Below are positions 1-64,000 of a stretch of 64,000 bases of DNA, one piece after another. The DNA is from Squalus acanthias (Eukaryota). The notes beneath the pieces are model-generated. The model was not told the DNA's origin. It was given only the letters and a program-made list of their open reading frames with translations, and made no database searches. A program made the position numbers and the translations under genes. The stretch covers positions 15,624,001 through 15,688,000 of the forward strand of contig CM059449.1 in assembly GCA_030390025.1 (NCBI GenBank). The letters are read 5' to 3'. Positions within the stretch are counted from its first letter, which is position 1; every line of letters starts with the position of its first letter.

Positions 1-3000
1 CTGTAATGTGGTGACCAGAACTGCACGCAGTAATCTAGCTGAGGCCTAACTGTGTTTCATACAGTTGAAGTATAACCCCCCTGCTCTTGTTTTCTATGCC
101 ACGGCTAATAAAGGCAAGCATTCCGTATGCCTTCTTAACCACCTTAACAACCTCGCCTGCTACCTTCAGGGATGTGTGGGCATGCATTCCAAGGTCTCTC
201 TGTTCCTCTATGCTTCTCAGTATCCTACTATTTAATGTGTATTCCTTTGCCTTATTAGCACGCCCCAAGTGCATCATACTTCTCCAGATTTTTTTTATTC
301 CTTCACAGGATGTGCGCATTGCTGAGAAGGCCAGCAATTATTGCCCATCACCCAATTGCCTTGCGACGGTGGCAGTGAGTTGCCTTCTTGATTAACTGGC
401 TTGCTAGGCCATTTCAGAGGGCAGTTAAGAGCTTACCACATTTCTGTGGGTCTGGAGTCACATATAGGCCGGATTAGGTCAGGACGGCAGATTTCCTTCC
501 CTAAAGACATTAGTGCACCAGATGGGTTTTTACGAAAATCTGGTAGTTTCATGTAATTAGTGTAATTCATTTAATTTAAATTCTTCAGCTGCAGTGGTGG
601 AGATATGAACTCATATCTTCGGATCATTTGTCCAGGCCTCTGAAGTACTAGACCAGTAACATAACCATTATGGTACCGTACCCCCAATTCCATTTGCCAC
701 TTTTCTGACCAGCTGAACAGCCATTGATATATTCCTGCATTCTACAGCTTTCATCCTCATTACCAATCAAACGGCCAATTTATGTATCATCTGCAAACTT
801 CTTCATCATGCCCCTTACTTGAAGTCTATATCGATTCTATCTTTTAATGTAGTATCGCTGCAAGATAGTAATTGTTTCCAAGTAATTGATTAACTTTCTC
901 TGAATCAAGGTGTATAAAATTATGAGAGGCCTCGACAGAGTGGATAGGAAGGACCTATTTCCCTTAGCAGAATGGTCAATAACCAGGGGCCATAGATTTA
1001 AATTAATTGGTAGAAGGATTAGGGAGGATTTGAGGAGAATGCTTTAACCCAGAGGGTGGTGGGGATCTGGAACTCACTGCCTGAAAGGGTGGTAGAGGCA
1101 GAAACCCTCATGGCATGTAAACTGTACTTGGATATACACACGAAGTGCTGTAACCTACAGTGCTACGGACCAAGAGCTGGAAAGTGGGATTAGGCTGCAG
1201 AGCTGTTTTTCGGCCGGCACAGTCAGTTTGGGACGAATGGCCTCCTTCTGTACCATAAACTTCTATGATTATAAGAAGCCTATATTTGTGAAGGAGGAGG
1301 GATGGTCCTGGTTATGTCAAGCTTATGGATTTTTAACGAGCTGCAAGTCGACCATTCTTGACTTGATTCTAAGATCAGCACCTCCTTACAGAGCCGTGTT
1401 GCTATTGCGAAACATAAACAGGAAACGCTGAAAGTGCTCAGCATGTCAGTCGACATAGAATCATAGAATCATAGAAAGTAACAGCACGGAAGGAGGCCAT
1501 TTCGGCCCATCGTGTCCGCACCGGCCAACAAAGAGCTATCCAGCCTAATCCCACTTCCCAGCTCTTGGTCCGTAGCCCTGCAGATTACAGCACCCCACGT
1601 GCACATCCAAGTACTTTTTAAATGTGGTTAGGGTTCCTGCCTCTACCACCCTTTCAGGCAGTCAGTTCCAGACCCACACAACCCACTGGGTGAAGAAATT
1701 TCCCCTCAAATCTCCTCTAAAATTTCCACTAATTACTGTAAATCAGTGCCCCTTGGTTTTTGACCCCTCTGCTGAGGGAAATAGGTCCTTTCTATCCACT
1801 TTATCTCTGCCCCTCAAAATGTTATCCATCTCAATAAGTTCTGCCCTCAGCCTCCTCTTTTCCAAGGAAAACAGACCCAGCCTATCCAGTCTTTCCTCAT
1901 AGCTAAGATTCTCTACTCCCGGCAACATCCTTGTAAATCTCCTCTGAAAACTCTCTAGTGCAATCACATCTTTCCTGTAATGTGGTGACCAGAACTGCAC
2001 GCAGTAATCTAGCTGAGGCCTAACTGTGTTTCATACAGTTGAAGTATAACCCCCCTGCTCTTGTTTTCTATGCCACGGCTAATAAAGGCAAGCATTCCGT
2101 ATGCCTTCTTAACCACCTTATCAACCTCGCCTGCTACCTTCAGGGATGTGTGGGCATGCATTCCAAGGTCTCTCTGTTCCTCTATGCTACTCAGTATCCT
2201 ACTATTTAATGTGTATTCCTTTGCCTTATTAGCACGCCCCAAGTGCATCATACTTCTCCAGATTTTTTTTTATTCCTTCACAGGATATGCGCATTGCTGG
2301 GAAGGCCAGCAATTATTGCCCATCACCCAATTGCCTTGCAACGGTGGCGGTGAGTTGCCTTCTTGATTAAGTGGCTTGCTAGGCCATTTCAGAGCGAAGT
2401 TAAGAGTTTACCACATTTCTGTGGGTCTGGAGTCACATATAGGCCAGATTAGGTCAGGACGGCAGATTTCCTTCCCTAAAGGACATTAGTGAACCAGATG
2501 GGTTTTTACGACAATCTGGTAGTTTCATGTAATTAGTGTAATTCATTTAATTTAAATTATTCAGCTGCAGTGGTGGAGATATGAACTCATATCTTCGGAT
2601 CATTTGTCCAGGCCTCTGAATTACTAGACCAGTAACATAACCATTATGGTACCGTACCCCCAATTCCATTTGCCACTTTTCTGCCCATTTTAACAGCCAT
2701 TGATATATTCCTGCATTCTACAGCTTTCATCCTCATTATCAATCAAACGGCCAATTTTTGTATCATCTGCAAACTTCTTCATCATGCCCCTTACTTGAAG
2801 TCTATAACGATTCTATCTTTTAATGTAGTATCGCTGCAAGATAGTAATTGTTTCCAAGTAATTGATTAACATTCTCTGAATCAAGGTGTATAAAATTATG
2901 AGAGGCCTCGATAGAGTGGATAGGAAGGACCTATTTCCCTTGGCAGAAGGGTCAACAACCAGGGGCCATAGATTTAAATGAATTGGTAGAAGGATTAGGG

Positions 3001-6000
3001 AGGATTTGAGGAGAATGCTTTCACCCAGAGGGTGGTGGGGATCTGGAACTCACTGCCTGAAAGGGTGGTAGAGGCAGAAACCCTCATGGCATTTAAACTG
3101 TACTTGGATATACACTAGAAGTGCTGTAACCTACAGGGCTACGGACCAAGAGCTGGAAAGTGGGATTAGGCTGGAGAGCTGTTTTTCGGCAGGCACAGTC
3201 AGTTTGGGACGAATGGCCTCCTTCTGTACCATAAACTTCTATGATTATAAGAAGCCTATATTTGTGAGGAGGAGGGATGGTCCTGGTTATGTCAAGCTTA
3301 TGGATTTTTAACGAGCTGCAAGACGACCATTCTTGACTTGATTCTAAGTTCAGCAACTCCTTACAGAGCCGTGTTGCTATTGCGAAACATAAACAGGAAA
3401 CGCTGAAAGTGCTCAGCATGTCAGTCGACATAGAATCATAGAAAGTAACAGCACTGAAGGAGGACATTTCGGCCCATCGTGTCCGCACCAGCCAATAAAG
3501 AGCTATCGAGCCTAATCCCACTTCCCAGCTTTTGGTCCGTAGCCCTGCAGATTACAGCACCCCACGTGCACATCCAAGTACATTTTAAATGTGGTTAGGG
3601 TTCCTGCCTCTACCACCCTTTCAGGCAGTCAGTTCCAGACCCACACAACCCACTGGGTGAAGAAATTTCCCCTCAAATCCCCTCTAAAATTTCCACTAAT
3701 TACTGTAAATCAGTGCTCCTTGGTTTTTGACCCCTGTGCTGAGGGAAATAGGTCCTTTCTATCCACTTTATCTGTGCCCCTCAAAATTTTATCCATCTCA
3801 ATAAGGTCTGCCCTCAGCCTCCTCTTTTCCAAGGAAAACAGACCCAGCCTATCCAGTCTTTCCTCCTGGCTAAGATTCTCTACTCCCGGCAACATCCTTG
3901 TAAATCTCCTCTGAAAACTCTCTAGTGCAATCACGTCTTTCCTGTAATGTGGTGACCAGAACTGCACGCAGTAATCTAGCTGAGGCCTAACTGTGTTTCA
4001 TACAGTTGAAGTATATCCCCCCTGCTCTTGTTTTCCATGCCATGGCTAATAAAGGCAAGCATTCCGTATGCCTTCTTAACCACCTTATCAACATCAACTG
4101 CTCCCTTCAGGGATGTGTGGGCATGCATTCCAAGGTCCCTCTGTTCCTCTATGCTTCTCAGTATCCTACTATTTAATGTGTAATCCTTTGCCTTATTAGC
4201 ACGCCCCAAGTGCATCATACTTCTCCAGGTTTTTTCTTATTCCTTCACAGGATGTGCGCATTGCTGAGAAGGCCAGCAATTATTGCCCATCACCCAATTG
4301 CCTTGCGACGGTGGCGGTGAGTTGCCTTCTTGATTAAATGGCTTGCTAGGCCATTTCAGAGGGCAGTTAAGAGCTTACCACATTTCTGTTGGTCTGGAGT
4401 CACATATAGGCCAGATTAGGTCAGGACGGCAGATTTCCTTCCCTAAAGGACATTAGTGAACCAGATGGGTTTTTCCGACAATCTGGTAGTTTCATGTAAT
4501 TAGTGTAATTCATTTAATTTAAATTCTTCAGCTGCAGTGGTGGAGATATGAACTCATATCTTCGGATCATTTGTCCAGGCCGCTGAATTACTAAACCAGT
4601 AACATAACCATTATGGTACCGTACCCCCAATTCCATTTGCCACTTTTCTGCCCAGCTGAAAAGCCATTGATATATTCCTGCATTCTACAGCTTTCATCCT
4701 CATTATCAATCAAACGGCCAATTTTTGTATCATCTGCAAACTTCTTCATCATGCCCCTTACTTGAAGTCTATATCGATTCTATCTTTTAATGTAGTATCG
4801 CTTCAAGATAGTAATTGTTTCCAAGTAATTGATTAACATTCTCTGAATCAAGGTGTATAAAATTATGAGAGGCCTCGATAGAGTGGATAGGAAGGACCTA
4901 TTTCCCTTAGCAGAAGGGTCAATAACCAGGGGCCATAGATTTAAATTAATTGTTAGAAGGATTAGGGAGGATTTGAGTAGTATGCTTTCACCCAGAGGGT
5001 GGTGGGGATCTGGAACTCACTGCCTGAAGTGGTGGTAGAGGCAGAAACCCTCATGGCATTTAAACTGTACTTGGATATACATTAGAGGTGCTGTAACCTA
5101 CAGGGCTAAGGACCAAGAGCTGGAAAGTGGGATTAGGCTGGAGAGCTGTTTTTCGCCGGCACAGTCAGGTTGGGACGAATGGACTCCTTCTCTACCATAA
5201 TCTTCTATGATTATAAGAAGCCTATATTTGTGAAGGAGGAGGGATGGTCCTGGTTATGTCAAGCTTATGGATTTTTAACCTGCTGCAAGACGACCATTCT
5301 TGACTTGATTCTAAGTTCAGCAACTCCTTACAGAGCCGTGTTGTTATTGCGAAACATAAACAGGAAATGCTGAAAGTGCTCAGCATTTCAGTCGACATAG
5401 AATCATAGAACCATAGAAAGTAACAGCACTGAAGGAGCCATTTCGGCCCATCGTGTCTACGCCGGCCAACAAAGAACTACCCAGCCTAATCCCACTTCCA
5501 GCTCTTGGTCTGTAGCCCTGTGGGTCAGAGCATGCCACGTGCACATCCAAGTACTTTTTAAATGTGGTTCGGGTTCCTGCCTCTACCACCCTTTCAGGCA
5601 ATGAGTTCCAGACCCCCACAACCCTCTGGGTGCAGAAATTTCCCCACAAATCCCCTCTAAACCTTCCACCAATTACTGTAAATCTGTGCCCCTTGGTTTT
5701 TGACCCCTCTGCGAAGGGAAATAGGTCCTTTCTATCCACTTTATCTGTGCCCCTCCTAATTTTATACTCCTCAATACGCTCTCCACTCAGCCTCCTCTGT
5801 TCCAAGGAGAAAAGATCCAGCCTATCTAATCTTTCGTCATAGCTAAGATTCTTTAATCCCAGCAACATCTTTTTAAATCTCCTCTGTACCCTCTCTAGTG
5901 CAATCACATCTTTCCTGCAATGTGGTGACCAGAACTGCACGCAATACTCTAGCTGAGGCCTAACTAGTGTTTTATACAGTTGAAGTATAACCCCCCTGCT

Positions 6001-8653
6001 CTTGTTTTCTATGCCACGGCTAATAAAGGCAAGCCTTCCGTATGCCTTCTTAACCACCTTTACTGAGGGGCCTGCTACCTTCAGGGATCTGTCAGCTTGC
6101 ATTCCAACGTCCCTCTGTTCCTCTATTCTTCTCAGTATCCTACCATTTAATGTGTACTCCTTTGTCTTATTAGCACACCCCAAGTGCATCACACTTCTCC
6201 AGATTTTTACTTATTCCTTCACAGGATGTGGGCATTGCTCGGAAGACCAACATTTGTTGCCCATTCCCCAATTGCCCTCGCGAAGGGAGCGGTGAGTTGC
6301 CTTTTACAATAAGTGGCTTGCTAGGCAATTTTAGAGGGCAGTTAAGAGCCTACCACATTTCTCTGGATCTGGAGTCACATATAGGCCAGACTAGGTAAGG
6401 ACGCAGATTTCCTTCCCTAAATAACATTAGTGAACCAGATGGGTTTTTACAACAATCTGGTAGTTTAATGTAATTTGTGTAATTCACTGAATTTAAATTC
6501 TTCAGCTGCAGTGGTGGTGATATGAACTGATATCTCCGGATCATTAGTCCAGGCCCCTAAATTACTAGACCAGTAATATAACCATTATGTTACCGTACCC
6601 CCAATTCCATTTGCCAATTTTCTGCCCAGCTGAACAGCCATTGATATATTCCTGCATTCTACAGCTTTCATCCTCATTATCAACCAAACGGCCAATTTTT
6701 GTATCATCTGCAAACTTCTTCATCATGCCCCTTACTTGAAGTCTATATCGATTCTATCTTTTAATGTAGTATCGCTGCAAGATAGTAATTGTTTCCAAGT
6801 AATTGATTAACATTCTCTTAATCAAGGTGTATAAAATTATGAGGGACCTTAGATAGAGTGGATAGGAAGGACCTATTTCCCTTAGCAGAAGGGTCAATAA
6901 CCAGGGGACATAGTTTTAAAGTAATTGGTAGAAGGATTAGGGAGGAGTTGAGGAGAATCCTTTCACCCAGAGGGTGGTGGGGATCTGCAACTCACTGCCT
7001 AAAACGGTGGTAGATGCAGAAACCCTCATGGCATTTAAACTGTACTTGGATATACACTAGAAGTGCTGTAACCTACAGGGCTACGGACCAAGAGCTGGAA
7101 AGTGGGATAAGGCTGGAAAGCTGTTTTTCGAACAGCACAGTGAGGATTGGCCGATTGCCCTCCTTCTGTGCCATAAACCACTATGATAATGAGAAGCATA
7201 TATTTGTGCGGAGGAGGGATGGTCCTGCTTGTGTCATACATATGGATTTTTAACGAGCTGCAAGACCACCATTCTTGACTTGATTCTAAATTCTGCACCT
7301 CCTTACAGAGCAGTGCTGCTATTGCGCAACATTAACAGAAAATGCTGAAAGTGCTCAGCATGTCAGTCGACATAGAATCATAGAATCATAGAAAGTAACA
7401 GCACGGAAGGAGCCATTTCGGCCCATCGTGTCTGAGCCGGCCAACAAAGAACTAACCAGCCGAATCCCACTTCCAACTCTTGGTCTGTAGCCCTGCAGGT
7501 TAGAGCATGCCACGTGCACATCCAAGTACTTTTTAAATGTGGTTAGGGTTCCTGCCTCTACCACCCTTTCAGGCAGTCAGTTCCAGACCCACACATCGCT
7601 CTGGGTGAAGAAATGTCCCCTCAAATCCCCTCTAAACCTTCCACCAATTAATGTAAATCTGAGCCCCTTGGTTTTTGACCCCTCTGCTAAGGGAAATAGG
7701 TCCTTTCTATCCACTTTATCTGTGCCCCTCATAATTTTATACACCTCAATAAGGTCTCCACTCAGCCTCCTCTGTTCCAAGGAAATCAGTCCTCGCCTAT
7801 CTAGTCATTCCTCTTAGCTAAGATTCTCTAATCCCGGCAACATCCTTGTAAATCTCCTCTGTACCCTCTCTAGTGCAATCACATCTTTCCTGTAATGTGG
7901 TGACCAGAACTGCACGCAGTACTCTAGCTGAGGCCTAACTGTGTTTCATACAGTTGAAGTATAAACCCCCTGCTCTTGTTTTCTATGCCACGGCGAATAA
8001 AGGCAAGCATTCCGTATGCCTTCTTAAACACTTTATCTACCTGGTCTGCTAACTGCAGGGATTTGTGGACATGCATTCCAAGGTCCCTCTGTTCCTCTAT
8101 GCTTCTCAGTATCCTACTATTAACTGTGTATTCCTTTGCCTTATTAGCACTCCCCAAGTGCATCATACTTCTCCAGATTTTTTCTTATTCCTTCACAGGA
8201 TGTGGGCATTGCTGGGAAGGCCAGCAATTATTGCCCATCCCCCAATTGCCCTCGCGACGGTGGCGGTGAGCTGCCTTCTTGATTAAGTGGCTTGCTAGGT
8301 CATTTCAGAGGGCAGTTAAGAGCCTACCACATTTCTGTGGGTCTGGAGTCTCATATAGGCCAGGCTAGGTAAGGAGGGCAGATTTTCTTCCCTAAAGGAC
8401 ACTGGTGAACTAGATGGGTTTTTACGACCATCTGGTAGTTTCATGTAATTTGTGTAATTCATTGAATTTAAATTCATCAGCTGCAGTGGTGGTGATATGA
8501 ACTCATATCTTCGGATCATTAGTCCAGGACCCTGAATTACTAGTCCAGTAACATAACCATTATGGTACCGTACCCCCAATTCCATTTGCCACTTTTCTGC
8601 CCAGCTGATCAGCCATTGATATATTCCTGCATTCTACAACATTCATATTCATT

Positions 8654-9397
8654 GGCCCAGAAATTGATCTCGCTCCGTTCCCGCGGGGGTAAGCCTTCCC
8701 CGCGATGTCTCACCTCGCTTATGCTTTTTCTGATCCAGCTCGCACGAAATTGATGTTCCAGACATCAGCTGTGCTGGGCTTGCGTATCCCAGCGGCGTAG
8801 TTAATTCGTGCGAGCTGTGGGATCACGTGACTCAGTTAGAGCCAATGGCAGCACACCATCTTCCATTCATAAGTCTCACAGCATAGCTGTGAGACTTATG
8901 AATCTTACACCCCCCCAAAATAACAGCTAAACCTCAATTAAATTTAAAAAAAAAACCATCATATTAATAAAATAAGTATAGTTAATTAAATTAACCATTT
9001 TAAATAAAAAATTAAATTTTTGAAAAAATTTAAAATCTTTTAAAAAGTTATAAAAATAAACTTACCTGTCTTTAAAGTCTATAAAAAAGATATACCTGTA
9101 AAAAAAAAATCAAAAAAATACTTAATTCACTACTTACCTTCTTAAAAGCGGGTCTTACTCCTCCTTTTTACATTTCCAAAATCTTCCCTACTTACCTGCG
9201 CGTCCAAAGCATGAAGTGCACAGCGTGCGCGCAGCCTGTAGCGCGCACGCGATGCACTCAAGCCCCGCCCCCTTTTCGGAAGAGCAATTGCCGGTTTTCA
9301 GCGCATGCGCAGGGTATGCAGAAAACCGGCAATTGGAGTGGGAATACGCGAGAGTATGCAGTGCGTACTCTCGCGTCCCGGGATCAATTTTCGGCCC
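8654..9397. mobile_element. Non-autonomous DNA transposon (MITE, Harbinger-like ends) inserted into one array unit
   Basis: TIRs ggcccagaaattgatc / gatcaattttcggccc (13/16 match), ATT target duplication at 8651-8653 and 9398-9400, AT-rich core. The other units show the empty site (cattatcaa). Confidence 0.85.
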
Positions 9398-10702
9398 ATT
9401 ATCAACCAAATGGCCAATTTTTGTATCATCTGGAAACTTCTTCATCATGCCCGTTAATTGAAGTCTATATCGATTCCATCTTTTAATGTAGTATAGGTGC
9501 AAGATAGTAATTCTTTCCAAGTAATTGATTAACATTCTCTTAATCAAGGTGTATAAAATTATGAGGGGCCTAGTTAGAGGGGATAGGAAGGACCTATTTC
9601 CCTTAGCAGAAGGGTCAATAACCTGGGGACATAGATTTAAATTAATTGGTAGAAGGATTAGGGAAGATTTGAGGAGAATGCTTTCACCCAGAGGGTGGTG
9701 GGGATCTGGAACTCACTGCCTGAAAGGGTGGTAGAGGCAGAAACCCTCATGGCATTTAAACTGTACTTGGATATACACTAGAAGTGCTGTAACCTACAGG
9801 GCTACGGACCAAGAGCTGGAAAGTGGGTTTAGGCTGCAGAGCTGCTTTTCGGCCTGCACAGTCAGGTTGGGACGAATGGCCTCCTTCTGTACCATAAACT
9901 TCTATGATTATAAGAAGCCTATATTTGTGAAGGAGGAGGGCTGTTCCTGGTTATGTCAAGCTTATGGATTTTTAATGAGCTGCAAGACGACCATTCTTGA
10001 CTTGATTCTAAGTTCAGCAGCTCCTGACAGAGCCGTGTTGCTATTGCGAAACATAAACAGGAAATGCTGAACGTGCTCAGCATGTCAGTCAACATAGAAT
10101 CATAGAAAGTTACAGCACGGAAGGAGCCATTTCGGCCCATCGTGTCTGCGCCGGCCAACAAAGAACTATCCAGCCTAATCCCACTTCCCAGCTCTTGGTC
10201 CGTAGCCCTGCAGGTTAGAGCATCCCACGTGCACATCCAAGTACTTTTTAAATGTGGTTAGGGTTCCTGCCTCTACCATCCTTTCAGGCAGTGAGTTCCA
10301 GACCCCCACAACCCTCTGAGTGAAGAAATTTCCCCACAAATCCCCTCTAAACCTTCCAGCAATTATTGTAAATCTGTGCCCCTTGGTTATTGACCCATCT
10401 GCTAAGGCAAATAGTTGCTTTCTATCCACTTTATCTGTGCCCCTCATAATTTTATACACCTCAATAAGGTCTCCACCAAGCCTCCTCTGTTCCAAGGAAA
10501 ACAGACCCAGCTTATCTAGTCTTTCCTCATAGCTAAGATTCTCTATTCCCGGGAACATCCTTGTAAATCTCCTCTGTACCCTCTCTAGTGGAATCACATC
10601 TTTCCTGTAATGTGGTGACCAGAACTGCACGCAATACTCTAGCTGAGGCCTAATTAGTGTTATATACAGTTGAAGTATAACCCCCCTGCTCTTGTTTTCT
10701 AT

Positions 10703-10902
10703 CACCAGGTTATAGTCCAACAGCTTTATTTGAAATCACAACCTTTCGGAGCGCTACTCCTTCGTCAGGTGACTTCACCTGACTAAGGAGCAGCGCTCCG
10801 AAAGGTTGTGATTTCAAATAAAGCTGTTAGACTATAACCTGGTGTTGTGCGACTTGTCACTTTTGTCCACACCAGTCCAACGCCCGCATCTCCTCATCAT
10901 GG
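10703..10902. mobile_element. Penelope-like element terminal remnant (inverted pseudo-LTR hairpin with hammerhead-like cores)
   Basis: 12-bp duplication cttgttttctat at 10691-10702 and 10903-10914; ~70-bp inverted arms spanning 10703-10844; CTGAC(G/T)A..GGAG..CTCC-GAAA core in each arm. Confidence 0.8.
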
Positions 10903-13900
10903 CTTGTTTTCTATGCCACGGCTAATAAAAGCAAGCATTCCATATGCCTTCATAACATCCTTATCTAACTGGCCTGCTACCTTCAGGGATCTGTCGGCAT
11001 GCATTCCAACGCCCCTCTGTTCCTCTATTCTTCTCAGTATCCTACCATTTAATGTTTATTCCTTTACCTTATTAGCACTCTCCAAGTGCCTCATACTTCT
11101 CCAGATTTTTTCTTATTCCTTTCCAGGATGTGGGCATTGCTGGGAAGGCCAGCATTTATTGCCCATTCCCCAATCGCCCTCACGAAGGTGGCGGTAAGTT
11201 GCCTTTTTGAATAAGTGGCTTGCTAGGCCATTTCAGAGCGCAGTTAAGAGCCTACCACATTTCTGTCGGTCTGTAGTCACATATAGGCCAGATTAGGTAA
11301 GGACGGCAGATTTCCTTCCCTAAAGGACATTAGTGAACCAGATGGGTTTTGACGACAATCTGGTAGTTTCATGTAATTTGTGTAATTCATTGAATTTAAA
11401 TTCTTAAGCTGCAGTGGTGGTGATATGAACTCATATCTCCGGATCATTAGTCCAGGCATCTGAATTACTAGACCAGTAACATAACCATTATGGTACCGAA
11501 CCCCCAATTCCATTTGCCACGTTTCTGCCCAGCTGATCAGTCCATTGATATATTGCTGCATTCTACAGCTTTCATCCACATTATCAACCAAACGGCCAAT
11601 TTTTGTATCATCTGCAAACTTCTTCATCATGCCCCTTACTTGTATCTCTCTCGATTATATCTTTTAATGTAGTATCGCTGCAAGATAGTAATTCTTTCCA
11701 AGTAATTGATTAACATTCTCTTAATCGAGGTGTATAAAATTATGAGGGTCCTCGATAGAGTGGATAGGAAGGACCTATTTCCCTTAGCAGAAGGGTCAAT
11801 GACCAGGGGACATAGATTTAAAGTAATTGGTAGAAGGATTAGGGAGGAATTGAGGAGAATGCTTTCACCCAGATGGTGCTGGGCGTCTGGAACTCACTGC
11901 CTGAATGTGTGGTAGAGGCAGAAACCCTCATCGCATTTAAACTGTACTTGGATATACACCAGAAGTGCTGTAACCTACAGGGCTACGGACCAAGAGCTGG
12001 AAAGTGGGATAAGGCTGGACAGCTGTGATTCGGCCGGCACAGTCAGGATGGGCCGAATGGCCTCCTTCTGTGCCATAAACCTCTATAATTATAAGAAGCC
12101 TATATTTGTGAAGGAGGAGGGATGGTCCTGGTTATGTCAAGCACATGGATTTTAACGAGCTGCAAGACAACAATTCGTGACATGATTCTCCGTTCTGCAC
12201 CTCCTTACAGAGTAGTGTTGCTGTTGTGAAACATAAACAGGAAATGCTGAAAGTGCTCAGCATTTCAGTCGAACCAGAATCATAGAATCATAGAAAGTTA
12301 CAGCACGGAAGGAGCAATATCGGCCCATCGTGTCTGCGCCGGCCAACAAAGAACTACCAGCCTAATCCCACTTCCCAGCTCTTGGTCCATAGCCCTGCAG
12401 GTTAGACATCTCACGTGCACATCCAAGTACTTTTTAAATGTGGTTCGGCTTCCTGCCTCTACCACCCTTTCAGGCAGTGAGTTCCAGACCCCCACACACC
12501 TCTGGGTGAAGAAATTTCCCCTCAGATCCCCTCTAAACCTTCCACCAATTAGTGTAAATCTGTGCGCCTTGCTTTTTGACCCCTCTGGTAAGCGAAATAG
12601 GTCCTTTGTGTCCACTTTGTCTTTCACCCTCATAATTTTATACATCTCAATTAGGTGTCCCCTCAGCCTCCTCTGTTCCAAGGAAAACAGTCCCAGCCTA
12701 TCCAGTCTTTCCTCATAGCTAGGATTCTCCAAGCCCAGCAACATCCTTGTAAATCTCCTCTGTACCCTCTCTAGTGCAATCACATATTTCCTGCAATGTG
12801 GTGACCAGAACTGCACGCAGTACTCCAGCTGAGGTCTAACTAGTGTTTTATACAGTTGAAGTATAACCCCCCTGCTCTTGTTTTCTATGCCACGGCTAAT
12901 AAAGGCAAGCATTCCGTATTCCTTCTTCACCACCTTATCTACCTTGCCTGCTACCTTCAGGGATCTGTGGTCATGCATTCCAAGGACACTCTGTTCCTCT
13001 ATGCTTCTCAGTATCCTACTATTTAATGTGTGTTCCTTTGCCTTATTAGCACTCCCCAAGTGCATCATACTTCTCCAGATTTTTTCTTATCCCTTCACAG
13101 GATGTGGGCATTGCTGGGAAGGCCAGCATTTATTGTCCGTCCCCCAATTGTCCTCGCGAAGGTGGCGGTGAGTTGCCTTTTTCAATATGTGGCTTGCTAG
13201 GCCATTTCAGAGGGCAGTTAAGAGCTTACCACATTTCTGTCGGTCTGGAGTCACATATAGGCCAGATTAGGTAAGGACGGCAGATTTTCTTCCCTAAAGG
13301 ACATTAGTGAACCAGATGGGTTGTTACGACAATCTGGTAGTTTCATGTCATTTGTAATTCATTGAATTTAAATCCTTCAGCTACAGTGGTGGTGATATGA
13401 ACTGATATCTCTGGATCATAAGTCCAGGCCTCTGAATTACTAGACCAGTAACATAATCATTATGGTACCGTACCCCCAATTCCATTTGTTACTTTTCTGC
13501 CCAGCTGACCAGTCCATTGATATATTGCTGCATTCTACAGCTTTCATCCTCATTATCAATCAAACGGCCAATTTTTGTATCATCTGCAAACTTCTTCATC
13601 ATGCCCCCTACATTGAAGTCTATATCGATTATATCTTTTAATGTAGTATCGCTGCAAGATAGTAATTCTTTCCAAGTAATTGATTAATATTCTCTTAATC
13701 AAGGTGTATAAAATTATGAGAGGCTTAGAATGAGTGGATAGGTAGGACCTATTTCCCTTAGCAGAAGGGTCAATAACCAGGGGACATAGATTTAAAGTAA
13801 TTGGTAGAAGGATTAGGGAGGATTTGAGTAGAATGCTTTCACCCAGAGTGTGATGGGGGTCTGGAACTCACTGCCTGAACGGGTGGTAGAGGCAGAAACC

Positions 13901-13904
13901 TCTC

Positions 13905-14620
13905 ACTCTCACCTCTGGAATTCAGCTCCTTTGTCCATGTTTGGACCAAGGCTGCAATGAGGTCGGGAGCTGAGTGGTCTTGGCAGAACCCAAACTGGGC
14001 ATCAGCGAGCAGGTTATTGGTGAGTAAGTGCCGCTTGATAGCACTGTCGATGACACCTTCCGTCACTTTGCTGATGATTGTGAGTAGACTGATGGGGCGG
14101 TAATTGGCCGAATTGGATTTGTCCTGCTTCTTGTGGACAGGACATACCTGGGCAGTTTTCCACATGGTCGGATAGATGCCGGTATTGTAGCTGTACTGGA
14201 ATAGCTTGTCTAGAGGCGCGGCTAGTTCTGGAGCACAAGTCTTCAGCACGATAGCCGGGATGTTGTCGGGGCCCATAGCCTTTGCTGTATCCAGTGCCCT
14301 CAGCCGTTTCTTGATATCACGTGGAGTGAATCCAATTGGCTGAAGACTGACTTCTGTGATGTTGGGGACCTTTGGAGTAGGCCGATATGGATCATCCACT
14401 CGGCACTTCTGGCTGAAGTTGGTTGCAAACGCTTCAGCCTTTTCTTAAGCACTCACGTGCTCGTACTCCCTCCCTAACAGGACTGTGGGAGTACCTTCAC
14501 CACACGGACTGCAGCGGTTCAAGAAGGCGGCTCACTACCATCCTCTCAAGGGCAATTAGGAATGGGCAATAAATGCTGGCCTTGTCAGCGACGCCCGCAT
14601 CCCATGAATATTTTAAAAAC
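13905..14620. mobile_element. HER1-type LINE fragment with inversion: RT piece on (-) 13905-14460 joined to the 3' end on (+) 14462-14620
   Basis: ORF 13839-14399 carries RT motifs (KAMGPDNIP, NYRPISLL, QFGF). It is followed on the opposite strand by the 3' tail gggcaataaatgctggcc...catcccatgaa. Confidence 0.75.
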
Positions 14621-14624
14621 TATG

Positions 14625-14800
14625 TGGCTGATTCTCCTGTTCCTGCGCATAGGACTATTGAAACCCCTGAGCGCAGCGAATGCAGCAACATCGGACAGGA
14701 TGTGGTTAGGGGCGTCTGCTGCTCTCCACCCGCTTTTCCTGCATTGGTTGCGCCCAGGTGATTGAAGAGTCCAGGCGCAGGAACGGGGAAAGACTGCCCC
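14625..14800. mobile_element. Short MITE-like element
   Basis: Inverted termini ttctcctgttcctgcgc / gcgcaggaacggggaa. Confidence 0.5.
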
Positions 14801-15264
14801 TTAAACTTTTATGCGTTCACTTTCATGCAAGCCCATATATTTTCTCCTGTGGGCCATTTGCAACGAGTTCTAAGACCTTGCAGGGAAGAGGAAAATAGCA
14901 GACAATAATGTGCTTTATTATGATCAAATCTATTGCAAACAGTTCCCAAATATTAACTCAATATTTCCAATGCGGCCGAAATTCCACCAAAAATTCAACT
15001 GAGATCGAGGGAAACTACAAATTGCTCTTTTATATTACTTCTAATGCATACAGTTTTTTTTATACGACTGCATATTTAAATGTGCATTTGTAAGTTTGCG
15101 GTTCGGCATCACAGTCGCTGCAATTTCAATTCAAACTATTCTGTTGAATAGTGATTGGTATTTGACACGAGTATTTTGCTAAACTAGCCCATTTAAAAAA
15201 GGAAGTTTTCCGTCCTGTCAACGCGGTTTACAATTCAGCCCGGGTCTCAGCTTTTGAGCTATAA

Positions 15265-15525
15265 ATAACAACAGAAAACGCGGGAAAAACTCAGCAGGCC
15301 AGGCAGCATCCGTGGAGAGAGAAACAGAGTTAACGTTTCAGGTCGAAGACCTTTCGTCAGAACTGGAAAAAAGCAGGAAATAAAATAGATTTAAAGCAAG
15401 TATAATGCTGGGGAAAGGGGGTTTGGATGAAAGAACAAAAGGCAAGGTCAGTGGTGGGATAGAAAGCAGGAGAGATTAAGAGACATTAAGAGATAATCAA
15501 GGCAAGAGGAGGTGGTAATATGACA
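15265..15525 (-). mobile_element. Penelope-like pseudo-LTR remnant with a minimal hammerhead motif at 15328-15364
   Basis: Minus strand reads AGTT-CTGACGA-A-AGGTC-TTC-GACCT-GAAAC-GTT-AACT. Related copies lie at ~28200-28590, 40745-41050, 50215-50870 and 63190-63540. Confidence 0.7.
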
Positions 15526-16080
15526 GGTAGAGGCTAGTTGAAGTGTGAGATGCGCTGGCAGAATGAAGGACCGCTGCCAGCTTCTGGGAGGGAAGAAAAA
15601 AGGCCAAACAAAAGGGTTCGCTATAATCCCCGCATGCTTCATTGCTGCCTCTGTATCTCTCACTCCTGGCCTGTTCTGATTTATCTCCGAATGCACATTC
15701 ATTAATAGGTCAGCCAGACATCTGGCTTAGCAGCTTTAAGCCAGAAGTGTCTCCCACGCTTTCCTTTTCTGCGGAAGAGTTTGATTTTGCAAGTTCTCCG
15801 CGCAGTTAATTTCAGTTACCATGGTACCGAGGTATACTAAAGGACACTGAAGTACAACTGAAGTGGATTCGAAACCACAGCTTGTGCCTGGTATTCTGGC
15901 ATCTATGTCCCTGCAGAGGCGGGAAGAAATGAAAACCGAGAATGCCAATTGGGCGATTGGGTCCGTTACGTCACATACTGTGTCATGCGCCTCTCCACAG
16001 TTAGAATTCGATTGTTACTTTTCTCTGATCCTGCACTGCTGTTCCTCAACTGACTTCATGCCCAGAACTGTGCAGACACC

Positions 16081-16132
16081 ATGAACTTTAGCCATGTTAT
16101 TGGAACAATCTGGGTAACGGCTATGATCGCCG
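16081..16132 (+). CDS. NCR3-like: Gene A exon 1, leader MNFSHVIGTIWVTAMIA
   Basis: Kozak context gacaccATGA, hydrophobic peptide, phase-1 donor G|gtaagg. Similar to the gene B leader. Confidence 0.75.
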
Positions 16133-17859
16133 GTAAGGAACTATTTTATGTTATGTCGGTTTCCAATTGCAAGATGAGAGTACAAACCGGAAAGAAAGCA
16201 ACCTCCTCTTGTAGCGCATTCTTATATTGTTTCATTTGTTAAATTCAAGTACTCTTACATGTTATGATCCGCACGCGGATAAATAAATAGGGCGTTAAGC
16301 TTTAAAAAGAAATCAATGGTACCGAAAGGACAGCTTTCCAAACTTGAAATGGTTGACGTGACTGAGAAATGTGCCGATTTCAAATACATACACGCGCAAT
16401 GATCACCGAGCCATTATTGTTTAGCAACCCTCGCCGACAATCAAAGCTGGCGCCCATCTTAAGTGAATGGCCCAAAATTGCAAGGAATTAAATCAACATT
16501 TTGAAATAACACAGATCCGAATAATTTCTTAATATCATTGAGGGGCCTAGATAGAGTGGATAGGAAGTATCTATGTCCCTTAGCAGAAGGGGTCAATAAC
16601 CAGGGGGCATAGATTTAAACTAATTGGTACAAGGTTTAGAAGGAAGTTGAGGAGAATTTTCTTCACCCAGAGGGCGGTGGGGGTCTGGAACTCAATGCCT
16701 GAAAGGGTGGTAGAGGCAAAAAACCTCATCGCATTTAAAAAGTACTTGGATATGCACTTGGAGTGTTGTAAACTACAAGGCTACAGACCAAATGCTGGAA
16801 AGTGGGATTAGGCTGGATTGCTCTTTGTCGGCCGGCGCGGACAAGATGGGATGAATGGATTCCTCCTGTGACGTAAATTTCTATGATTCTATGATTTGAT
16901 TTATTCCCAATCCTTTTATTTCGGTGTTCTGAAGTGATAATAAGATGAAAAATAGCCGATATATTAAGAATGTAACGAAGCAATTTTAAAAAACGCCATA
17001 AGTGTGTTAGAATATAAAGCCATGATAGTGTCAGAGAACTAAACTAAGCTTCTAAATGCACGGGTCAACTATTGTTAAAATCCTACTTTCAGCTTTCCTA
17101 TCGATGACACAAAATATATCTGGACTGGAAAGGGTGCATTGAGGAGCAACAAAACCCTTCCGAAGTGTAAAGAGATGATACGTGAGGAGAGATAAGCGAA
17201 GCATAAGTGTTTCAGTCTTAAAAAAAGGCAGTTAAGTGCCGGGGGCGGCGGGGGGTGGGTGTGGGGGGGGGGGGGGGGGGAACTTAATCATAAATGCTAT
17301 AGATAAAGTGCATCCCGATTATTCCGTCGAAGCCATGAAAGTAGAATCAGATCCATCAATGGGTAATAGTGAAAAGGGACATTTTAAGCTAAAAGCAAGA
17401 ACAACGTGTTTGTCTCAAAACTTGTAGGAATTTATACAGCGCGCAATAGAGGTAAATATTGGGGCTACTCAAAATGCAATTAAATACCGTGGCGGGAGTT
17501 CGTGTATCTAATGGTTGATTTTGATGGGTTGAGGGACATTTTCTCGTCACAGGCTTTTTAAGTGCCTTTAGAGCCATGTTTTATTGCACCAACTAACAAC
17601 ACGGGCTATATACAGTCAATGTCACTGTATTAATATCCGTGTTTTTATAAAAATATTTGAACAATGTATCCTTACAAATTGCCATTCGGCAGAGTGGCGG
17701 CGCGCACGCCTCGCTCAACTGTAACAATACTGATAATTTTTAAAGGTTTAAGGACTCTTTTAAACGCTGCGAGCATTCATGCCTAATATAGGAAGCAGTA
17801 CTTTCCAGGGCAAAATATCTCACCCCACTGTGTATTGTATTGACTTCACCCATCTACAG

Positions 17860-18201
17860 CAGTTACTGTTGGAAAAATCACCGTAATTCAGAGCCCGCAA
17901 TCACTCACCAAAACCGCGGGACAGACAGCGGGCCTGCTCTGTAGATATGAGGGTCCCAAAGGAATCGGCAGCTGCACGTGGCACCGAGGCACCAAACAGG
18001 GAAATGAAGTTTCCAACAATACAGCGGAATACAGAGGCAGGGTGTTCGGGGCAAGTGAAGAGGAATTCAGCCAGAGGGGAGACGCGTCCATTAGAATAAT
18101 CCAGCTGAAACCGGAAGATACCGGGCTCTATTTTTGCAAACTGGAGCTCTTGGGATTCGCTGCAGCAGACGGACCCGGGACAGCAGTGACCGTGGAACGG
18201 G
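17860..18201 (+). CDS. NCR3-like: Gene A exon 2, NKp30-like VJ-type Ig V domain (AVTVGKITVIQSP...LLC...IGSCTW...EYRGRV...DTGLYFC...GPGTAVTVER)
   Basis: 342-nt phase 1-1 exon (tacag| ... |gtaagt). Canonical V-set Cys, Trp, DxxxYxC and a J-like GxGT motif. Resembles recalled NKp30 motifs (IGSVTW, EV.N.T.E.RGR, YVC.VEVLG...G.GT). Confidence 0.9.
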
Positions 18202-18387
18202 GTAAGTTTGTATTTTTTTTGAAAAGTAGACGGGTTCTTTTAAGTGCGAGAGGTGTGCCCTGCCAGGTTACCACCCAGGATGGTAACGGCGAACTTCCAG
18301 CCCGGAGGACGTCTTAGCCCCCTTGCGTTACTCGTTGCCTTGGACCAGAAAGCGATAGGGAGATTTTTTAGACCTGTTATTCCATAG

Positions 18388-18539
18388 GTGCCGAAACGGA
18401 ATTTAAGATAATGAGCAACGAAGAGCCTACAAGCTTCTTCAGCGACGTCCGGATTCTATGGTGTGTCCGTGCTGCAGTGATAGCTTTACTGGTCGTTTTT
18501 GGAATCATCGTCGCTATCTATCTGCTTCCGTCAGAAGAG
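18388..18539 (+). CDS. NCR3-like: Gene A exon 3, stalk plus TM containing Arg (ILWCVRAAVIALLVVFGIIVAIYLL)
   Basis: Acceptor tccatag| is in frame (phase 1) with the V exon; donor GAG|gtactg is phase 0. The Arg sits near the TM N-terminus as in NKp30 (LLLRAG). Confidence 0.8.
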
Positions 18540-18643
18540 GTACTGGTAGCGAATGTCAATATATGTATTATTTACTGTTTGGGACGCATGGAAAAGTATT
18601 TTATAATTGTTTAGCACAACGATTACACTCTGGTTCCATAGAA

Positions 18644-19025
18644 TGAGGGAACGATAGCAGAGTGGTAATGTTACTGGACTGGTAATCCAGAAACCTGGAC
18701 TAATAATCCGAGGACAAGCGTTTAAATCCCACCACGGCAGCTGGGAAATTTAAATTCAATTAAATAAATCTGGGATAAAAAGCGAGCATCAGTAATGGTG
18801 AGCATGTAACTACCGGATTGTCGTCAAAACCCATCTGGTTCACTAATGTCCTTTAGGGAAGGAAATCTGCCATCCTTACCTGGTCTGGCCGATATGTGAC
18901 TCCAGACCCACAGCAATGTGGTTGACTCTTAACTGCCCTCTGAAATGGACTGGCAAGCCACTCAAGGGCAATTAGGGATGGGCAATAAATGCTGGCCTTG
19001 TCCACATCCCGTGAATGAATAAAGA
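18644..19025 (+). mobile_element. HE1-type tRNA-derived SINE
   Basis: tRNA-like head (gcagagtggtaatg... tttaaatcccacc), core acccatctggttcactaatgtcctttagggaaggaaatctgcc, and a HER1-type 3' tail. Other copies: one per array unit, 33050-33330(-), 54700-54835(-). Confidence 0.8.
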
Positions 19026-19349
19026 AAACGTTTATCGTTTAATTAATGTGAGATGCAGGAAGATAGCGGTGTGAGAAGGATTTCTGCACTTGGGTTCCAG
19101 CCAAGCAGAACCGCGCAACAATGTCTGGATCCTTGAAGTCTGGGTCTGTAACAGTCTTAGCTCAAGACTGAGCTGCGAGCACGTTTGATAAAGGCTCGCT
19201 CCCTCTCTCCGAACGTTAAGTGTTTCTAAAGCCGGGAGAGGAGAACACCTGCTCTCAAGACACATAAATTGAGATGATATGGGTTTGCAAAGTGTTCAGG
19301 ATGTCCAAGGAAACACAGGGGAAGATAATCCTTCCAAAGTGTCCGTTAC

Positions 19350-19795
19350 ATAGGATTACATTACATAGGATATACGGCACAGAAACAAGCCATTCGGCCC
19401 AGCTAGTCAATGCCAGTATTTATGCTCCACTCGAGCCTCCTCTAGTCTTTCCCCATCTAAATCGATCAGCATAACCCTCTATTCCCTTCTCCCTCATATG
19501 CTTGCCTAGCCTCCCCTTAAATGCATCTATACTATTCGCCTCAACCATTCCCTGTGATAGCGAGTTCCACATTCTCACCACTCTTTGGGTAAAGAAGTTT
19601 CTTCTGAATTCCCTATTGGATTTCTTGGTGACTATCTTATATTGATGGCCTCTAGTTATGCTCTTCCCTACAAGTGGAAACATTCTCTCTGCACCCACTC
19701 TTTCAAAACCTTTAATAATTTTAAAGACCTCTGTTAGGTCAGCCTTCAGACTTTTTGTTTTCAGGAGAAAAGAGACCCAGCCTGTTCATCCTTTC
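19350..19795 (-). mobile_element. CR1 LINE 3' fragment
   Basis: ORF 19420-19698 (TRGH...RRNFFTQRVV..WNSL). Confidence 0.85.
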
Positions 19796-20549
19796 CTTAT
19801 ATACATACTTTATTTGTTCTATGTTATTTTACTGAAAACAGCTCACTGTAAAGCAGTTTCAGTTTGAGCTTTCTCCGTACAACTTCACTGCTTTCCCAAG
19901 GTTTCTCTTGCTCTCCTCTGGGGTGAGAAGAACCTCCGCGGAAAATCCAGGCGATTCCACTTACAAGGGAAAAATTGTAGGATTGTATCGTGCGGTAACT
20001 AACTTATTGTGTGTCTGCAAACTGAGTCTACTTTGAGCTCCATAGCACATTTCCAAATAATTAATTTGGCCATTCTTAAAGAAGGTCGTAAATGCAATAC
20101 TGAGGGATATTTATATTCATCAGTTCTTGCAAAGCCCAGTTAAGCTCTACCATAATTAATTAGTCCTGAACACATGACAGCAGGACTAATACACTTTCCG
20201 AGTCTCATAAGGGTGATATTAACAATTTTGAAGTACCGCAATTTAAAAAAAAATGTAGCAGAGCTGGATTGACACCGCTTGACAGTTTCTGCCGGGTCGC
20301 CTGGGGTTTCCGCCGATCTTCTGCCGAAGTTACGGCGGGAGATACCCCAGCGAAAATTCGCCCCTAGTGTTTGTAACGTTCAGCTCAGAGTTATTTAATT
20401 AAACTGCTATGGACGCGATAGATAACACAGTCCTGTTTCCCAAATGGGAATTCTATGAAGATCCTGCAATAGTCAGTTATATAATTGAAGGACAGTGACA
20501 AATTAGCAGAAATAAATCATCCAAAGGTTTATAAACTAGTCTGAACTAC

Positions 20550-21016
20550 AAAAAAGTCTTGCTTTTCTATAGCGCATTTCACGACCACCGGACATCCCAA
20601 AGCGCTTTGCAGCCAATGAAGAACTTATGAAGTGGAGTCACTGTTGTAATGTAAGAAACGCAGCTGCCAATTTCTGCACAGCAAGCTCCCACAAACAGCA
20701 ATGTGATAATAATCAGATAATCTGTTTTTGTTATGTTGGTTGAGGGATAAATATTGGCCAGGGCACCGGGGATAACTCCCTTGCTCTTCTTCGAGATAGT
20801 GCTATGGGATCTTTTACAGCCAACTGAGAGGGCAGACGGGGCCTCGGTTTAATGTCTCATCCGAAAGACGGCACCTCCGACAGTGCAGCACCCCCTCAGT
20901 ACGACACTGGAATGTCAGCCTAGATTTTTGTGCTCAAGTCTCTGGAGTGGGATTTTAACCCACAATCTTCTGACTCAGAGGCGACAGTCCTACCCACTGA
21001 GCTACGGCTGACGCCG
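20550..21016 (-). mobile_element. Deu-domain SINE (SacSINE1-like) with L2-type tail
   Basis: tRNA-like head (gtagctcagtgggtag), core gtgctgcactgtcggaggtgccgtctttcggatgagac. Further copies at 35870-36275 and 43815-44262, both (-). Confidence 0.7.
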
Positions 21017-21620
21017 ATATGATAGCAATTGATGTTTGATTTTTACTCTGCAGCCCAAGATTGTCTTGGACATTCGAGGATATATTTTTCTTAAATCGTG
21101 TTGTACAGAAATACATCATCAAAGGTCTCGAACAAATGTTTAAAATAAGGTCTGTAGCGTAGCACAAACATTATGTACAGCCCATAATTTATGTAATCTT
21201 TAGCCCGTTTCTGTCGGAAACTCTACCAATTCACTGTTGTATTAATTACGGTACAGTTAAGGTACTGTTCCCCATGTAAGGGTATGATGCTTCATTAAGC
21301 GCTGGTCTTTTTCCCATTGCCCTATTTATCTTCACACTTTCTATTTTCCTTGTGATGAGATTTGTCACTGCGTTTCATTACTTTGTTTTCCAATACTTGT
21401 TTTTCACTGAGCATCGTGGACTGCTGTAAATGTTGCTGTTCAGCATTATACCGGAAACCAGAACTGGTGTTTTTGCCCCTGCAAAATATCTATATGCGGG
21501 AAATAAGTGTACGGTGCCCCTGCCCCATCGTCACCAACACCCAAATCCATCAGTTGACAAGTAATCTACAAATGGTAATAACTTGGTCTGAAATTCATTT
21601 TTTTGTTACTTTTGTGACAG

Positions 21621-21668
21621 AACGAACCTACTTTTTATAAAAAGCTAAAACAAGGAGAACATTTTCAG
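21621..21668 (+). CDS. NCR3-like: Gene A cytoplasmic exon NEPTFYKKLKQGEHFQ (first half of the ITAM-like motif)
   Basis: ttttgtgacag| acceptor, CAG|gtaaat donor, 48 nt. Only the phase-0 frame is open, which matches the TM exon. Confidence 0.6.
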
Positions 21669-21730
21669 GTAAATATGTAAAGAGCTGGTATCCTCGTCTC
21701 CGACAGCCTAATGTCTTGCTTTTTATCAAG

Positions 21731-21770
21731 TATCCACGCATAAACCCATCAATAAATGCAATGTTTTCGG
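21731..21770 (+). CDS. NCR3-like: Gene A cytoplasmic exon YPRINPSINAMFS (second half of the ITAM-like motif)
   Basis: ctttttatcaag| acceptor, G|gtaaag donor, phase 0 to 1. The preceding intron is only 62 nt. Confidence 0.45.
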
Positions 21771-22075
21771 GTAAAGCAGTGGCACCTATATGTTATGTTT
21801 CAATCATTCTAATCTGGCACAATTTGCATAAAATAAATAATGGTTTCCGTCATTTTATTCCAATTTGGGGTCATAATAGTGGCAGTAAAGGTATCTGGTA
21901 CTATTGCTGAAAGGCTAAACCATGGTAATACTCGAACTGGAAATCTGAATAAGGTGGTTACAAACGCACCAGATTTTTACACTTTGATTGTGATTTACAA
22001 TAAATGTGATTGCCATTGAAACTATTGAAATTAACTTTTCAAATTTTATTTTGATGAATATGTTTCCTCATCTAG

Positions 22076-22180
22076 GAGGCAATGGAAGTACTGAACATTC
22101 AACCCATGTGGGACCTTTTTCTCCTCCCCCAAATATTGCATCTAACGCCGACTTCAGACTGCCCACTTCCGATTATGATG
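22076..22180 (+). CDS. NCR3-like: Gene A cytoplasmic exon GGNGSTEHSTHVGPFSPPPNIASNADFRLPTSDYD
   Basis: tttcctcatctag| acceptor, G|gtgatt donor, 105 nt, phase 1-1. FSPPP-NIA resembles gene C tail modules. Confidence 0.5.
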
Positions 22181-23364
22181 GTGATTTTCCATTTCCTAAC
22201 GGCCTTCTCACAGTCCATCTTTCGACTCAATGCATTCAGGAGAAATAAGCTTCCCCATAGGCTGCACGCAAACTTTTATTTTATTCCTTCTGGGGAAGGT
22301 GGGCGTCGCTAGTTCATCCCTAGTTGCACTTGAGAAGGAGGAGGTGGGCCTCCTCCTTGAGTCACTGCAGTCCGTGGGGTGAAGGTACTCCCAAAATGCT
22401 GTTAGGTAGAGAGTTCCTGGATTTTTGACCAAGTGACAATGAAGGAAAGACGATATATGATGATACAATTCGGGATGGTGTGTGACTTGGAGGGGAAACT
22501 TGGAGTTGATGGTGTACCCATGCACCTCGGCTGTTCCTACGAACTACATTTCCATCGGAGTTTAATTGTTTGATGTCGGACATTTTCAGATTGGCCTGAG
22601 TCTGTGTTTACTTAGCAATAATAGTATTGGATGGCTTTAAGGAGATGCTTTCCTACCTTAGTAGCAGAATAATATACCGTGTCTTACATGGCATAACGGT
22701 TGTGTCCTTGTAAAATAAACACCATCCAACTCACAGTGATCAGTACGATGAACAATTAGCCTCCCCATCTTGGTCCGTAGGAAAAACAATGTTAAGCTAT
22801 GTTATGTTCCAGTACGTGCTGCCTTGTTCTACTCTATGTAGCGCGCTTGAGTAAGATTAAATTGTACATAACTACTTATTTCTAAGCCCAATTAGGAGTT
22901 AAACTCATTTCGTCAAGTAAAATAAAACGAATCAAGCATTTTGCTCATTAACTGGTGGTCCAAAAAACACTTTATCACCCATTACAAGATAAAACATTGG
23001 CAACAGTTCGTATAGAAGTTTCAGGAGTGCTGTTAAGCCGAAAATTCTGGAGTGAAATTAAAATAAACATGAAGAGGAAGAGACACTGGTTATTGATCAG
23101 AAGAATTTGGGATTGTGTTTGGAATAGCACATTTTCCTCTGCTCACTTACTTCAAGTCTCTCGGAATTTAGAACAGGTTTTAAAATCTTCAATGTTTCCT
23201 TCATAAAGTGAAGAGCTTGACTTGCCAAAAAATCCTATTCCTGATACTAAAGTGATTTCCATTCTCCACCAATCTGGAACTATTGCTTACTGAATAACCG
23301 TTCGGAGATTTCCCAAATTATGTTTTACTAATTCGGCATGTGCCTTCACTTCTTTTGACTTCAG

Positions 23365-23378
23365 CAGGAAGAAGATGA
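23365..23378 (+). CDS. NCR3-like: Gene A putative last coding exon (AGRR*)
   Basis: Strong acceptor cttcttttgacttcag|. Phase-1 reading gives GCA GGA AGA AGA TGA; phase 0 would read QEEDDD...DSL* to 23430. Confidence 0.4.
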
Positions 23379-23724
23379 TGATGGCACAGTGAAGCTGGGC
23401 GGATGGATGGAAAGCACAGACTCACTCTGATACAAAGACTCACTGTGATACGAAGACTGCCGTGTTAAATTGCCTTCCATCCAGACCACGTCCCTGCAAG
23501 TCATTATTGGCAATACACAAGTCTCAGTGCGGCAACTTGATCAAGTTGTCAGTTCCGTATTTGCGAAACATTCAAAGACACTCACATTATAGACCTTTGG
23601 CATAAAGGCTCTTTAATATTTTCATGTTGGTGAGCTGCTGCCATAAATAGCTGCAGTGTGGACCACTGGTTATTCTGCTGTTTAATTACTTCTGTCCGTC
23701 TTAGATTTGAAAATGTGTTCTTTA

Positions 23725-24090
23725 AATAGACATTCTTGTTTTCAAATCCCTCCATGGTCTCGCCCCTCCCTATCTCTGTAATCTCCTCCAGCCCCACAGC
23801 CCCCCAAGATACCTGCGCTCCTCTAATTCTGCCCTCTTTAGGATCCCTGATTATAATCGCTCAACAATTGGTGGCCGTGCCTTCAGCTGCCAAGGCCCTC
23901 AGCTCTGGAATTCCCTCCCTAAACCTCTCCGCCTCGCTAACTCTCTCTGTCCTCCTTAAAGACGCTGCTTAAAACCTACTACTCCTGTACTAATATCTCC
24001 TTATGTGGTTCGGAGTCAAATTGTGTTTAATAATCGCTCCTGTGAAGCGCCTTGGGTCGTTTTGCTACATTAAAGGCGCTGTTTCAATAC
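23725..24090 (+). mobile_element. L2-clade LINE 3' remnant
   Basis: cctctggaattccctccctaaacctctccgcctc... and 3' end gtgaagcgccttgggtcg...aaaggcgct followed by (tgt)n. Confidence 0.6.
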
Positions 24091-24549
24091 ACTTTGTTGT
24101 TGTTGTTGTTGTTATGTTTCAGTTTCTGAAGTAAATATGTTTGCCTTTGATAACTTCGAAAAATTTCCTTGCATTCCCAAGGATATATTTGGGTCTACGC
24201 AGTAAATTACCTTAGTTGTAGAATTTCACTTCACTGTCAAAACAATCATGTTAAATATGAATGAAAACATTGCAAACAGCTTTGCACCGTGCGGTCGGGA
24301 TCCTCACAACACAAAGGTGTACACCATGGCACATACTCCCCGCATCGTATGCCATATTTTCCAAAAGCATCTTATCTAGGCGTCTCTGAAAATAAGTAAG
24401 CTCAAAGACACAGGAGTCAGATCTCTGCAATAGCTCAGGAGCCTTATAGCGTTGTTATATTCCTTACTTACCGATCCAGCGTTCGATGGAGAACACTTTA
24501 AGGTTAATTACTCATCGGTTTCAATTAAATAGTGTTATTTTAAGCCATT

Positions 24550-25221
24550 GGCCCTGAATTTCCAATCCGAAGCTTCCTGCGAGCGGATGCCTCCGATTGG
24601 AAAAAATCTACGAACCTTACTGCTGGTTCCATAGATCCCGAGGCTTCCGATCCTGGGCCTCTCCTGTTGGAAATGCGCAGAGCCTCAGGTAGCCGAGGGG
24701 CGCATGCGGTTTGCGCCAGCCCCCTGGGATCACGTGGGCCAGGCGAACCAATCATACGCACAGAACTGTCAAAAGTATGAATGGAAATCACATCTAAAAA
24801 CACACTAAAGCATTAAATAATTTTTTTTAATTACATAATTTAAAATTAATTAAAATTCAATTGAACTAAAAATAAACTTACTTTTTTGAAGAGTATTTTT
24901 AATTTATAAATGAGTTATCAAAGTTAATTTTTCTATTTTTCAACACTCATAAGCTGGTAAAAGCAGGCCTTACGCATGCTTTTACCAGACGTAAGAATTC
25001 TCTGGCCTTTCAGCGGGCGGAAGTTGTGCAAAAAGCGCAACTCTCCACCCGCAGAGGCACTTTTCCCGGGCAGGCGGATGATCTGTCAAGAGAATTCTTG
25101 ACAGATCGCAAGTGCCGGTTTTCAGCGCATGCGGTTCGCATGCCTGAAACCGGAACTTGCGCGGGCCCTACGGGCGCATACGCTCCTCGTACGCACCAGT
25201 GGAGGTGGCAAAATACGGACC
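24550..25221. mobile_element. MITE related to 8654-9397
   Basis: Shares gggatcacgtg, ccaat, the AT-rich core and gccggttttcagcgcatgcg; degenerate TIRs ggccctgaattt / aaaatacggacc. Confidence 0.65.
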
Positions 25222-26344
25222 ATAGTTTCTTGTCTCCAAACTATTCATTATACAGTTAGGGGTTGAATTTCTATGAGGGTTTACATGATCATCCACCGTG
25301 ACTTCGAAGGAAACACTGGAGAAAAGGGTATAAACATATTCAAGGTAGCTAACGCCTGTTCAATTTGGCCGCCCAGGACGCCGGAAAACCCGTGAGGCCA
25401 ATGTGGCTCTGGACATATTTCAGCTTTCGTTGGGGCGCAGGGCATAGTCCTGTGAAACTGCTCATGGTTGCCCCCATTTTCCGCGCAGAAAACGAGCGTA
25501 ATGAGGACCAATTTCCACCCTTTCCCCAGATGCCAGCTCTGAGATACTTATTGCCAAACTCTCGGTGCCAATAAATAAAAGTCGGGGCAAAAACTGCATA
25601 AAATCCGGACAAAGGGCTGATGAAAGCCAAAGAGAGTGTGGGCGCTAGCGCAAAACGGGCGAGAATGAAACAGCCATAAATGGAATAGGAAATTGGGCAG
25701 GGTGTAAAATGTGCTTTCCATCCACTAGAGGCCATTTTGCCCAATCGTCCACGAACAATTTCACGCCCATGGAATGTTAGAAGTCGTCCCACGATAAATC
25801 CAGTCCTCTTTGCCCATATAAGAACAGTGCCACATCCGTATCCTGAGCTCTCTTCTAATGGATAATCACCATAACATCCGGGAAACAACGCTAAGTGGGT
25901 CGGTTCCAATCCCACTGCATTTCCGATCGGTACCACCCGGCAGAAAACCGTAAGTGAAGAAAAGAGAATCGGCCCCATCTAGTCCGAAACCCACCAGTAT
26001 GTTTTGCTTTACAAAATGAAATTTTATCATGCAATTTGGAGATATTTGTTGATCATTAACAATATATAGAACTGGAAACCTTTAACGAGAGATGGAGTGG
26101 GTAAGTACCACAACTTCACTCCGTTGCACGTAATTTTTTTATTCGTTCCTGGGATATGGGCATCGCTGGCAAGGCCACCATTTGTTGCCCATCTCAAGTT
26201 GCCCTCGAGAAGGTGATGGTGAGCCGCCTTCTTGAATACAGCTGATACACTTGCTAGGCCATTTCAGAGGGCAGCTGAGAGTCAAACACATTGCTGAGCG
26301 TCTGCAGTCACATGTAGGCCAGACCTGGTAAGGATGACAGATTT

Positions 26345-29100
26345 CATAAGAACATAAGAAATAGGAGCAGGAGTAGGCCATTTGGCCCTTCAAGCCTGCT
26401 CCGCCATTCAATAAGATCATGGCTGATCTTCTACTCATCTCCACTTTCCTGAACTATCCCCATATCCCTTGATACAGTTAATATTCACGAATCTATCGAT
26501 CTCTCCCCATCCCAGGAACCAGTCTGGTGAACCTTTGTTGTACTCCCTCTATGACAAGTATATCCTTCTTGCTCTCTGTTTTCTGTCCATTAACAAATCC
26601 TCAATCCATGCTAGTATATTACCCCCAATCCCATGAGCCCTAATTTTGTTTAATATCCTCTTGTGTGGCACCTTATCAAATGCCTTCTGAAAATCCAAAT
26701 ACACCACATCCACTGGTCCCCCCTTATCTATTCTGCTAGAAACAACCTCAAAAATCTCTAATAGATTTGTCAAACACGATTTCCCTTTCATAAATCTGTG
26801 TTGACTCTGCCCAATCCTGTTATTATTTTCTAAGTGCCCTGTTACTCACGTCCTTAATAATAGATTCTTGCATTTCCCTACTGCTGATGTCAGGCTCACT
26901 GGTCTGTAGTTCCCCGTTTTCTCTCTCCCTCCTTTCTTAAATAGTGGGGCTACATTTACTACCTTCCAATCCATGGGAACCATTCTAGAATCTATGGAAT
27001 TTTGGAAAATGACACCCAATGCATCCACTCTCTCTATAGCCAACTCTTTCAAAACCCTAGAATGTAGGCCATCAGGGTCCAGAGGATATATTGGCTTTTA
27101 GTCCCATTAATTTCTCCAGTACTACTTTTTTACTAATACTAATATCTTTCAGTTCCTCATTCTCGCTAGACCCTTGGTTGTCCACTATTTCCGCGAGATT
27201 TTTTGCGTCTTCTTCCATGAAGACAGACACAAAGTATTTGTTTAATTTCTCAGCAATTTCCTTATTCCCCATTATAATTTCTCCTGTCTCAGCCTGTAAG
27301 GCACCCACATTTACTTTCGCTAATCCTTTTCTTTTTACATACTTATAGATGCTTTTACAGTCTGTTTTATGTCTCTCCCTAGTTTACTCTCATATTCTAT
27401 TTTCCCTTTCTTTTCAATTTCTTGGTCCTCCTTTGCTGAATTCTAAATCCTCCCAATCTTCAGCCTTACGACTCTTTTTGGCATCATTATAAGCCTCTTC
27501 CTTTGATCTAATACTATCTTTAACTTCTCTTGTTAGCCACGGTTGGACCAATCTTCCTGTGAGGGTTTTCTGCCTGAAAGGAATGTATATTTGTCGGCAA
27601 TTATGTATTAATTCTTTAAATGCTAGCCATTGCTCGTCCACTGTCATTCGTTTTAATGTAGTTTCCTGATCTACCTTCGCCAACTCGCCCCTCATACCTA
27701 CATTGTTTGCTTTGTTTAGATTTAAGACCCTAGTTTCGGATTTAACTAAGTCACTTTCATACTCAATATAAAATTCTATTATATTATGGTCACTCTTCCC
27801 TAAAGGCCCCTTTACTTATTAATTAACCCTTTCTCGTTGCACAATACTCGATCTAAAATAGCCTGTTCCCTAGTTGGTTCCTCAACATACTGGTCTTGAA
27901 AACTATCTTGCATACATTCCTTGAATGCGTCCTCCACACTGTTACTGAAAATTTGGTTTGCCCAGTCTATATGTAGATCAAAGTCCCCCATGATTATTGT
28001 ATTACCCTTGTTACATGTCCTCTAATTTCCTGATTGATACTCTGCCCTACATTACAACTACTGTTTAGATATAAAAGTCCATGTTAAGTCCGGAAGGCTG
28101 TAAAGTGCCTAATCGGAAGATGAGCCATATCTCTGTTATGGCTATTAAATCATCTTCCGATTCGGCACTTTACAGCCTTCCCGACTCAATATCGAGCTCA
28201 ACAATTTCAGATCATAACCTCGGCTCCTACCATATATATATAATAATATAATATCCACCCTTTTGGTTTGTGTCTTTTCCCTTTTTTCTCTCTCCCCACG
28301 GCAGCTGTCTCTCATTCTGCCAGCATTTCACACTTCACACTTTTGAGCCACCTTTTGTTTCTTAACCTGTCCTATTACCATCTCGTCTTCCCTTGAGCAT
28401 CTCTTAATGTCTCTACATACCTTTTGTTCTTTTATTCCTCCCCCAGCTTCCCCCTTGCTTTTTTATCTGTTTCATTTCCTGCTTTTTTCTCATTTCTGAC
28501 GAAGGGTTTGGACCTGAAACGTTAACTCTGTTTCTCTCTCCACGGATGTTGCCTGGCCTGCTGAGTTTTTCCAGCGTTTTCTGTTGTTGCTTCTAAAAGT
28601 TATGTATCTTGGAATATTTAGTACCCAACCTTGACCAATTTGAAACCACATCTCTGTTATGGCTATTAGATCAAACCTGTTAATTTCTATCTGCGCTATC
28701 AATTCATCTATTTTGTTGCGAATGCTTCGCACATTCAGATATAGTGCCTTTAGCTTTGACTGATTTCTCTTTTTCGCTGATGTCACCTTAGTCACTGATG
28801 CCTTATTACCTTCTTTACTCTCTCTGTTCCTTCCTGACCCACTCAGATGATGTTTTACCCAAAACTCTTCTCTACACCAGAGACTTTATATTTCTCTCAA
28901 TGCTTTTAAATTTACACTTTCCTGAATCCTCCCCCCCCTCTTCATTAGTTTAAAGCCCTGTCGACTGCCCTAGTTATTGGGTTCGCCGCGACACTGGTCC
29001 CAGCCCGGTTTAAGTGGAGCCCGTCCCAACGGAACAGTTCCCTCTTTCCCCAGTACTGGTGCCAGTGCCGCATGAACCAAAACCCCTTCCTCCCACACCA
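26345..29100 (-). mobile_element. Decayed CR1 LINE (ORF1 end, endonuclease, RT), internally deleted and interrupted by a Penelope insertion at ~28070-28590
   Basis: ORFs 26549-26791 (SCLTNL, DFQKAFDKVPH), 26846-27052, 28490-28795 (LYLNVRSIRNK) and 28945-29154 (DGLHLN, esterase-like ORF1); (cttatgtt)n tail at 26345. Confidence 0.85.
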
Positions 29101-29661
29101 ATCTTCGAGCCTGAAGGAATTTAGTGAACCAGATGGCTTTTTACGACAATGCACGGGAACGCCGAGTGTCTCGGCGAGATCCTGTTATAGCAAACAGTAG
29201 GAGCAGGGAAACTCGGATAGCAACCTTCCAATTTCCGCTTTAACTGCGCCTGTGCGGACGCCGGAAGTTGCTGTCCGATTTACTCCTTAATAACAGAGAC
29301 GGCTGATAGCCTAATAGTATCATATATAGAGAGCGTTCCGTTTCAATTGAAGTTCTGTTATGTTTATTTGGAGTCGAATGAAATGCGTTCTAAATGTCAC
29401 GGAGGGAAATGCTTGGAGCAAGACTCTACAATATCTGTTGTGGAATTTCATGTTGGCAAAGCTTTATTTCGGACTGCAGTTCACTGCTGAGCCTCTACCT
29501 CAATCCCTTCATATCAGTGACGCCGAAAACCAACCAAATACAGAATGCCAATATCGGACTATTAATGTTATGCTTGCATTTAAGTGACAATTGTCTGTTT
29601 CGGAGTGACAATTTGCAGTGCCGATTGACTATAAAAGAACTGTATAACAATCACATGAAAG

Positions 29662-29924
29662 TCATGGTTTAACCACCACGTGAGCAGCATTCAGTGTGCT
29701 GACTGTCTTCTCGCTTTTGACAACGCATTGGAAATGACCGGAATTAATGGAATCTTCCTTTGGACAAAGATCGAGATATATTGAGCTATCCGGGCTATAA
29801 ATTCCCTGTTTGGAGCCCCGCTCTGTGCCAGATGAACAAGTGTCACTATAATTGGTGTTGGAAACCCCGGACGAGGAATGAGCATTATGCTCAATCTGAC
29901 ACTCCTGGTGGAACCTGATGACCT
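29662..29924 (-). CDS. NCR3-like: Gene B putative last exon, cytoplasmic tail with Tyr motifs (TNYSDT, GIYSPD, ITIM-like SIYLDL)
   Basis: Acceptor cacttttcactag|, phase-1 open frame of 87 codons to TGA, non-repetitive sequence. AATAAA on (-) at 29463-29468 and 29363-29368. Confidence 0.6.
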
Positions 29925-30120
29925 CTAGTGAAAAGTGCACCAATGCTCACGTCGGGTGAGGGCCGGTCCCTATTATTTTGGGAAGCCCCAATTTAATGGA
30001 AAAATGTAAATATATCATGTGTGGTGGTCATCATTTCAAAGGTATATCAACTTCAGGATGACATCGTGTATATTAAATAAAATGCAACAGATTGTTTGAA
30101 TATTATTAATATGTTACTTT

Positions 30121-32960
30121 TAAAAAATTCGTTTATGGGATGAGGGCGTCGCTGGCAAGGTCAGCCTTTATTGCCCATCCCTAATTGCCCTTCAGAAGCT
30201 GGTGGTGAGGCACCTTCTTGAACCGCTGCAGTCCTTGTGGTGAAGGTACTCCCTCAGTGCTGTTAGGGAGTTCCAGGATTTTGACCCAGCGACGATGAAG
30301 GATCGGCGATATACTTCTAAGTCAGGATGGTGTGTGACTTGGAGGGTAACTTGGAGTTGATGGTGTTCTCATGCGTCTGCTGCCCTTGGATCTCTAGATG
30401 GAAGAGTTTGCGCGTTTGGGAGGTGCGGCCGAAGAAGCCTTGGCAAGTTGGTGCAGTGCATCTTGTAGATGGTACACACTGCAGCCACCGTACGCCGGTG
30501 GTGGAGGGAGTGAACCTTTAAGGTGGTGGATGGGGTGCCAATCAAGTGGGCTGCTTTGTCCTGGATAGTGTCGAGCTCCTTGTGTGTTGTTGGAGCTGCA
30601 CTCATCCAGGCAAGTGGAGAGTATTCCATCACACTCCTGACTTGTGCCTTGTAGATGGTGGAAAGGCTTTGGGGAGTCAGGAGGTCAGACACTCGCCGCA
30701 GAATACCTGGACTTTGACCTGCTCTTGTTGCCACAGTATTTATCTGGCTGATCCAGTTAAGTTTCTGGTCAATGGTGACCGCCAGGATGTTGATAGTGGG
30801 AGATTCGGCGATGGTAATGCCACTGAATGTCAAGGGCGGTGGTTAGACTCTCAGTTGTTGGAGATAGTCATTGCCTGGCAATTGTGTGGCGTGAATGTTA
30901 CCTGCCACTTATCATCCCAAGCCTGAACGTCGTCCAGGTCTTGTTGCATGCGGGCATGGACTGCTTCATTTTCTGAGAAGTTGTGAATGGCACAGAACAC
31001 TGTGCTATCATTAGCGAACATCCCCATTTCTGACCTTATGTTGGAGGGAAGGTCATAAATGAAGCAGCTGAAGCTGGTTGGGCCCAGGACACTGCCCTGA
31101 GGGACTCATGCAGCGATGTTCTGGGGCTGAGATGATTGACCTTCAACCACCACAACCATTTTCGTTTGTGCTAGGTATGACTCCAGCCAGTGGAGCATTT
31201 TCTCACGATTCCGATTGACTTCAATTTTACTTGGGCTCCTTGATGCCACACTCGGTCAAATGCTGCCTTGATGTCAAGGGCAGTCACTCTCACCTCAGCT
31301 CTGGAATTCAGCTCCTGTGTCCATGTTTGGAGCAAGGGCGTAGTGAGGTCAGGAGCCGAGTGATCTTGATGGGACCCAAACTGAGCATCACTGAGCAGGT
31401 TATTGGTGAGTAAGTGCCACTTGATAGCACTGTCAATGACACCTTCCATCACTTTGCTGATGATTGAGAGCAGACTGATGGGGCGGTAATTGGCCGGGTT
31501 TGATTTGTCCTGCTTCTTGTGGACAGGACATTCCTGGGCAATTTTCCACTTTGTCGGATAAGTGCCAGTGTTGTAGCTGCACCGGAACAGCTTAGCTAGA
31601 GGTGAGGCTAGTTCTGGAGCAGATGTCTTCAGCACGAAATCCGGGATGTTGTCGGGGAAAATAGCCTTTGCTGTATCCAGTGCGCTCAGCCGTTTCTTTA
31701 TGTCATGTGGAGAGAATCGAATTGGCTGAAGACTGGCTTCTGTGATGATAGGGACCTCAGGAGGAGGCTGATATGAATCATCCACTCGGCACTTCTGGCT
31801 GAAGATGATTGCAAACGCTTCAGCCTTGACTTTGCGCTCACGTGCTGGTTCCACCATTATTAAGGATGGGGATATTCATGGAACCTCCTCCTCCCGTTAG
31901 TTGTTTAATGGTCCACCACCATTCACGACTGGATGTGGCAGGACTGCAGAGCTTTGATCTGATCCGTTGATTGTGGGATCACTTAGCGCGGTCTATAGCA
32001 TGCTGCTACCGCTTTTTAGCATGCATGTAGTCCTGTGTTGCAGCTTCCCCAGGTTGACACCTCATTTTTAGGTATGCATAGAGCTGCTCCTGGCATGCTC
32101 TTCTACATTCCTTATTGAACCAGGGCTGGTCCCCTGGCTTGATGGTAATGGTAGAGTGAGGGATATGCCGGGCCATGAGGTTACAGATTGTGGTGGAATA
32201 CAATTCTGCTGCTGCTGATGGCCCACAGTGCATCATGGATGCCCAGCTTTGAGCTGCTGGATCTGTTCTGAATCTATCCCATTTAGCACCGTGGTAGTGC
32301 CACGCAACACGATGGAGGATGTCCGTGAAGACGGGACTTCGTCTCCACAATGACTGTGCGGTGGTCACTGCTACCAATATTGTCATGGACAGATGCATCT
32401 GCGACAGATAGATTGGTGAGGACGAGGTCAAGTAGTTTTTTCCCTTGTGTTGGTTCTCTCACCACCTGTCACAGGCCCAGATTAGAAGCTATTTCAATCA
32501 GGACGCGGCCAGCTCAGTCAGTAGTGGTGCTACCGAGCCACTCTTGGTGATGGACATAGAGGTCCCCCACCAAGACTACATTGTGCCCTTGCTACCCTCT
32601 GTGTTTCTTCCAATTGGTGTTCAACATGGAGGAGTACTGATTCATCAGATGATGGAGGACGGTAGGTGGTAATCAGTAGGGGGTTTCCTTACCCATGCTT
32701 GACCTGAAGCCATGACGCTTCATGGGGTCCGGTGTCAATATTGAGGACTGCCAGGGCCACTCCTTCCCGACTGTATACCACTGTGCCGCCACCCCTGGTG
32801 GGTCTGTCCTGCCGATCGGAGGATTTTGGGAAATTGGCTGAAAGGTATGATTCTGTAAGTATGAATATGTCAGGCTGTTGCTTGGCTAGTCTGTGGGACA
32901 GCTCTCCCAATTTTGGCACAAGTCCCCAGATGTTGGTGAGGTGGACTTTGCAGGGTCGAC
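30121..32960 (-). mobile_element. HER1-type LINE, 5'-truncated and frameshifted ORF2 (endonuclease + RT), in a gene B intron
   Basis: ORFs 32689-32919 (ILTESYL), 32283-32465 (LDLVLTN, SDH), 31171-31857 (DIKAAFDRVWH) and 30369-30833; 3' tail shared with the HE1 SINE. Confidence 0.9.
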
Positions 32961-35900
32961 TGGGCTGGGTGTGCCATTGCCGGTGCCGAGCTCGATGCCG
33001 GGTGGCCCATCTAGTCTCTTTCTTATTATATTTCGTAGCAGTTAGTTACAACTGAGTGACTTGCTCGGCAATTTTAGAGGGCAGTTAAGAGTCAGCCACA
33101 TGTAGGTCGGACCAGGCTGATTTCCTTCCCTGAATTAGTGAACCAGATGTTTTTTTAACGACAATCCGATAGTTTCATGCTCACCATTACTGATACCAGC
33201 TTTTTAATCCAGATTTATTTAATTAACTGAATTTAAATTCCACAGCTGCCGTGGTGGGATTGAAACTCACGTCTCTGGATCATTAGTCCAGGCCTCTGGA
33301 TTACTAGTCGAGTGACAATACCACTACGCTTATCGGCACAAGAACATGGATCGGGAGATCTGACTGCAACCTAATTTTATTCTTCTCACATTTTACATGC
33401 ATTCACTTAGTTCCATTTCTCGCTGTAGAAAGTCGTTTTCCTACCTCTCCTTATATAGATGATGACAAATCTTCCAGCCCATACATATTTTAATGGATTT
33501 GTTCCATCCAGTGTAAATTCCGCTCTATATTGTTATAGAAAAATATGGTGTGCTGAATTTGGGCATACTTCTGCTACGGGCCGTGGCGATGCTTAAGTGT
33601 GCCGAGCTTTGAGACGTCCTGCCAAGTAATAATTTCTCGGGGAGGTGGTTCTGCCGATCGCCTGCCATGACTTCGCTGGAAGTTCGGCAGAACCCCGCTT
33701 TATCTATTACGCGCTTCTTCTGATTTCCGCCGATCTTCCTCTGACGTTACCAGAAGAGAGCGGAAGAACCCCGCAGAAGTCGTTTCGCCCGCCCCTCTTG
33801 AGTTTAACAAAAAACATTAATTTTAATAAAAGTTACAACGGAAAATCAACAGAACAACCTGACATGATTCAACTGAGAAGAACTTTTATTCCGAAAATGT
33901 CAAATACTTTACAGGATTATGATGAAATGTAAGGAGTTATGTGATGAAACTAGGCTGAGTGAACAGTAACGAGTATGAACGCTCAACATGTTGGTTTTCA
34001 TTTTAACAGCGGCATGAACCAGTTTATCTTCCAGGATAGAACGCCCCTAAAAATAGGGGACTAATATATTTCATACAAATGTGATAAATGTTCACAACCA
34101 ACACTAAAGAGTCTGATGTTAAAGCATTGGAGATTCCAAGCTCTTGTTACTGAATTATGTGTGGATAAACCTCACTCACTAAGTTAGAGGACAAAACATT
34201 CCCCTGGAAATTCCCATGGAGGGTTCTCTGATCATCCGCCGTTGAAGATCCAACAGGACCCCCGAGCTTCCGCCCAAGTTACGGCGGGAGATCGGGACAT
34301 CTCTGCGGAAATTCCACCACTTGTCCATCGCGGGTGGGGGCAGGGGCGTCTCATCATTGGGGTGAAATGTATCGGCTCCGCTTACTTCACCGAAGCTACA
34401 GCACCCCTTCTCGCTTCACACGGCGCTCAGTTTGATTGCTGTCCTGAACATTCAGCGTGGCATATTGGAATTTTTCATCTCCCTCTCTCTATTGAGATGA
34501 AAGTGTTTTAGTGTTGAATAAAATATTGTAAACTGATTATAGCGTAGGGCCTCAAACCCAGCGCACCAGATTTGTGCAGTTTCAATGGAATATAATTCAA
34601 CCCAGTAAACATTCTACATATAATTAGAATATGACTCCACCTATCAAATATTGTTTCGTTAAATAGGATAGATCGCGCCGTCCTATATATTCCTGTCCTT
34701 TTGAATTTATTTCAGCGTGTCAACGATTGCACGATTTAAGTAACAAGCAAGGTAAGCAGTCGATCAAATTAACACATCATTCTAATGTTAAAATCCATGC
34801 ATTTGGAACAATTCACACTTAATGAATTCAGGAACAGTGGTTCAGTCAGCATCTGGGAAAGTCAGATTAATATTTGGGAATAACTGTTCAAGAGCACTTT
34901 CCGTTCGAAGGCAAAGTGCCAGCCCACCGGTTACCCTGTGTTTTCTCTTCCAGGTGCTGACTGACCTGCTTTGCATATCCAGCATTTTCTGTTACGGCTT
35001 CAGATTTCCTCCTTATCTCGACTTATCAAAGTAGATGTATTTTTGCATGTGTAAGACTGGGTGCCCCTATTTTGGGGTCTCTTTTAATGTTCCTGTGTGT
35101 ATCTCGTGCTTTTTTTATTCGTTCATGGGATGTTGGCGGCGCTGGCAAGGCCGGCATTTATTGCCCATCCCTAGTTGCCCTTGAGAACGTGATGGTGAGC
35201 CGCCTTCTTGAACCGCTGCAGTCAACGTACTCCCACATTGTTTTTCGTAGTGGCTTTTTGCAACTGCGTGGCCATTTTAGAGGACAGTTAAGAGTACACA
35301 GCGCGTGCTCACCCGTGGAGACCCGAATTTCTGGCCCGTTTGCTACCGTTCCCTATATATGTTTGCGCATGCACCTGCTTATTTGTCTGTGGCTATATGT
35401 ATTTGCGAGTGTCTGCGAGATTGTGTCTTTCTGTGTCTGCAGGTGTGTGAATTCTGGAACTGTTAGGTTTCATTTCATGCCTTTCCTGGTTGGCTTTCTG
35501 TTGAATTATAAATAATATTTTAGTCCCCGTCTCTATTCAATTTCGATTTTCAACTTGCCGCGCCTGTGCGTAAAACTAGCGTTTGGGTTGCGCCGCACCT
35601 GTGCTTTACGCCTGTGTGGCAAATTTAGAATCTACCACAAATGTACAAGAAAAATAGTTGAGGCCGTCCAACCTCGTTTCATCTTTAGACTTTTACATCC
35701 AACTGAGAGAACTTTTTAAAGGATAATCTACCTGGAAAACTAAACAAGAGGTCAGTAGGTTTAAAAATAACAAAAACTGCCCAAGTAATTTTGCTACAAA
35801 CCCGATTTGATCTTCTGCACTCAGAGCTGTCATAATTCCTCTCTATAAAGCTCAGAAAAAAGAAAAAAGAAAGACTTGCATTTATTTAGCACCTTTCACC

Positions 35901-36679
35901 ACCTCAGGACGTCCCAAATCGCTTCACAGGCAATCAAGTACTTTTTGAAGTGTCGTCGCCGTTGTAATGTAGGAAACGCGGCAGCCAATTTGAGCACTGC
36001 AAGCTCCCACAAACAGCAATCAGACAATGGCCAAATAATCTGTTTCAGTGATGTTGAATGAGGGATAAACATTGGCCGGTACACCGGGAGAACTCCCCTG
36101 CTCTTCTTCAAAATGTGCCAAGTGATCTTTTACGTCCAGTTGAGAGAGCAGACGGAGCCTCGGTCTACTGTCTCATCTAAAAGACGGCACCTCTGACAGT
36201 GCAGCGCTCCTTCATTACTGCACTGGGAGTGTCAGTCTAGATTTTTGTGCTCAAGTCTCTGGAGTGGGACTTGAAAGGAACAACCTTCAATGACCATGCC
36301 TAATTTAATTTATTGAACAGTGTATACAATACAATACAACATATTGTGCTATAGATATAGCGCTGTAATGCTCTGTGATATAATGCTATAGGATAGAACA
36401 CAACATGGTAGAAAACAGGAGAACGCAATGAAATAAAGTATACAGTAGGAGGTACCGTATTGCACAACAATGAAACGATGCAATTAGTATGGTCCAACGT
36501 ATAATACCCTACCACGCATATATAAAACAGCCTAAGGTTTTTCTGTGCGATATAAACGGTGTTCATATCAGAGTCCTAGGCCCACTATTTAAACTAATGG
36601 GAAAAGCAATTTGATGTGAGCGTGCCAAGCACTCGTACGAGAATAGGGTGACGTCTAGGCTAATCTACTAGAATATATG

Positions 36680-37423
36680 CGGCCAAAAATTCGGCCGTTC
36701 CCGGGTGACTACTCAGTGCGGACTCACCCGTATTGTTTCCTGCATGAACTGCGCATGCACGGGAAACCGGAACTTCCGGTATGGTGAAGGGGGCGGTTCC
36801 TAGGTGATCCGCGTGTGCGCTGGAGGCTGCGCGCGTGCAGCACACTCAGATTTCTTTTCAGGTTTCTGCGCGAGGGGAAGTATTGAAGATTCTACGCTGA
36901 TAAAAAGGAGGCGTAAGACCCCTTTTGAACAAGTTAAGTGGTTAATTAAGTATAATTAAAAAAAAATTTCAACAGGTTTATCTTTTTTAGATACTTTAAA
37001 GAAAGGTAAGTTTATTTTTATAACTTTTAAAAAGTATTTTATTTTTTCAAAAATTTAAATTTTTGTTTAAAGTGGTTAATTTATTTAACTATAGTTATTT
37101 TATAAATGTGATCGTTTTTTAAAATTTATTTTAAGTTTAGCTGTGCTTTTGGGGCTGATATCAATTCACAGATTTGACAGGTCCTGTCAAATCTATGAAT
37201 GATAGATGGTCTGCTGCCATCGGCTCTACATGGCCCACGTGATCCCAGGGGTCGCATCACATTAACTACGCCCCTGCAACACGCAAGCACTGCGGGCCGA
37301 CACTTGGAGCAGTCCCAGGAGCTGAAGTTCCCGTGGGCCCAAAACACAACTGCAGGCGCGGTGGGTAAGAGCGCGCGCGATCCTTACCCACGCGGCAAGC
37401 CAGCCAGGCGAATTTTTAGGCCG
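36680..37423. mobile_element. MITE related to 8654-9397, opposite orientation
   Basis: TIRs cggccaaaaattcg / cgaatttttaggccg; cacgtgatccc and AT-rich core shared. Confidence 0.7.
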
Positions 37424-38079
37424 ATATATAATACAGCATAACATTGAAACGCACTTTTAAACATCATGTAATAATTCATCACGAAAAAGATCAGGGTGTG
37501 GTAAGAAAATCTTTTACATTATATTCGGCATAAACCTTAACACTTCAAATTGACTTTGTGGCCAAGACGTCGAAAATGTGTCACTCAATAGCCGTTCTGG
37601 AAGCAAGAGTTATTGAATCATACAGTCATACAGCACAGAAGGAGATCATTCGGCCCAATCTGCATGAGCCGGCTCTCTGAAAGGGCTACTAATTAGTCCG
37701 ACTCCCGCCTGCTCTTTCCCCATAGCCCTGAAATATTTCCCTTTTTAAATATTTATCCAATTCCCTTTTGAAAGTTATTATTGACTCTGCTTCCACCACC
37801 CTTTCAGGCAGCGTATCCCAGATCACAACAACTCACTGAGTAAATAAAAATTCTCCTCATCTCCCCTTGGCTTTTTTTTTGCCAGTATCTTAAATCTGTG
37901 TCCTCTGGATACCGACAGAATAATCAGACAAAACAATACTGAAATCTTGGTCAACCGATTATTCCTGGTAGATAAGAAAATTAACCACATTATCAATTAA
38001 AATCAAATTAAATCGAAGGAGTAAGCGTTCGGAGTTTATTAAAAGTAACAGGTTGTTCACGTTTCTTTCTGTCATTGAC

Positions 38080-38114
38080 CTGTTTCATGGATCTCTGAGT
38101 AGAGCGGATCTGGA
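38080..38114 (-). CDS. NCR3-like: Gene B 35-nt micro-exon (S)PDPLYSEIHET
   Basis: tcttttgcttcag| acceptor, G|gtcaat donor, phase 2 to 1, YxxI motif. Confidence 0.7.
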
Positions 38115-38224
38115 CTGAAGCAAAAGAAGACATCAGAAAATTTAGGCATCCAAAATAATAAAATACATTAAAGAACAAGAAAGTGGCTTTCTTTAAAAAA
38201 AAGTAGATCAATGTAAACAGTCAC

Positions 38225-38246
38225 CTGGTGGGTTGCTGAAGAGCGA
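38225..38246 (-). CDS. NCR3-like: Gene B 22-nt micro-exon VALQQPT
   Basis: Long pyrimidine tract ending ctcctcacag|, AG|gtgact donor, phase 1 to 2. Confidence 0.7.
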
Positions 38247-38557
38247 CTGTGAGGAGAGAAAGACAAAGACAGAAAAATTAAAGAGCTGAAGTTATTGATT
38301 ATATCTGCAAGAAGCAACTGAAATAATTGGTATCGATTGAATTGAATCACATTTTGGGGGCAATTTTAAACAAACCCGGGGAGAAACGGACGGGATCGAG
38401 GGCAACGTTTTGAAGTCAAATGAGAGCAATATTGGGCGGGTCTAAACCCGGCGTTCCACCCGATCCCCTGCGTTGCCTGCCCGATGAGTTAGGATAAATT
38501 TACCAGAGAATTTGCCAACCACATGGAATTCAGTAGAGATACAATTAGTGCTGTTAC

Positions 38558-38689
38558 CTCTCTTCTGATGCCGGCTGATAACAACTATGATTATGATGAT
38601 GATGATGATCAGGAGAGGAACCACTATCGTTAATAAGACGCGTGGTGGGATCATTGGTGCGGGCTCGCCGTGGCAGCTCTCTCCACCAC
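38558..38689 (-). CDS. NCR3-like: Gene B stalk plus uncharged TM (VLLTIVVPLLIIIIIIIIVVI-SRHQKR)
   Basis: tttacacacag| acceptor, G|gtaaca donor, 132 nt phase 1-1; basic stop-transfer residues follow the TM. Confidence 0.85.
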
Positions 38690-40255
38690 CTGTGTGTAAA
38701 TGTAAAGTTTCATTGTGAGACAGAGCAGTCAAGAGCAGGGCAATGGTCACATTGAGATTGAGGATCAGCAAATGTGACACTGATTCCCAATCCCCTTTGA
38801 CATGCGGGGCTATTTCACACTGGCATAAATCAAACTAGGCCACCGATCAAAACGCAAAATGTCACCAGTGGACAACTGGATTTATTCCCACCCTGGAAGT
38901 AACACTGGGGGAATTTTAATGTAGGGAGGCTTAATGGCTTGGTGCCACATTCCTTTCTTTTAAATAGCGGGGCGTGGGGGTGGTGTTCGTGTGAGTTCTG
39001 TTAACATCGGAACATAGTAACAGGAGGAGGCCATTCAGCCCCTTCGGCCTGTTTCACCATTCAATGAGATCATGGCTGATCTGCGACCTAACTCCATTTA
39101 ACCGCCTTTTGCCCCATATCTCTTAATACATTTGGTTAACAAAACTCTATCAATATCCGATTAAAAATTAAAAATTGATCTAGCATCAGTTGTCGTTTGC
39201 GGAAGAGAGTTCCAAACTTTTACCACCCTTTGTGTGTTTAGAAGTGTTTCCTAATTTCAATCCTGAAAAGCCTGGCTCTAATTTCTACACCATGCCCCCT
39301 AGTCCTAAACTCCCCAATCAGAGGAAATTATTTCTCTCTATCTACCATCTCTGTACCCTTTAATATCTCGAGAGTGTCGCTCCTCCAGCCCAGTTTTCTT
39401 GAATCCACTAGACCCTGGAGATCCAATGGGTCCTGAGCGCGGACGAGAAAATCTTCCCCTCGTATTTAAGGGATGCTTAAGACAAAACGAACATCTGGAA
39501 ATTAGACGGGCCGAAACTGGGTGATCAACGTGGTTCTTCTGCGGACCCATCTTTGCATTTTGTTGGCGCGCAATGTTGTAATTTGTATTTACACACACAA
39601 CTATATCCGTTACTGCCTCTATTTACAAGATGACAGTGACATCTAACTTATCACACATGTGCTTTTCCGGTTTATTCCCAATATTGGCATGCGGTGATTT
39701 CAAGGCTCACATTTTGCTCCAATTACGGGGCTCCAGTCTTCGCCTCGCACACTGTAACTGGGTTGACTTCTTATCTATAGTCATACCTAAAATTGGATGC
39801 AGCAACTGAATGTAATTAATAAATCCCCATTTATTTATTTTAAAAGATCATTCTCGGGATACGGGCGACGCTGGCGAGGCGGGCATGTTATTGTCCATCT
39901 CTGGTTGACCCCTTGAGAAGGTGCTGGTGGGCCAGTCTTCTTCTTGAACCGCTGCAGTCCGGTGTGGTGAAGGTTCTCCCACAGTGCTGTTTTGGAGGCA
40001 GTTCCAGGATTTTGGAATGAAAAGCGATACAAGTCCAAGTCAGGCTGGTGTGTGACTTGGCGGGGGACTTGGAGGTGATGGCGTTCCCATGCGCCTGCTG
40101 CCCTTGACCTTCTAGGTGGTGGAGTTCGCGGGTTTGGGAGTTCCAATTGATCTGATGGAGAATTTACCTATACGGCCAATATTACCCCCTAGTAAAATCC
40201 CATATGATTGCGTGCAATTTCATTGGTAAGAATATCTCCACCAATCCAAACTTAC

Positions 40256-40606
40256 TGTGTTGACGCCGTTCCACGGTCACTCTCGTCCCGGGTCCCTCTG
40301 CTGCAGCGATTCCCACGAGCTGCACTTTGCAGACATAGAACCCGGTATCTTCCGGTTTCAGCTGGATTATTCTAATGGACGCGTCTCCCCTCTGTGTGAA
40401 ATCCTCTTCACTTGCCCCGAACACCCTGCCTCTGTATTCCGCTGTATTGTTGGAAACTTCATTTCCCTGTTTGGTGCCTCGGTGCCACGTGTAGCTGCCG
40501 ATTGCTGTGGGACCCTCATATCTACAGAGCAGGCCCGCTGTCTGTCCCGCGGTTTTCGTGAGTGATTGCGGGCTCTGAATTACGGTGATGTTTCCAACAG
40601 TAACTG
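40256..40606 (-). CDS. NCR3-like: Gene B exon 2, NKp30-like VJ-type Ig V domain
   Basis: Within ORF 40182-40649; cttgcag| ... A|gtaagt, 351 nt phase 1-1. AIGSYTW, EYRGRV, DTGFYVC and GPGTRVTVE motifs. Confidence 0.92.
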
Positions 40607-41297
40607 CTGCAAGTGGGTAAAACAGACCATCTATAAATATACAGGGCACTTCTTTGCTTTAAAGCACGCCGTGGAAGGGCTGGTTTTAAGCAAATATTAT
40701 TTCGGAGGATTTTTGATAAGGTATTCCTGATCTTTAACTTGAGGGAATAAAAACAGAAAACACTGGAAACGCTCAGCAGGCCAGGCAGCATCTGTGTAGA
40801 GAGAAACAGAGTCAACGTTTCAGGTCAACGACTTTTCGTCAGAACTGGAAAAAGTTGGAGATGTACCAGGTCTTCAGCAAGTGTCGGGGCAGGGAAAAGG
40901 GGGGAGGGGAGGAAAGAACAAAAGGGAAGGTCTGTGATAGAGTGGAAGGCAGGAGTGATTAAATAACACAAGGGATGATGGTACAAGTAAAAATGAGATG
41001 GTAATGGGACAAGTAAAGGAACAAAATATGGTTCTAGAAAAGGTTTAAATAGTTAACTTGAGGGATATTGGTGCTGGAGCTGGAGCGCCTTTGGTTCTTG
41101 GGCGCACTCCTCGGTCAAGTATAGAATGGATCTGGTACAAAGTACCTCTGTCCCGTTCCAGATAATAAGCATTCACTTTAATTTCAGTTCTCCCGATATG
41201 CTTTCTGTGCTGCCCGCCGGTCTCATTAACACTTTGAGCGAGAGTGTGAAATGGGCAATCTGGAATTAAACAGCTTGCCCGATGTTCTCTTCCATTT

Positions 41298-41435
41298 GGG
41301 GGTCATTTTAACTTTGGGTGCTAAATGGGCGAGGTCGGGTCGGCTGCCTGAAATTAAAATCGGGGCAGGTGTACAACGGGCGGCTGATCCGATGTCGCCC
41401 GTTTCAGTAGGTCGCACAAACTCAAAATCACCCCC
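41298..41435. mobile_element. Short MITE (GGGG-terminal TIR family; related copies at 57602-57787 and ~38355-38505)
   Basis: gggggtcatttt / aaaatcaccccc; at 57602 ggggcaattttaacc / ggttaaaattaccc. Confidence 0.6.
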
Positions 41436-42891
41436 AGGAAGTGAGGAGAAGTTTAATCTCATTAGTCTGATCATATTGGAACTCAGATAATTGCTAAACC
41501 CCAGCGACCTTCTCACTATTAATCAGCGGTGACTGGAGAATATGGAAAATACAAACAGAATATTAATAGTCAAAATAATGAAACCGGCTAAATGTTACAT
41601 GTAGCGACATTACAAATTGGATGAATGATTTCCCACTTTGGGTATATCTTGTACAATCGCCAATACCTATTTAAAAATTGTTTACGGATCGGAGAAAATA
41701 GCCAATGCATTTGCGACCTCATTGGAAGCAGCAAGCAGCGCAACTCTTGCCCTGTGTTGATAACTAGAGAAAGGTTGTATCCAGTTAAATTACTATAAAT
41801 AATAGGAATGAACAAAAAAAAAGTCATGCCCCCTGGAAACGGGTCTTTACTTGAACACAGCCAGCACTGCAAATATTCACTGTTGTGAATAGAGAATATT
41901 GGCATTTTTTGTAGATATAATATCATAGAATCATAGAATAGTACAGCAGAGAAGGAAGCCTTTCGGCCCATCGAGTCTGCGCCGGCTCTTTCGAAGAGCA
42001 ATTCAGTTTGTCCCACTCCCCCGCTCTTCCCCGCTATCCCTGCAATATTTTTCATCATCAAATATTTGAATCTGTATCCACCACCCTATCAGGCAGAGTA
42101 CTAGGGCAATCTGTACTACAGGGAGCAACATATATTGTGCTCTCCTGGAACAAATACAATAAACCTCGTTATCCGAGAGCTGATCCGTCTCTCACGTTTA
42201 GCTCTCTCTATCTCTCTCTGTCTTCCTCAGTCTCTCTTTCTCTCTCTCACACACACGCACGATTGGAACCCATTTCTCTCTCTCTCTCTTTTCCTATTCC
42301 TATCCATCACTTGTTGATTTAACCCGTCTACCCTCCCACTATTTCCAACCTTGATGCTGTCCTACGCCATGGGCCATGGGCCCTTCACTTAAATGCTTCA
42401 ATTAAAAATAAGCAACCTCGAAAGCGTTAGCTTCTCTGTGGCGAGCCCTGGTTAACTGCGAGATTGATTATATTACCAGGACATTAATCATTACCACGGC
42501 GCTGAGAAATTAAGATGGTTAATCTCGCGTCCATGAGAATGTCCGCACAAACCTGATGTTCTTTGAATTGCAGGCGAGCTGGTCATGAATGTAAAATGGG
42601 TGAAATCTACAATCTGGTGCTTTGATCAGCAACTATGGATATCGGAATAAGATTTAACCAGATACACATATAAGTAAGAAAAAAATAGATGGGAGGACAT
42701 CGCTATGGGTCTTTAATATCTAATTAAGACATAGAATATTTTATTAAAGTCATTAAGAAATTATGGAAATTAAAATCAGTCCATTTCAATAACAGGCGGC
42801 CACTCCGCAACGCCAGCTTCACGCCCAGGCGGCAAGTTGAAAATCTACGCCATATTCTTGAATGGAGCTGATGTATCAGAAATAAGCTTAC

Positions 42892-42934
42892 CGGAGAACA
42901 TAGCGAATGCCCAGGTAACTGCAGCCCAATTCAT
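42892..42934 (-). CDS. NCR3-like: Gene B exon 1, leader MNWAAVTWAFAMFS
   Basis: gagaATGA start, hydrophobic peptide, phase-1 donor G|gtaagc. Similar to the gene A leader (MN...W..AM). Confidence 0.75.
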
Positions 42935-43089
42935 TCTCCCTCTCGGCGGCGATATCATTTCAGAAAAGAAATTCAGGTAGTGTACAGATTGGAATATTTA
43001 AGTAATGCAGCGGGAGAGTGAACCTGAGTCAGAGTCCGGATGTGAGGGAATGGAAAAAAAATGAATTACAAGCTGTTTATACAACCGCA

Positions 43090-43131
43090 GTTATCTCTCT
43101 CGCACATGGTTCTGTCTCTCTCTCTCGCTCT

Positions 43132-43162
<31 letters not shown>

Positions 43163-43165
43163 CCG
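43090..43165. repeat. (CT)n/(CA)n microsatellite ~160-230 bp upstream of the gene B start
   Basis: Direct inspection. Confidence 0.9.
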
Positions 43166-44949
43166 CAATCTCTCTCAAGGACAGTTCGCAGCAGATACTC
43201 ACACGCGGGGTAGATTCATGGCTTCACCCGTAACCTGGGTCCTTAACTGACCACGGGATAGGAGGCAGAGAGTCGTGGATGTTTCTGTCACTGGTGAGAA
43301 GTATGCAATGGGGTTCCCCAGTGATTGGTATTAGGACCATTGCTTTTCTTGTTATATAGAAATGTTCTGGACTTGTGTATAGGGAGCACAATTTAGAAAT
43401 TTGTGAATGATGCAATAATTGGTAACATAGTAAATAGTAAGAGGGACAGTAGCAGACTTCAGGAGGACATAGCCTGATGAAATGGGCAGGTACATGGCAG
43501 ATGCAATTGAATGCGGCTAAGTGTGAAGTGATGCACTTTGAGAGGAGCAACATGGAGAGGCACTGTGACCTAAATGGTGATATTTTGAGGGGGTGCAAGT
43601 GCAGAGAGACCTGGGTGTGCATATTCACAAATATCTGAAGGTGGCAGGGCAAGTTGACAAGGCAGTTAAGAAAGCGTGTGTGATACCTGTCTTTGTCAAT
43701 CGGGGCATTGAATGCAACAACAAGGAAGTGAAGCTAAGCCTTTACTAATCACTGGTTAGGCCTCAGCTTTTGTATTGTGTACAATTCCCGTTTTCTCGTT
43801 TAGAAAGAAAAGAAGGAATTGCATTTATATAGCGCCTTTCACCAGCTCAGGATGTTCCAAAGTGCTTTCCAGCCAATGAAGTACTTTTTGGAGTGTAGTC
43901 ACTGTTGTAATGTAAGAAACGCGGCAGCTAAATCTGTGGACAGCAAGCTCCCACAAACAGCAAGGTGATAATGATCAGATAATCTGTTTTATAGTGATAT
44001 TTACTGAGGGATAAATTTTGGCCCAGGACACGGGGAGAACTCCCCCTGCTCTTTTTCGAAATAGTGTCGTGGGACCTATTACATCCACCTGAGAAAGCAG
44101 ACAGTTTAACCTCTCATCCGAAAGAAGGCACATCCGACAGTGCGGCGCTCCATCAGTACTGCCACTGGAGTGTCAGCCTAGATTTTTGTGCTCAAGTCTC
44201 TGGAGTGGGACTTGAACCCACGACCTTCAGAGACTCAAGCGCTGCCCGCTGAGCCACAGCTGAATCCTAAAGGGCTCCTGTTCCTTCATTTTACTTCACA
44301 CGCACATAGTCAAGAACTCCCTTTTCAGCTTCCCTAATGTGCGTTGAGTTTTCCTTTCCCGATCCTTGCTCTCTCTGAAGAATTTGTCACATTGCGTGTA
44401 CACACACATATATATATATATATATATACATAACTCTAACTGCAACAGCAGTGCTGGGTTGACTGGGCGTGTATGAGCGTATGTCTGTGAGAGAGAGGAT
44501 GTGCAAACTGTGTGCGTGCGAATCAGAAGGATAGTAAGGGCTTTCTGCACAGAGTATCTGACAGCTTGTCAGGGTCTGCAACGACCTGCGAGCTATTGAT
44601 GTTCGTGGCCCTGGTGTCAGTCAACACGTTGACTCCGCTCTGCGGTCAGCTACGTGCCAAGAGTGAAGCTGTGTGGGCGTCGAGCTCTTCGCTGCCCAAC
44701 CCAACCTGTTAACCTGAGCGAGTATTTTGAAAACTCGCAGATGAAGTCCTATAAATATTCTAGCGAGATCGACAACTGACTGAAATGTGTTTATCGCTGA
44801 ACGCTACAGATCGTGAGGTGTGAACTGTGGGCGGGTAACTGCAGAGAATCATCTCGCAAATATTTCCACTGCTTTAGTGCGAGGCCTATTTTGCCTTAAA
44901 GCAAATCTAGAGGCCAATGATATATCAAATAGGGAATTCAGAAGAAGCT

Positions 44950-45515
44950 TCTTATAGAATTACAGAACGGTTACAGCGCAGAAGGGGACCATTCGGCCCG
45001 TCGAAGAGCACTTCAGCTAGTTCCACTCCCCCGCCCTTTCCCCGTAGCCCGGCAATTTTCTTTTCCTTCAGGTACTTATTCAATTCCCTTTTGGAAGCCA
45101 CGATTGAATATGCCTCCACCAGCCTCTCAGCCACTGCATTCCAGATCCTAACACCTCGCTGCGTAAAAAAGTTTTTCCTCATGTCGCCTTTGGTTCTTCT
45201 GCCAATCACCATAAATCTGTGTCCTCTGGTTCTCGACCCTTCCGCCAATGGGAACAGTTTTTCTCTATCTGCTCTGTCTAGTGCCCTCATGATTTTGAAC
45301 ATCTCTGTGAAATCTGCTCTCAATTTTCTCTGCTCTAGGGAGAACAACCCCAGCTTCTCGAGTCTATCCACGTAACGGAATTTCCACATCCCTGGAACCA
45401 TTCTTCTAAATCTTTTCTGCACCCTCTCTAAAGCCTTTACATCTTTCCTTAATTGGACACAATACTCCAGTTGTTGCTGGACCAGTGTTTCATAAAGGTT
45501 CCTCATAACTTCCAT
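44950..45515 (-). mobile_element. CR1 LINE 3' fragment
   Basis: ORF 44952-45515 (LERVQKRF, TRGH, RKNFFTQR). Confidence 0.85.
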
Positions 45516-46444
45516 TGATATGAAAAGGTAAATCGGGTGGGGTTTATTACAGGCTGCCGATCCGCCACTGCCCGTTTTCCGCTCCCAAAGGAAGTTGACA
45601 TTTGACCCTGCTGTTCTTTTTCCAGGTGCTCTCCCCTATCTGGAACTACAGTGTTGATTTATCCCAGTTTAGGCTCTCGTCGTCCTACCGCAGCATTACA
45701 GTTTCTTGGGACAGGTAACTCTTAAAAGTACAGGATTTTTTTTTTAAGTTTGGCTGGAATAAGTAGCAAAAAGCACTAATCATGTCGTGCCCGTCGAAAG
45801 GGCTCTGAAAGTGAAAGGCATGCTGTTGGATTTACACAACTGGGCTCAGCACCATTCCGTGACATGTGGCCAACACATGTTCATGTTTCAGACAATTGCC
45901 AGGCACTATTTATTTAAATCAAACCCGAGTACTATCACCGGTTCTCATTTACAAACTCTGCGCCCTCTAAGTTCATTCTAACATGTTTGTCATTGTTTAA
46001 ACAGGGCGAAGATGAGTTTCAATGCCCCGGGTGCGTAAACACTCACTGAAATTAGTGAAGGGTGAAACTGAACTGCGAGGCGTTATTCCTTTGTTTCAAT
46101 GTACCGCTTCTGTAATGTTAAAGTAGTGCTTCTTTCTTAAGTATTCTTAAAATATGACGTTTCCGACTACAATTGGAAAACGTGCGTAGTGAACAGAGTT
46201 CCTCTGTGCTTTGTTAAACCACCAGAAGGTTTCGTCATATAAGTGAACGTCTGCTGTGGGATGTTTGCTAAACTTAACAGCACTTTCGGACGCTGCAGGT
46301 CAGATGTTAACTCGTAGTGTTCTGCGGAGCAAGAATGAAAATGCCTCCTATTCGCATGTGGAAGTTGTTGAATTAACGGAACATACTTTTGCCTATCGGT
46401 GAGCCGCTGTCTTCTGATGTACACATTTTAATGTTTTTTCGGGT

Positions 46445-46966
46445 TTTTTAAATTCGCTTATGGGTTCTGTGTGTCGCTGGCAAGGCCAGCATTTATTGCC
46501 CATCCCTAGTTGCCGTTGAGAAGGTGGTGGTGAGCCGCCTTCTTGAACCGCTGCAGTCCGTGTGGTGAACGTTCTCCCACAGTGCTGTTAGGTAGGGAGT
46601 TCCAGGATTTTGACCCAGCGACGATGAAGGAAGGTGTGTGACTTGGAGGGGAACTTGGAGCTGGTGGTGTTCCCATGCGCCTGCTGCCCTTGTCCTTCTA
46701 GGTGGAAGAGGTCGCGGGTTTGGGAGGTGCTGCCAAAGAAGCCTTGGCGATTTGCTGCAGTGCATCTTGTAGATGGTACACACTGCAGCCACGGTACGCC
46801 GGTGGTGTAGGCAGTGAATGTTTAAGGTGGTGGATGGGGTGCCAATCAAGTGGGCTGCTTTGTCCTGGATGGTGTTCGAGCTTCTTGGTGATGTTGGAGC
46901 TGCACTCATCCAGGCAAGTGGAGAGTATTCCATCACACTCCTTACTTGTGCCTTGTAGATGGTGGA
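46445..46966 (-). mobile_element. HER1-type LINE 3' fragment (similar pieces at 22275-22530, 39835-40140, 56815-57570)
   Basis: MEYSPLAWMSAAPT...TIYKMHC ORF and the shared 3' tail. Confidence 0.85.
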
Positions 46967-48194
46967 AATTCTATATTTATTAAGGTGTACGATTATTTGT
47001 TTGGGCAGGTTGTTTCCTTATGCAGAACTAATATATTACGAAGTTACAGTGTGTAAAAAAAACGATTTTATTTTATTATGCTGTGTTACTTTGCGTTGAA
47101 TCCACCTTTTCAAAGGTATATGCTTTTTATCTTTCGGGGAACTTTATATATATATTATACACATTAACGTTCTCCTCCATGCAGAAGCTGTGAATTTGCA
47201 TTTTACAATTAACATAATTAATAGGGCCTACTAAAATGTATTTATGGAAATAAATTAACTCACGGACTCCTAAACGACTGTGTTGCACATGGAATTATCT
47301 GATATATTATACCTTCTACTCGACAAATCAACGTCTTTGCGTTCGACACAATTTATTCCATTCGCAAAAAATTGATATTCAACCCGTTTCCAAAAGTTCC
47401 CATACTTACACTTGACATAATAGAAAGGACAGATTTCCTTCTTAAATGATTAAAGATGACAGAAGTGAAATCTGCCCCCAGTATGAGGTTGAAATAGAAA
47501 TGATTTGGGGAATGGTGATTATATTATGCCAATACAAAGTAAACAAACTGCGTGAAAACACAGCAGATCCGCCTTTATAAAGTGACAATTGCCTCTAATT
47601 TTTCCACTATAAAGGTTCTGAATATATACAGATGTTCAATCTGATTATGGACTGCAATTTCCCAAAGTTCCGTGAGAAACGGGAAAAGGACCCAATGTAA
47701 TGACAGCTGATATAGGTTTGTAGCTCAATGATTGATGGATCAATCAGCATTTTAAATTCTTCATAATAGCTTGTAAATTGTGGGACACAAGAGATCATTT
47801 TGTCCAAAAAAAACCTGTCCCTGTTTGACAGATCAATGCTTCTTTCTCCAGAAACAAACATGTTGTCTCTTGAATCTATTTGTACTGCCCACTCCCACGG
47901 CCGTCTCCAGTAACTTGTTCCACAAATCCCTTACTCTATAGGCGTACAGTTTACGCCTGACTTCCCTTCTTATAGCTAACTAGTTAACGTCTAAAGTGTG
48001 ACCCTTGGAAATGAGATCCTTCCCCACAGTGACCGATCTATCTGGGCTCAATTCATAATAATTGTACAACGTTAATTGACAGGTTGCGGTATTTCATGTA
48101 CGATACATTGATTCGAATTTATTCCAACAAAAAAGGACACCCTGTAACATCAATTAGTGACAGTGAAATATACTTTAATTTGAGCTTCACACCT

Positions 48195-49017
48195 CGTGGC
48201 AGATGACATTTCACGCAAGAAAGTGCGAAGTGTTACATTTTGGTAGGAAGAACGAGGAGAGGCATGATAAACTGAAGGTTACGATCCAAAAGGGGCTGCA
48301 TGAACAGAGAGACCTGGGGGTACATGTGCACAAATCATTGAAGGTGGCAGGCCAGGTTGAGAAAGCGGTTAACAAAGCATATAGGAGACTCGGCTTCATA
48401 AATAGAGGCATAGAGTACAAAAGCAAGGAAGTTATGATGAACCTTTATAAAACACTGGTTCGGCCTCAACTGGAGTATTGTGTCCAATTCTGGGCACCAC
48501 ACTTTAGGAAGGATGTGAAGGCCTTAGAGAGGGTGCAGAAAAGATTTACAAGAATTGTTCCATGGATGAGGAGCTTCAGTTATGTGAATAGACTGGAGAA
48601 GTCGGGGCTGTTCTCTTTGGAGCAGATAAAGTTTAGAGGAGATCTGATAGAGGTGTTCAAAATCATGAGGTGTCTGGACAGAGTAGATAGAGAGAAACTG
48701 TCCCCATCGGTGGAAGGGTCGAGAACCAGAGGACATAGGTTTAAGGTGATTGGCAAAAGAACCAAAGGCGACATGAGGAAAACTTTTTTACGCAGCGAGT
48801 TGTTAGGACCTGGAATGCACAGCCTGAAAGGATGGTGGAGGCAGATACAATCGTGGCTTTCAAAAGGGATTTGGATGAGTACCTGAAGGGAAAAAAATGC
48901 AGGGCTACGGCGAAAGGGCGGGTGAGTGGGATTAGCTGAAGTGGCCTTGCAGAGAGCCGGCACGGGTTCGGCGGGCTAAATGGCCTCCTTCTGTGCTGTA
49001 ACCATTCTATGATTCTC
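48195..49017 (+). mobile_element. CR1 LINE 3' fragment
   Basis: ORF 48203-48886 ([21 protein letters not shown]); ctatgatt tail. Confidence 0.9.
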
Positions 49018-49078
49018 TACTGGTCTATAATTCTGTAGGTCACTATTGACAGATTGCATTGTTCCATTTATACTCTAG

Positions 49079-49417
49079 ACAATGGGTTGATGAGTGGAAT
49101 CAGAGTGTTCCAATCCCCAGATGCCATCAATGTAATAGAAGGAGGATCGGTACAGCTGAACTGCACTTTTGAGGCGAATAGTACTGTCGGACGAGTTGTT
49201 TGGAGGCGGGCCTCACAAAACATGGAAGTGTCGGTTCGGAATCCTTTCTATCAGAGCCGGGTAACGAAGCCAGTGTCGAAATTATTTGCAGAAAAAATGG
49301 CTTTCATTGAAATGATCAATTTACTGACAATGAACGCGGATTTATATAACTGCGAGGTGGAAATTCCGGCGCTTGGGAAAGCAGGCGGGACAGGAACACA
49401 ACTTATAATAACTGACA
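49079..49417 (+). CDS. NCR3-like: Gene C V exon, divergent NKp30-like VJ-type Ig domain
   Basis: tactctag| ... A|gtaagt, 339 nt phase 1-1. VFQSP...EGGSVQLNCTF...VGRVVW...YQSRV...DLYNCEVEI..LG...GTGTQL. Leader exon not securely located. Confidence 0.85.
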
Positions 49418-50970
49418 GTAAGTAGAAAAGATCAGAGTTCGTTTTAAGAATTTACCAATATTTTGACATTGGTATGGCTGTACATGTGCTATGCTAAGAG
49501 ATTTCAGTTCGTTTGCTGAATTGTGTCCGTGTGTCAATATCACTTTCAAAGTACATCAGGAACAATTGTTCGACAATTAATATCCTGAAAGTGCCGTATA
49601 TCTGACTTGAATCTGGCTATTCAAGGCGCGGTGCTTTAGGAATAGGAATACACGAGCTTCAAGCTACTCCCCCACCCCCACCACCCCACCAGCTGAAGGT
49701 TAGTGTTATTTCAAAATAGTACTTTGCATTATCCCTTGATATTCTTGCTTGGCACCTTACCTTACCTCTGTTAGGGAGGTGCTGCTGAAGAAGCCTTGGC
49801 GAGTTTAATGAAATAGGCTTTAGGTATAATTTACTGTTTTCGATATAAGCCTTTATTTTAAACAGGTTAGCGTCTTGGTTAAAATGAAAAGAATTTGCAC
49901 GCTAGTATTTCAACAAATAATTATAGTTTTTTCAGTTTCCACGTGGATGCAATACCTCAGATTACATAAAAATAGGAAACGGCCTTTCTTTAACGTATAG
50001 AACGCCACTGGAATGATATTTCAGTTTTCATATCCTATAACTGAGCAATCCAAATTTAATTATTAAATTGCGCACTAGTGGCCTTCGTTATGGCGATTTC
50101 TGATTTCAATTGATAGGCGGGGTGTGGGAGGCGGGGCAGTGTGATCGCCTGATATACACTCCGCCCAGTAATGCGTCCAATTGCCTTAAAATAAAACTGA
50201 ATATAGGGCGCACCAAAGCCAAATGCTGCGGATGCTGGTAATCTGAAAAAAGAAACAGAAAATGCTGGAAAATACTCAGCAGGTCAGGCAGCATCTGTGG
50301 AGAGTGAGAAACAGAGTTAAAGTTTCAGGTTTCTGACAGAAGGGCATCGATCCGAAACGTAAACTCTGTTTCTCTCTCTCCCTGCAGATGCTGCCTGACA
50401 TGCTGAGTGTTTCCAGCATTTTCTGCTTTTTTTATATTGAATATTGGGCGAGTTGTACAGCGGTCGGCCAATATGATTCTGTCTGCCTTGAGAGCACGTC
50501 CATGTCCAATTTCACCCCTACAACAACACAAAAGCCAAATACTGCGGATGCTGGAAATCTGAAATAAAAACAGAAAATGCTGGAAATTCTCAGCCGGTCA
50601 GGCAGCGTCTGTGGAGAGAGAAACAGAGTTAACGTTTCAGGTCGATGAGCCTTCGTCAGAACTGGAAAAAGTTGGAGATGGAACAGGTTTTTAAGCAAGT
50701 GTAGGGGCCTGGAAAGGGGGAGGGGAGGAAAGAACAAAAGGGAAGGTCTGTGACAGGATGGAAGGCAGGAGAGATTAAAGAGACAAAAGTGATGATGGTG
50801 CAATGCAAGAGGAGATGGTAATGGGACAACTTAAGAAACAAAAGATGACTCTAGATGAAGTATAAATGGCAATGGCAGAATGATCGATCACCCCACCATT
50901 TTCTTGCATTATCTTTCACTTCAACCAAGCGCCACCATACTGACTATATTATTGTTTCTGTTTCTAACAG

Positions 50971-51088
50971 GAGCTAGAGTCGAGCCTATCTGCCATTTCC
51001 CCACGCTCAGCGCTGGATTACAAGTTACAAAAACGGAGCTGCTGATCATTCTCATAATCACAGGCCTGACGACGTACCTCTGTCCCAC
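50971..51088 (+). CDS. NCR3-like: Gene C stalk plus TM containing Lys (GLQVTKTELLIILIITGLTTYLCP)
   Basis: tttctaacag| acceptor in phase 1; AC|gtaggg donor in phase 2, matching the next micro-exon. Confidence 0.7.
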
Positions 51089-51312
51089 GTAGGGAAAAAT
51101 ACTATGATTTATAACAAGATACATCAGCAAACGCTGTTAGAAAAGATGTCGAAAGTCGATGTAAATTTTATCAGGAAGTTCTTTATGTTGCCCATGGTCG
51201 ATATCTTTGTGTTACAGCATTGCATCGATGTGGAGTAAAGCATGGGCGATGATAGATATCGTTTTATTTCAAAATATTTCAATTAAAGTTACTGCAGCGT
51301 CAACATAATAAC

Positions 51313-54147
51313 TATGAATTAGCTGCGCAAATAGAGGTAAACGAATATGATTTGATTGGGATTACTGAAACATGGCTCCAGGGTTGCCAAGGCTGGGATC
51401 CAGCGGTACTCAGTATTCAGGAAAGATAGGCAAAAACGAAAAGGAGGTGGGGTAGCATTGCTGGTTAAAAAGGGCATTAACACAATTGAAAGGAAGGATA
51501 TTAGCTCTGATGATGTGGAATCTGTATGGGTTGAACTGAGAAATAACAAGGGGCAGAAAACGTTAGTGGGAGTGGTATATGGACCTCCAAACAGTAATGC
51601 GGAGGCTGGGGATGGCATTAAAAGGGAAATTAGAGAAGCGTGCAATAAGGGCACTGCAGTCATCATGGGTGACTTTAATCTACATAGAGATTGGGCTAAC
51701 CAAATTAGTAACAATACTATGGAGGAGGAATTCCTGGAGTGTTTACGGGATGGTTTCCTGGACCAATATGTCGAGGAACCAACTAGACATCAGGCCATCT
51801 TAGACTGGGTATTATGCAATGAGAAAGGGTTAATTAGCAATCTTGTTGTGCGAGGCCCCTTGGGTCGGAGCGATCATAATATGATAGAATTCTTCATTAG
51901 GATGGAGAGTGAAGCAGTGAATCAGAGACTAGGGTCCTGAATTTAAATAAAGGAAACTACGATGGTATGAGGTGTGAGTTGGGTAGGATTGATTGGGGAA
52001 TGTCACTCAAAGGGTTGACGGTGGATAGTCAATGGCAAACATTCAAAGACCGCATGGAGAAACTACAGAATTTGTTCATCCCAGTTTGGCATAAGAATAA
52101 AACAAAAAGGGTGACTCAACCGTGGCTAACAAGGGAAATTAGGGATATATAAGAATCAAGGAGAGGGCATATAAATTGGCCAGAAAAAGCAGTAACCCTG
52201 AGGATTGGGAGCAGTTTAAGATTCAACAAAGGAGGACAAAGGGATTTATTAAGAAGGGAAAAATAGAATACGAGAGTAAGCTTGCTGGGAACATAAAAAC
52301 TGACTGTAAAAGCTTTTATAGATATGTGAAGAGAAAAAGATTAGTGAAATCAAGCATAGGTCCCTTGCAGTCAGAATCAGGGGCACTTATAATGGGGAAC
52401 AAAGACATGTCAGCCCAATTAAATAGATATTTTGGTTCTGTCTTCACAAAGCAGGACACAAATAACCTCCCAGAGATGTTGGGGAACATAGGGTCTGATG
52501 AAAGGGAGGAACTGAAATAAATCAGTATTTGTAGGGAAATGGTGTTCGGGAAATTGAAGGGATTGAAGGCCGATAAATCCCCAGGGCCTGATAATCTACA
52601 TCCCAGGGTACTTAAGGAAGTGGCCCTAGAAATAGTAGATGCATTGCTGATCATCTTCCAACATTCGATGGAATCTCAAACAGTACCCATGGATTGGAGG
52701 GTAGCTAATGTTACCCCACTATTCAAAAAGGGTGGTAGAGAGAAAACGGGGAATTACAGACCCGTAAGCCTGACATCGGTAGTGGGGAAAATGCTAGAGT
52801 CCATTATAAAAGATGTAATAGCTGATCACTTGAAAAACAGTGACAGGATCGGACAAAGTCAACATGGATTTACAAAAGGTAAATCATGCTTGACTAATCT
52901 ACTGGAATTTTTTGAGGATGTAACTTGTAAAATAGATAAGGGAGAACCAGTGGATGTGGTGTATTTCGACTTCCAAAAGGCTTTTGATAAGGTCCCGCAT
53001 AAGAGATTAGCGTGTAAAGTTAAGGCACATGGGATTGGGGGCAAGGTATTTACTTGGATAGAGAACTGGTTGGCAGACAGAAAGCAAAGAGTTGCAATAA
53101 ACGGGTTTTTTTCCGAGTGGCAGGCAGTGACTAGTGGGGTACCGCAGAGATCGGTCCTTGGACCCCAGCTATTCACAATATATATTAATGATCTAGACAA
53201 GGGAACTAGATGTAATATCTCCTAGTTTCCAGACGACACAAAACTGGGTGGGCGTGTGTGCTGTGAGGAGGATGCCGATAAACTCCAGGATGATTTGGAC
53301 AGGTTGGGTGATTGGGCAGAAGCGTGGCAGATGCAATATAACGTGGAAAAATGTGAGGTTATGCACTTTGGTGTCAAAAACAGAAAGGCAGATTATTATC
53401 TGAATGGCAATAGATTGGGAGAAGGGAAAGTGCAACGAGACCTGGATGTCCTTGTGCACCAGTCGCTGAAGGTAAGCATGCAGGTGCAGCAGGTGGTTAA
53501 GAAGGCAAATGGTATGTTGCCCTTCGTAGCGAGAGGGTTTGAGTACAGGAACAAGGATGTCTTGCTGCAGTTGTACAGGGCCTTGGTGAGACCACACCTT
53601 GAGTACTGTGTGCAGTTTTGGTCGCCTTATCTGAGGAAGGATGTTCTTGCCATGGAAGAAGTTCAGCGAAGATTCACAAGGCTGATACCTGGGATGGCAG
53701 GAATGACGTATGAAGAGAGATTGGGTCGATTGGGCTTATACTCGCTGGAGTTTAGAAGAATGAGAGGGGATCTCATTGAAACTTATAAATTTCTGACAGG
53801 ACAGGACAAACTAGAAGCAGGAAGAATGTTCCCGATGGTCGGGGAGTCCAGAACCAGGGGTCACAGTCTAAGGATAAGGGGTCAGCCATTTAAGACAGAA
53901 ATCAGGAGGAATTTCTTCACCCAGAGAGTGGTGAACCTGTGGTATTCTCTGCCACAGAAGGCAGTAGAGGCCAATTCATTAAGTAGATTCAAGAAGTAGT
54001 TGGATATATTTCTTAAGGCTAAAGGGATCAAGGGATATGGGGAGAAAGCAGGGACAGGGTACTGAATTTGGATGATCAGCCGTGATCGCATTGAATGGCG
54101 GAGCAGGCTACTCCTGCTCCTATCTTCTATGATTCTATGATTCTATG
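51313..54147 (+). mobile_element. Near-complete CR1 ORF2 (APE endonuclease + RT) with stops and frameshifts, intronic in gene C
   Basis: ORFs 51356-51940 (GDFN, SDH), 52539-53225 (SCLTNL, DFQKAFDKV) and 53256-53999; (ctatgatt)n tail. Confidence 0.95.
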
Positions 54148-54155
54148 GTAGTTTC

Positions 54156-54700
54156 ATAGAAACATAGAAACATAGAAAATAGGTACATGAGTAGACCATT
54201 CGGTCCTTCGAGCCTGCACCGCCATTCAATGCGTTCATGGCTGAACATGCTACCTCAGTACCCCATTCCTGCTTTCTCGCCATACCCCTTGATCCCCATA
54301 GATGTGAGTGTTATATCTAACTCCCTTTTGAATATATTTAGCGAACTGGCCTCAACAACCTTCTGTGGAAGAGAATTCCATAGATTCACCACTCTCTGGG
54401 TGAAGAAGTTCCTCCTCAGCTCAGTCTTAAATGGCTTCCCCTTAATCCTTAGACTGTGACCCCTGGTTCTAGTTTTCCCTAACATTGGGAACATTCTGCC
54501 CGCATCTAATTTGTCTAAACCAGTCAGGATTTTAAATGTCTCTAAAAGATCCCCCCTCATTCTTCTGAACTCCAGAGGATACAAGTTCAGTTGACCCAAT
54601 CTTTCTTGATATGTCAGACCGGCCATCCCAGGAATCAATCTAGTGAACCTTCGCTGCACTCCCTCAATAGCAAGAATGTCCTTCCTTAAGTTAGGAGACC
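54156..54700 (-). mobile_element. CR1 3' fragment, tail-to-tail with the preceding element
   Basis: (catagaaa)n and ORF 54255-54659. Confidence 0.85.
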
Positions 54701-55390
54701 ATTGCTGATACTAGCTTTTTATTCCAGATTTATTCAATTATTTCAATTTAAATTCCCCAGCTGCCATGGTGGGATTTGAACCCATGTCCTCGGATCATTA
54801 GCCCAGGCCTCTGGATTACTAGTCTAGTAACATAACAGGGTCGATGCTGCGGGATGTTTCCCCTGGCTGCTGAGCCTAGAACAATGGTCACAGTCTCAGA
54901 ATAAAGGGTCAGCCATTCAGGACTGAGATGAGTAGAAATGTCTTCACTCAGAGAGTTGTGAATCTTTGGAATTCTTTACCCCAGAGGGCTATGGAGGCTC
55001 AGTCTTTGAGCATATTCAAGGCTGAGATCGTTAGATATTTGGACTCTAAGGGAATCAAGGGTTATGGGGCTGGGGCAGGAAGGTGGAGTTGAGGTGGAAG
55101 ATCAGCCATAATCATATTCAATGACGGAGCAGGCTTGAAGGGCCGAATGGCCTACTCCAGCTCCTATTTCTTATGTTCTTATAACCACGATGCTACCGTC
55201 CGCCCTTAGTAAATTTTAACACTTTCGCCATCACCTTTTATTCCCACGGCCCTCGAACCTGCACGCTTACAACGGTCAGTGATATATTGAAGTGCAGATC
55301 ACTCTTCTCTTTATCTCTCTATTTAATTGATGTGCATTTAGATATTCAATCCACTGACATCTTTTTCCCTTTTCCGTTTTGATCTCAAAG

Positions 55391-55425
55391 CAATATTGCG
55401 CCTTGCAGTAACATTATTTTTAATG
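55391..55425 (+). CDS. NCR3-like: Gene C micro-exon, 35 nt, NIAPCSNIIFN
   Basis: Pyrimidine tract ending caaag|, G|gtgagt donor, phase 2 to 1. Confidence 0.6.
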
Positions 55426-55647
55426 GTGAGTATTAGTTATATGCATTTAACTGTTCGATTTTCTAAATAGTCCTTGAAGCAATTTTTTTTAATGAGCAAT
55501 TATTGTTAGTAAAGGACTTCAGTAGTTTCGCTGATTTTTATTGCTGGATGGACATAAGAGGTGCATACAATTTTAAACTCGTTTCACAGTCTCAAATGTC
55601 TTGTTTGCATCAAAGGAAACCTTAATTTTCGGCTTTTGTTCCCACAG

Positions 55648-55669
55648 AGTTAGCTCCACAAGCATTAAG
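55648..55669 (+). CDS. NCR3-like: Gene C micro-exon, 22 nt, ELAPQAL(R)
   Basis: ttttgttcccacag|, AG|gttggt, phase 1 to 2. Confidence 0.65.
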
Positions 55670-55756
55670 GTTGGTTGGTGGTTATGAGGGTGACGCATTT
55701 TTTTAATTACCTGGATTTTTGTTTCAGCTATGTGATTGTATCTTTTCTCTTGCTAG

Positions 55757-55806
55757 ATCCTGGATGGACATCGCTGGTTCCGCCTATGATGAAATTAATC
55801 CAGCTG
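55757..55806 (+). CDS. NCR3-like: Gene C micro-exon, 50 nt, SWMDIAGSAYDEINPA (ITIM-like SAYDEI)
   Basis: ttttctcttgctag|, G|gtgagt, phase 2 to 1. Confidence 0.7.
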
Positions 55807-56549
55807 GTGAGTGACGCACCTGCAGCGCAGTTAACCTGCTCCTCAATGGACCGGTTGCTTCAGAGCCTACATGCACTGCCCGGTGTACTCCTGAGGCACC
55901 AGTGCCAGAGAGATCCCATGGTTGGAGCCATGAGATGTGCCGAACTAACTGATCCTACTCTGGCTGGTGATTGGGTGCTACCGTCGCCGGGATTTTAATC
56001 GGGAGCCTGGTTGGGTGCAGGGCAGAAAGACTGGCTGGGAGCTGTGAGGTGGGAGGTATCAGGTGCGGGCCGGAGGTGAGGTTGGGTTGTCGGGGGCCGG
56101 AGGAGGATTGGGGAGGAGGGAGGGAAGCATCGGGGCCGGAGCGTCGAGGAGGTGAGGGAGAGAAGATCGGGGCAGGAGCATTGGGTGGGGGGTGGTGTGG
56201 ACAGGGAAAGATTATCGGAGCCGGAGCATCAGGGGAGAAGGGAGAGAACATCGGGGCTGCAGCCTGGGGGCAAGGGGGGATCGGGAGAAAACATCTGGGG
56301 GTGGGGGTGGGGGGGAGAGGTGGGATCTGCTTGCACCATCTTTTCAGGTCGTGCTTTCCCTATCATAACAACTCACTGCATAAAAAATTCTCCTGAACTC
56401 CCCTCTGGTACTTTTGCCAATTATCTTGAATCGGTATCCTCTGGTTACCGACCCTCCCACCAGTGGAAACGGTTTCTTGTAGTCGAACTGTTTTTAAAAA
56501 GATTGCATTAACGTTACAAAGCTTTCATGGTGAACTTTTACTTTTGTAG

Positions 56550-56571
56550 ATGTTCCTCCACCAATGGGAAG
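56550..56571 (+). CDS. NCR3-like: Gene C micro-exon, 22 nt, DVPPPMG(R)
   Basis: cttttgtag|, AG|gtcggt, phase 1 to 2. Confidence 0.65.
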
Positions 56572-56673
56572 GTCGGTAAATCTCAGAGTTAACGTTTCCT
56601 ACATCTTTTATGCTAATTGCTCTGTAACTCTGCAGTAACACTCATTTTCTCTTATTTGTTTGTCGTCCCGAAG

Positions 56674-56708
56674 GAATGAGCCGTTCTGTGATGAAACTAA
56701 CTTGGATG
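56674..56708 (+). CDS. NCR3-like: Gene C micro-exon, 35 nt, NEPFCDETNLD
   Basis: gtcccgaag|, G|gtgagc, phase 2 to 1. Confidence 0.65.
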
Positions 56709-58285
56709 GTGAGCACCACCGATTAAAGAATCATTTAACAAGATTCAATAAGGCTTCAGTATTATACTTGTGTAAATAGCTCAGGATCAAACTCAGTAGC
56801 TTGGTGTTTGCTATTTTTTAAAATATTCGTTCTTTGGATGTGGGCATCACTGGCAAGGCCAGCATTTATTGCCCATCCCTAATTGCCCTTGAGAAGGTGG
56901 TGCTGAGCCGCCTTCTTGAACCGCTGCAGTCCGTGTGCTGAAGGTACTCCCACAGTGCTGTTAGGGAGGGAATTCCAGGATTTTGAGACAGCGACGATGA
57001 AGGAACAGTGATATACTTCGAAGTTAGGATGGTGTGTAACTTGGAGGGTAACTTGGAGGTGATGGTGCTCCCATACGCCTGCTGCCCTTGTCCTTCTATG
57101 TGTTACAGTTCGCGGGTTTGGGAGGTACTGCCGAAGAAGCCTTGGCGAGTTGCTGCAGTGCATCTTGTAGATGGTACACACTGCAGCCACGGTACACTGG
57201 TGGTGGAGGGAGTGAATGTTTAAGGTGGTGGATGCGATGCCAATCAAGTGGGTTGCTTTTTCCTGGATGGTGTCGAGCTTCTTGAGTATTGTTGGAGCTG
57301 CACTCATCCAGCCAAGTGGAGAGTATTCCATCACACACCTGACTTGTGCCTGGTAGATGGTGGAAAGGCTTTGGGGAGTCAGGAGGTGCGACACTCGCCT
57401 CAGAATACAGTACCCCTGCCCTGCTCTTGTAGCCACATTATTTATGTGACTGGTCCTGTTAAGTTTCTGGTCAATGGTGACACCCCCAGGATGTTGATGG
57501 TGGGGGATTCAGCTATGGTAATGCCGTTCAATGTCAAGGGGCGGTGGTTAGAGTCTCGCTTGTTGGAGATGTAATATTCTTCAGCTTGTGCTGTTGGACA
57601 CGGGGCAATTTTAACCGAACCCGACCATCGGGAAACTGACGAGAGCGGGTGCAACGCCGGCATTACACGCCGCTCGATTTTACTCTCCAGTGAAGTCAGT
57701 GGAGGGTAATATGGGGCAGGGGGTGTAAAACCGGAGTTCCACCCGATCCCGTGGGTTTTCCTGGCCGGCCTTAGGTTAAAATTACCCACGGTATTAGCAG
57801 TGAGACTGCTGGAGCGCTATTGAGTTACAGCACCGGTTAGGAGGAGCGTAGAGTCCCCCCTGCACCGTACTGATGCTATACTTTAGCCACAATCTCTGAA
57901 GAATACCTTTTATTGCTTCAGTATGACATCGCTTTTGATTTGTTGGGGCAGCTACACATCATCCGTTTAATGCTTCATTATATTCAGTTCAACAACGCCC
58001 GCTGGATGCTGGATGTCCTAAACTATCTTTACACATTGCCCCTCTAGACAGGGATAAAGGGCACCCTCACCCGGCAGTTAGAGTTGGAATGAAACTGGTC
58101 GCATAATGAAATGGGAGCCGACTGCATTGAAACCTTCCCACTCCCACTCCCCTTTGATAAACAATTATTAATTATTATTGAAAAATGATAAAAACCAAGA
58201 CGCAGTTCAGAATGCAGCTGTGCTAAACACAGTCTCAGATATAACAGAGTTACGAATTTCTTGTTTGTTCATTGTCTTTCCACAG

Positions 58286-58307
58286 ACTTCTCTCCACCTT
58301 TGCAATG
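58286..58307 (+). CDS. NCR3-like: Gene C micro-exon, 22 nt, DFSPPLQ(C)
   Basis: gtctttccacag|, TG|gtgcgt, phase 1 to 2. Confidence 0.65.
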
Positions 58308-58384
58308 GTGCGTAGATATCACTGTGACATTTTGCTGCCTTTATTTTCATGGCACGTACCGCGTGTCCTCCCTTTGTGGTTCAG

Positions 58385-58418
58385 TGATGAAGAGGTCTAT
58401 GCCAAAATCCACCGCATG
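58385..58418 (+). CDS. NCR3-like: Gene C micro-exon, 34 nt, DEEVYAKIHRM (3' boundary uncertain)
   Basis: ctttgtggttcag| acceptor in phase 2, YxxI motif. The only donor-like site is non-canonical (TG|gcaagg); otherwise the frame reads on to TAG at 58502. Confidence 0.55.
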
Positions 58419-58496
58419 GCAAGGATTGTTACAGTGTCTTACTTACAAGCTACTATTGTCTATATTAGCCTTTTATTTATGCGACATTCATTACTC

Positions 58497-61034
58497 CGAT
58501 AGAGATAGAGGAACAGATATGTAGGCAAATCTCAGAGAAGTGTAGAAATAATAGGGTAATAATAGTAGGGAATTTCAACTTCCCCAATATTAACTGGGAT
58601 AGTCTGAGTGTGAAAGGCTTAGAGGGTGTGGAATTCTTAAGTGCATCCAGAAGAGCTTTTTGAGCCAGCATGTAGAAAGTCCTACAAGAGAGGGGCGGTA
58701 CTGGACCTAATTCTAGGGAATGTAGCCGGGCAAGTGATAGAAGTGTCAGTAGGAGAGCATTTTGGTGACAGTGACCATAATTCGGTGAGATTTAAGGTAG
58801 TCATGGAAAAGGGCAAAGATGGACCGGAAATTAAATTTATAAATTCGGGGAAGGCCGATTTTAATATGATAAGGCTGGATCTGGCCAAAAGTGGACTGGC
58901 ATCAGCTACTTGTAGGAAAATCCACATCAGAGCAGTGGGATTCTTTCAGAAAGGAAATAGAGAGTACAACGCCAACATGTTCCCGTGAAGGTCAATGTTG
59001 GGACCAACAAGCCCAGGGAACCCTGGATGTCAAGGGAAATACAAGAATGGATTCGGAAAAAGAGAGGCTTTTGGCAGATACAAAGGACTAAAAACAGTGG
59101 AAGCCCTAGAGGAGTATAGAAAGTGCAGGGGGGTACTTGAAAAAGAAATTAGGAGAGCGAAGAGGGAGCATGAAAAAACACTGGCGGGCAAAATAAAGGA
59201 AGGACCCAAGTTGTTTTATAAGTATATTAAGGACAAGAGGATAACCAGGGAAAGAGTAGGGCCCATTAGGGACCAAAGTGGCAATCTGTGTGTAGAGCCG
59301 GAAGATGTAGGTGAGGTTTTAAATGAATATTTTTCATCTGTGTAAACTATGGAGAAGGACGATGTAGGCATAGAAATCAGGCAGGGGGATTGTGATATAC
59401 TTGAACAAATTAGTATTGAGTGGGAGGAGGTACTAGCGGTTTTAGCGGGCTTATAAATGGAAAAATCCCCAGACCCAGACGAGATGTATCCCATGCTGCT
59501 TTGTGTGACAAGGGAGGAGATTGCAGGGGCTCTGACACAAATTTTCAGAACCTCTCTGGCCACAGGGGAGGTGCCAGAGGAATGGAGGACAGCCAACGTA
59601 GTACCATTATTCAAGAAGGCTAGTAGGGATAAACCAGGAAATTACAGGCCAGTGAGCCTAACATCAGTGGTAGAGAAATTATTGGAAAAAAATCTGAGGG
59701 ACAGAATTAGTCTCCACTTGGAGAGGCAAGGATTAATCAAGGATAGTCACCATGGCTTTGTCATGGGGAGATCATGTCTAACCAATTTGATTGCGTTTTT
59801 CGAGGGGGTAACTAGCTGTGTGGATGAGGGTAGTGCAGTTGATGTAGTCTACATGGACTTCAGTAAGGCTTTTGACGAAGTCCCGTATGGGAGACTGGTC
59901 AAGAAGGTACGAGCCCATGGGGTCCAGGGCAATTTGGCACATTGGATCCAAAATTGGCTCAGTGGCAGGCGGCAGAGTCTGGTGGTCGAAGGTGTTTTTT
60001 GTGACTGGAAGTCTGTGTCCAGTGGTTTACTGCAGGGATCGGTGCTGGATCCTTTGCTGTTTGTAGTGTACATTAATGATTTAGATATGAATGTAGGAGG
60101 TATGATCAGTAAGTTCGCAGATGACACGAAAATTGGTGGAGTGGTAAATAGCGAGGAGGTAAGCCTCAGGGTACACGATGATATAGACGGATTGGTCAGA
60201 TGGGCAGAACAGTGGCAAATGGAATTTAACCCTGAAAAGTGTGAGGTGATGCATTTTGGGAGTACTAACAAGGCAAGGGAATACACAATGAATGGTAGGA
60301 CGCTAGGAAGATCAGAGGATCAGAGTGAACTTGGTGTGCATGTACATATATCCCTGACGGCAGCAGGACACGTAGATAAGGTGGTTAAAAAGGCATATGG
60401 GATACTTGCCTTCATTAGCCCAGGCATAGAATATAAGAGCAGGGAGGTTATGATGGAGCTGTACAAAACGCTTGTTAGGCCACAGCTGGAATACTGTGTG
60501 CAGTTCTGGTCGCCACACTATAGGAAGGATGTGATTGCATTGGAGAGGGTGCAGAGGAGTTTCACCAGGATGTTACCTGGGTTGGAGCGCTTCAGCTATG
60601 AAGAGAGACTGGACAGGCTGGGGTTGTTTTCCTTAGAGCAGAGAAGGCTGAGGGGGGACGTGATTGAGGTGTACAAAATTATGATGGGCATAGATAGGGT
60701 CGATAGAAAGGAACTTTTCCCTTAGTAGAGGGGTCAATAACCAGGGGGCATTGTTTCAAGGTAAGGGGCAGGAGGTGTAGAGGGGATTTGAGGAAAAAGT
60801 TTTTCACCCAGACGGTGGTTGGAATCTGGAACTCACTGCCTTAGAGGGTGGTAGAGGCAGGAACTCTCACAACATTCAAGAAGCCTTTAGATGAGCACTT
60901 GAAACGCCATAGCATACAAGGCTACGGACCAAGTGCTGGAAAATGGGATTAGAATAGACAGGGCTTGATGGCTGGCGCGGACACGATGGGCCGAAGGGCC
61001 TCTTTCTGTGCTGTAAAACTCTATGACTCTATGT
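58497..61034 (+). mobile_element. CR1 LINE, 5'-truncated ORF2 with a 422-codon uninterrupted RT stretch
   Basis: ORF 59457-60725 (NYRPVSL, DFSKAFD, QGSVL, KFADD); upstream frameshifts and stops; ctctatga tail. Confidence 0.95.
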
Positions 61035-61164
61035 CTCCGGCTTGCATTAAACCACGATAAGGGCCACTCCCTTAATATAAATAACAATAACCCTATGGCT
61101 ATAATTAACGTGAAAAAACTCCCACATATTAGAGTGTACTTCTAATATTGTACCGACTGTGTTA

Positions 61165-61870
61165 TGAGAATCATTGAAAGTTAACATGCAGGTAAAGCAA
61201 GCAATTAGGAAAGCAAATGGTACGTTGGCCATTATTACAAGAGGATTTGAGTATAAGTGTAAAGACGTCTCACTGCAATTATATAGGGCGCTGGTGAGAC
61301 CACACCTGTAGTATTGTGGACAGTATCTGTCTCCTTACCAAAGGAAGGATATACTTGCCATAGAGGGAGTGCAACCAAGGTTCACCAGGCTGGTTCCTGG
61401 GATGGGGGAATTGTCCAATGAAGAGAGATTGAGTAGACTAGGCCTATATTCTCTAGAGTTTAGAAGAATGAGAGGTGATCTCATTGAAACATACAAAGTT
61501 CTTGCAGGGCTTGACAGGGTAGATGCAGGGAGGATGTTTCCCCTGTCTGGGGAGTCTAGAAACAGGGGTCACAGTCTCAGAACAAGGGGTCGGCCATTTA
61601 GGACTTAGATGAGGAGAAATTTCTTCACTCTGAGGGTGAGGAATCTTTGGAATTCTCTACCCCAGAGGGCTTTGGAGGCTCAGTCTTTGAGTATATTCAA
61701 CACAGAGATCGATAGATTTTTGAATATAAAGGGATCAATGGATATGGGGATAGTGCAGGCAAGTGGAGATGAGGTAGAAGATCGGCCATGATCTGATTGA
61801 ATGGCGGAACAGGATCGAAAGGCCAAATGGCCGACTCCTGCTCCTATTTCTTATCTTCTTATGTTATTAT
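61165..61870 (+). mobile_element. CR1 LINE 3' fragment
   Basis: ORFs 61369-61608 and 61609-61791; cttatgtt-type tail. Confidence 0.85.
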
Positions 61871-63639
61871 GTCTCCTTCCGTATGAAAAAATAAGGTACT
61901 TTTCCTGTTCGCTATATTAACGGTCGGATTTGCTGTGTAACCAGACCACATGCTTTTGGCTATAAACTTTATGCACAGTGAATGTTTTCATACTGCCATT
62001 AAATTTTGTGCGATTATTTTGCTCTTCGTCCCGAGCCATACTTTCGATTTCCTGCAAAGTTGCTTCCTGGAACCGTCCTTTAAACATGTAACAACAGTCA
62101 AATGTTCAGATCCGAATGTTCTCTTTGTTGTCAGATATTATAGAGATGGTTCGCTCCGTAGATTTTAACTGGGTGCTTTGTAAACTTACAGTTACTGAAA
62201 TTCAGACATAGAATGTATTTATTGTTTCTGTAGAAAACCCCCATGTCAGGTAAAAACGAAAAACTCCTCAGAGCGAAAAATGCCACTTTTGAACTCACTA
62301 TAAAAGCTTATATATTTTTGAAAAAAGGGAAATCCATTAGGCAAACCGAGCCACTGTCCCCTATTGTGAGACAAATCCAACCTAACAACAACTACTTGCA
62401 TTGATATAGCGCCTTTTATACAGTAAAACGTCCCACAGTCTTCACAGGAGCGATTATCCATCAAAATTTGACACCGAGTCATATATTAAGACAGAGGTAG
62501 GCTTTAATGAGTGTCTTAAAGGAGAATAGCGAGGTGCAGAGGCTTAGGAAGGGAATTACAGAACTGAGGACCCAGCCAGCTGAAAGCCTTCTCATCCAAT
62601 CGCTTAATCCACTATCTCTCTGGAAGCGCATTTAACAGTGGTCTTGCAGTACGGCAGCCTCAGCTAAGCAAAACAGTTCGCGGTACCCTTGGATGTGACA
62701 GCAGCAGTGGAGCTTGGGGACCAAGCTGTCAGTCAGAATACAATTATACTGAGGCAACCAGGTGTGAGACCACCTCTAGCAAAGGGACGAGCATGACCAA
62801 TCCGCTTCATAATCTCGCAAACATGAGCGCCATTCTCTTGAAATCTCCTCTCCTCCTAAGAAAAACATAGCCAAACTCTATAACTTTCCTTGATAACATA
62901 TTATTCAGTTTGTTCCTGAACTGTTTCCCTTTTCCTTAAGACGCTTCTTATTTGCATACCGCTCCATGAGTGATGGCCGTCCTCCAGTAACTCGGCCAAG
63001 TGGCCATTGTACATATATGAACATCGACCGTGAATTTAACAAGCCGATCCTGTAATCAGCAAAGTCCCACACGCATGCCATTTCTATTACATGGTCGATG
63101 AAGATCCAATGAGTACACGAAATCTAGCTAATGCTCCATCCCTAACCCAGTGGCGTTGAACCACCTCTCCCCAACACTTGCCGAACTCTACTACTCTCCT
63201 TTTGCCTTGCACCATCTCTTAATGTCTCTTAATCTTCCTGCCTTCCATCTAGAGCCATCTTTTGTTTCTTAACTTGTCCCATCACCATCTCTTTTGCCTT
63301 GCACCATCTCTTAATCTCTCTTAATCTCTTTTGTCTTCCATCCTATTACAGACCTTCCCTTTTGTTCTTTCCTCCCCTCCCCCCTTTCCCTGCCCCTGCA
63401 CTTATTTAAAAACCTGTTCTATCTTCAGCTTTTTCCAGTTCTGACGATGGGTCATCGACCTGCAACGTTAACTCTGTTTCTCTCTCCACAGATGCTGCCT
63501 GACGTGCTGAGTATTTCCAGCAGTTTTCTGTTTTTATTTCAACTAAAGTGTTGCTTGCTTGTTCTGTGCAGCTCCTCTACTCAATGGACTCACGCCTTTG
63601 AGGCATGGGGGAGCGTTTATCCTTAAAAAAGGAAATCAC

Positions 63640-64000
63640 CGAATCATAAAATGACACAGCACAGAAAGCCATTCGACCCATTGTACCTGTGCCGGCTCTT
63701 TGATAGAGCTATCCAATTAGTCCCACTGCCCCGCTCTTTCCCCATCGTCCTGTATTTTTCCCCTTCAAGTGTTTATCCAATTCTCTTTTGAAGGTTACTG
63801 CATTTCAGACAGTGCATTCCAGAGCACAACAACTCGCGGTGAATAAAGAGTTTCCTCATGTCACCTCTGGTTCTTTTGCCAATCAACTAAACTCTGTGTC
63901 CTCTGGTTACCGACCCTTCTGCCACTGGAAACAATGTATCCTTATTTACTCTATCAAAACCCTTCATGATCTTAAACACCTCGATCAAATCTCCTCTTTA
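63640..64000 (-). mobile_element. CR1 LINE 3' fragment running off the right edge of the window
   Basis: Homologous to the 44950-45300 and 37615-37915 copies. Confidence 0.75.

What the first reader, a model, noticed from the sequence alone, without database searches (positions are those of the whole stretch)
16081..58418. Three-gene NKp30-like receptor cluster with three different signalling architectures (candidate paired-receptor system in a cartilaginous fish)
Seen: three germline-joined VJ Ig exons, each followed by a phase-compatible TM exon. A has a TM Arg and an ITAM-like tail; B has an uncharged TM and Tyr/ITIM-like motifs; C has a TM Lys and a multi-module Tyr tail. A and B are convergent, B and C are divergent. 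Established: human NKp30/NCR3 is a single VJ-type domain with a TM Arg, signals through CD3zeta/FcRgamma and has a short tail; homologues are known in sharks and expanded in Xenopus. Inference: A and B are an activating/inhibitory pair with nearly the same ectodomain. The ORF track misses most of this because the tails are split into tiny exons.
Basis: partly seen in the sequence, partly recalled or inferred. Interest (0 to 1): 0.9.

Follow-up and report, generated by a model that had tools for sequence, protein, structure and literature searches.

The report
Shark NKp30-like receptor gene trio
Three immune-receptor genes of the NKp30 family lie side by side in a shark genome, and two of them share an almost identical outer domain while carrying opposite-looking signalling parts; the family itself is already known in sharks.

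Summary
The core observation holds. Three single-exon VJ-type V-set domains (A +, B -, C +) match human NKp30 best among solved structures. A and B sit in a well-supported clade with deposited shark NCR3 proteins.

Gene B is fully modelled: seven phase-consistent exons collinear with shark ITIM-bearing orthologues. Its own motifs are non-canonical, and the distal ITIM is lost to a 1-nt gap.

Gene A has a leader like that of a bamboo-shark gene (P0008). Its TM exon carries an Arg that aligns with the mammalian NKp30 Arg.

A and B are 93% identical in DNA only inside the V exon, which points to exon-limited gene conversion. The polarisable changes fall on A (5 of 14 sites against 0 for B).

C's micro-exon tail is real: seven exons, 44 of 72 residues identical to a horn-shark model.

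Not confirmed: A's "ITAM" (spliceable, rare by chance, no RNA or orthologue support), C's "TM Lys" and C's leader.

The shark NCR3 family with both receptor types is already described or deposited. This scan also noted similar clusters elsewhere in this genome. Verdict: new members of a known kind.

The parts
16081..16132 (+). Gene A leader exon (ATG at 16081; ends in phase 1, donor GT at 16133)
   Evidence: Ruler read. tblastn to the Chiloscyllium P0008 leader gave 62.5% identity over 16 aa, E 0.024.
17860..18201 (+). Gene A V exon (VJ-type, phase 1 to 1)
   Evidence: Best PDB match is NKp30 at 1.1e-13. Pfam V-set 5e-12.
18388..18539 (+). Gene A stalk/TM exon with Arg in the membrane span (phase 1 to 0)
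   Evidence: The Arg aligns with the TM Arg/Lys of mammalian, frog, sturgeon and nurse-shark NCR3 proteins.
21621..21668 (+). Candidate gene A tail exon a (contains Y-K-K-L). Unverified.
   Evidence: Good acceptor and donor, phase 0. Only 2 such spliced ITAM patterns were found in both strands of the window. No reads and no homologue.
21731..21770 (+). Candidate gene A tail exon b (starts Y-P-R-I; ends in phase 1, so a further exon is needed). Unverified.
42892..42934 (-). Gene B leader exon
   Evidence: Ruler read. tblastn to the P0002 leader gave 80% identity over 15 aa, E 0.003.
40256..40606 (-). Gene B V exon (93.3% identical in DNA to A's V exon)
38558..38689 (-). Gene B stalk/TM exon, uncharged core
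   Evidence: tblastn to P0007 and P0004 gave E 0.001 and 4e-4.
38225..38246 (-). Gene B 22-nt micro-exon
   Evidence: Matches P0167 T-A-T-L-Q-Q-P at 5 of 7 positions.
38080..38114 (-). Gene B 35-nt micro-exon with a P-L-Y-S-E-I motif
   Evidence: 72.7% identity to P0167 over 11 aa, E 0.01.
35802..35842 (-).
   Evidence: 71% identity to P0167 over 14 aa, E 0.002. Ruler read.
34396..34488 (-). Gene B last coding exon with an F-Q-Y-A-T-L motif. The stop falls where orthologues have the Tyr of a second ITIM.
   Evidence: tblastn to P0004 gave E 1e-8, to P0002 1.3e-5 and to P0007 6e-5. Sequence read.
49079..49417 (+). Gene C V exon (divergent, long branch)
   Evidence: Best PDB match is NKp30 at 7e-8, next-best 0.006. 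Terminal branch 1.48 in the tree.
49640..49698 (+). Candidate gene C Pro-rich stalk exon (phase 1 to 0). Unverified.
   Evidence: inference from splice sites and phase.
49866..50000 (+). Candidate gene C TM exon, with Lys-Met-Lys-Arg at the outer edge and a stop after a basic stretch. Unverified.
   Evidence: It is the only TM-like exon reachable in frame, and only through the stalk exon.
55391..55425 (+). Gene C tail micro-exon, 35 nt (Cys where relatives have Tyr)
   Evidence: 66.7% identity to P0156 over 21 aa, E 6.5e-4. Sequence read.
55648..55669 (+). Gene C tail micro-exon, 22 nt
   Evidence: Found by a phase and length scan. A-P-Q is shared with P0156.
55757..55806 (+). Gene C tail micro-exon, 50 nt, with an S-A-Y-D-E-I motif
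   Evidence: 60% identity to P0156 over 20 aa. Sequence read.
56550..56571 (+). Gene C tail micro-exon, 22 nt
56674..56708 (+). Gene C tail micro-exon, 35 nt (Cys in place of Tyr)
   Evidence: Phase scan. 5 of 12 residues identical to the matching P0156 module.
58286..58307 (+). Gene C tail micro-exon, 22 nt
58385..58418 (+). Gene C tail micro-exon, 34 nt, with a V-Y-A-K-I motif and a GC donor. The gene probably continues beyond this point.
   Evidence: P0156 has about 50 further residues after this module.

Best explanation
The window holds three members of the shark NCR3 (NKp30-like) multigene family, embedded in LINE debris.

Gene B (42934 to 34396, minus strand) is the local orthologue of the ITIM-bearing type found in horn shark, catshark and bamboo sharks. 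It has a leader, a V exon, an uncharged TM exon and four small tail exons.

Gene A (from 16081, plus strand) is a different, older gene. Its leader resembles that of Chiloscyllium P0008. Its TM exon carries an Arg at the position of the NKp30 TM Arg. It most likely signals through an acidic-TM ITAM adaptor such as CD3zeta or FcRgamma; this step is inferred.

The V exon of A and B has been homogenised by gene conversion limited to that exon, so the two genes present almost the same ectodomain on opposite-looking signalling chassis. That is the hallmark of a paired receptor. Since the conversion, the changes that can be polarised (5 of 14 sites against 0) fall on A, and 4 of the 14 differing sites are homologous to human NKp30 residues that touch B7-H6.

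Gene C has a very divergent V exon. Its tail is a ladder of 22-nt and roughly 35-nt micro-exons homologous to the horn-shark NCR3-like X3 tail. C's leader and TM exon are unresolved, and C may be decaying.
For: Family. NKp30 is the top PDB match for A (4 NKp30 entries at 1.1-1.9e-13, next a diabody at 2.1e-12). It is also top for C (4 NKp30 entries at 7-8e-8, next 0.006). An exhaustive search with B's V exon found 382 proteins at E<=1e-3. The best single-V hits are shark proteins named NCR3 (P0001, P0007, P0008), and mammalian NCR3 is also among the hits. In the tree of 51 rows, A and B are sisters at 100/98, inside a 7-row shark clade at 95/95.

Gene B model. Seven exons are phase-consistent and collinear with P0167, P0002, P0004 and P0007.

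Gene A. The leader matches P0008. The TM Arg aligns with the Arg/Lys of P0072, P0130, P0137, P0140 and P0048.

Conversion. DNA similarity of 93.3% runs over 359 nt at 17845-18203 versus 40621-40263. All the other 23 of 24 blastn hits lie outside the exon, and most recur at several other places in the window (repeats). dS is 0.043 and dN is 0.062; 16 codons differ, 14 of them non-synonymously. A and B are 88% identical, while A is 58% identical to P0008, which shares its leader type, and the two Chiloscyllium genes P0008 and P0007 are 73% identical.

Polarity. At 5 differing sites, 3-4 of the 4 outgroup rows agree with B; at none do they agree with A. The terminal branches are 0.098 for A and 0.013 for B.

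Contact sites. 4 of the 11 positions homologous to the human contact residues listed in Table II of PMC3135353 differ between A and B; hypergeometric p = 0.029.

Gene C tail. Seven collinear micro-exons share 44 of 72 residues with P0156 (my count).
Against: No transcript evidence joins any of these exons. The only runs found are contigs of uncertain type with a small word share. They cover only the V exon, and their mismatch counts fit B-type transcripts cross-laid on A.

B's tail motifs have F or P at position -2 instead of I/V/L/S, and the distal ITIM is lost, so an inhibitory function is not assured.

No full-length A-type orthologue was found (4 proteins, none with an A-type TM or tail). 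A's tail is therefore unknown.

dN/dS of about 1.4-1.7 rests on 16 codons and is not significantly above 1.

The contact-site enrichment is modest, is post hoc, and assumes the human binding mode.

C's V exon is unplaced in the tree (no starred set holds it).
Confidence: 0.75

Rival explanations
1. A carries both a TM Arg and its own split ITAM (Y-K-K-L, seven residues, Y-P-R-I). C has a TM Lys plus a multi-Tyr tail. The three genes therefore have three distinct, functional signalling architectures.
For: Both A exons have strong splice sites, lie 62 nt apart, and are in phase with the TM exon donor at 18539. A control over both strands of the 64-kb window found only 2 spliced ITAM patterns under the same site rules, one of them this one. 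Exon a begins N-E-P-x-F-Y, resembling C's 35-nt module R-N-E-P-F-C and P0156's R-N-E-T-I-Y. From my own recall, ITAMs are typically split over two exons in adaptor genes.
Against: Depth is 0 in 4 of 4 runs over 21450-21849, though these runs do not cover A's TM exon either. The best match of either exon to the stored proteins was E = 2. Exon b ends in phase 1 and no closing exon was identified. For C, no TM exon can be entered in phase 1, and the Lys lies at the membrane edge next to Arg rather than in the core.
Confidence: 0.2
2. Birth-and-death debris. A, B and C belong to a very large NCR3-like expansion, and at least B and C are decaying. B has lost its distal ITIM. C has no leader, no clear TM exon, Cys in place of Tyr in two modules and a GC donor. 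On this view the A/B likeness has no functional meaning as a pair.
For: B has a 1-nt gap at the Tyr codon, and the shifted frame downstream still reads like the orthologues' C-terminus (against P0002). C sits on a terminal branch of 1.48. No C leader was found. LINE endonuclease and RT ORFs fill C's large intron and follow its last exon. Scan notes list 8 other NKp30-like findings over about 2 Mb of the same piece (unchecked).
Against: All three V exons are open, with the invariant Cys, Trp, Tyr-x-Cys and G-x-G-T. All seven B exons keep their phase and splice sites. Contigs whose mismatch counts fit B end exactly at the V-exon acceptor and continue into sequence that is not the intron, as spliced mRNA would. 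Y/C/H/N alternation also occurs in the intact horn-shark model P0156.
Confidence: 0.3
3. These are SIRP-family genes, as several automatic RefSeq names suggest ('signal-regulatory protein beta-like'), and not NKp30-family genes.
For: SIRP V domains appear in the PDB list for A at 7e-9 to 1e-7. NCBI names for P0002, P0009, P0020 and P0025 say SIRP-like.
Against: NKp30 scores about 15-18 bits higher than SIRP for A and is the only strong hit for C. These genes have a single V domain and no C1 domains. The nurse-shark deposits from the laboratory that described the family are named NCR3, and mammalian NCR3 proteins are among the hits. One search lists MT914154-914161 as nurse-shark NCR3 genes.
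Confidence: 0.04

Closest known systems
Nurse shark NCR3 family (Kinlein et al. 2021, Immunogenetics 73:333; deposits such as P0001 and P0048 = QTT61904.1)
   Same: Single VJ-type V domain. A and B are 67-69% identical to P0001. The family contains both an uncharged-TM, Tyr-tail form (P0001) and a TM-Lys, tail-less form (P0048).
   Different: A different species. Here an Arg-TM gene and a Tyr-tail gene share a converted V exon (88% identity). I could not check whether such a pair, or the micro-exon structure, is described in print, because the paper is not held. I saw only its citation and recall its abstract.
Human NKp30 / NCR3
   Same: Best solved-structure match. One V-type domain. A TM Arg at the aligned position (shown with mammalian orthologues). 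Leader / V / TM-exon layout (the layout is recalled).
   Different: About 38% identity. The human gene is single-copy and activating only. Here there are several genes, Tyr-motif tails and micro-exon ladders.
RefSeq/GenBank models in other sharks: Chiloscyllium plagiosum LOC122541165 X2 (P0167), Heterodontus francisci models (P0002, P0156), Scyliorhinus canicula LOC119975537 (P0004), Chiloscyllium punctatum P0007 and P0008
   Same: B is collinear exon by exon with P0167, P0002 and P0004. C's tail is collinear with P0156. A's leader matches P0008. P0004 fuses an ITIM-type gene with a neighbouring gene whose TM has an Arg, so the two types are neighbours there too.
   Different: The orthologues keep canonical ITIMs (V-Q-Y-A-T-L, V-L-Y-A-T-V, V-Q-Y-A-E-I, M-V-Y-A-K-V). 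B has F at position -2 and has lost the second motif. P0156 has an uncharged TM, whereas C's TM is unresolved.
Paired activating/inhibitory receptor families kept alike by gene conversion (SIRP alpha/beta, KIR, PILR; recalled from general knowledge, not checked here)
   Same: Near-identical ectodomain. One partner has a charged TM, the other a Tyr-motif tail. Similarity is limited to the ectodomain exon. The activating-type copy diverges faster.
   Different: No shared ligand, co-expression or signalling has been shown here. The V domain is of the NKp30 lineage and the host is a shark.

Membership tests
NKp30/NCR3 family | One V-set domain with a J-like G-x-G-T-x-(L/V)-x-(V/I) end, encoded in a single exon (germline-joined VJ) | tested here: met
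   The open V exons of A, B and C end in G-P-G-T-A-V-T-V, G-P-G-T-R-V-T-V and G-T-G-T-Q-L-I-I. Pfam V-set hits. Invariant C28, W41, Y91, C93, G105 and T108 across 45 rows.
NKp30/NCR3 family | Closest solved or human relative is NKp30 rather than another IgSF V domain | tested here: met
   the top 4 of 1334 matches are NKp30, but the margin over antibody V domains is only about 4 bits; the top 4 of 8 are NKp30, with a margin of about 16 bits.
NKp30/NCR3 family | Groups with bona fide NCR3 sequences in a tree | tested here: inconclusive
   A and B fall in a 95/95 clade with nurse-shark NCR3 P0001 and other shark proteins. C has a long branch and is unplaced. All 51 rows were hits of one search, so no true outgroup was included.
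NKp30/NCR3 family | Basic residue in the TM for pairing with an ITAM adaptor | tested here: met
   Met for A only, where the Arg aligns with the mammalian NKp30 Arg. B has an uncharged core. C is unresolved.
NKp30/NCR3 family | Linkage to the MHC or an MHC paralogous region | not testable with these tools
NKp30/NCR3 family | Binds a B7H6-type ligand | not testable with these tools
   Only a mapping of the A/B differences onto human contact residues was possible.
Paired activating/inhibitory receptors | Two linked genes with near-identical ectodomains | tested here: met
   88% protein and 93.3% DNA identity, confined to the V exon.
Paired activating/inhibitory receptors | The inhibitory partner carries a canonical ITIM, (I/V/L/S)-x-Y-x-x-(I/V/L) | tested here: not met
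   B has P-L-Y-S-E-I and F-Q-Y-A-T-L, with position -2 being P or F. Its distal motif is cut off by a stop. The orthologues P0002, P0004, P0007 and P0167 do carry canonical motifs.
Paired activating/inhibitory receptors | Same ligand, co-expression, opposite signals | not testable with these tools
   No usable RNA data.
ITAM-bearing receptor (gene A) | Y-x-x-(L/I), 6-8 residues, Y-x-x-(L/I) in the cytoplasmic tail | tested here: inconclusive
   The motif is present only in an unverified two-exon splice model. There is no read coverage and no homologue.

The most novel reading that the evidence does not exclude
A and B are a true paired receptor of the NKp30 lineage in a shark. An old Arg-TM gene and an old ITIM-type gene are kept alike by repeated V-exon-limited gene conversion. 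After each conversion the activating copy diverges at the ligand-contact face, as in a host-pathogen or ligand arms race. The activating copy additionally carries its own split ITAM. This would show that the paired-receptor strategy operates in a cartilaginous fish, in the non-rearranging VJ family thought to be close to the ancestors of antigen receptors.
Probability: 0.2. Interest if true: 0.7.

Novelty: new member of a known kind. Interest (0 to 1): 0.45.

Why it matters
NKp30 is, as I recall from the Kinlein abstract, the one NK receptor with recognisable orthologues from sharks to humans, and its VJ-type domain is discussed as a relative of the antigen-receptor precursor. A locus where an Arg-TM gene and an ITIM-type gene share a freshly converted V exon gives a concrete system. 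It can be used to ask whether activating/inhibitory pairing and concerted evolution already operated in cartilaginous fish. The 22 + 35-nt tail cassettes, with Tyr swapped for Cys, His or Asn between copies and species, suggest a simple way in which signalling strength can be tuned by exon gain, loss or skipping. For annotation, the exon maps given here show why automatic pipelines mis-name or fuse these genes.

Tried and rejected
1. RNA support. The look-up of sequencing runs gave only 3 holders with 0.08-0.10 of the sampled words, none on record as RNA. Read laying on 16050-22049 (6000 letters, 4 runs) was dominated by repeats. Only the V exon was covered by unique contigs, nothing lay on A's TM or tail exons, and no joint between A's exons was listed. 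The mismatch counts (6 in 17859-18069, 4 in 17906-18062) equal the A/B differences in those spans, so I read these contigs as B-type transcripts. This is inference, because the contig letters were not shown.

2. A TM exon for C orthologous to the P0156 TM. A local alignment at 49661-49759 looked suggestive, but its score of 33 equals the shuffled-query mean of 32.5 +/- 3.4. I therefore dropped the idea that this is a decayed TM exon with stops.

3. C's leader. Signal-peptide-like ATG exons and tblastn with the leaders of stored proteins gave nothing convincing.

4. Upstream C tail cassettes (the W-I-Y-D-D-I module of P0156) were not found.

5. A small ITAM-adaptor gene around 21.0-21.8 kb. I inspected the region and saw no leader or acidic-TM exon.

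6. A-type full-length orthologues. The last word-index search, with P0008, returned only B-type proteins.

7. Literature. Kinlein 2021 and Flajnik 2012 are not held. Searches found only citing papers. I saw passages of PMC12227049, PMC12272517, PMC10450919, PMC6514059, PMC5371597, PMC11599192 and PMC3135353. None states whether shark NCR3 pairs or micro-exons are described, so my 'already known' judgement rests on the deposited sequences and on my recall of the Kinlein abstract. That paper's text and supplements, which I could not see, may already list the TM and tail types.

10. The search of earlier findings by sequence was blank, which means nothing.

Exons were compared one by one, and the joined step was left out.

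Full report
WHAT IS THERE. The window has no N runs and is largely LINE debris. Endonuclease and RT domains occur at 51356-53222, 59457-60722 and 31174-31857, and many RT-tail ORFs are scattered through it. Three open V exons stand out. By ruler, A is 17860-18201 (+), B is 40606-40256 (-) and C is 49079-49417 (+). All three pass Pfam V-set. A scores 5e-12 and B 2.1e-12. C scores 5.7e-6, only just above the cut-off at 26.9 against 26 bits. Each runs through a J-like G-x-G-T motif in the same exon, so 'germline-joined VJ' is correct. A tblastn of the 150 stored homologues found no fourth V exon.

FAMILY. Against all PDB chains, A's four best matches are human NKp30 (1.1e-13 to 1.9e-13). The next are antibody V domains (2.1e-12) and SIRP (7e-9). 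For C only 8 chains pass 0.01; the top four are NKp30 (7-8e-8) and the next scores 0.006.

An exhaustive HMMER search with B's V exon gave 382 proteins at E<=1e-3, 61 at <=1e-10 and 11 at <=1e-30. The best single-domain hits are shark proteins:
- nurse shark NCR3 (P0001, 69% identity);
- horn shark P0002;
- Chiloscyllium P0007 and P0008, which UniRef names NCR3;
- catshark P0004.

Mammalian NCR3 (P0063, P0072 and others with the L-L-L-R-A-G/A-F-Y TM) is also among the hits. In a tree of 51 V domains, A and B are sisters (100/98) inside a 7-row shark clade (95/95). C sits on a terminal branch of 1.48 and is not placed. The tree holds only hits of one search, so it cannot exclude other IgSF families. 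The automatic 'SIRP-like' names are outweighed by the PDB scores and by the single-domain architecture.

GENE B. tblastn with shark models recovers every part in order, on the minus strand:
- leader 42934-42892 (80% identity to P0002 over 15 aa);
- V exon 40606-40256;
- TM exon 38689-38558, with an uncharged Ile-rich core;
- a 22-nt exon 38246-38225;
- a 35-nt exon 38114-38080 with P-L-Y-S-E-I (73% identity to P0167 over 11 aa);
- the last exon 34488-34396 (E 1e-8 to P0004).

The phases run 1, 1, 1, 2, 1, 0, stop, without conflict.

The orthologues carry two canonical ITIMs (for example V-Q-Y-A-T-L and V-L-Y-A-T-V in P0002). B has F at position -2 of the first motif. At the second, the Tyr codon lacks one base, which gives a stop. 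The shifted frame downstream still reads like the orthologues' C-terminus down to the stop. B is therefore of the inhibitory type by descent, but its present inhibitory capacity is uncertain. The gap could also be an assembly error.

GENE A. The ATG at 16081 opens a 52-nt leader exon. This leader resembles that of Chiloscyllium P0008 (10 of 16 residues, E 0.024) and is unlike the B-type leader. After the V exon and a 186-nt intron, the exon at 18388-18539 continues in phase for 50 codons. It contains a hydrophobic span with an Arg. In local alignments this Arg falls on the TM Arg of meerkat NKp30 (P0072). It also falls on the TM Arg/Lys of frog (P0130), sturgeon (P0140), P0137 (source not looked up) and nurse-shark (P0048) proteins. 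That is the sequence basis for an adaptor-coupled, activating-type receptor. The coupling itself is inferred.

A'S ITAM. The exons at 21621-21668 and 21731-21770 have good acceptors and donors and lie 62 nt apart. They are in phase with the donor at 18539, and spliced together they give Y-K-K-L, seven residues, Y-P-R-I. As a control I joined every GTRA donor to every pyrimidine-preceded acceptor 55-200 nt downstream, on both strands of the window. This gave only two junction-spanning ITAM patterns, one of them this one. The pattern is therefore not common noise.

Against it:
- exon b ends in phase 1 with no closing exon identified;
- there is no read depth there in 4 of 4 runs, although those runs do not cover A's TM exon either;
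- the best match of either exon to the stored proteins was E = 2;
- no A-type full-length orthologue could be found.

I put this ITAM at about one in four.

A AND B AS A PAIR. blastn of 15-24 kb against 30-64 kb finds 93.3% identity over 359 nt, from 14 nt before the acceptor to the end of the shared coding part (17845-18203 versus 40621-40263). All the other 23 hits lie outside the exon, and most recur at several other places in the window, as repeats do. The introns, leaders and TM exons are unrelated. dS is 0.043 and dN is 0.062. Sixteen codons differ, 14 of them with an amino-acid change.

A and B are 88% identical. A is only 58% identical to P0008, which shares its leader type. P0008 and P0007, the two types within Chiloscyllium punctatum, are 73% identical. 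Old genes with young, species-specific V exons indicate gene conversion limited to the V exon, probably more than once in shark history.

Polarising the 14 differences with four shark outgroup rows gives a clear direction. B keeps the outgroup residue at sites 39, 69 and 90 (4 of 4 rows) and at sites 6 and 95 (3 of 4 rows). A keeps it at no site with three or more rows. The terminal branches are 0.098 for A and 0.013 for B. A also departs from a column that is at least 90% conserved (Val at position 95) and has gained a Cys at position 39.

I used the human NKp30 residues that contact B7-H6 (Ile50, Gly51, Ser52, Val53, Leu80, Ser82, Phe85, Leu86, Glu111, Leu113, Gly114; Table II of PMC3135353, passages seen) together with the HMMER alignment. 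A and B differ at the homologues of Val53, Leu86, Glu111 and Leu113. That is 4 of 11 contact positions against 14 of 114 overall, hypergeometric p = 0.029. This is a modest, post-hoc signal. It fits a pair whose ligand affinity has been shifted in the activating copy.

GENE C. The V exon is intact but only 30-40% identical to anything else. Seven micro-exons lie in the same order as the tail of horn-shark 'NCR3-like isoform X3' (P0156), and each has AG/GT edges (one has a GC donor):
- 55391-55425
- 55648-55669
- 55757-55806
- 56550-56571
- 56674-56708
- 58286-58307
- 58385-58418

The phases alternate 2>1>2>1, as expected for 22 + 35-nt cassettes. By my count from those outputs, 44 of 72 residues are identical. 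Two modules carry Tyr (S-A-Y-D-E-I, which fits the ITIM consensus, and V-Y-A-K-I). Two carry Cys where P0156 has Cys or Tyr. P0156 goes on for about 50 more residues, so C probably continues past 58418 into or beyond the LINE at 58.6-60.7 kb.

The 'TM Lys' is not established. No TM-like exon can be entered in phase 1 from the V exon. The only route is a 59-nt Pro-rich exon (49640-49698) followed by an exon at 49866-50000. In that exon Lys-Met-Lys-Arg precedes an 18-residue core, and a stop follows a basic stretch. A tempting similarity to the P0156 TM at 49661-49759 is no better than chance. No leader was found. C may be functional with unrecognised exons, or it may be decaying.

RNA. Laid on 16050-22049, unique contigs cover only the V exon. 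Two of them end exactly at 17859, one base before the exon's first base. That base equals the last base of the leader exons. One contig continues for about 140 letters that do not fit the intron, as a spliced mRNA would. The numbers of differing letters equal the A/B differences in those spans, so these are most simply B-type transcripts. A's expression remains untested.

WHAT IS KNOWN. From recall of the abstract of Kinlein et al. 2021, eight divergent, MHC-linked NCR3 subtypes are described in nurse shark. The paper is not held and I saw only its citation. PMC12227049 lists MT914154-914161 as nurse-shark NCR3 genes. The deposits include a TM-Lys, tail-less form (P0048, QTT61904.1) and an uncharged-TM form with a P-L-Y-A-D-M tail (P0001). 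The catshark model P0004 fuses an ITIM-type gene with a neighbour whose TM has an Arg. So both chassis types, and their adjacency, are already in public data, though mostly mis-named.

This scan's own unchecked notes list eight further NKp30-like findings, from 122 kb up to about 2 Mb upstream on the same piece. Two of them are called paired-receptor clusters. I found none of the following stated in any text I could read:
- the exon-limited conversion between an Arg-TM gene and an ITIM-type gene;
- the one-sided divergence of the two copies;
- the explicit 22 + 35-nt cassette maps.

VERDICT. The paired-receptor reading of A and B is well supported at the sequence level but untested functionally. 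A's ITAM and C's TM Lys are unproven. Novelty: new members of a known kind, with a tidy example of V-exon conversion.

Noticed in passing
window 34396-34404 (minus strand): Gene B's reading frame stops where orthologues have the Tyr of the distal ITIM. One base appears to be missing, and the shifted frame downstream still reads like the orthologues' last residues and stop. This is either a real loss of the motif or an assembly indel.
   Followed up: partly
window 21683-21745 (+): Inside the 62-nt 'intron' between A's two candidate tail exons, another frame reads Y-P-R-L ten residues before Y-P-R-I. The DNA around both is similar, which suggests a small local duplication.
   Followed up: no
window 51356-54000 and 58641-60725 (+): LINE elements with endonuclease and reverse-transcriptase domains sit in gene C's large intron and just after its last recognised exon. 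Similar RT-tail ORFs fill 1-15 kb and the A-B interval.
   Followed up: partly
proteins P0020, P0151, P0152 and P0156 (Heterodontus francisci): Isoforms of one horn-shark NCR3-like gene either include or skip the TM exon. They also differ by single residues at micro-exon junctions, so soluble or TM-less forms and NAGNAG-type splicing are predicted for this tail type.
   Followed up: no
protein P0018 cluster (Polypterus senegalus): An NCR3-like bichir protein shares a 90% cluster with a model named 'PRC2A protein, partial'. PRRC2A is (from my recall) an MHC class III neighbour of NCR3 in human, which hints at conserved linkage in bichir.
   Followed up: no
window 17974 region (codon 39 of A's V domain): A has a derived, unpaired Cys directly before the invariant Trp, where B and four other shark sequences have Tyr. 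The position is homologous to human NKp30 Val53, a B7-H6 contact residue.
   Followed up: partly

What the first reader, a model, noticed from the sequence alone, without database searches (positions are those of the whole stretch)
17860..40606. V exons of A and B are homogenised (~94% nt) while leaders, introns, TM and tails are not; differences are mostly amino-acid-changing and clustered
Seen (manual alignment): 19 nt differences in 341 nt. Sixteen codons differ and 14 of them change the residue. Three changes fall in the BC-loop/C-strand (PKGIGSC vs PTAIGSY) and eight in the F-G region (LYFCKLELLGFAAADGPGTA vs FYVCKVQLVGIAAAEGPGTR), with 29 identical codons following the BC-loop changes. 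Similarity fades within ~20 nt of the exon edges. Inference: exon-limited gene conversion between inverted paralogues, with divergence at the likely ligand-binding face. A rough dN/dS is only about 1, so positive selection is not shown.
Basis: partly seen in the sequence, partly recalled or inferred. Interest (0 to 1): 0.7.

Follow-up and report, generated by a model that had tools for sequence, protein, structure and literature searches.

The report
Shark on/off NKp30 receptors share exon
Two neighbouring shark immune-receptor genes of the NKp30 family, one predicted to switch cells on and one predicted to switch them off, have unrelated-looking bodies but a 94% identical ligand-binding exon, most likely because that exon is copied between them again and again, a known trick of paired receptors that I did not find described for NKp30.

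Summary
Observation confirmed: 19 differences in 341 nt, 16 codons, 14 amino-acid changes; nothing else but mobile repeats aligns between the two genes. The pair belongs to a shark NCR3 (NKp30) cluster with 27 V exons at 91-100% identity: 5 class A genes (transmembrane Arg, short tail; predicted activating) and 22 V exons in about 19 class B genes (neutral transmembrane, in-frame ITIM-pair tail; predicted inhibitory). Silent sites match (5.7% fourfold-site difference A-B, 74% to class C), although A's transmembrane exon is homologous to class C, not B. In bamboo shark a gene with the A leader carries a V that groups with carpet-shark B genes, not with this A (p-AU 5e-5). The two window genes also share a 49-nt tract that their own sister copies lack. 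So exon-limited, recurrent homogenisation is supported; it is family-wide, not a two-gene affair. Positive selection is not shown (pN/pS 0.69, 0.43-1.14); enrichment at NKp30 contact positions is weak (pair p=0.03, family p=0.10). Window gene B has lost its second ITIM. Function, ligand and expression of A are untested. A new case of known paired-receptor concerted evolution.

The parts
16081..16132 (+). Gene A leader exon (17 codons, phase 1 donor)
   Evidence: ATG to G|GTAAG read from sequence; 10 of 17 residues identical to the leader of Chiloscyllium P0011
17860..18201 (+). Gene A V exon (VJ-type Ig V domain, NKp30-like)
17910..17958 (+). Tract identical to gene B (exon nt 51-99) holding alleles 73G and 83T that the sister copies of both genes lack; likely recent conversion tract
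18388..18539 (+). Gene A stalk/TM exon with TM arginine; 4-nt duplication near its end relative to copies A2/A3 and to organisms D/E
   Evidence: homologous to class C TM exon, 0 of 200 shuffles
19951..19980 (+). Candidate last coding exon of A (short tail, no tyrosine motif in either frame used by A1 or A2/A3)
   Evidence: acceptor conserved in A1, A2, A3; splice inferred, no RNA
42892..42934 (-). Gene B leader exon (14 codons, phase 1)
   Evidence: leader-V splice seen in an RNA-type contig of related organism C
40256..40606 (-). Gene B V exon (9 nt longer than A at the 3' end)
40508..40556 (-). B side of the shared 49-nt tract
38558..38689 (-). Gene B stalk/TM exon, no charged residue in the hydrophobic run
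   Evidence: homologous to TM of Heterodontus P0001 and nurse shark P0002
38225..38246 (-). Gene B cytoplasmic exon 1 (22 nt, phase 1 to 2)
38080..38114 (-). Gene B cytoplasmic exon 2 (35 nt, phase 2 to 1); donor weaker than in paralogues
35802..35842 (-). Gene B cytoplasmic exon 3 (41 nt, phase 1 to 0), puts the last exon in frame
   Evidence: found in 8 of 9 B genes tested
34382..34488 (-). Gene B terminal exon with two ITIM-type motifs in paralogues; here a 1-nt deletion gives a stop (34398-34396) at the second tyrosine

Best explanation
A and B are old paralogues of the shark NKp30 (NCR3) family with opposite predicted signalling, A likely activating through a transmembrane arginine and B likely inhibitory through ITIMs, whose ligand-binding V exon is most likely kept alike by repeated gene conversion while leaders, introns, membrane segments and tails stay distinct. 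Shown: the exon-limited identity including silent sites; the two gene bodies; kinship of A's TM exon to class C and of its V exon to class B; clustering of V domains by shark lineage and of leaders by class. Inferred: conversion as the mechanism (short patch exchange, since the flanks are not alignable); B-type as the original donor; adaptor coupling of A and phosphatase recruitment by B; selection to keep both receptors on the same changing ligand.
For: 27 V exons, 91-100% identical, on one scaffold in two body types with no cross-class hit outside V. Mean V difference A-B 6.2%, B-B 6.4%, A1-A2 5.0%; A2-B18 only 8 of 341, against 7.4-8.3% in A1-A2 introns and 8.1% in B-B intron 2. Fourfold sites differ 5.7% A-B but 23 of 31 A-C. 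A TM exon aligns to class C TM exon (0 of 200 nt shuffles, 0 of 1000 aa shuffles) but a V clade A+C is rejected, p-AU 2e-5. Chiloscyllium P0011 (A-type leader) has a V 72% identical to carpet-shark B-type V and 57-64% to this genome's A; carpet-shark clade 98/96, this genome's A+B clade 97/96; A-leader clade rejected p-AU 5e-5. In organism E the derived change I9F stands on both an A-flanked and a B-flanked contig and in 0 of 27 copies here. The only two changes private to window A versus its sisters both match window B, one found in only these 2 of 27 copies; null 0.0004 for this donor, 0.005-0.008 for any B donor. The fully resolved flank tree is rejected for V, p-AU 0.003. B tail is in frame to the ITIM exon.
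Against: Monophyly of A-class V exons within this genome is not rejected (p-AU 0.47; 0.30), nor are the well-supported B flank clades (0.13). No GENECONV-like fragment is globally significant (best p=0.30) and PHI is borderline (p 0.003-0.13 over 12 settings). The Chiloscyllium A assignment rests on a 17-residue leader because that gene model ends after V. The organism E evidence is one site on graph-simplified contigs. No A-type transcript was seen; window A carries a frameshift at the end of its TM exon and window B has lost one ITIM, so this particular pair may be decaying. Diversifying selection is not shown (pN/pS 0.69, interval includes 1).
Confidence: 0.72

Rival explanations
1. Conversion is real but functionally idle: the V exon is simply the only stretch long and alike enough to recombine in a dense tandem cluster, and class A (or this A1 lineage) is not a working activating partner.
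For: B genes also show crossovers at or near the V exon (B15/B14, B04/B10, B13/B17); 6 of 27 V exons are broken (stop, frameshift or lost Cys); A1 frameshift at TM end; no selection signal.
Against: All 5 A genes keep open V and TM exons with the Arg; the A leader is kept in a carpet shark; class C, equally close in the cluster, is not homogenised.
Confidence: 0.15
2. One-off exon shuffling: A received a B-type V exon once, shortly before the recent expansion, and copies then diverged by birth and death without further exchange.
For: V tree is a star of similar depth to the flank divergence; A monophyly not rejected; no significant GENECONV-like tracts.
Against: An A-leader gene in Chiloscyllium has a carpet-shark-type V, which needs at least two transfers; shared I9F in organism E; shared 73G/83T tract.
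Confidence: 0.08
3. Assembly or polishing artefact: reads of B overwrote the A exon, or haplotypes were stitched in tandem.
For: Many 96-99% identical blocks of 4-24 kb in the cluster could be haplotype copies, so copy counts are upper bounds.
Against: A and B differ at 19 sites; contigs of other organisms (D, E) join A-type intron to this V type; only two N gaps in 864 kb examined.
Confidence: 0.03
4. Strong purifying selection on the V domain, or a simple recent whole-gene duplication, explains the identity.
For: V domains are usually the most conserved exon.
Against: Silent sites are as alike as replacement sites; the same V lineage is only 57-73% identical in other sharks; introns do not align.
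Confidence: 0.02

Closest known systems
Paired opposing receptors with ligand-binding-domain homogenisation ('merohomogenization'): KLRC/NKG2, KLRI, KLRB, Ly49, PIR (Fossum et al. 2011, PMC3210942; abstract and first part of Discussion read); Siglec-11/16, CD300A/C, CEACAM1/3 (search listing only)
   Same: Opposite signalling bodies conserved across species, ligand-binding exon clustering by species, boundaries at the exon edges.
   Different: Here the family is NKp30/NCR3, in a cartilaginous fish, with about 19 inhibitory-type against 5 activating-type genes; shared ligand and opposite function are shown for several mammalian pairs but not here.
Human NKp30 (NCR3)
   Same: Best sequence and fold match; single VJ-type V domain; TM arginine in class A (PMC6514059, passages read, describes the Arg and CD3zeta/FcRgamma coupling).
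   Different: The review passages describe one activating gene without inherent signalling motif; here a multigene cluster with ITIM-bearing members.
Shark NCR3 multigene family (Kinlein et al. 2021, Immunogenetics 73:333; only the reference line seen; content recalled: eight divergent nurse-shark subtypes, MHC-linked)
   Same: Nurse-shark NCR3 QTT61898.1 is the B-type orthologue (66-73% V identity, related leader and TM).
   Different: I could not read the paper, so I cannot say whether it reports activating and inhibitory subtypes or shared V exons.

Membership tests
NCR3/NKp30 family | Single-exon, non-rearranging VJ-type V domain with GxGT motif | tested here: met
   One exon holds C27, W40, C92 and G104-x-G106-T107; Pfam V-set
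NCR3/NKp30 family | NKp30 as closest solved sequence and fold | tested here: met
   Top 4 of 445 phmmer hits and top 4 Foldseek hits, TM 0.79-0.83
NCR3/NKp30 family | Groups with named shark NCR3 proteins | tested here: met
   Clade with P0001, P0002, P0005, P0009, P0011 at 97/94
NCR3/NKp30 family | Transmembrane arginine for ITAM-adaptor coupling | tested here: met
   Present in 5 of 5 class A genes; absent inside the hydrophobic run of the 17 class B TM exons read
NCR3/NKp30 family | MHC linkage | tested here: inconclusive
   16 of 50 MHC_I Pfam matches lie on the same scaffold but 13-23 Mb away and are the weaker, alpha2-only ones; the best matches are on other contigs
NCR3/NKp30 family | Binds B7-H6; expressed on NK or T cells | not testable with these tools
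   No ligand or cell-level data
Paired opposing receptors with homogenised ligand-binding domain | Activating-type and inhibitory-type bodies | tested here: met
   TM Arg and short tail versus neutral TM and in-frame ITIM pair; by motif only
Paired opposing receptors with homogenised ligand-binding domain | Both bodies older than the species split | tested here: met
   A introns and TM exon and B flanks in organisms D/E; A leader and B body in Chiloscyllium (A by leader only)
Paired opposing receptors with homogenised ligand-binding domain | Ligand-binding domains cluster by lineage, not by class | tested here: met
   p-AU 5e-5 against an A-leader clade
Paired opposing receptors with homogenised ligand-binding domain | Homogenisation limited to the ligand-binding exon | tested here: met
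Paired opposing receptors with homogenised ligand-binding domain | Shared ligand and opposite cellular outcome | not testable with these tools
   Needs binding and signalling assays

The most novel reading that the evidence does not exclude
In sharks NKp30 is a true paired-receptor system maintained across orders: an ancient activating gene is continually re-templated from an expanding ITIM-bearing family so that it tracks the same (self or pathogen-mimicked) ligand. That would place ligand-domain homogenisation of paired receptors at the base of jawed vertebrates and make the lone activating mammalian NKp30 the remnant of an on/off family.
Probability: 0.4. Interest if true: 0.7.

Novelty: new member of a known kind. 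Interest (0 to 1): 0.52.

Why it matters
NCR3 is one of the few NK receptor genes traceable from sharks to humans. Showing that its shark members form activating/inhibitory sets whose binding exon evolves in concert links the oldest adaptive-immune lineage to a pattern so far worked out mainly in mammals, gives named sequences for a direct test of shared ligand and opposite signalling, and warns that V-domain trees alone misassign orthology in this family.

Tried and rejected
GENECONV-like permutation: no globally significant fragment. PHI: borderline. AU test of A monophyly inside the genome: not rejected. Family-wide enrichment of variation at contact-equivalent codons p=0.10 and densest window (codons 65-74) p=0.07; variable codons contact versus others p=0.41. 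Word-index protein searches for short A-type or C-type proteins: none. Sequencing runs: no RNA holder listed; read laying gave only contigs, which collapse copies, so whole-exon identity of A and B in organisms D/E could not be read. No dead former V exon within about 8 kb of A1 or A2. Protein atlas gave no result. Kinlein 2021 and Flajnik 2012 are not held. Paper searches for NCR3 with shark, cartilaginous fish, ITIM, gene conversion or paralog terms listed no paper on V-exon homogenisation in NCR3; the library lacks most subscription papers.
Full report
Observation. The V exons at 17860-18201(+) and 40606-40256(-) differ at 19 of 341 nt; 16 of 113 codons differ, 14 by residue, at 5, 33, 34, 38, 68, 70, 89, 91, 94, 95, 97, 99, 103, 108. 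Outside the exon, whole-gene blastn finds only repeats. Leaders keep weak homology (0 of 200 shuffles), TM exons are borderline (3 of 200) and introns are at or near chance.

What the genes are. Both domains are Pfam V-set; human NKp30 is the best sequence match and the best fold match of a model with mean pLDDT 84. Closest database proteins are shark: Heterodontus P0001 and nurse-shark NCR3 P0002, 67-68%. The own genome holds 27 exons at 91-100% identity between 14.97-15.76 Mb and 17.03-17.13 Mb of scaffold C26 and about 40 more distant matches on the same scaffold (69 matches in all, 150 of 169 candidates scored). I fetched 864 kb around them including the window. The 27 exons fall into two body types: five class A genes (confirmed genome-wide by the TM exon) and 22 V exons in about 19 class B genes, three of which have two tandem V exons. 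Many 96-99% identical blocks mean that counts are upper bounds.

Opposite bodies. Class A has a TM segment with an arginine in all five copies and a short tail without tyrosine motif; an arginine of this kind couples human NKp30 to CD3zeta/FcRgamma (PMC6514059, passages). Class B has a neutral TM (17 read), three small cytoplasmic exons and a last exon with two ITIM-type motifs; phases run 1-1-2-1-0, the third small exon being found in 8 of 9 genes tested, and the tail matches Heterodontus and Scyliorhinus proteins. An earlier AI note on another genome reported an out-of-frame ITIM tail, so I checked this: here it is in frame. Window B itself has a 1-nt deletion that puts a stop on the second tyrosine; window A and its two sisters have a 4-nt duplication at the TM exon end that A2/A3 and organisms D/E lack. 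Activation and inhibition are inferred from motifs.

Why conversion. (i) Silent sites: fourfold sites differ 5.7% between A and B but 23 of 31 between A and class C, so selection on protein cannot explain it. (ii) Exon genealogies disagree: A's TM exon is homologous to that of class C, whose V is 48% identical, and not clearly to B's, while a V clade A+C is rejected (p-AU 2e-5); B-type bodies in three other sharks carry this V lineage, so B is the likelier original donor (inference). (iii) Second lineage: Chiloscyllium P0011 has an A-type leader (10 of 17 identical; score 55 against at most 25 of A to B-type leaders) but its V groups with carpet-shark B-type V (98/96), this genome's A and B group together (97/96), and an A-leader clade is rejected (p-AU 5e-5). 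The gene model ends after V, so its TM is unseen. (iv) In organism E the change I9F, derived relative to P0001 and P0002, stands on both the A-flanked and the B-flanked contig and in none of the 27 copies here; one site, contigs only. (v) Window A differs from both sisters at only two sites, exon nt 73 and 83; both match window B, whose sisters have the other allele, and 73G occurs in only these two of 27; both lie in an identical tract, nt 51-99; null 0.0004 for this donor, 0.005-0.008 for any B (the pattern was noticed before the test). (vi) The resolved flank tree is rejected for V (p-AU 0.003).

Against. A monophyly inside the genome is not rejected (0.47; 0.30); PHI p ranges 0.003-0.13 over 12 settings and no GENECONV-like tract is globally significant. 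Mean A-B V distance (6.2%) equals B-B (6.4%), so the window pair is not specially close and exchange is occasional, not continuous. Six of 27 V exons are broken.

Selection and ligand face. Using the 11 NKp30 contact residues listed in Table II of Li et al. 2011 (PMC3135353, passages), mapped by the alignment, the pair differs at 4 of 11 contact codons and 10 of 102 others (p=0.03), and at 9 of 27 within two residues of a contact (p=0.0007). Across 12 intact lineages (one per duplicate group, broken exons left out) pN is 0.091 at contact codons and 0.046 elsewhere, codon 66 has five residues, but the permutation p is 0.10 and overall pN/pS is 0.69 (0.43-1.14). The Val53 contact is a main-chain one, and L94V likely points inward. 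About half of the pair's differences are private to the A1 lineage and half to window B. Positive selection is not shown.

Comparison with what is known. The pattern is the 'merohomogenization' described for KLRC, KLRI, KLRB, Ly49 and PIR (PMC3210942, abstract and first part of Discussion). It works like those pairs; membership is met for all sequence-level features, untested for shared ligand and function. The shark NCR3 family is known (Kinlein et al. 2021, reference line only; content recalled). My searches listed no report of V-exon homogenisation in NCR3, but the key paper and its supplements could not be read. RNA evidence is limited to a spliced B-type contig in related organism C.

Verdict. 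Real, well supported as exon-limited recurrent homogenisation in a predicted activating/inhibitory NKp30 family; a new member of a known kind; interest 0.52.

Noticed in passing
window 1-13900: About seven tandem copies of a 1.97-kb unit at 90-93% identity, built of repeat fragments; similar blocks recur beside other A1-type copies.
   Followed up: no
window 49079-49417 (+): A third, divergent NCR3-like V exon (about 30% identical to A/B), one of about a dozen copies interleaved with B genes; no TM exon found within 9 kb by a hydrophobicity scan.
   Followed up: partly
G000:C26 15034417-15035335, 15191939-15192857, 15527203-15528120: Three class B genes with two tandem V exons about 566 bp apart.
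   Followed up: partly
G000:C26 14950454-14952864 and 15409024-15414156: Class C genes: divergent V (45-48%) with an Arg-bearing TM exon homologous to class A; the second has two V exons.
   Followed up: partly
G000:C26 14770399-14777739 and 14886524-14892441: Two runs of four tandem NCR3-like V exons, probably multi-domain receptors.
   Followed up: no
G000:C26 15173504-15176800 and 15508619-15512001: Orphan class B cytoplasmic and ITIM exons with no V or TM exon upstream.
   Followed up: no
B gene pairs B15(window)/B14, B04/B10, B13/B17: Divergence steps up at or near the V exon (about 1-2% upstream, 4-7% downstream), suggesting crossovers there.
   Followed up: partly
window 17874-17876 and 17973-17975: The A1 lineage has lost an N-glycosylation sequon (N5K) and gained an unpaired cysteine (Y38C) at the position of NKp30 Val53.
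   Followed up: no
G000:C26 30.7-38.4 Mb: Sixteen MHC class I-like alpha2 exons on the same scaffold.
   Followed up: no
window 17240-17280: Long G-rich run in intron 1 of A.
   Followed up: no

What the first reader, a model, noticed from the sequence alone, without database searches (positions are those of the whole stretch)
21621..21770. Gene A may carry its own ITAM (YKKL-x7-YPRI) in addition to a TM arginine
Seen: joining the 48-nt and 40-nt exons gives NEPTFYKKLKQGEHFQYPRI, which fits YxxL-x(6-8)-YxxI with an upstream acidic residue. The 40-nt exon also supplies the phase change (0 to 1) needed by the next exon. Established: CD3gamma/delta ITAMs look similar (NDQ.YQPL.D....QYSHL), whereas mammalian NKp30 has no ITAM of its own. 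Inference: a ligand-binding VJ receptor with built-in ITAM signalling plus adaptor coupling. Caveat: it requires a 62-nt intron, which is unusually short for a vertebrate.
Basis: partly seen in the sequence, partly recalled or inferred. Interest (0 to 1): 0.85.

Follow-up and report, generated by a model that had tools for sequence, protein, structure and literature searches.

The report
Candidate ITAM in shark NKp30-like receptor
A shark immune-receptor gene related to NKp30 has two tiny candidate exons that would give it its own activation motif if spliced together, but I found no RNA or cross-species evidence, and a short-tailed reading of the same DNA fits about as well.

Summary
A 48-nt piece (21621-21668) and a 40-nt piece (21731-21770) both have AG/GT borders. 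The first ends in YKKL plus 7 residues, the second begins with YPRI, and the junction is in phase 0. The gene is an intact NKp30-like receptor with an arginine at the outer edge of its membrane span, and it is paired with an inhibitory twin.

In shuffles, such a split motif appears about once per 128 kb at loose splice thresholds and 0 of 100 times at the observed quality. Chance alone is therefore unlikely (about 0.01 for this gene).

It is still unproven, and it is not a classical ITAM:
- The exon border lies before the second tyrosine, not inside the first YxxL.
- Y-3 is proline.
- 0 of 28 relatives with a charged membrane span have an ITAM.
- No contig of the four runs laid covers the tail.

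If the 62-nt intron stays unspliced, a stop follows after 3 codons, and three AATAAA lie within 330 nt. A short-tail form is an equal rival.

First readers of this scan noted other "own-ITAM" NKp30-like genes elsewhere in this genome; those notes are also unchecked.

My odds: ITAM-like tail made in some transcripts 0.4; short tail only 0.33.

The parts
16081..16132 (+). Gene A leader exon, coding part (MNFSHVIGTIWVTAMIA plus 1 base; donor G|GTAAGG; phase 1)
   Evidence: The leader resembles that of Chiloscyllium punctatum GCC38509.1 (P0009).
17860..18201 (+). Gene A V exon: germline-joined VJ Ig domain, NKp30-like
   Evidence: Translation. Pfam V-set E 4.7e-12. Best PDB hits are 4 NCR3 entries. 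93.3% nt identical to gene B's V exon, with identity confined to 17845-18203.
18388..18539 (+). Gene A stalk and transmembrane exon. Contains ...SDVRILWCVR followed by the hydrophobic core AAVIALLVVFGIIVAIYLL, then PSEE. Ends in phase 0; donor GAG|GTACTG is weak (5/9).
21621..21668 (+). 48-nt candidate cytoplasmic exon (NEPTFYKKLKQGEHFQ), carrying the first YxxL. Open only in phase 0.
   Evidence: pyrimidine tract 0.75; donor CAG|GTAAAT 8/9. Donors this good occur 36 times in 127,982 positions.
21669..21730 (+). 62-nt candidate intron: GT...AG, CTAAT at 21708-12, A16 C13 G12 T21. If it is not spliced, the frame reads VNM and then stops at TAA 21678-80.
   Evidence: In humans, introns under 66 nt are termed ultra-short, below the 65-nt threshold of the short-intron population (PMC4463651, abstract start seen in the listing).
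21731..21770 (+). 40-nt candidate exon (YPRINPSINAMFS plus 1 base), carrying the second YxxI. Contains an AATAAA at 21751-56.
   Evidence: pyrimidine tract 0.70; donor 6/9.
21751..22004 (+). Cluster of three AATAAA (21751, 21832, 21999): a possible polyadenylation region for a short-tail transcript
   Evidence: Three in 407 nt; 1.5% of same-size windows of this window have 3 or more; 35 of 5000 shuffles of the segment do.
22076..22248 (+). Candidate last coding exon, phase 1: G then GNGSTEHSTHVGPFSPPPNIASNADFRLPTSDYDGDFPFPNGLLTVHLSTQCIQEK, stop 22246-48. Also open in phase 0 up to a stop at 22310-12.
   Evidence: No Pfam hit. No protein of 31-98 aa shares words with it. A dispersed repeat starts at 22312.

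Best explanation
Gene A is the activating-type partner of a paired NKp30-like (NCR3-family) receptor pair in a shark. Its exons are leader 16081, V 17860, TM 18388 and tail from 21621. It has an NKp30-like VJ domain and an arginine at the outer edge of its membrane span. By analogy with mammalian NKp30, that arginine should couple it to an acidic ITAM adaptor (inferred).

Its tail begins with a real 48-nt exon encoding YKKL. I think it slightly more likely than not having it that, in at least part of the transcripts, the 62-nt intron is removed. The 40-nt exon then adds YPRI exactly 7 residues later, and a 57-residue disordered end follows from 22076.

This would be an ITAM-like motif assembled independently of the classical adaptor ITAM: the exon border is in a different place and there is no D/E/N at Y-3. 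The same DNA also offers a short-tail end. Left unspliced, the frame stops after 3 codons and three AATAAA follow. The gene may therefore choose between a short adaptor-only tail and a long tyrosine tail.

Shown: the sequence, the splice signals, the rarity by chance, and the family of the ectodomain.
Inferred: the splicing, phosphorylation, Syk/ZAP70 binding and adaptor coupling.

The confidence of 0.4 is for the splicing. I put a true tandem-SH2 ITAM function at about 0.2.
For: - Motif and splice sites are present exactly as described.
- The 48-nt piece is open only in the phase left by the TM exon (read).
- The donor at 21669 scores 8/9; such donors are 36 in 127,982 positions.
- Split-ITAM constructs: 0.99 per 128 kb in shuffles at loose thresholds, 0 of 100 at observed quality, and only this one in the real window on both strands. 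That is about 0.01 for 4 kb, one strand and one phase.
- If the exon start and YKKL are taken as real, an in-frame donor plus a fitting YxxL/I exon downstream would arise by chance in roughly 0.004-0.008 (my arithmetic).
- The first pyrimidine-rich acceptor after the 40-nt piece opens a 56-codon frame in the phase that piece delivers.
- Micro-exon tails with short introns are used in this family. Gene B has 22-nt and 35-nt exons 110 nt apart. Gene C's ladder matches the annotated Heterodontus francisci protein P0016.
- Gene A is otherwise intact. An A-like V-exon contig ending on the exon border is present in run X2.
- One shark relative, Scyliorhinus canicula P0013, has YxxL-x6-YxxL in its tail.
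Against: - There is no transcript evidence. All four runs have zero depth over 21034-21957 and 22112-22265; only X3 shows 1.06 in the bin 21958-22111. They also have zero depth on the TM exon.
- None of the runs is on record as RNA, and they are small, 129-161 million letters read.
- No orthologue or paralogue of the tail was found. The tail exons have no second copy in the window and no match among 150 family representatives.
- 0 of 28 family proteins with R/K in the membrane span have an ITAM, and 25 of them have no Yxx[LIV] in the tail at all.
- The exon border is not at the classical ITAM position. Y-3 is Pro and Y+1/Y+2 are Lys-Lys.
- A 62-nt intron is below the 65-nt threshold of human short introns (abstract start).
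- A stop lies 3 codons into the unspliced intron, and three AATAAA lie in the next 330 nt.
- The last exon is also open in phase 0.
- Similarity of the three tail pieces to the H. francisci ladder tail is not significant: p 0.31, 0.07 and 0.46.
Confidence: 0.4

Rival explanations
1. Short tail only. 21621 is the start of the terminal exon and the GT at 21669 is not used. The protein ends ...YKKLKQGEHFQ-VNM (stop 21678-80), and the message is polyadenylated after one of the AATAAA at 21751, 21832 or 21999. Gene A is then an ordinary adaptor-dependent activating receptor with a tail of about 24 residues and one lone YxxL. YPRI is non-coding.
For: - A stop comes 3 codons after the donor.
- Three AATAAA lie in 407 nt, seen in only 1.5% of same-size windows and in 35 of 5000 shuffles.
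- Short tails without tyrosine motifs are the rule for charged-TM relatives: 25 of 28 have no Yxx[LIV], and none has an ITAM.
- Mammalian NCR tails carry no signalling motif, with the exception of a putative ITIM in NKp44 (PMC6514059 passages).
- The intron would be only 62 nt.
Against: - It leaves four things to chance: an 8/9 donor on a codon boundary, an acceptor with branch site 62 nt on, a YxxI at once behind it at ITAM spacing, and open frames beyond. My estimate for this is roughly 0.004-0.008.
- The first AATAAA lies 15 nt upstream of a second donor.
- The region is 66% A+T, so AATAAA is not rare there.
Confidence: 0.33
2. The exons are spliced as proposed, but the two motifs are not a tandem-SH2 ITAM. 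YKKL and YPRI would act as YxxPhi sorting or endocytosis signals, or as separate single-SH2 docking sites. Activation would run only through the TM arginine and an adaptor. This is a sub-case of the best explanation's splicing.
For: - Basic residues follow both tyrosines (KK, and R at Y+2), and there is no D/E/N at Y-3 (consensus quoted in PMC4536121).
- The CEACAM paper leaves open whether ITAM-like motifs of paired receptors are internalisation or activation signals, and it defines an endocytic ITAM-like motif as Yxx(L/M/V/I/F) (PMC2832619 passages).
- That Arg at Y+2 is favoured by the AP-2 mu2 subunit is my recollection and comes from no call.
Against: The spacing of exactly 7 residues is the ITAM spacing. 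CEACAM3-type ITAM-like motifs that lack the acidic residue do signal (PMC2832619 passages).
Confidence: 0.2
3. Neither piece is an exon. Gene A's message ends elsewhere, for example by read-through of the weak 18540 donor, which adds 26 codons before a stop. The 21621-22248 pieces would then be chance open frames or decayed relics of an older tail.
For: - The TM-exon donor is weak (5/9), and read-through gives a stop after 26 codons (ORF 18411-18614).
- No RNA covers the tail.
- No homologue of any tail piece was found.
- At loose thresholds, one split-ITAM per 128 kb is what shuffles give.
Against: The motif sits on the right strand, in the right phase, in the only repeat-free stretch downstream of the TM exon (21012-22311). 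Its splice-site quality was never reached in 100 shuffles.
Confidence: 0.12

Closest known systems
Mammalian NKp30 (NCR3)
   Same: - A single VJ-type V domain. The four best solved-structure matches are NCR3, E 1.4e-13 to 2.9e-13.
- Arg at the outer part of the membrane span followed by Ala-Ala, like the L[LF]LRA[AG] of seven relatives.
- Alternative cytoplasmic tails by alternative processing are known for human NKp30a-c (PMC6514059 passage).
   Different: The mammalian tail has no signalling motif of its own (PMC6514059). Gene A has at least one YxxL and possibly two. V-domain similarity is distant.
Shark NCR3-family genes (nurse shark NCR3 P0005; Chiloscyllium punctatum GCC38509.1 = P0009; Heterodontus and Scyliorhinus models)
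   Same: - V domain identity is 55-68%.
- P0009 shares the MNFSH... leader of gene A.
- The family contains both ITIM-tailed and charged-TM members.
   Different: No listed member has gene A's tail. P0009 is annotated only up to the end of the V domain. The paper on eight shark NCR3 subtypes (Kinlein et al. 2021, PMC8273117) is not held, so it may already describe such tails.
Classical ITAM of the signalling subunits (CD3, TCR zeta, FcR gamma, DAP12, CD79)
   Same: YxxL, 7 residues, YxxI, split over two exons by a phase-0 intron.
   Different: - The border lies before the second tyrosine instead of inside the first YxxL.
- There is no D/E/N at Y-3.
- The motif sits on a ligand-binding chain with a basic, not acidic, membrane residue (PMC4536121).
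ITAM-like tails of ligand-binding IgV receptors: CEACAM3-type paired receptors; teleost NILT and NITR
   Same: - The receptor has its own ITAM or ITAM-like motif, encoded by small cytoplasmic exons.
- In eutherian CEACAMs the acidic residue is missing too.
[quoted passage not shown] This is exactly what genes A and B show.
- NILTs carry either an ITAM or ITIMs, and their cytoplasmic exons are 35-62 nt (PMC3022915).
   Different: In those receptors the YxxL is split by the intron, and none is reported there with a charged membrane residue as well. They belong to different Ig families.

Membership tests
NKp30 / NCR3 family | Non-rearranging VJ-type V-set Ig domain closest to NKp30 | tested here: met
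   Pfam V-set E 4.7e-12. Top 4 PDB sequences are all NCR3. Relatives are named NCR3 in nurse shark and Chiloscyllium. A GPGT J-like motif is present.
NKp30 / NCR3 family | Basic residue in the membrane span for adaptor pairing | tested here: met
   The sequence is ...ILWCV-R-AAVIALLVVFGIIVAIYLL. Caveat: the Arg sits at the edge of the 19-residue core, so how deep it lies in the membrane is not certain.
NKp30 / NCR3 family | Association with CD3 zeta / FcR gamma; binding of a B7H6-like ligand; MHC linkage | not testable with these tools
Classical ITAM | YxxL/I, 6-8 residues (classically 7), YxxL/I in the cytoplasmic tail | tested here: inconclusive
   Met only in the spliced model. The junction was not seen in any run.
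Classical ITAM | D/E/N at Y-3 of the first tyrosine | tested here: not met
   Y-3 is Pro, with E at Y-4 and N at Y-5. The consensus is quoted from PMC4536121.
Classical ITAM | Two exons with the border splitting the first YxxL module (phase 0) | tested here: not met
   The border is phase 0 but lies between Q and the second Y. The rule comes from PMC4536121 and the PMC2832619 Fig. 5 legend.
Classical ITAM | Dual phosphorylation and recruitment of Syk/ZAP70 | not testable with these tools
   Needs biochemistry.
Paired activating/inhibitory IgV receptors with own ITAM-like motif (CEACAM3 type) | An ITIM-bearing twin whose ligand-binding exon is kept alike by gene conversion | tested here: met
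   Gene B lies on the minus strand. Its V exon is 93.3% identical over 359 nt, with identity ending within 15 nt of the exon. Its TM is uncharged. Its tail carries FQYATL.
YxxPhi sorting signal | Tyr, two residues, then a bulky hydrophobic residue in a cytosolic tail | tested here: met
   YKKL and YPRI. Function was not tested.

The most novel reading that the evidence does not exclude
One shark NKp30-family gene switches between two forms: an adaptor-dependent short-tail form and a self-signalling form. The self-signalling form would carry an ITAM assembled independently from two tyrosine micro-exons, not inherited from the CD3/FcR-gamma cassette. The switch would be a choice between splicing a 62-nt intron and stopping or polyadenylating inside it. 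The protein would then carry both a TM arginine and its own ITAM.
Probability: 0.15. Interest if true: 0.7.

Novelty: new variant of a known kind. Interest (0 to 1): 0.4.

Why it matters
If the long tail is made and signals, it would show two things. First, at the base of jawed vertebrates, the split between ligand-binding chains and ITAM adaptors was not strict in the NKp30 family. Second, an ITAM can be built anew from small tyrosine exons. It would also give a compact natural case of splice-versus-polyadenylation control of receptor signalling.

If the short tail is the only product, gene A is an ordinary activating partner of an inhibitory twin. That is still useful for annotating the shark NCR3 cluster, but it is not surprising.

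Tried and rejected
RNA evidence
- The one run search gave 6 small runs; three held 8-10% of the words.
- The one read-laying run (4601 letters; X1-X4; 90% likeness) showed contigs only on the V exon and on dispersed repeats.
- X1's 211-nt piece has 6 differences. That equals the 6 A/B differences within 17859-18069, so it is gene B's transcript.
- X2's piece (2 differences) is A-like.
- Nothing lay on the TM exon or the tail, so there is no verdict either way.

Orthologues
- The V-exon search of 1.84 billion representatives gave 325 proteins at E up to 0.001, of which 150 were listed. None has a tail like gene A's (best blastp E 0.84 for the TM exon, 5.8, 2.9 and 4.1 for the tail pieces).
- Three word-index searches gave 3 proteins, none, and none.

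Homology of the tail to the family's micro-exon ladder
- I thought I saw NE..Y..[IL].Q and Y..INP shared with H. francisci P0016. Local alignments are not significant (p 0.31, 0.07, 0.46), and post-hoc motif counts are near expectation.
- One targeted DNA alignment scored above 300 of 300 shuffles (21693-21729 against gene C's intron at about 55578-55613). A whole-window blastn does not recover it. I do not rely on it.
- P0016's C-terminal match at 48503-48441 lies in what looks like a dispersed repeat (my reading). This is a dead end.

Literature
- My recollection that ITAM exons split just before the second tyrosine was wrong and was corrected.
- Kinlein et al. 2021 and Flajnik et al. 2012 are not held.
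- Searches found no paper in the library that describes the tails of shark NKp30-like genes. That is no proof that none is in print.
- Supplements were not asked for.

Full report
WHAT IS THERE

The stretch 21621-21770 reads as the finding says.
- After AG (21619-20) come 48 nt encoding NEPTFYKKLKQGEHFQ, then the donor CAG|GTAAAT.
- 62 nt later, after a CTAAT (21708-12) and a T-rich tract, AG (21729-30) is followed by 40 nt encoding YPRINPSINAMFS plus one base, then the donor CGG|GTAAAG.
- In my simple scoring, the pyrimidine fractions are 0.75 and 0.70, and the donors match a recalled MAG|GTRAGT consensus at 8/9 and 6/9 positions.
- The first tyrosine motif (YKKL) is followed by 7 residues to the exon end. 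The second motif (YPRI) opens the next piece, and the junction is in phase 0.
Every search and test was done exon by exon.

THE GENE

The gene model on the + strand is:
- leader 16081-16132;
- V exon 17860-18201;
- stalk/TM exon 18388-18539;
- then 3.1 kb that is mostly dispersed repeats;
- then a repeat-free stretch 21012-22311 that holds the candidate tail.

The V exon is a V-set domain (Pfam E 4.7e-12). Its four best matches among solved structures are all human NKp30/NCR3 (E 1.4e-13 to 2.9e-13), ahead of SIRP and antibody V domains.

Among 1.84 billion representatives, 325 proteins match at E up to 0.001. The nearest are shark proteins from Scyliorhinus canicula, Heterodontus francisci, Ginglymostoma cirratum ('Natural cytotoxicity triggering receptor 3') and Chiloscyllium punctatum. 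The leader resembles that of C. punctatum GCC38509.1 (P0009), which is annotated only as far as the V domain.

The TM exon reads ...SDVRILWCV-R-AAVIALLVVFGIIVAIYLL-PSEE. The Arg lies at the outer edge of a 19-residue hydrophobic core. Seven relatives carry L[LF]LRA[AG] in the same position. The exon ends in phase 0, and the 48-nt piece is open only in phase 0.

A PAIRED RECEPTOR

Gene B lies on the minus strand (leader about 42934, V 40610-40256, TM 38689-38558).
- Its V exon is 93.3% identical to gene A's over 359 nt, with 24 differences. The identity stops within 15 nt of the exon on either side.
- Its membrane span is uncharged.
- Its tail uses a 22-nt and a 35-nt micro-exon and a last exon with FQYATL.

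This is the pattern described for CEACAM paired receptors, where the highest similarity covers the ligand-binding exon and barely reaches the introns (PMC2832619 passage). Gene A is therefore the activating-type twin of an inhibitory gene.

IS THE MOTIF MORE THAN CHANCE?

I enumerated all AG...GT pieces of 12-150 nt and asked for two things: one piece ending in Yxx[LI] plus k residues on a codon boundary, and a later piece (60-2000 nt on) starting with m residues plus Yxx[LI], with k+m = 6-8.
- At loose thresholds (pyrimidine at least 0.65, donor at least 6/9), the real window has exactly one such locus on both strands, and it is this one.
- Block shuffles give 0.99 loci per 128 kb, and 65 of 100 shuffles have at least one. 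An earlier run gave 18 of 40.
- At the quality actually observed, 0 of 100 shuffles have one. Those thresholds were set after seeing the data.
- Scaled to 4 kb downstream of one TM exon, on one strand and in one entering phase, the loose figure is about 0.01.
- Donors of 8/9 or better are rare: 36 in 127,982 positions.

Chance alone is therefore a poor explanation for this gene. Across a whole genome of such genes, however, a few chance cases are to be expected.

WHAT SPEAKS AGAINST A WORKING ITAM

1. No transcript evidence.
   - The runs found are small, and none is on record as RNA.
   - Their contigs stop exactly on the V-exon borders and leave the unique intron parts uncovered, which looks like RNA. 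They cover only the V exon and repeats.
   - Depth is zero in all four runs over 21034-21957 and 22112-22265 and on the TM exon; only X3 shows 1.06 in the bin 21958-22111.
   - One contig is gene B's. Its 6 differences equal the 6 A/B differences in that span. One contig in X2 is A-like.

2. No conservation test was possible.
   - The tail pieces have no second copy in the window.
   - They have no match among the 150 listed family proteins.
   - They have no word-sharing protein of 31-98 aa.

3. Base rate. 101 family proteins are 120-420 aa long, and 63 of them have a predicted span. Of those, 28 have R/K in the span. None of the 28 has an ITAM, and 25 have no Yxx[LIV] in the tail.

4. It is not the classical ITAM.
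   - The consensus is D/E/NxxYxxL/I-(x)7-YxxL/I.
[quoted passage not shown] 5 legend).
   - Here Y-3 is Pro, and the border lies before the second tyrosine.
   - I had recalled the opposite about the border. The papers corrected me.

5. The intron is 62 nt. In humans the short-intron population has a threshold at 65 nt, and shorter introns are a special class (PMC4463651, start of the abstract as shown in the listing). Gene B's and gene C's micro-exon introns are about 90-220 nt.

THE SHORT-TAIL RIVAL

If the GT at 21669 is not used, the frame reads three more codons and stops at 21678-80. AATAAA then occurs at 21751, 21832 and 21999. That is three in 407 nt, which only 1.5% of same-size windows here reach, and only 35 of 5000 shuffles of the segment itself.

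This gives a tail of about 24 residues with a single YKKL, which is what charged-TM relatives usually look like.

Against it: the strong donor, the acceptor 62 nt on, the YxxI at ITAM spacing and the open frames beyond would all have to be accidents. My arithmetic from the site frequencies puts that at roughly 0.004-0.008.

The two sets of signals need not exclude each other. A choice between splicing and stopping or polyadenylating would give two isoforms. Human NKp30 also has alternative tails (PMC6514059 passage).

THE LAST EXON

22076 is the first pyrimidine-rich acceptor after the 40-nt piece.
- In phase 1 it gives 56 codons of a Pro/Ser/Asp-rich, tail-like sequence, with the stop at 22246-48.
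- In phase 0 it is also open, for 78 codons of a hydrophobic sequence.
- Phase 2 has stops.

The exon has no Pfam hit.

FAMILY RESEMBLANCE OF THE TAIL

This was tried and not established.
- The H. francisci protein P0016 and gene C of this window (V 49099-49410; micro-exons at 55391, 55648, about 55757-55806, 56674 and 58286) have a ladder of tyrosine/cysteine micro-exons.
- By eye, gene A's pieces recall them, but the alignments are not significant (p 0.31, 0.07, 0.46).
- One shark relative (S. canicula P0013) does carry YxxL-x6-YxxL in its tail. It is one of 7 proteins, out of 150, that match a looser pattern with a 6-12-residue spacer. ITAM-like spacing in this family is therefore not unheard of.

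VERDICT

The ectodomain and the TM arginine fit an activating NKp30-like receptor paired with an inhibitory twin. The 'own ITAM' remains a genomic prediction with a serious rival, and if real it is a non-classical, independently assembled motif.

My odds:
- spliced ITAM-like tail in at least some transcripts: 0.4 (true tandem-SH2 ITAM function about 0.2);
- short tail only: 0.33;
- neither piece an exon: 0.12;
- the remainder is left unassigned.

Receptors with their own ITAM or ITAM-like motif are known: teleost NILT and NITR (PMC3022915) and CEACAM3-type. The novelty would be a variant, namely such a motif combined with a TM arginine in the NKp30 family.

The key paper on shark NCR3 subtypes (Kinlein et al. 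2021) could not be read and may already cover this. Other first-reader notes of this scan claim own-ITAM NKp30-like genes elsewhere in this genome. I could not test them, and they are not independent support.

Noticed in passing
window 17845-18203 (+) versus 40621-40263 (-): Genes A and B share a V exon that is 93.3% identical (24 differences in 359 nt). The identity ends within about 15 nt of the exon, and the introns, TM and tails are unrelated. This looks like exon-limited gene conversion between an activating and an inhibitory twin lying tail to tail.
   Followed up: partly
window 34500-34396 (-): Gene B's last exon reads REGDEKFQYATLNVQDSNQTERRVKREGVL and then TAG (34398-34396). Relatives P0004 and P0001 continue at this point with ...VLYATVK. 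Gene B therefore seems to have a stop at the position where its relatives have the tyrosine of their second motif.
   Followed up: no
window 38246-38225 and 38114-38080 (-): Gene B's 22-nt and 35-nt micro-exons (phases 1 to 2 to 1) encode ...PDPLYSEIHET, with a 110-nt intron between them.
   Followed up: partly
window 49099-49410 and 55391-58307 (+): A third, divergent NKp30-like gene (gene C; V domain 30% identical to gene A's) has a ladder of micro-exons. Two of them match the tail of the annotated Heterodontus francisci protein XP_067865368.1 (P0016): NIAPCSN... with E 0.001, and ...YDEINPA with E 0.53. I did not find its TM exon.
   Followed up: partly
window 48503-48441 (-): The last 21 residues of H. 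francisci P0016 match this stretch (E 0.012). To my eye it lies in a dispersed repeat. Either that model's C-terminus comes from an exonised repeat or the match is chance.
   Followed up: no
window 17859-18200, runs X1-X3: Contigs of three small 2017 runs end exactly on the V-exon borders and continue with letters unlike the introns. They look like spliced mRNA. One is gene B's and one is gene A-like. X3 shows a mixed pattern of A and B letters, which could be a third paralogue or an allele.
   Followed up: partly
window 16538-16896 and at least 14 more places in 1-14000: A dispersed repeat of about 355 nt (75-84% identical copies) fills much of the first 14 kb. Other repeat families flank gene A's tail (18644-19028, 20550-21011, 22312-22527). 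A run of more than 20 G lies at about 17262-17282.
   Followed up: no

Follow-up and report, generated by a model that had tools for sequence, protein, structure and literature searches.

In this work, we describe seven micro-exons in a stretch of 64,000 nt of Squalus acanthias DNA (hereafter, the window) that are probably genuine tail exons of an NKp30/NCR3-family gene, gene C, organized as repeated two-exon modules with a putative function in phospho-tyrosine signalling. Three results make this ladder of exons convincing: (i) the enrichment of 22-nt exons, (ii) the in-register likeness between the ladder exons, and (iii) the presence of the same modules in the same order in the horn shark Heterodontus francisci.

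The original prediction proposed a stop-free series of exons of 35, 22, 50, 22, 35, 22 and 34 nt joined in phase, and the exon sequences together with splice-site scoring confirmed it at the same coordinates, all on the + strand. Exon 1 (55391..55425, 35 nt, NIAPCSNIIFN) belongs to the motif class, has Cys (TGC) at the motif position and ends in the donor ATG|GTGAGT (score 10.3); exon 2 (55648..55669, 22 nt) is a proline spacer, LAPQAL (acceptor 10.5, donor 5.8); exon 3 (55757..55806, 50 nt), a motif exon with 15 extra 5' bases, has Tyr (TAT) within SAYDEI (acceptor 9.8, donor 10.8); exon 4 (56550..56571, 22 nt) is the spacer VPPPMG (acceptor 9.2, donor 6.1); exon 5 (56674..56708, 35 nt, NEPFCDETNLD) is a motif exon whose motif position holds Cys (TGT), followed by Thr at +3 (acceptor 5.9, donor 9.1); exon 6 (58286..58307, 22 nt) is the spacer FSPPLQ (acceptor 8.8, donor 7.5); and exon 7 (58385..58418, 34 nt) is a motif exon in which Tyr (TAT) follows three acidic residues in DEEVYAKI (acceptor 6.5). 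One correction concerns the donor of exon 7, which is GC (ATG|GCAAGG, 2.7) and not GT, and is the weakest site of the ladder. The other 13 of the 14 splice sites are canonical, most of them strong, and six of the seven acceptors and six of the seven donors rank in the top 0.2-7.5% of the AG or GT sites of the window, a heuristic ranking based on weight matrices. Translation of the exons also confirmed the predicted series of codons at the motif position (TGC, TAT, TGT, TAT).

The repeated cassette consists of a 22-nt proline-rich spacer exon and a 35-nt (once 50-nt) exon for a [Y/C]-x-x-[I/T] motif. As read from the bases at either end of each exon, the phase alternates along the ladder, with 2 bases left over and then 1. 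The phases of the two cassette exons are complementary, so that every unit contributes only complete codons; the pair lengths are indeed multiples of three, as had been proposed (22+35 = 57 and 22+50 = 72). From the transmembrane (TM) exon onwards, the introns measure 4302, 222, 87, 743, 102, 1577 and 77 nt, and those within the 22-to-35/50 pairs are the short ones expected (87, 102 and 77 nt).

An in-phase chain is by itself not beyond chance. A dynamic-programming search with lenient thresholds yielded stop-free chains of 111 micro-exons on the + strand and of 54 and 37 micro-exons on the - strand, so that such chains can be built anywhere in the window, as would be expected if the ladder were a chance assembly of AG..GT pseudo-exons chosen by eye. 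We nevertheless find this hardly credible in view of the enrichment of 22-nt exons, the similarity between exons, the recurrence of the cassette in gene B and the colinear protein of the horn shark described below. In both strands of the 64 kb (128 kb), only six open 22-nt AG..GT exons passed the thresholds (acceptor >=5, donor >=5), three of them being ladder exons and one the gene B cassette exon, and 22 was the commonest among lengths 15 to 60 (8 versus about 2.7 on average). Ungapped in-register identity between ladder exons amounts to 11-13/22 and 16-19/35 bases, which 0-17 of 2000 shuffles attained for the pairs concerned; exon 2 shares 12/22 and 11/22 DNA bases with the other 22-nt exons, and exon 5 shares 19/35 with exon 3 (2/2000 shuffles). 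No clear likeness of this kind is seen between the intra-cassette introns. Besides, depth was 0 over exons 2-5 and 7 in all four runs of other organisms compared, with intronic repeats covered thousands-fold, and the ladder exons are therefore not part of high-copy repeats. These four runs cover only repeats, plus traces at 55200-55667 (X11) and 58242-58358 (X9); the 16 runs available, these four included, contain no more than 0.30 of the words sampled.

In gene B, on the - strand, the two-exon cassette stands once: a 22-nt spacer exon (38225..38246; acceptor 10.6, donor 8.7) lies directly behind the TM exon, and 110 nt behind it follows a 35-nt motif exon, PDPLYSEIHET (38080..38114; acceptor 9.7, donor 4.7), which shares 16-17/35 bases in register with ladder exons 3 and 7 (8 and 2 of 2000 shuffles, respectively). 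The proposal that the ladder would have arisen by tandem duplication of a two-exon unit is supported by the phase pattern and in-register similarity that the units share, and by this single cassette of gene B.

The comparison with the horn shark provides evidence from outside the window. Nine RefSeq products of one H. francisci NCR3-like gene (isoforms X1-X8, XP_067865360.1 to XP_067865368.1, plus XP_067865369.1, all of them computed gene models) carry the ladder modules in the same order behind a TM segment, and this location of the homologous modules in the full-length isoforms supports the assignment of the ladder to a cytoplasmic tail. Exon by exon, 41 of the 67 whole-codon ladder residues are identical, and the nine products score 206, with no other protein exceeding 141 (proteins of up to 700 residues scanned, out of 162). 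For six of the seven exon peptides the best local match is colinear in the horn-shark protein, and for five of them it was reached by no more than 4 of 500 shuffles: exon 1 (9/11 identical, residues 202-212) and exon 3 (11/16, residues 224-238) by none, exon 4 (4/6, residues 240-244) by four, and exons 6 (4/6, residues 259-264) and 7 (5/11, residues 266-273) by three each. The colinear match of exon 2 is 3/6 only and not significant alone (122/500 shuffles), and the best local match of exon 5 lies off its colinear place (132/500).

The genes of both species alternate spacer and motif modules, have two spacer-plus-motif pairs of equal length (19 residues), share the Cys of the first common module and possess a TM exon that opens with V-E-P. 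In contrast to gene C, the horn-shark protein has extra upstream modules, including one more with Tyr, and further C-terminal exons; it has Tyr (in T-I-Y-H-D-I, an ITSM-consensus sequence) where gene C has Cys, and His where gene C has Tyr. The Tyr/Cys alternation was consequently not borne out as a conserved design, as the horn-shark series is C, Y, Y, H and, of the two Cys of gene C, the first alone is common to both species. In module 3, none of the three key motif positions (-2, 0 and +3) agrees with the horn-shark counterpart, a divergence that looks like decay, and the phase of exon 7 differs from that implied by the horn-shark isoforms. The ladder was found in one other species only: the horn-shark tail search gave two clusters among 17 candidates, both corresponding to that same gene.

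The original prediction did not name a receptor family, which the PDB matches and the names of the nearest relatives now indicate to be NKp30/NCR3-like. Scanned for ORFs over its full length, the window yielded only three V exons, each with a V-set domain, in genes A, B and C, and gene C is, judging by its sequence, a single-V NKp30/NCR3-family receptor clustered with two paralogues. Its V-set exon (49079..49417, + strand), of the VJ type, begins with 2 bases of a split codon and passes on 1 base, matches the Pfam V-set family (E 6.5e-06) and closes with G-T-G-T-Q-L-I-I, so that the J-like G-x-G-T-x-L strand is encoded together with the V domain; genes A and B show the same arrangement. Its top four PDB sequence matches are NKp30 chains (E 4e-08 to 1e-07), followed by a TCR alpha chain (6.5e-03). 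The stalk and TM exon (50971..51088, + strand; acceptor 10.4, top 0.4%; donor CAC|GTAGGG, 5.3) leaves 2 bases (AC), which the first base of the exon at 55391 completes to a codon, and the phases agree at both joints, from V to TM and from TM to ladder exon 1. The hydrophobic stretch of this exon is short and without Arg or Lys, and the exon matched no Pfam family. Within these 64 kb no gene of the MHC was recognised, and the protein searches returned no protein of the window itself.

The association of this V exon with this tail deserves consideration. The ladder, and perhaps the TM exon, might come from another transcript than the V exon at 49079, for instance from that of a neighbour whose V exon is gone. 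The V domain of gene C is closest to one horn-shark gene and its tail to another: the V exon is 64% identical to XP_067865593.1 ('natural cytotoxicity triggering receptor 3-like'), a protein with a TM and tail that bear no relation to the ladder, while the horn-shark ladder gene has a V domain that shares only 36.5% identity with that of gene C versus 45% with those of genes A and B. Moreover, the TM exon is separated from ladder exon 1 by a 4302-nt intron that contains retroelement ORF2 fragments for endonuclease and reverse transcriptase (51356..53222, + strand; Pfam Exo_endo_phos_2, 6.8e-11, and RVT_1, 1.8e-23). However, the scans of the whole window found no further + strand V exon upstream, and the fitting phases at the two joints and the V-E-P opening shared with the horn-shark ladder gene argue for one transcript; as reassortment of V domains and tails among family members would look the same, we regard a chimeric model as very unlikely.

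It is also conceivable that the ladder is real by descent but that gene C is decaying or dead here and no longer encodes a full receptor, a reading that we consider doubtful although far from negligible. Several features would fit it, in addition to the divergence of module 3. An in-phase leader exon resembling those of the homologues was not found for gene C (a look-alike at 47500-47538 leaves no base, and there is one unrelated candidate at 44599-44644), and the TM exon, if its donor is unused, runs at once into a TAG. Exon 7 would have lost its GT donor. If its GC donor is unused, 27 further codons follow before a stop (58419..58502, + strand), and no canonical AATAAA was seen by eye in the sequence at this read-through. 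If it is used, the next look-alike exon, a weak and possible relic (62135..62172, + strand; acceptor 9.5, top 0.7%; donor 1.6) that matches the horn-shark stretch after the last module (E 0.18 over 5.6 kb searched), requires 1 base of the preceding exon and exon 7 leaves none, which leads to a stop after two codons. A possible dead proline-spacer exon (55210..55274, + strand) lies 116 nt upstream of ladder exon 1; it retains an intact donor (ACG|GTCAGT, 6.5, top 3.5%) that leaves 2 bases and has no acceptor, as there is no AG inside and an in-frame TAA stands at the sole upstream AG, and its end, EPARLQ, weakly matches (E 0.98) the horn-shark EPVGLQ that directly precedes the module homologous to ladder exon 1. 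Finally, retroelements have inserted in or behind three introns: besides the ORF2 fragments mentioned above, a high-copy repeat (56838..57656), with very high summed contig depth in 4/4 runs of other organisms, occupies the 1577-nt intron between exons 5 and 6, and a reverse transcriptase ORF (59457..60722, + strand; Pfam RVT_1, 3e-27) lies downstream of exon 7. Against decay, the reading frame is open in the V and TM exons as well as in each of the seven ladder exons, and the splice sites of the ladder are, with the exception noted, canonical and mostly strong; GC donors of the G|GCAAG type are used in vertebrates, retroelements in introns are ordinary, and the missing leader proves little because leader exons are short and diverge fast.

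If the ladder is, as we favour, part of an active gene C, its tail would contain two candidate tyrosine motifs. Exon 3 S-A-Y-D-E-I fits the ITIM consensus (I/V/L/S)-x-Y-x-x-(I/V/L), in which S is a variant at the first position. Exon 7 D-E-E-V-Y-A-K-I presents three acidic residues, one residue and YxxI, and partly resembles the pattern of hemITAM receptors, which ends in L where exon 7 has I at +3. The ITIM consensus, without the S variant, and the hemITAM pattern, [E/D][E/D][E/D]xYxxL, are both quoted in PMC11507803. A second ITIM or a downstream ITSM (T-x-Y-x-x-V/I) is absent from the gene C tail, where module 3 reads P-F-C-D-E-T. The two tyrosine motifs, 34 residues apart as counted from exon peptides and split codons, are too distant for an ITAM, in which two YxxL/I motifs are separated by 6-12 residues.

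The original prediction further suggested that whole cassettes (57 or 72 nt) could be skipped by alternative splicing, varying the number of phospho-motifs. Frame neutrality of each pair speaks for it, and so does PECAM-1, whose tail of several short exons is alternatively spliced with functional consequences (PMC2132561). Even so, cassette skipping was not supported and seems quite unlikely: none of the nine isoforms lacks a cassette, a count that refers to the horn shark and not to S. acanthias, and residues 173-276 are invariant in all nine, which differ by loss of the TM exon, two single-residue indels and their 3' ends.

Altogether, these observations suggest that, after duplication of the unit, modules gained and lost tyrosine independently, with two modules of gene C keeping it (the ITIM S-x-Y-x-x-I and the acidic YxxI) and two having Cys. 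Judging from motif consensus, Src-family kinases may phosphorylate the tail tyrosines and SH2-domain proteins would then be recruited: the ITIM would attract phosphatases of the SHP type, and the acidic YxxI might bind Syk or Src kinases. Gene C might act as an inhibitory or mixed-signal partner of its paralogue gene A, which has Arg in the TM; a TM without a basic residue would fit an inhibitory or mixed paralogue and not the mammalian activating form.

Mammalian NKp30 (NCR3), the best solved-structure match (E 4e-08), resembles gene C in its single V-set domain with a J-like end. It has Arg in the TM, signals via CD3-zeta or FcR-gamma and takes its short tail from one alternatively spliced last exon, whereas gene C has a TM without a basic residue and a long tail of seven micro-exons with tyrosine motifs of its own. 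Among sharks, Kinlein et al. 2021 (Immunogenetics 73:333) are said to have described an NCR3 family of several divergent subtypes. Genes A, B and C are VJ-type receptors like those of that family, and the V domains of A and B matched the nurse-shark protein P0082. The cloned nurse-shark NCR3 QTT61898.1 has a tail motif, PLY-x-[DE]-[IM]-H, similar to the gene B cassette, in a tail of one module and no ladder. NCR3 is referred to as an MHC-linked, non-rearranging VJ gene in PMC12227049. Outside this family, the tail of PECAM-1 (CD31) is encoded by a row of short exons (9-16) with single tyrosine motifs, one of them of 19 residues, an architecture comparable to the seven exons of 22-50 nt of gene C; however, PECAM-1, with its six Ig domains, is a member of another family, its exons are not described in that source as tandem two-exon copies, and tail-exon skipping is shown there for PECAM-1 and not for gene C. 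The micro-exon ladder is hence a neat route to build a tail, though not unprecedented.

The long tyrosine-motif tail of gene C next to the Arg-in-TM gene A would constitute a paired activating/inhibitory arrangement within the NCR3 family. Of the NK-cell receptors, NKp30/NCR3 is regarded as the only one to have been conserved between sharks and humans, and mammals keep only its adaptor-dependent activating form. The tail would also be a clean example of how signalling tails grow, by duplication of a phase-complementary unit followed by gain and loss of Tyr module by module. Seven exons of 22-50 nt are easily missed by gene finders and aligners, and as the proteins of the window were not returned by searches, the coordinates given here can seed the annotation of the family in other elasmobranch genomes. 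It is tempting to speculate, although we deem it unlikely, that the 22+35-nt unit is a mobile, family-wide block of shark NCR3 genes, copied in tandem or between genes, in which single transitions (TAT to TGT, TAT to CAT) toggle Tyr. Were this the case, receptors with similar V domains would thereby gain different mixes of ITIM, ITSM and hemITAM-like motifs, frame-neutral skipping of units might add a regulated layer, and the tail would represent an evolvable phospho-motif counter within the oldest conserved family of NK receptors.

The DNA studied here is repeat-rich vertebrate sequence holding three single-V receptor genes (A, B and C), and a protein search returned sharks, rays and one lungfish only as its nearest relatives. 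Gene A lies on the forward strand (V exon at about 17862-18200; transmembrane, TM, exon at 18388-18539), gene B on the reverse strand (V exon at about 40263-40610; TM exon at about 38571-38700) and gene C on the forward strand (V exon at 49079-49417; TM exon at 50971-51088). The leader exon of gene B (42893-42937, reverse strand) agrees in 12 of 15 residues with the leader of an NCR3-like protein of the horn shark Heterodontus francisci (E 0.002). All three V exons matched the Pfam V-set; the best solved-structure relatives of the gene C V domain by sequence were four NKp30 chains (E 4e-08 to 1e-07, against 6.5e-03 for the next structure family, TCR alpha), and its closest named proteins are annotated "natural cytotoxicity triggering receptor 3-like" in H. 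francisci (64% identity), Pristis pectinata and others. Based on these three lines of comparison, the genes are assigned to an NKp30/NCR3-family cluster. NCR3 is described in PMC12227049 as an MHC-linked VJ gene that does not rearrange. Positions 1-14030 of the window are taken up by a tandem array of seven copies, 63-98% alike, with a unit length of about 1.97 kb; the copies are spaced 1967-1976 apart except for two longer steps of 2181-2928. They consist of ORF fragments resembling retroelements, and the array is satellite-like, derived from a LINE piece; a repeat search showed it, while Tandem Repeats Finder, limited to periods of 500, gave no rows for 1-14500.

Gene C encodes a type-I single-V receptor without a basic TM residue, and its tail combines proline spacers with [Y/C]xx[I/T] modules. 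No TM segment showed up in a hydropathy scan (threshold 2.2), and the TM exon was recognised by reading the sequence. The original prediction was that this tail is encoded by a ladder of seven micro-exons, and these were recovered with exactly the expected places and sizes: 35, 22, 50, 22, 35, 22 and 34 nt at 55391-55425, 55648-55669, 55757-55806, 56550-56571, 56674-56708, 58286-58307 and 58385-58418 on the forward strand. Their boundary leftovers alternate between two bases and one base without a stop, and the leftover AC of the TM exon joins the C of exon 1 in one codon; with the TM donor unused, reading runs immediately into TAG. Counted from the TM exon, the introns measure 4302, 222, 87, 743, 102, 1577 and 77 nt, so that the intron within every spacer-to-motif pair is short (87, 102 and 77 nt), and the motif codons are TGC, TAT, TGT and TAT, both as predicted. 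The donor of exon 7 is of the GC type (ATG|GCAAGG), which corrects the earlier description.

An in-phase, stop-free run of seven exons is by itself a weak argument. A dynamic program building stop-free, in-phase micro-exon chains under lenient splice-site thresholds found 111 micro-exons on the forward strand and 54 and 37 on the reverse strand. Since such chains form everywhere in the window, chaining was dropped as a test of chance and replaced by a count of fixed-length exons, in-register identity and a cross-species comparison. Ranked heuristically with weight matrices, six of the seven acceptors and six of the seven donors fall in the top 0.2-7.5% of AG/GT sites in the window. Open 22-nt AG..GT exons with acceptor and donor scores of at least 5 occur six times on both strands together, three of them in the ladder and one in gene B, and 22 nt is the most frequent length between 15 and 60 nt. 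A further 22-nt candidate at 19901-19922 (forward strand), 3' of the gene A TM exon, has fair splice sites, is pyrimidine-rich and does not code for proline; it is probably due to chance. The three 22-nt ladder exons share 11-13 of 22 positions in register (reached by 0, 4 and 17 of 2000 shuffles) and the motif exons 16-19 of 35 (reached by 2-17 of 2000), and the short introns have no clear mutual likeness. Alike exons with introns not clearly alike are what old duplicates under coding constraint are expected to show.

Every comparison was run exon by exon, or set natural stored proteins against the window. A search with the gene C V domain among 1.84 billion representatives returned a horn-shark protein with the ladder repeated in its C-terminal half. 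Its gene has nine listed products, XP_067865360.1 to XP_067865368.1 (isoforms X1-X8) and XP_067865369.1, all computed gene models from a single species, and the full-length isoforms run from a V domain through a TM segment to a tail with spacer and motif modules ordered as in the window. When each window exon was translated alone, in whole codons only, and aligned locally to a horn-shark ladder protein, the best matches were colinear at residues 202-212, 215-217, 224-238, 240-244, 259-264 and 266-273; exon 5 had its best local match away from its colinear place. In total, 41 of 67 residues were identical, and for five of the seven exons no more than 4 of 500 shuffles scored as high. Among the proteins of at most 700 residues in a set of 162, only the nine horn-shark products bear the ladder (summed score 206, against at most 141 elsewhere). 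The horn-shark tail, used as the query of a word-based search, gave two clusters among 17 candidates, both from the same gene; as such a search relies on shared 5-residue words and length limits, a missing match there does not mean absence elsewhere.

Taken together with the in-register likeness of the exons, the presence of the unit as a single cassette in gene B (directly 3' of the TM exon, reverse strand; 22 nt, a 110-nt intron and 35 nt, with strong sites) backs the proposal that a two-exon unit was duplicated in tandem. The noted alternation of tyrosine and cysteine did not prove to be a conserved design, as the horn-shark residues at the four motif positions are C, Y, Y and H, and only the first cysteine is common to both species. 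Module 3 reads P-F-C-D-E-T in the window and T-I-Y-H-D-I in the horn shark, unlike at -2, 0 and +3, and looks like a decayed ITSM-type site; at module 4 the window has tyrosine and the horn shark histidine, and the horn-shark tail carries one additional tyrosine module further upstream. Gain and loss of tyrosine module by module fit this better than alternation. As for the suggested skipping of exon pairs, the arithmetic works (57 and 72 nt are divisible by three) but the products lend it no support: residues 173-276 are identical in all nine, which vary in whether the 43-residue TM exon is present, in two single-residue indels and in three different 3' ends.

Insertions have enlarged the long introns: ORFs for endonuclease and reverse transcriptase lie at 51356-53222 and 59457-60722, and a high-copy repeat at about 56838-57656 was covered thousands-fold in all four runs aligned, from other organisms. 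A G-rich low-complexity stretch of GGGAGG and GGGGCCGGAG-like units (55980-56340, forward strand) makes up much of the 743-nt intron between exons 3 and 4, and a high-copy element recognised by sequencing depth follows 3' of it at 56370-56486. The four runs came from 16 sequencing runs compared with the window, none recorded as RNA, which contained 0.10-0.30 of the sampled words. Aligned to 55200-58700 at 90% likeness, they fell mainly on the repeats within the introns and on the retroelement downstream, with no joint at any of the ladder exons, and are uninformative for or against expression of gene C; the exceptions in depth were 9.46 in the bin 58242-58358 in one run and 0.5-3.3 in 55200-55667 in another.

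The V domain of gene C and its tail point to different relatives. For the V domain the nearest protein is horn-shark XP_067865593.1, whose tail is unrelated to the ladder, while for the TM start and tail it is the horn-shark ladder gene, whose V domain is only 36.5% identical. Such a split would also result if our model of gene C fused pieces of two genes. Nevertheless, there is no further forward-strand V exon upstream and the phases agree at both joints, and for these reasons we favour a reassortment of V and tail exons among NCR3 family members over fusion.

The two ends of the gene leave room for decay of gene C, which we regard as unlikely. Short-peptide tblastn with the leaders of two homologues found no leader both in phase and like theirs: the look-alike at 47500-47538 was rejected because its sole GT leaves phase 0, a misfit to the V exon, and a scan for phase-1 exons with ATG, hydrophobic stretch and donor gave a single unrelated candidate (44599-44644). 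The extra upstream modules and C-terminal exons of the horn shark have only weak look-alikes in the window, at 55222-55272 and 62134-62169. The former belongs to a spacer-like stretch 116 nt 5' of exon 1 (forward strand), whose last residues are E-P-A-R-L-Q and whose donor is good and in the fitting phase; as it lacks an AG acceptor and begins at TAA, it is possibly a dead copy of the spacer found in the horn shark ahead of the homologous module. At the 3' end, one horn-shark isoform stops one residue beyond the last module, which suggests that the last-module exon there leaves one base. Exon 7, ending at a GC donor, has no base left over, and the look-alike of the next horn-shark exon (62135-62172, forward strand), behind the retroelement, requires one; joined to it, exon 7 reads two codons before a stop, and unspliced it reads on for 27 codons. 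Either way, the tail would end soon past the last tyrosine module and retain it. In most horn-shark isoforms, the final 21 residues match an antisense retroelement translation at 48441-48503 (reverse strand, E 0.035), and the terminal exon of that gene therefore seems, from this match, to be transposon-derived.

As regards precedent, no description of a ladder of 22- and 35-nt cassettes in NCR3 was found in the literature searched; two papers outside that search, Kinlein et al. 2021 and Flajnik et al. 2012, reportedly describe shark NCR3 genes and may already contain the exon organisation in figures or supplements. The horn-shark RefSeq models already hold the ladder implicitly. Tails built from rows of short exons, each with a tyrosine motif and alternatively spliced, have their classical case in PECAM-1 (PMC2132561). 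The ladder is carried by a newly found member of a known receptor family, and its gene structure is instructive rather than unprecedented.

In the tail of gene C, S-A-Y-D-E-I fits the ITIM pattern and D-E-E-V-Y-A-K-I is near the hemITAM pattern as quoted in PMC11507803, ending in I, not L; the tyrosines of the two motifs, at a spacing of 34 residues, do not form an ITAM. Most other relatives found have ITIM-like tails (e.g. V-Q-Y-A-T-L and V-L-Y-A-T-V). Judging from motif consensus, the likely mechanism is that Src-family kinases would phosphorylate these tyrosines, which would then recruit SH2 proteins: SHP-type phosphatases would bind the ITIM, and Syk or Src kinases might bind the acidic YxxI. 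The arginine within the hydrophobic TM span of gene A (V-R-A-A-V) is a mark of an adaptor-dependent activating receptor, and its position beside the tyrosine-motif-tailed genes B and C looks like a pairing of activating versus inhibitory receptors. With the predicted recruitment of phosphatases and kinases, gene C would partner gene A in an inhibitory or mixed role.
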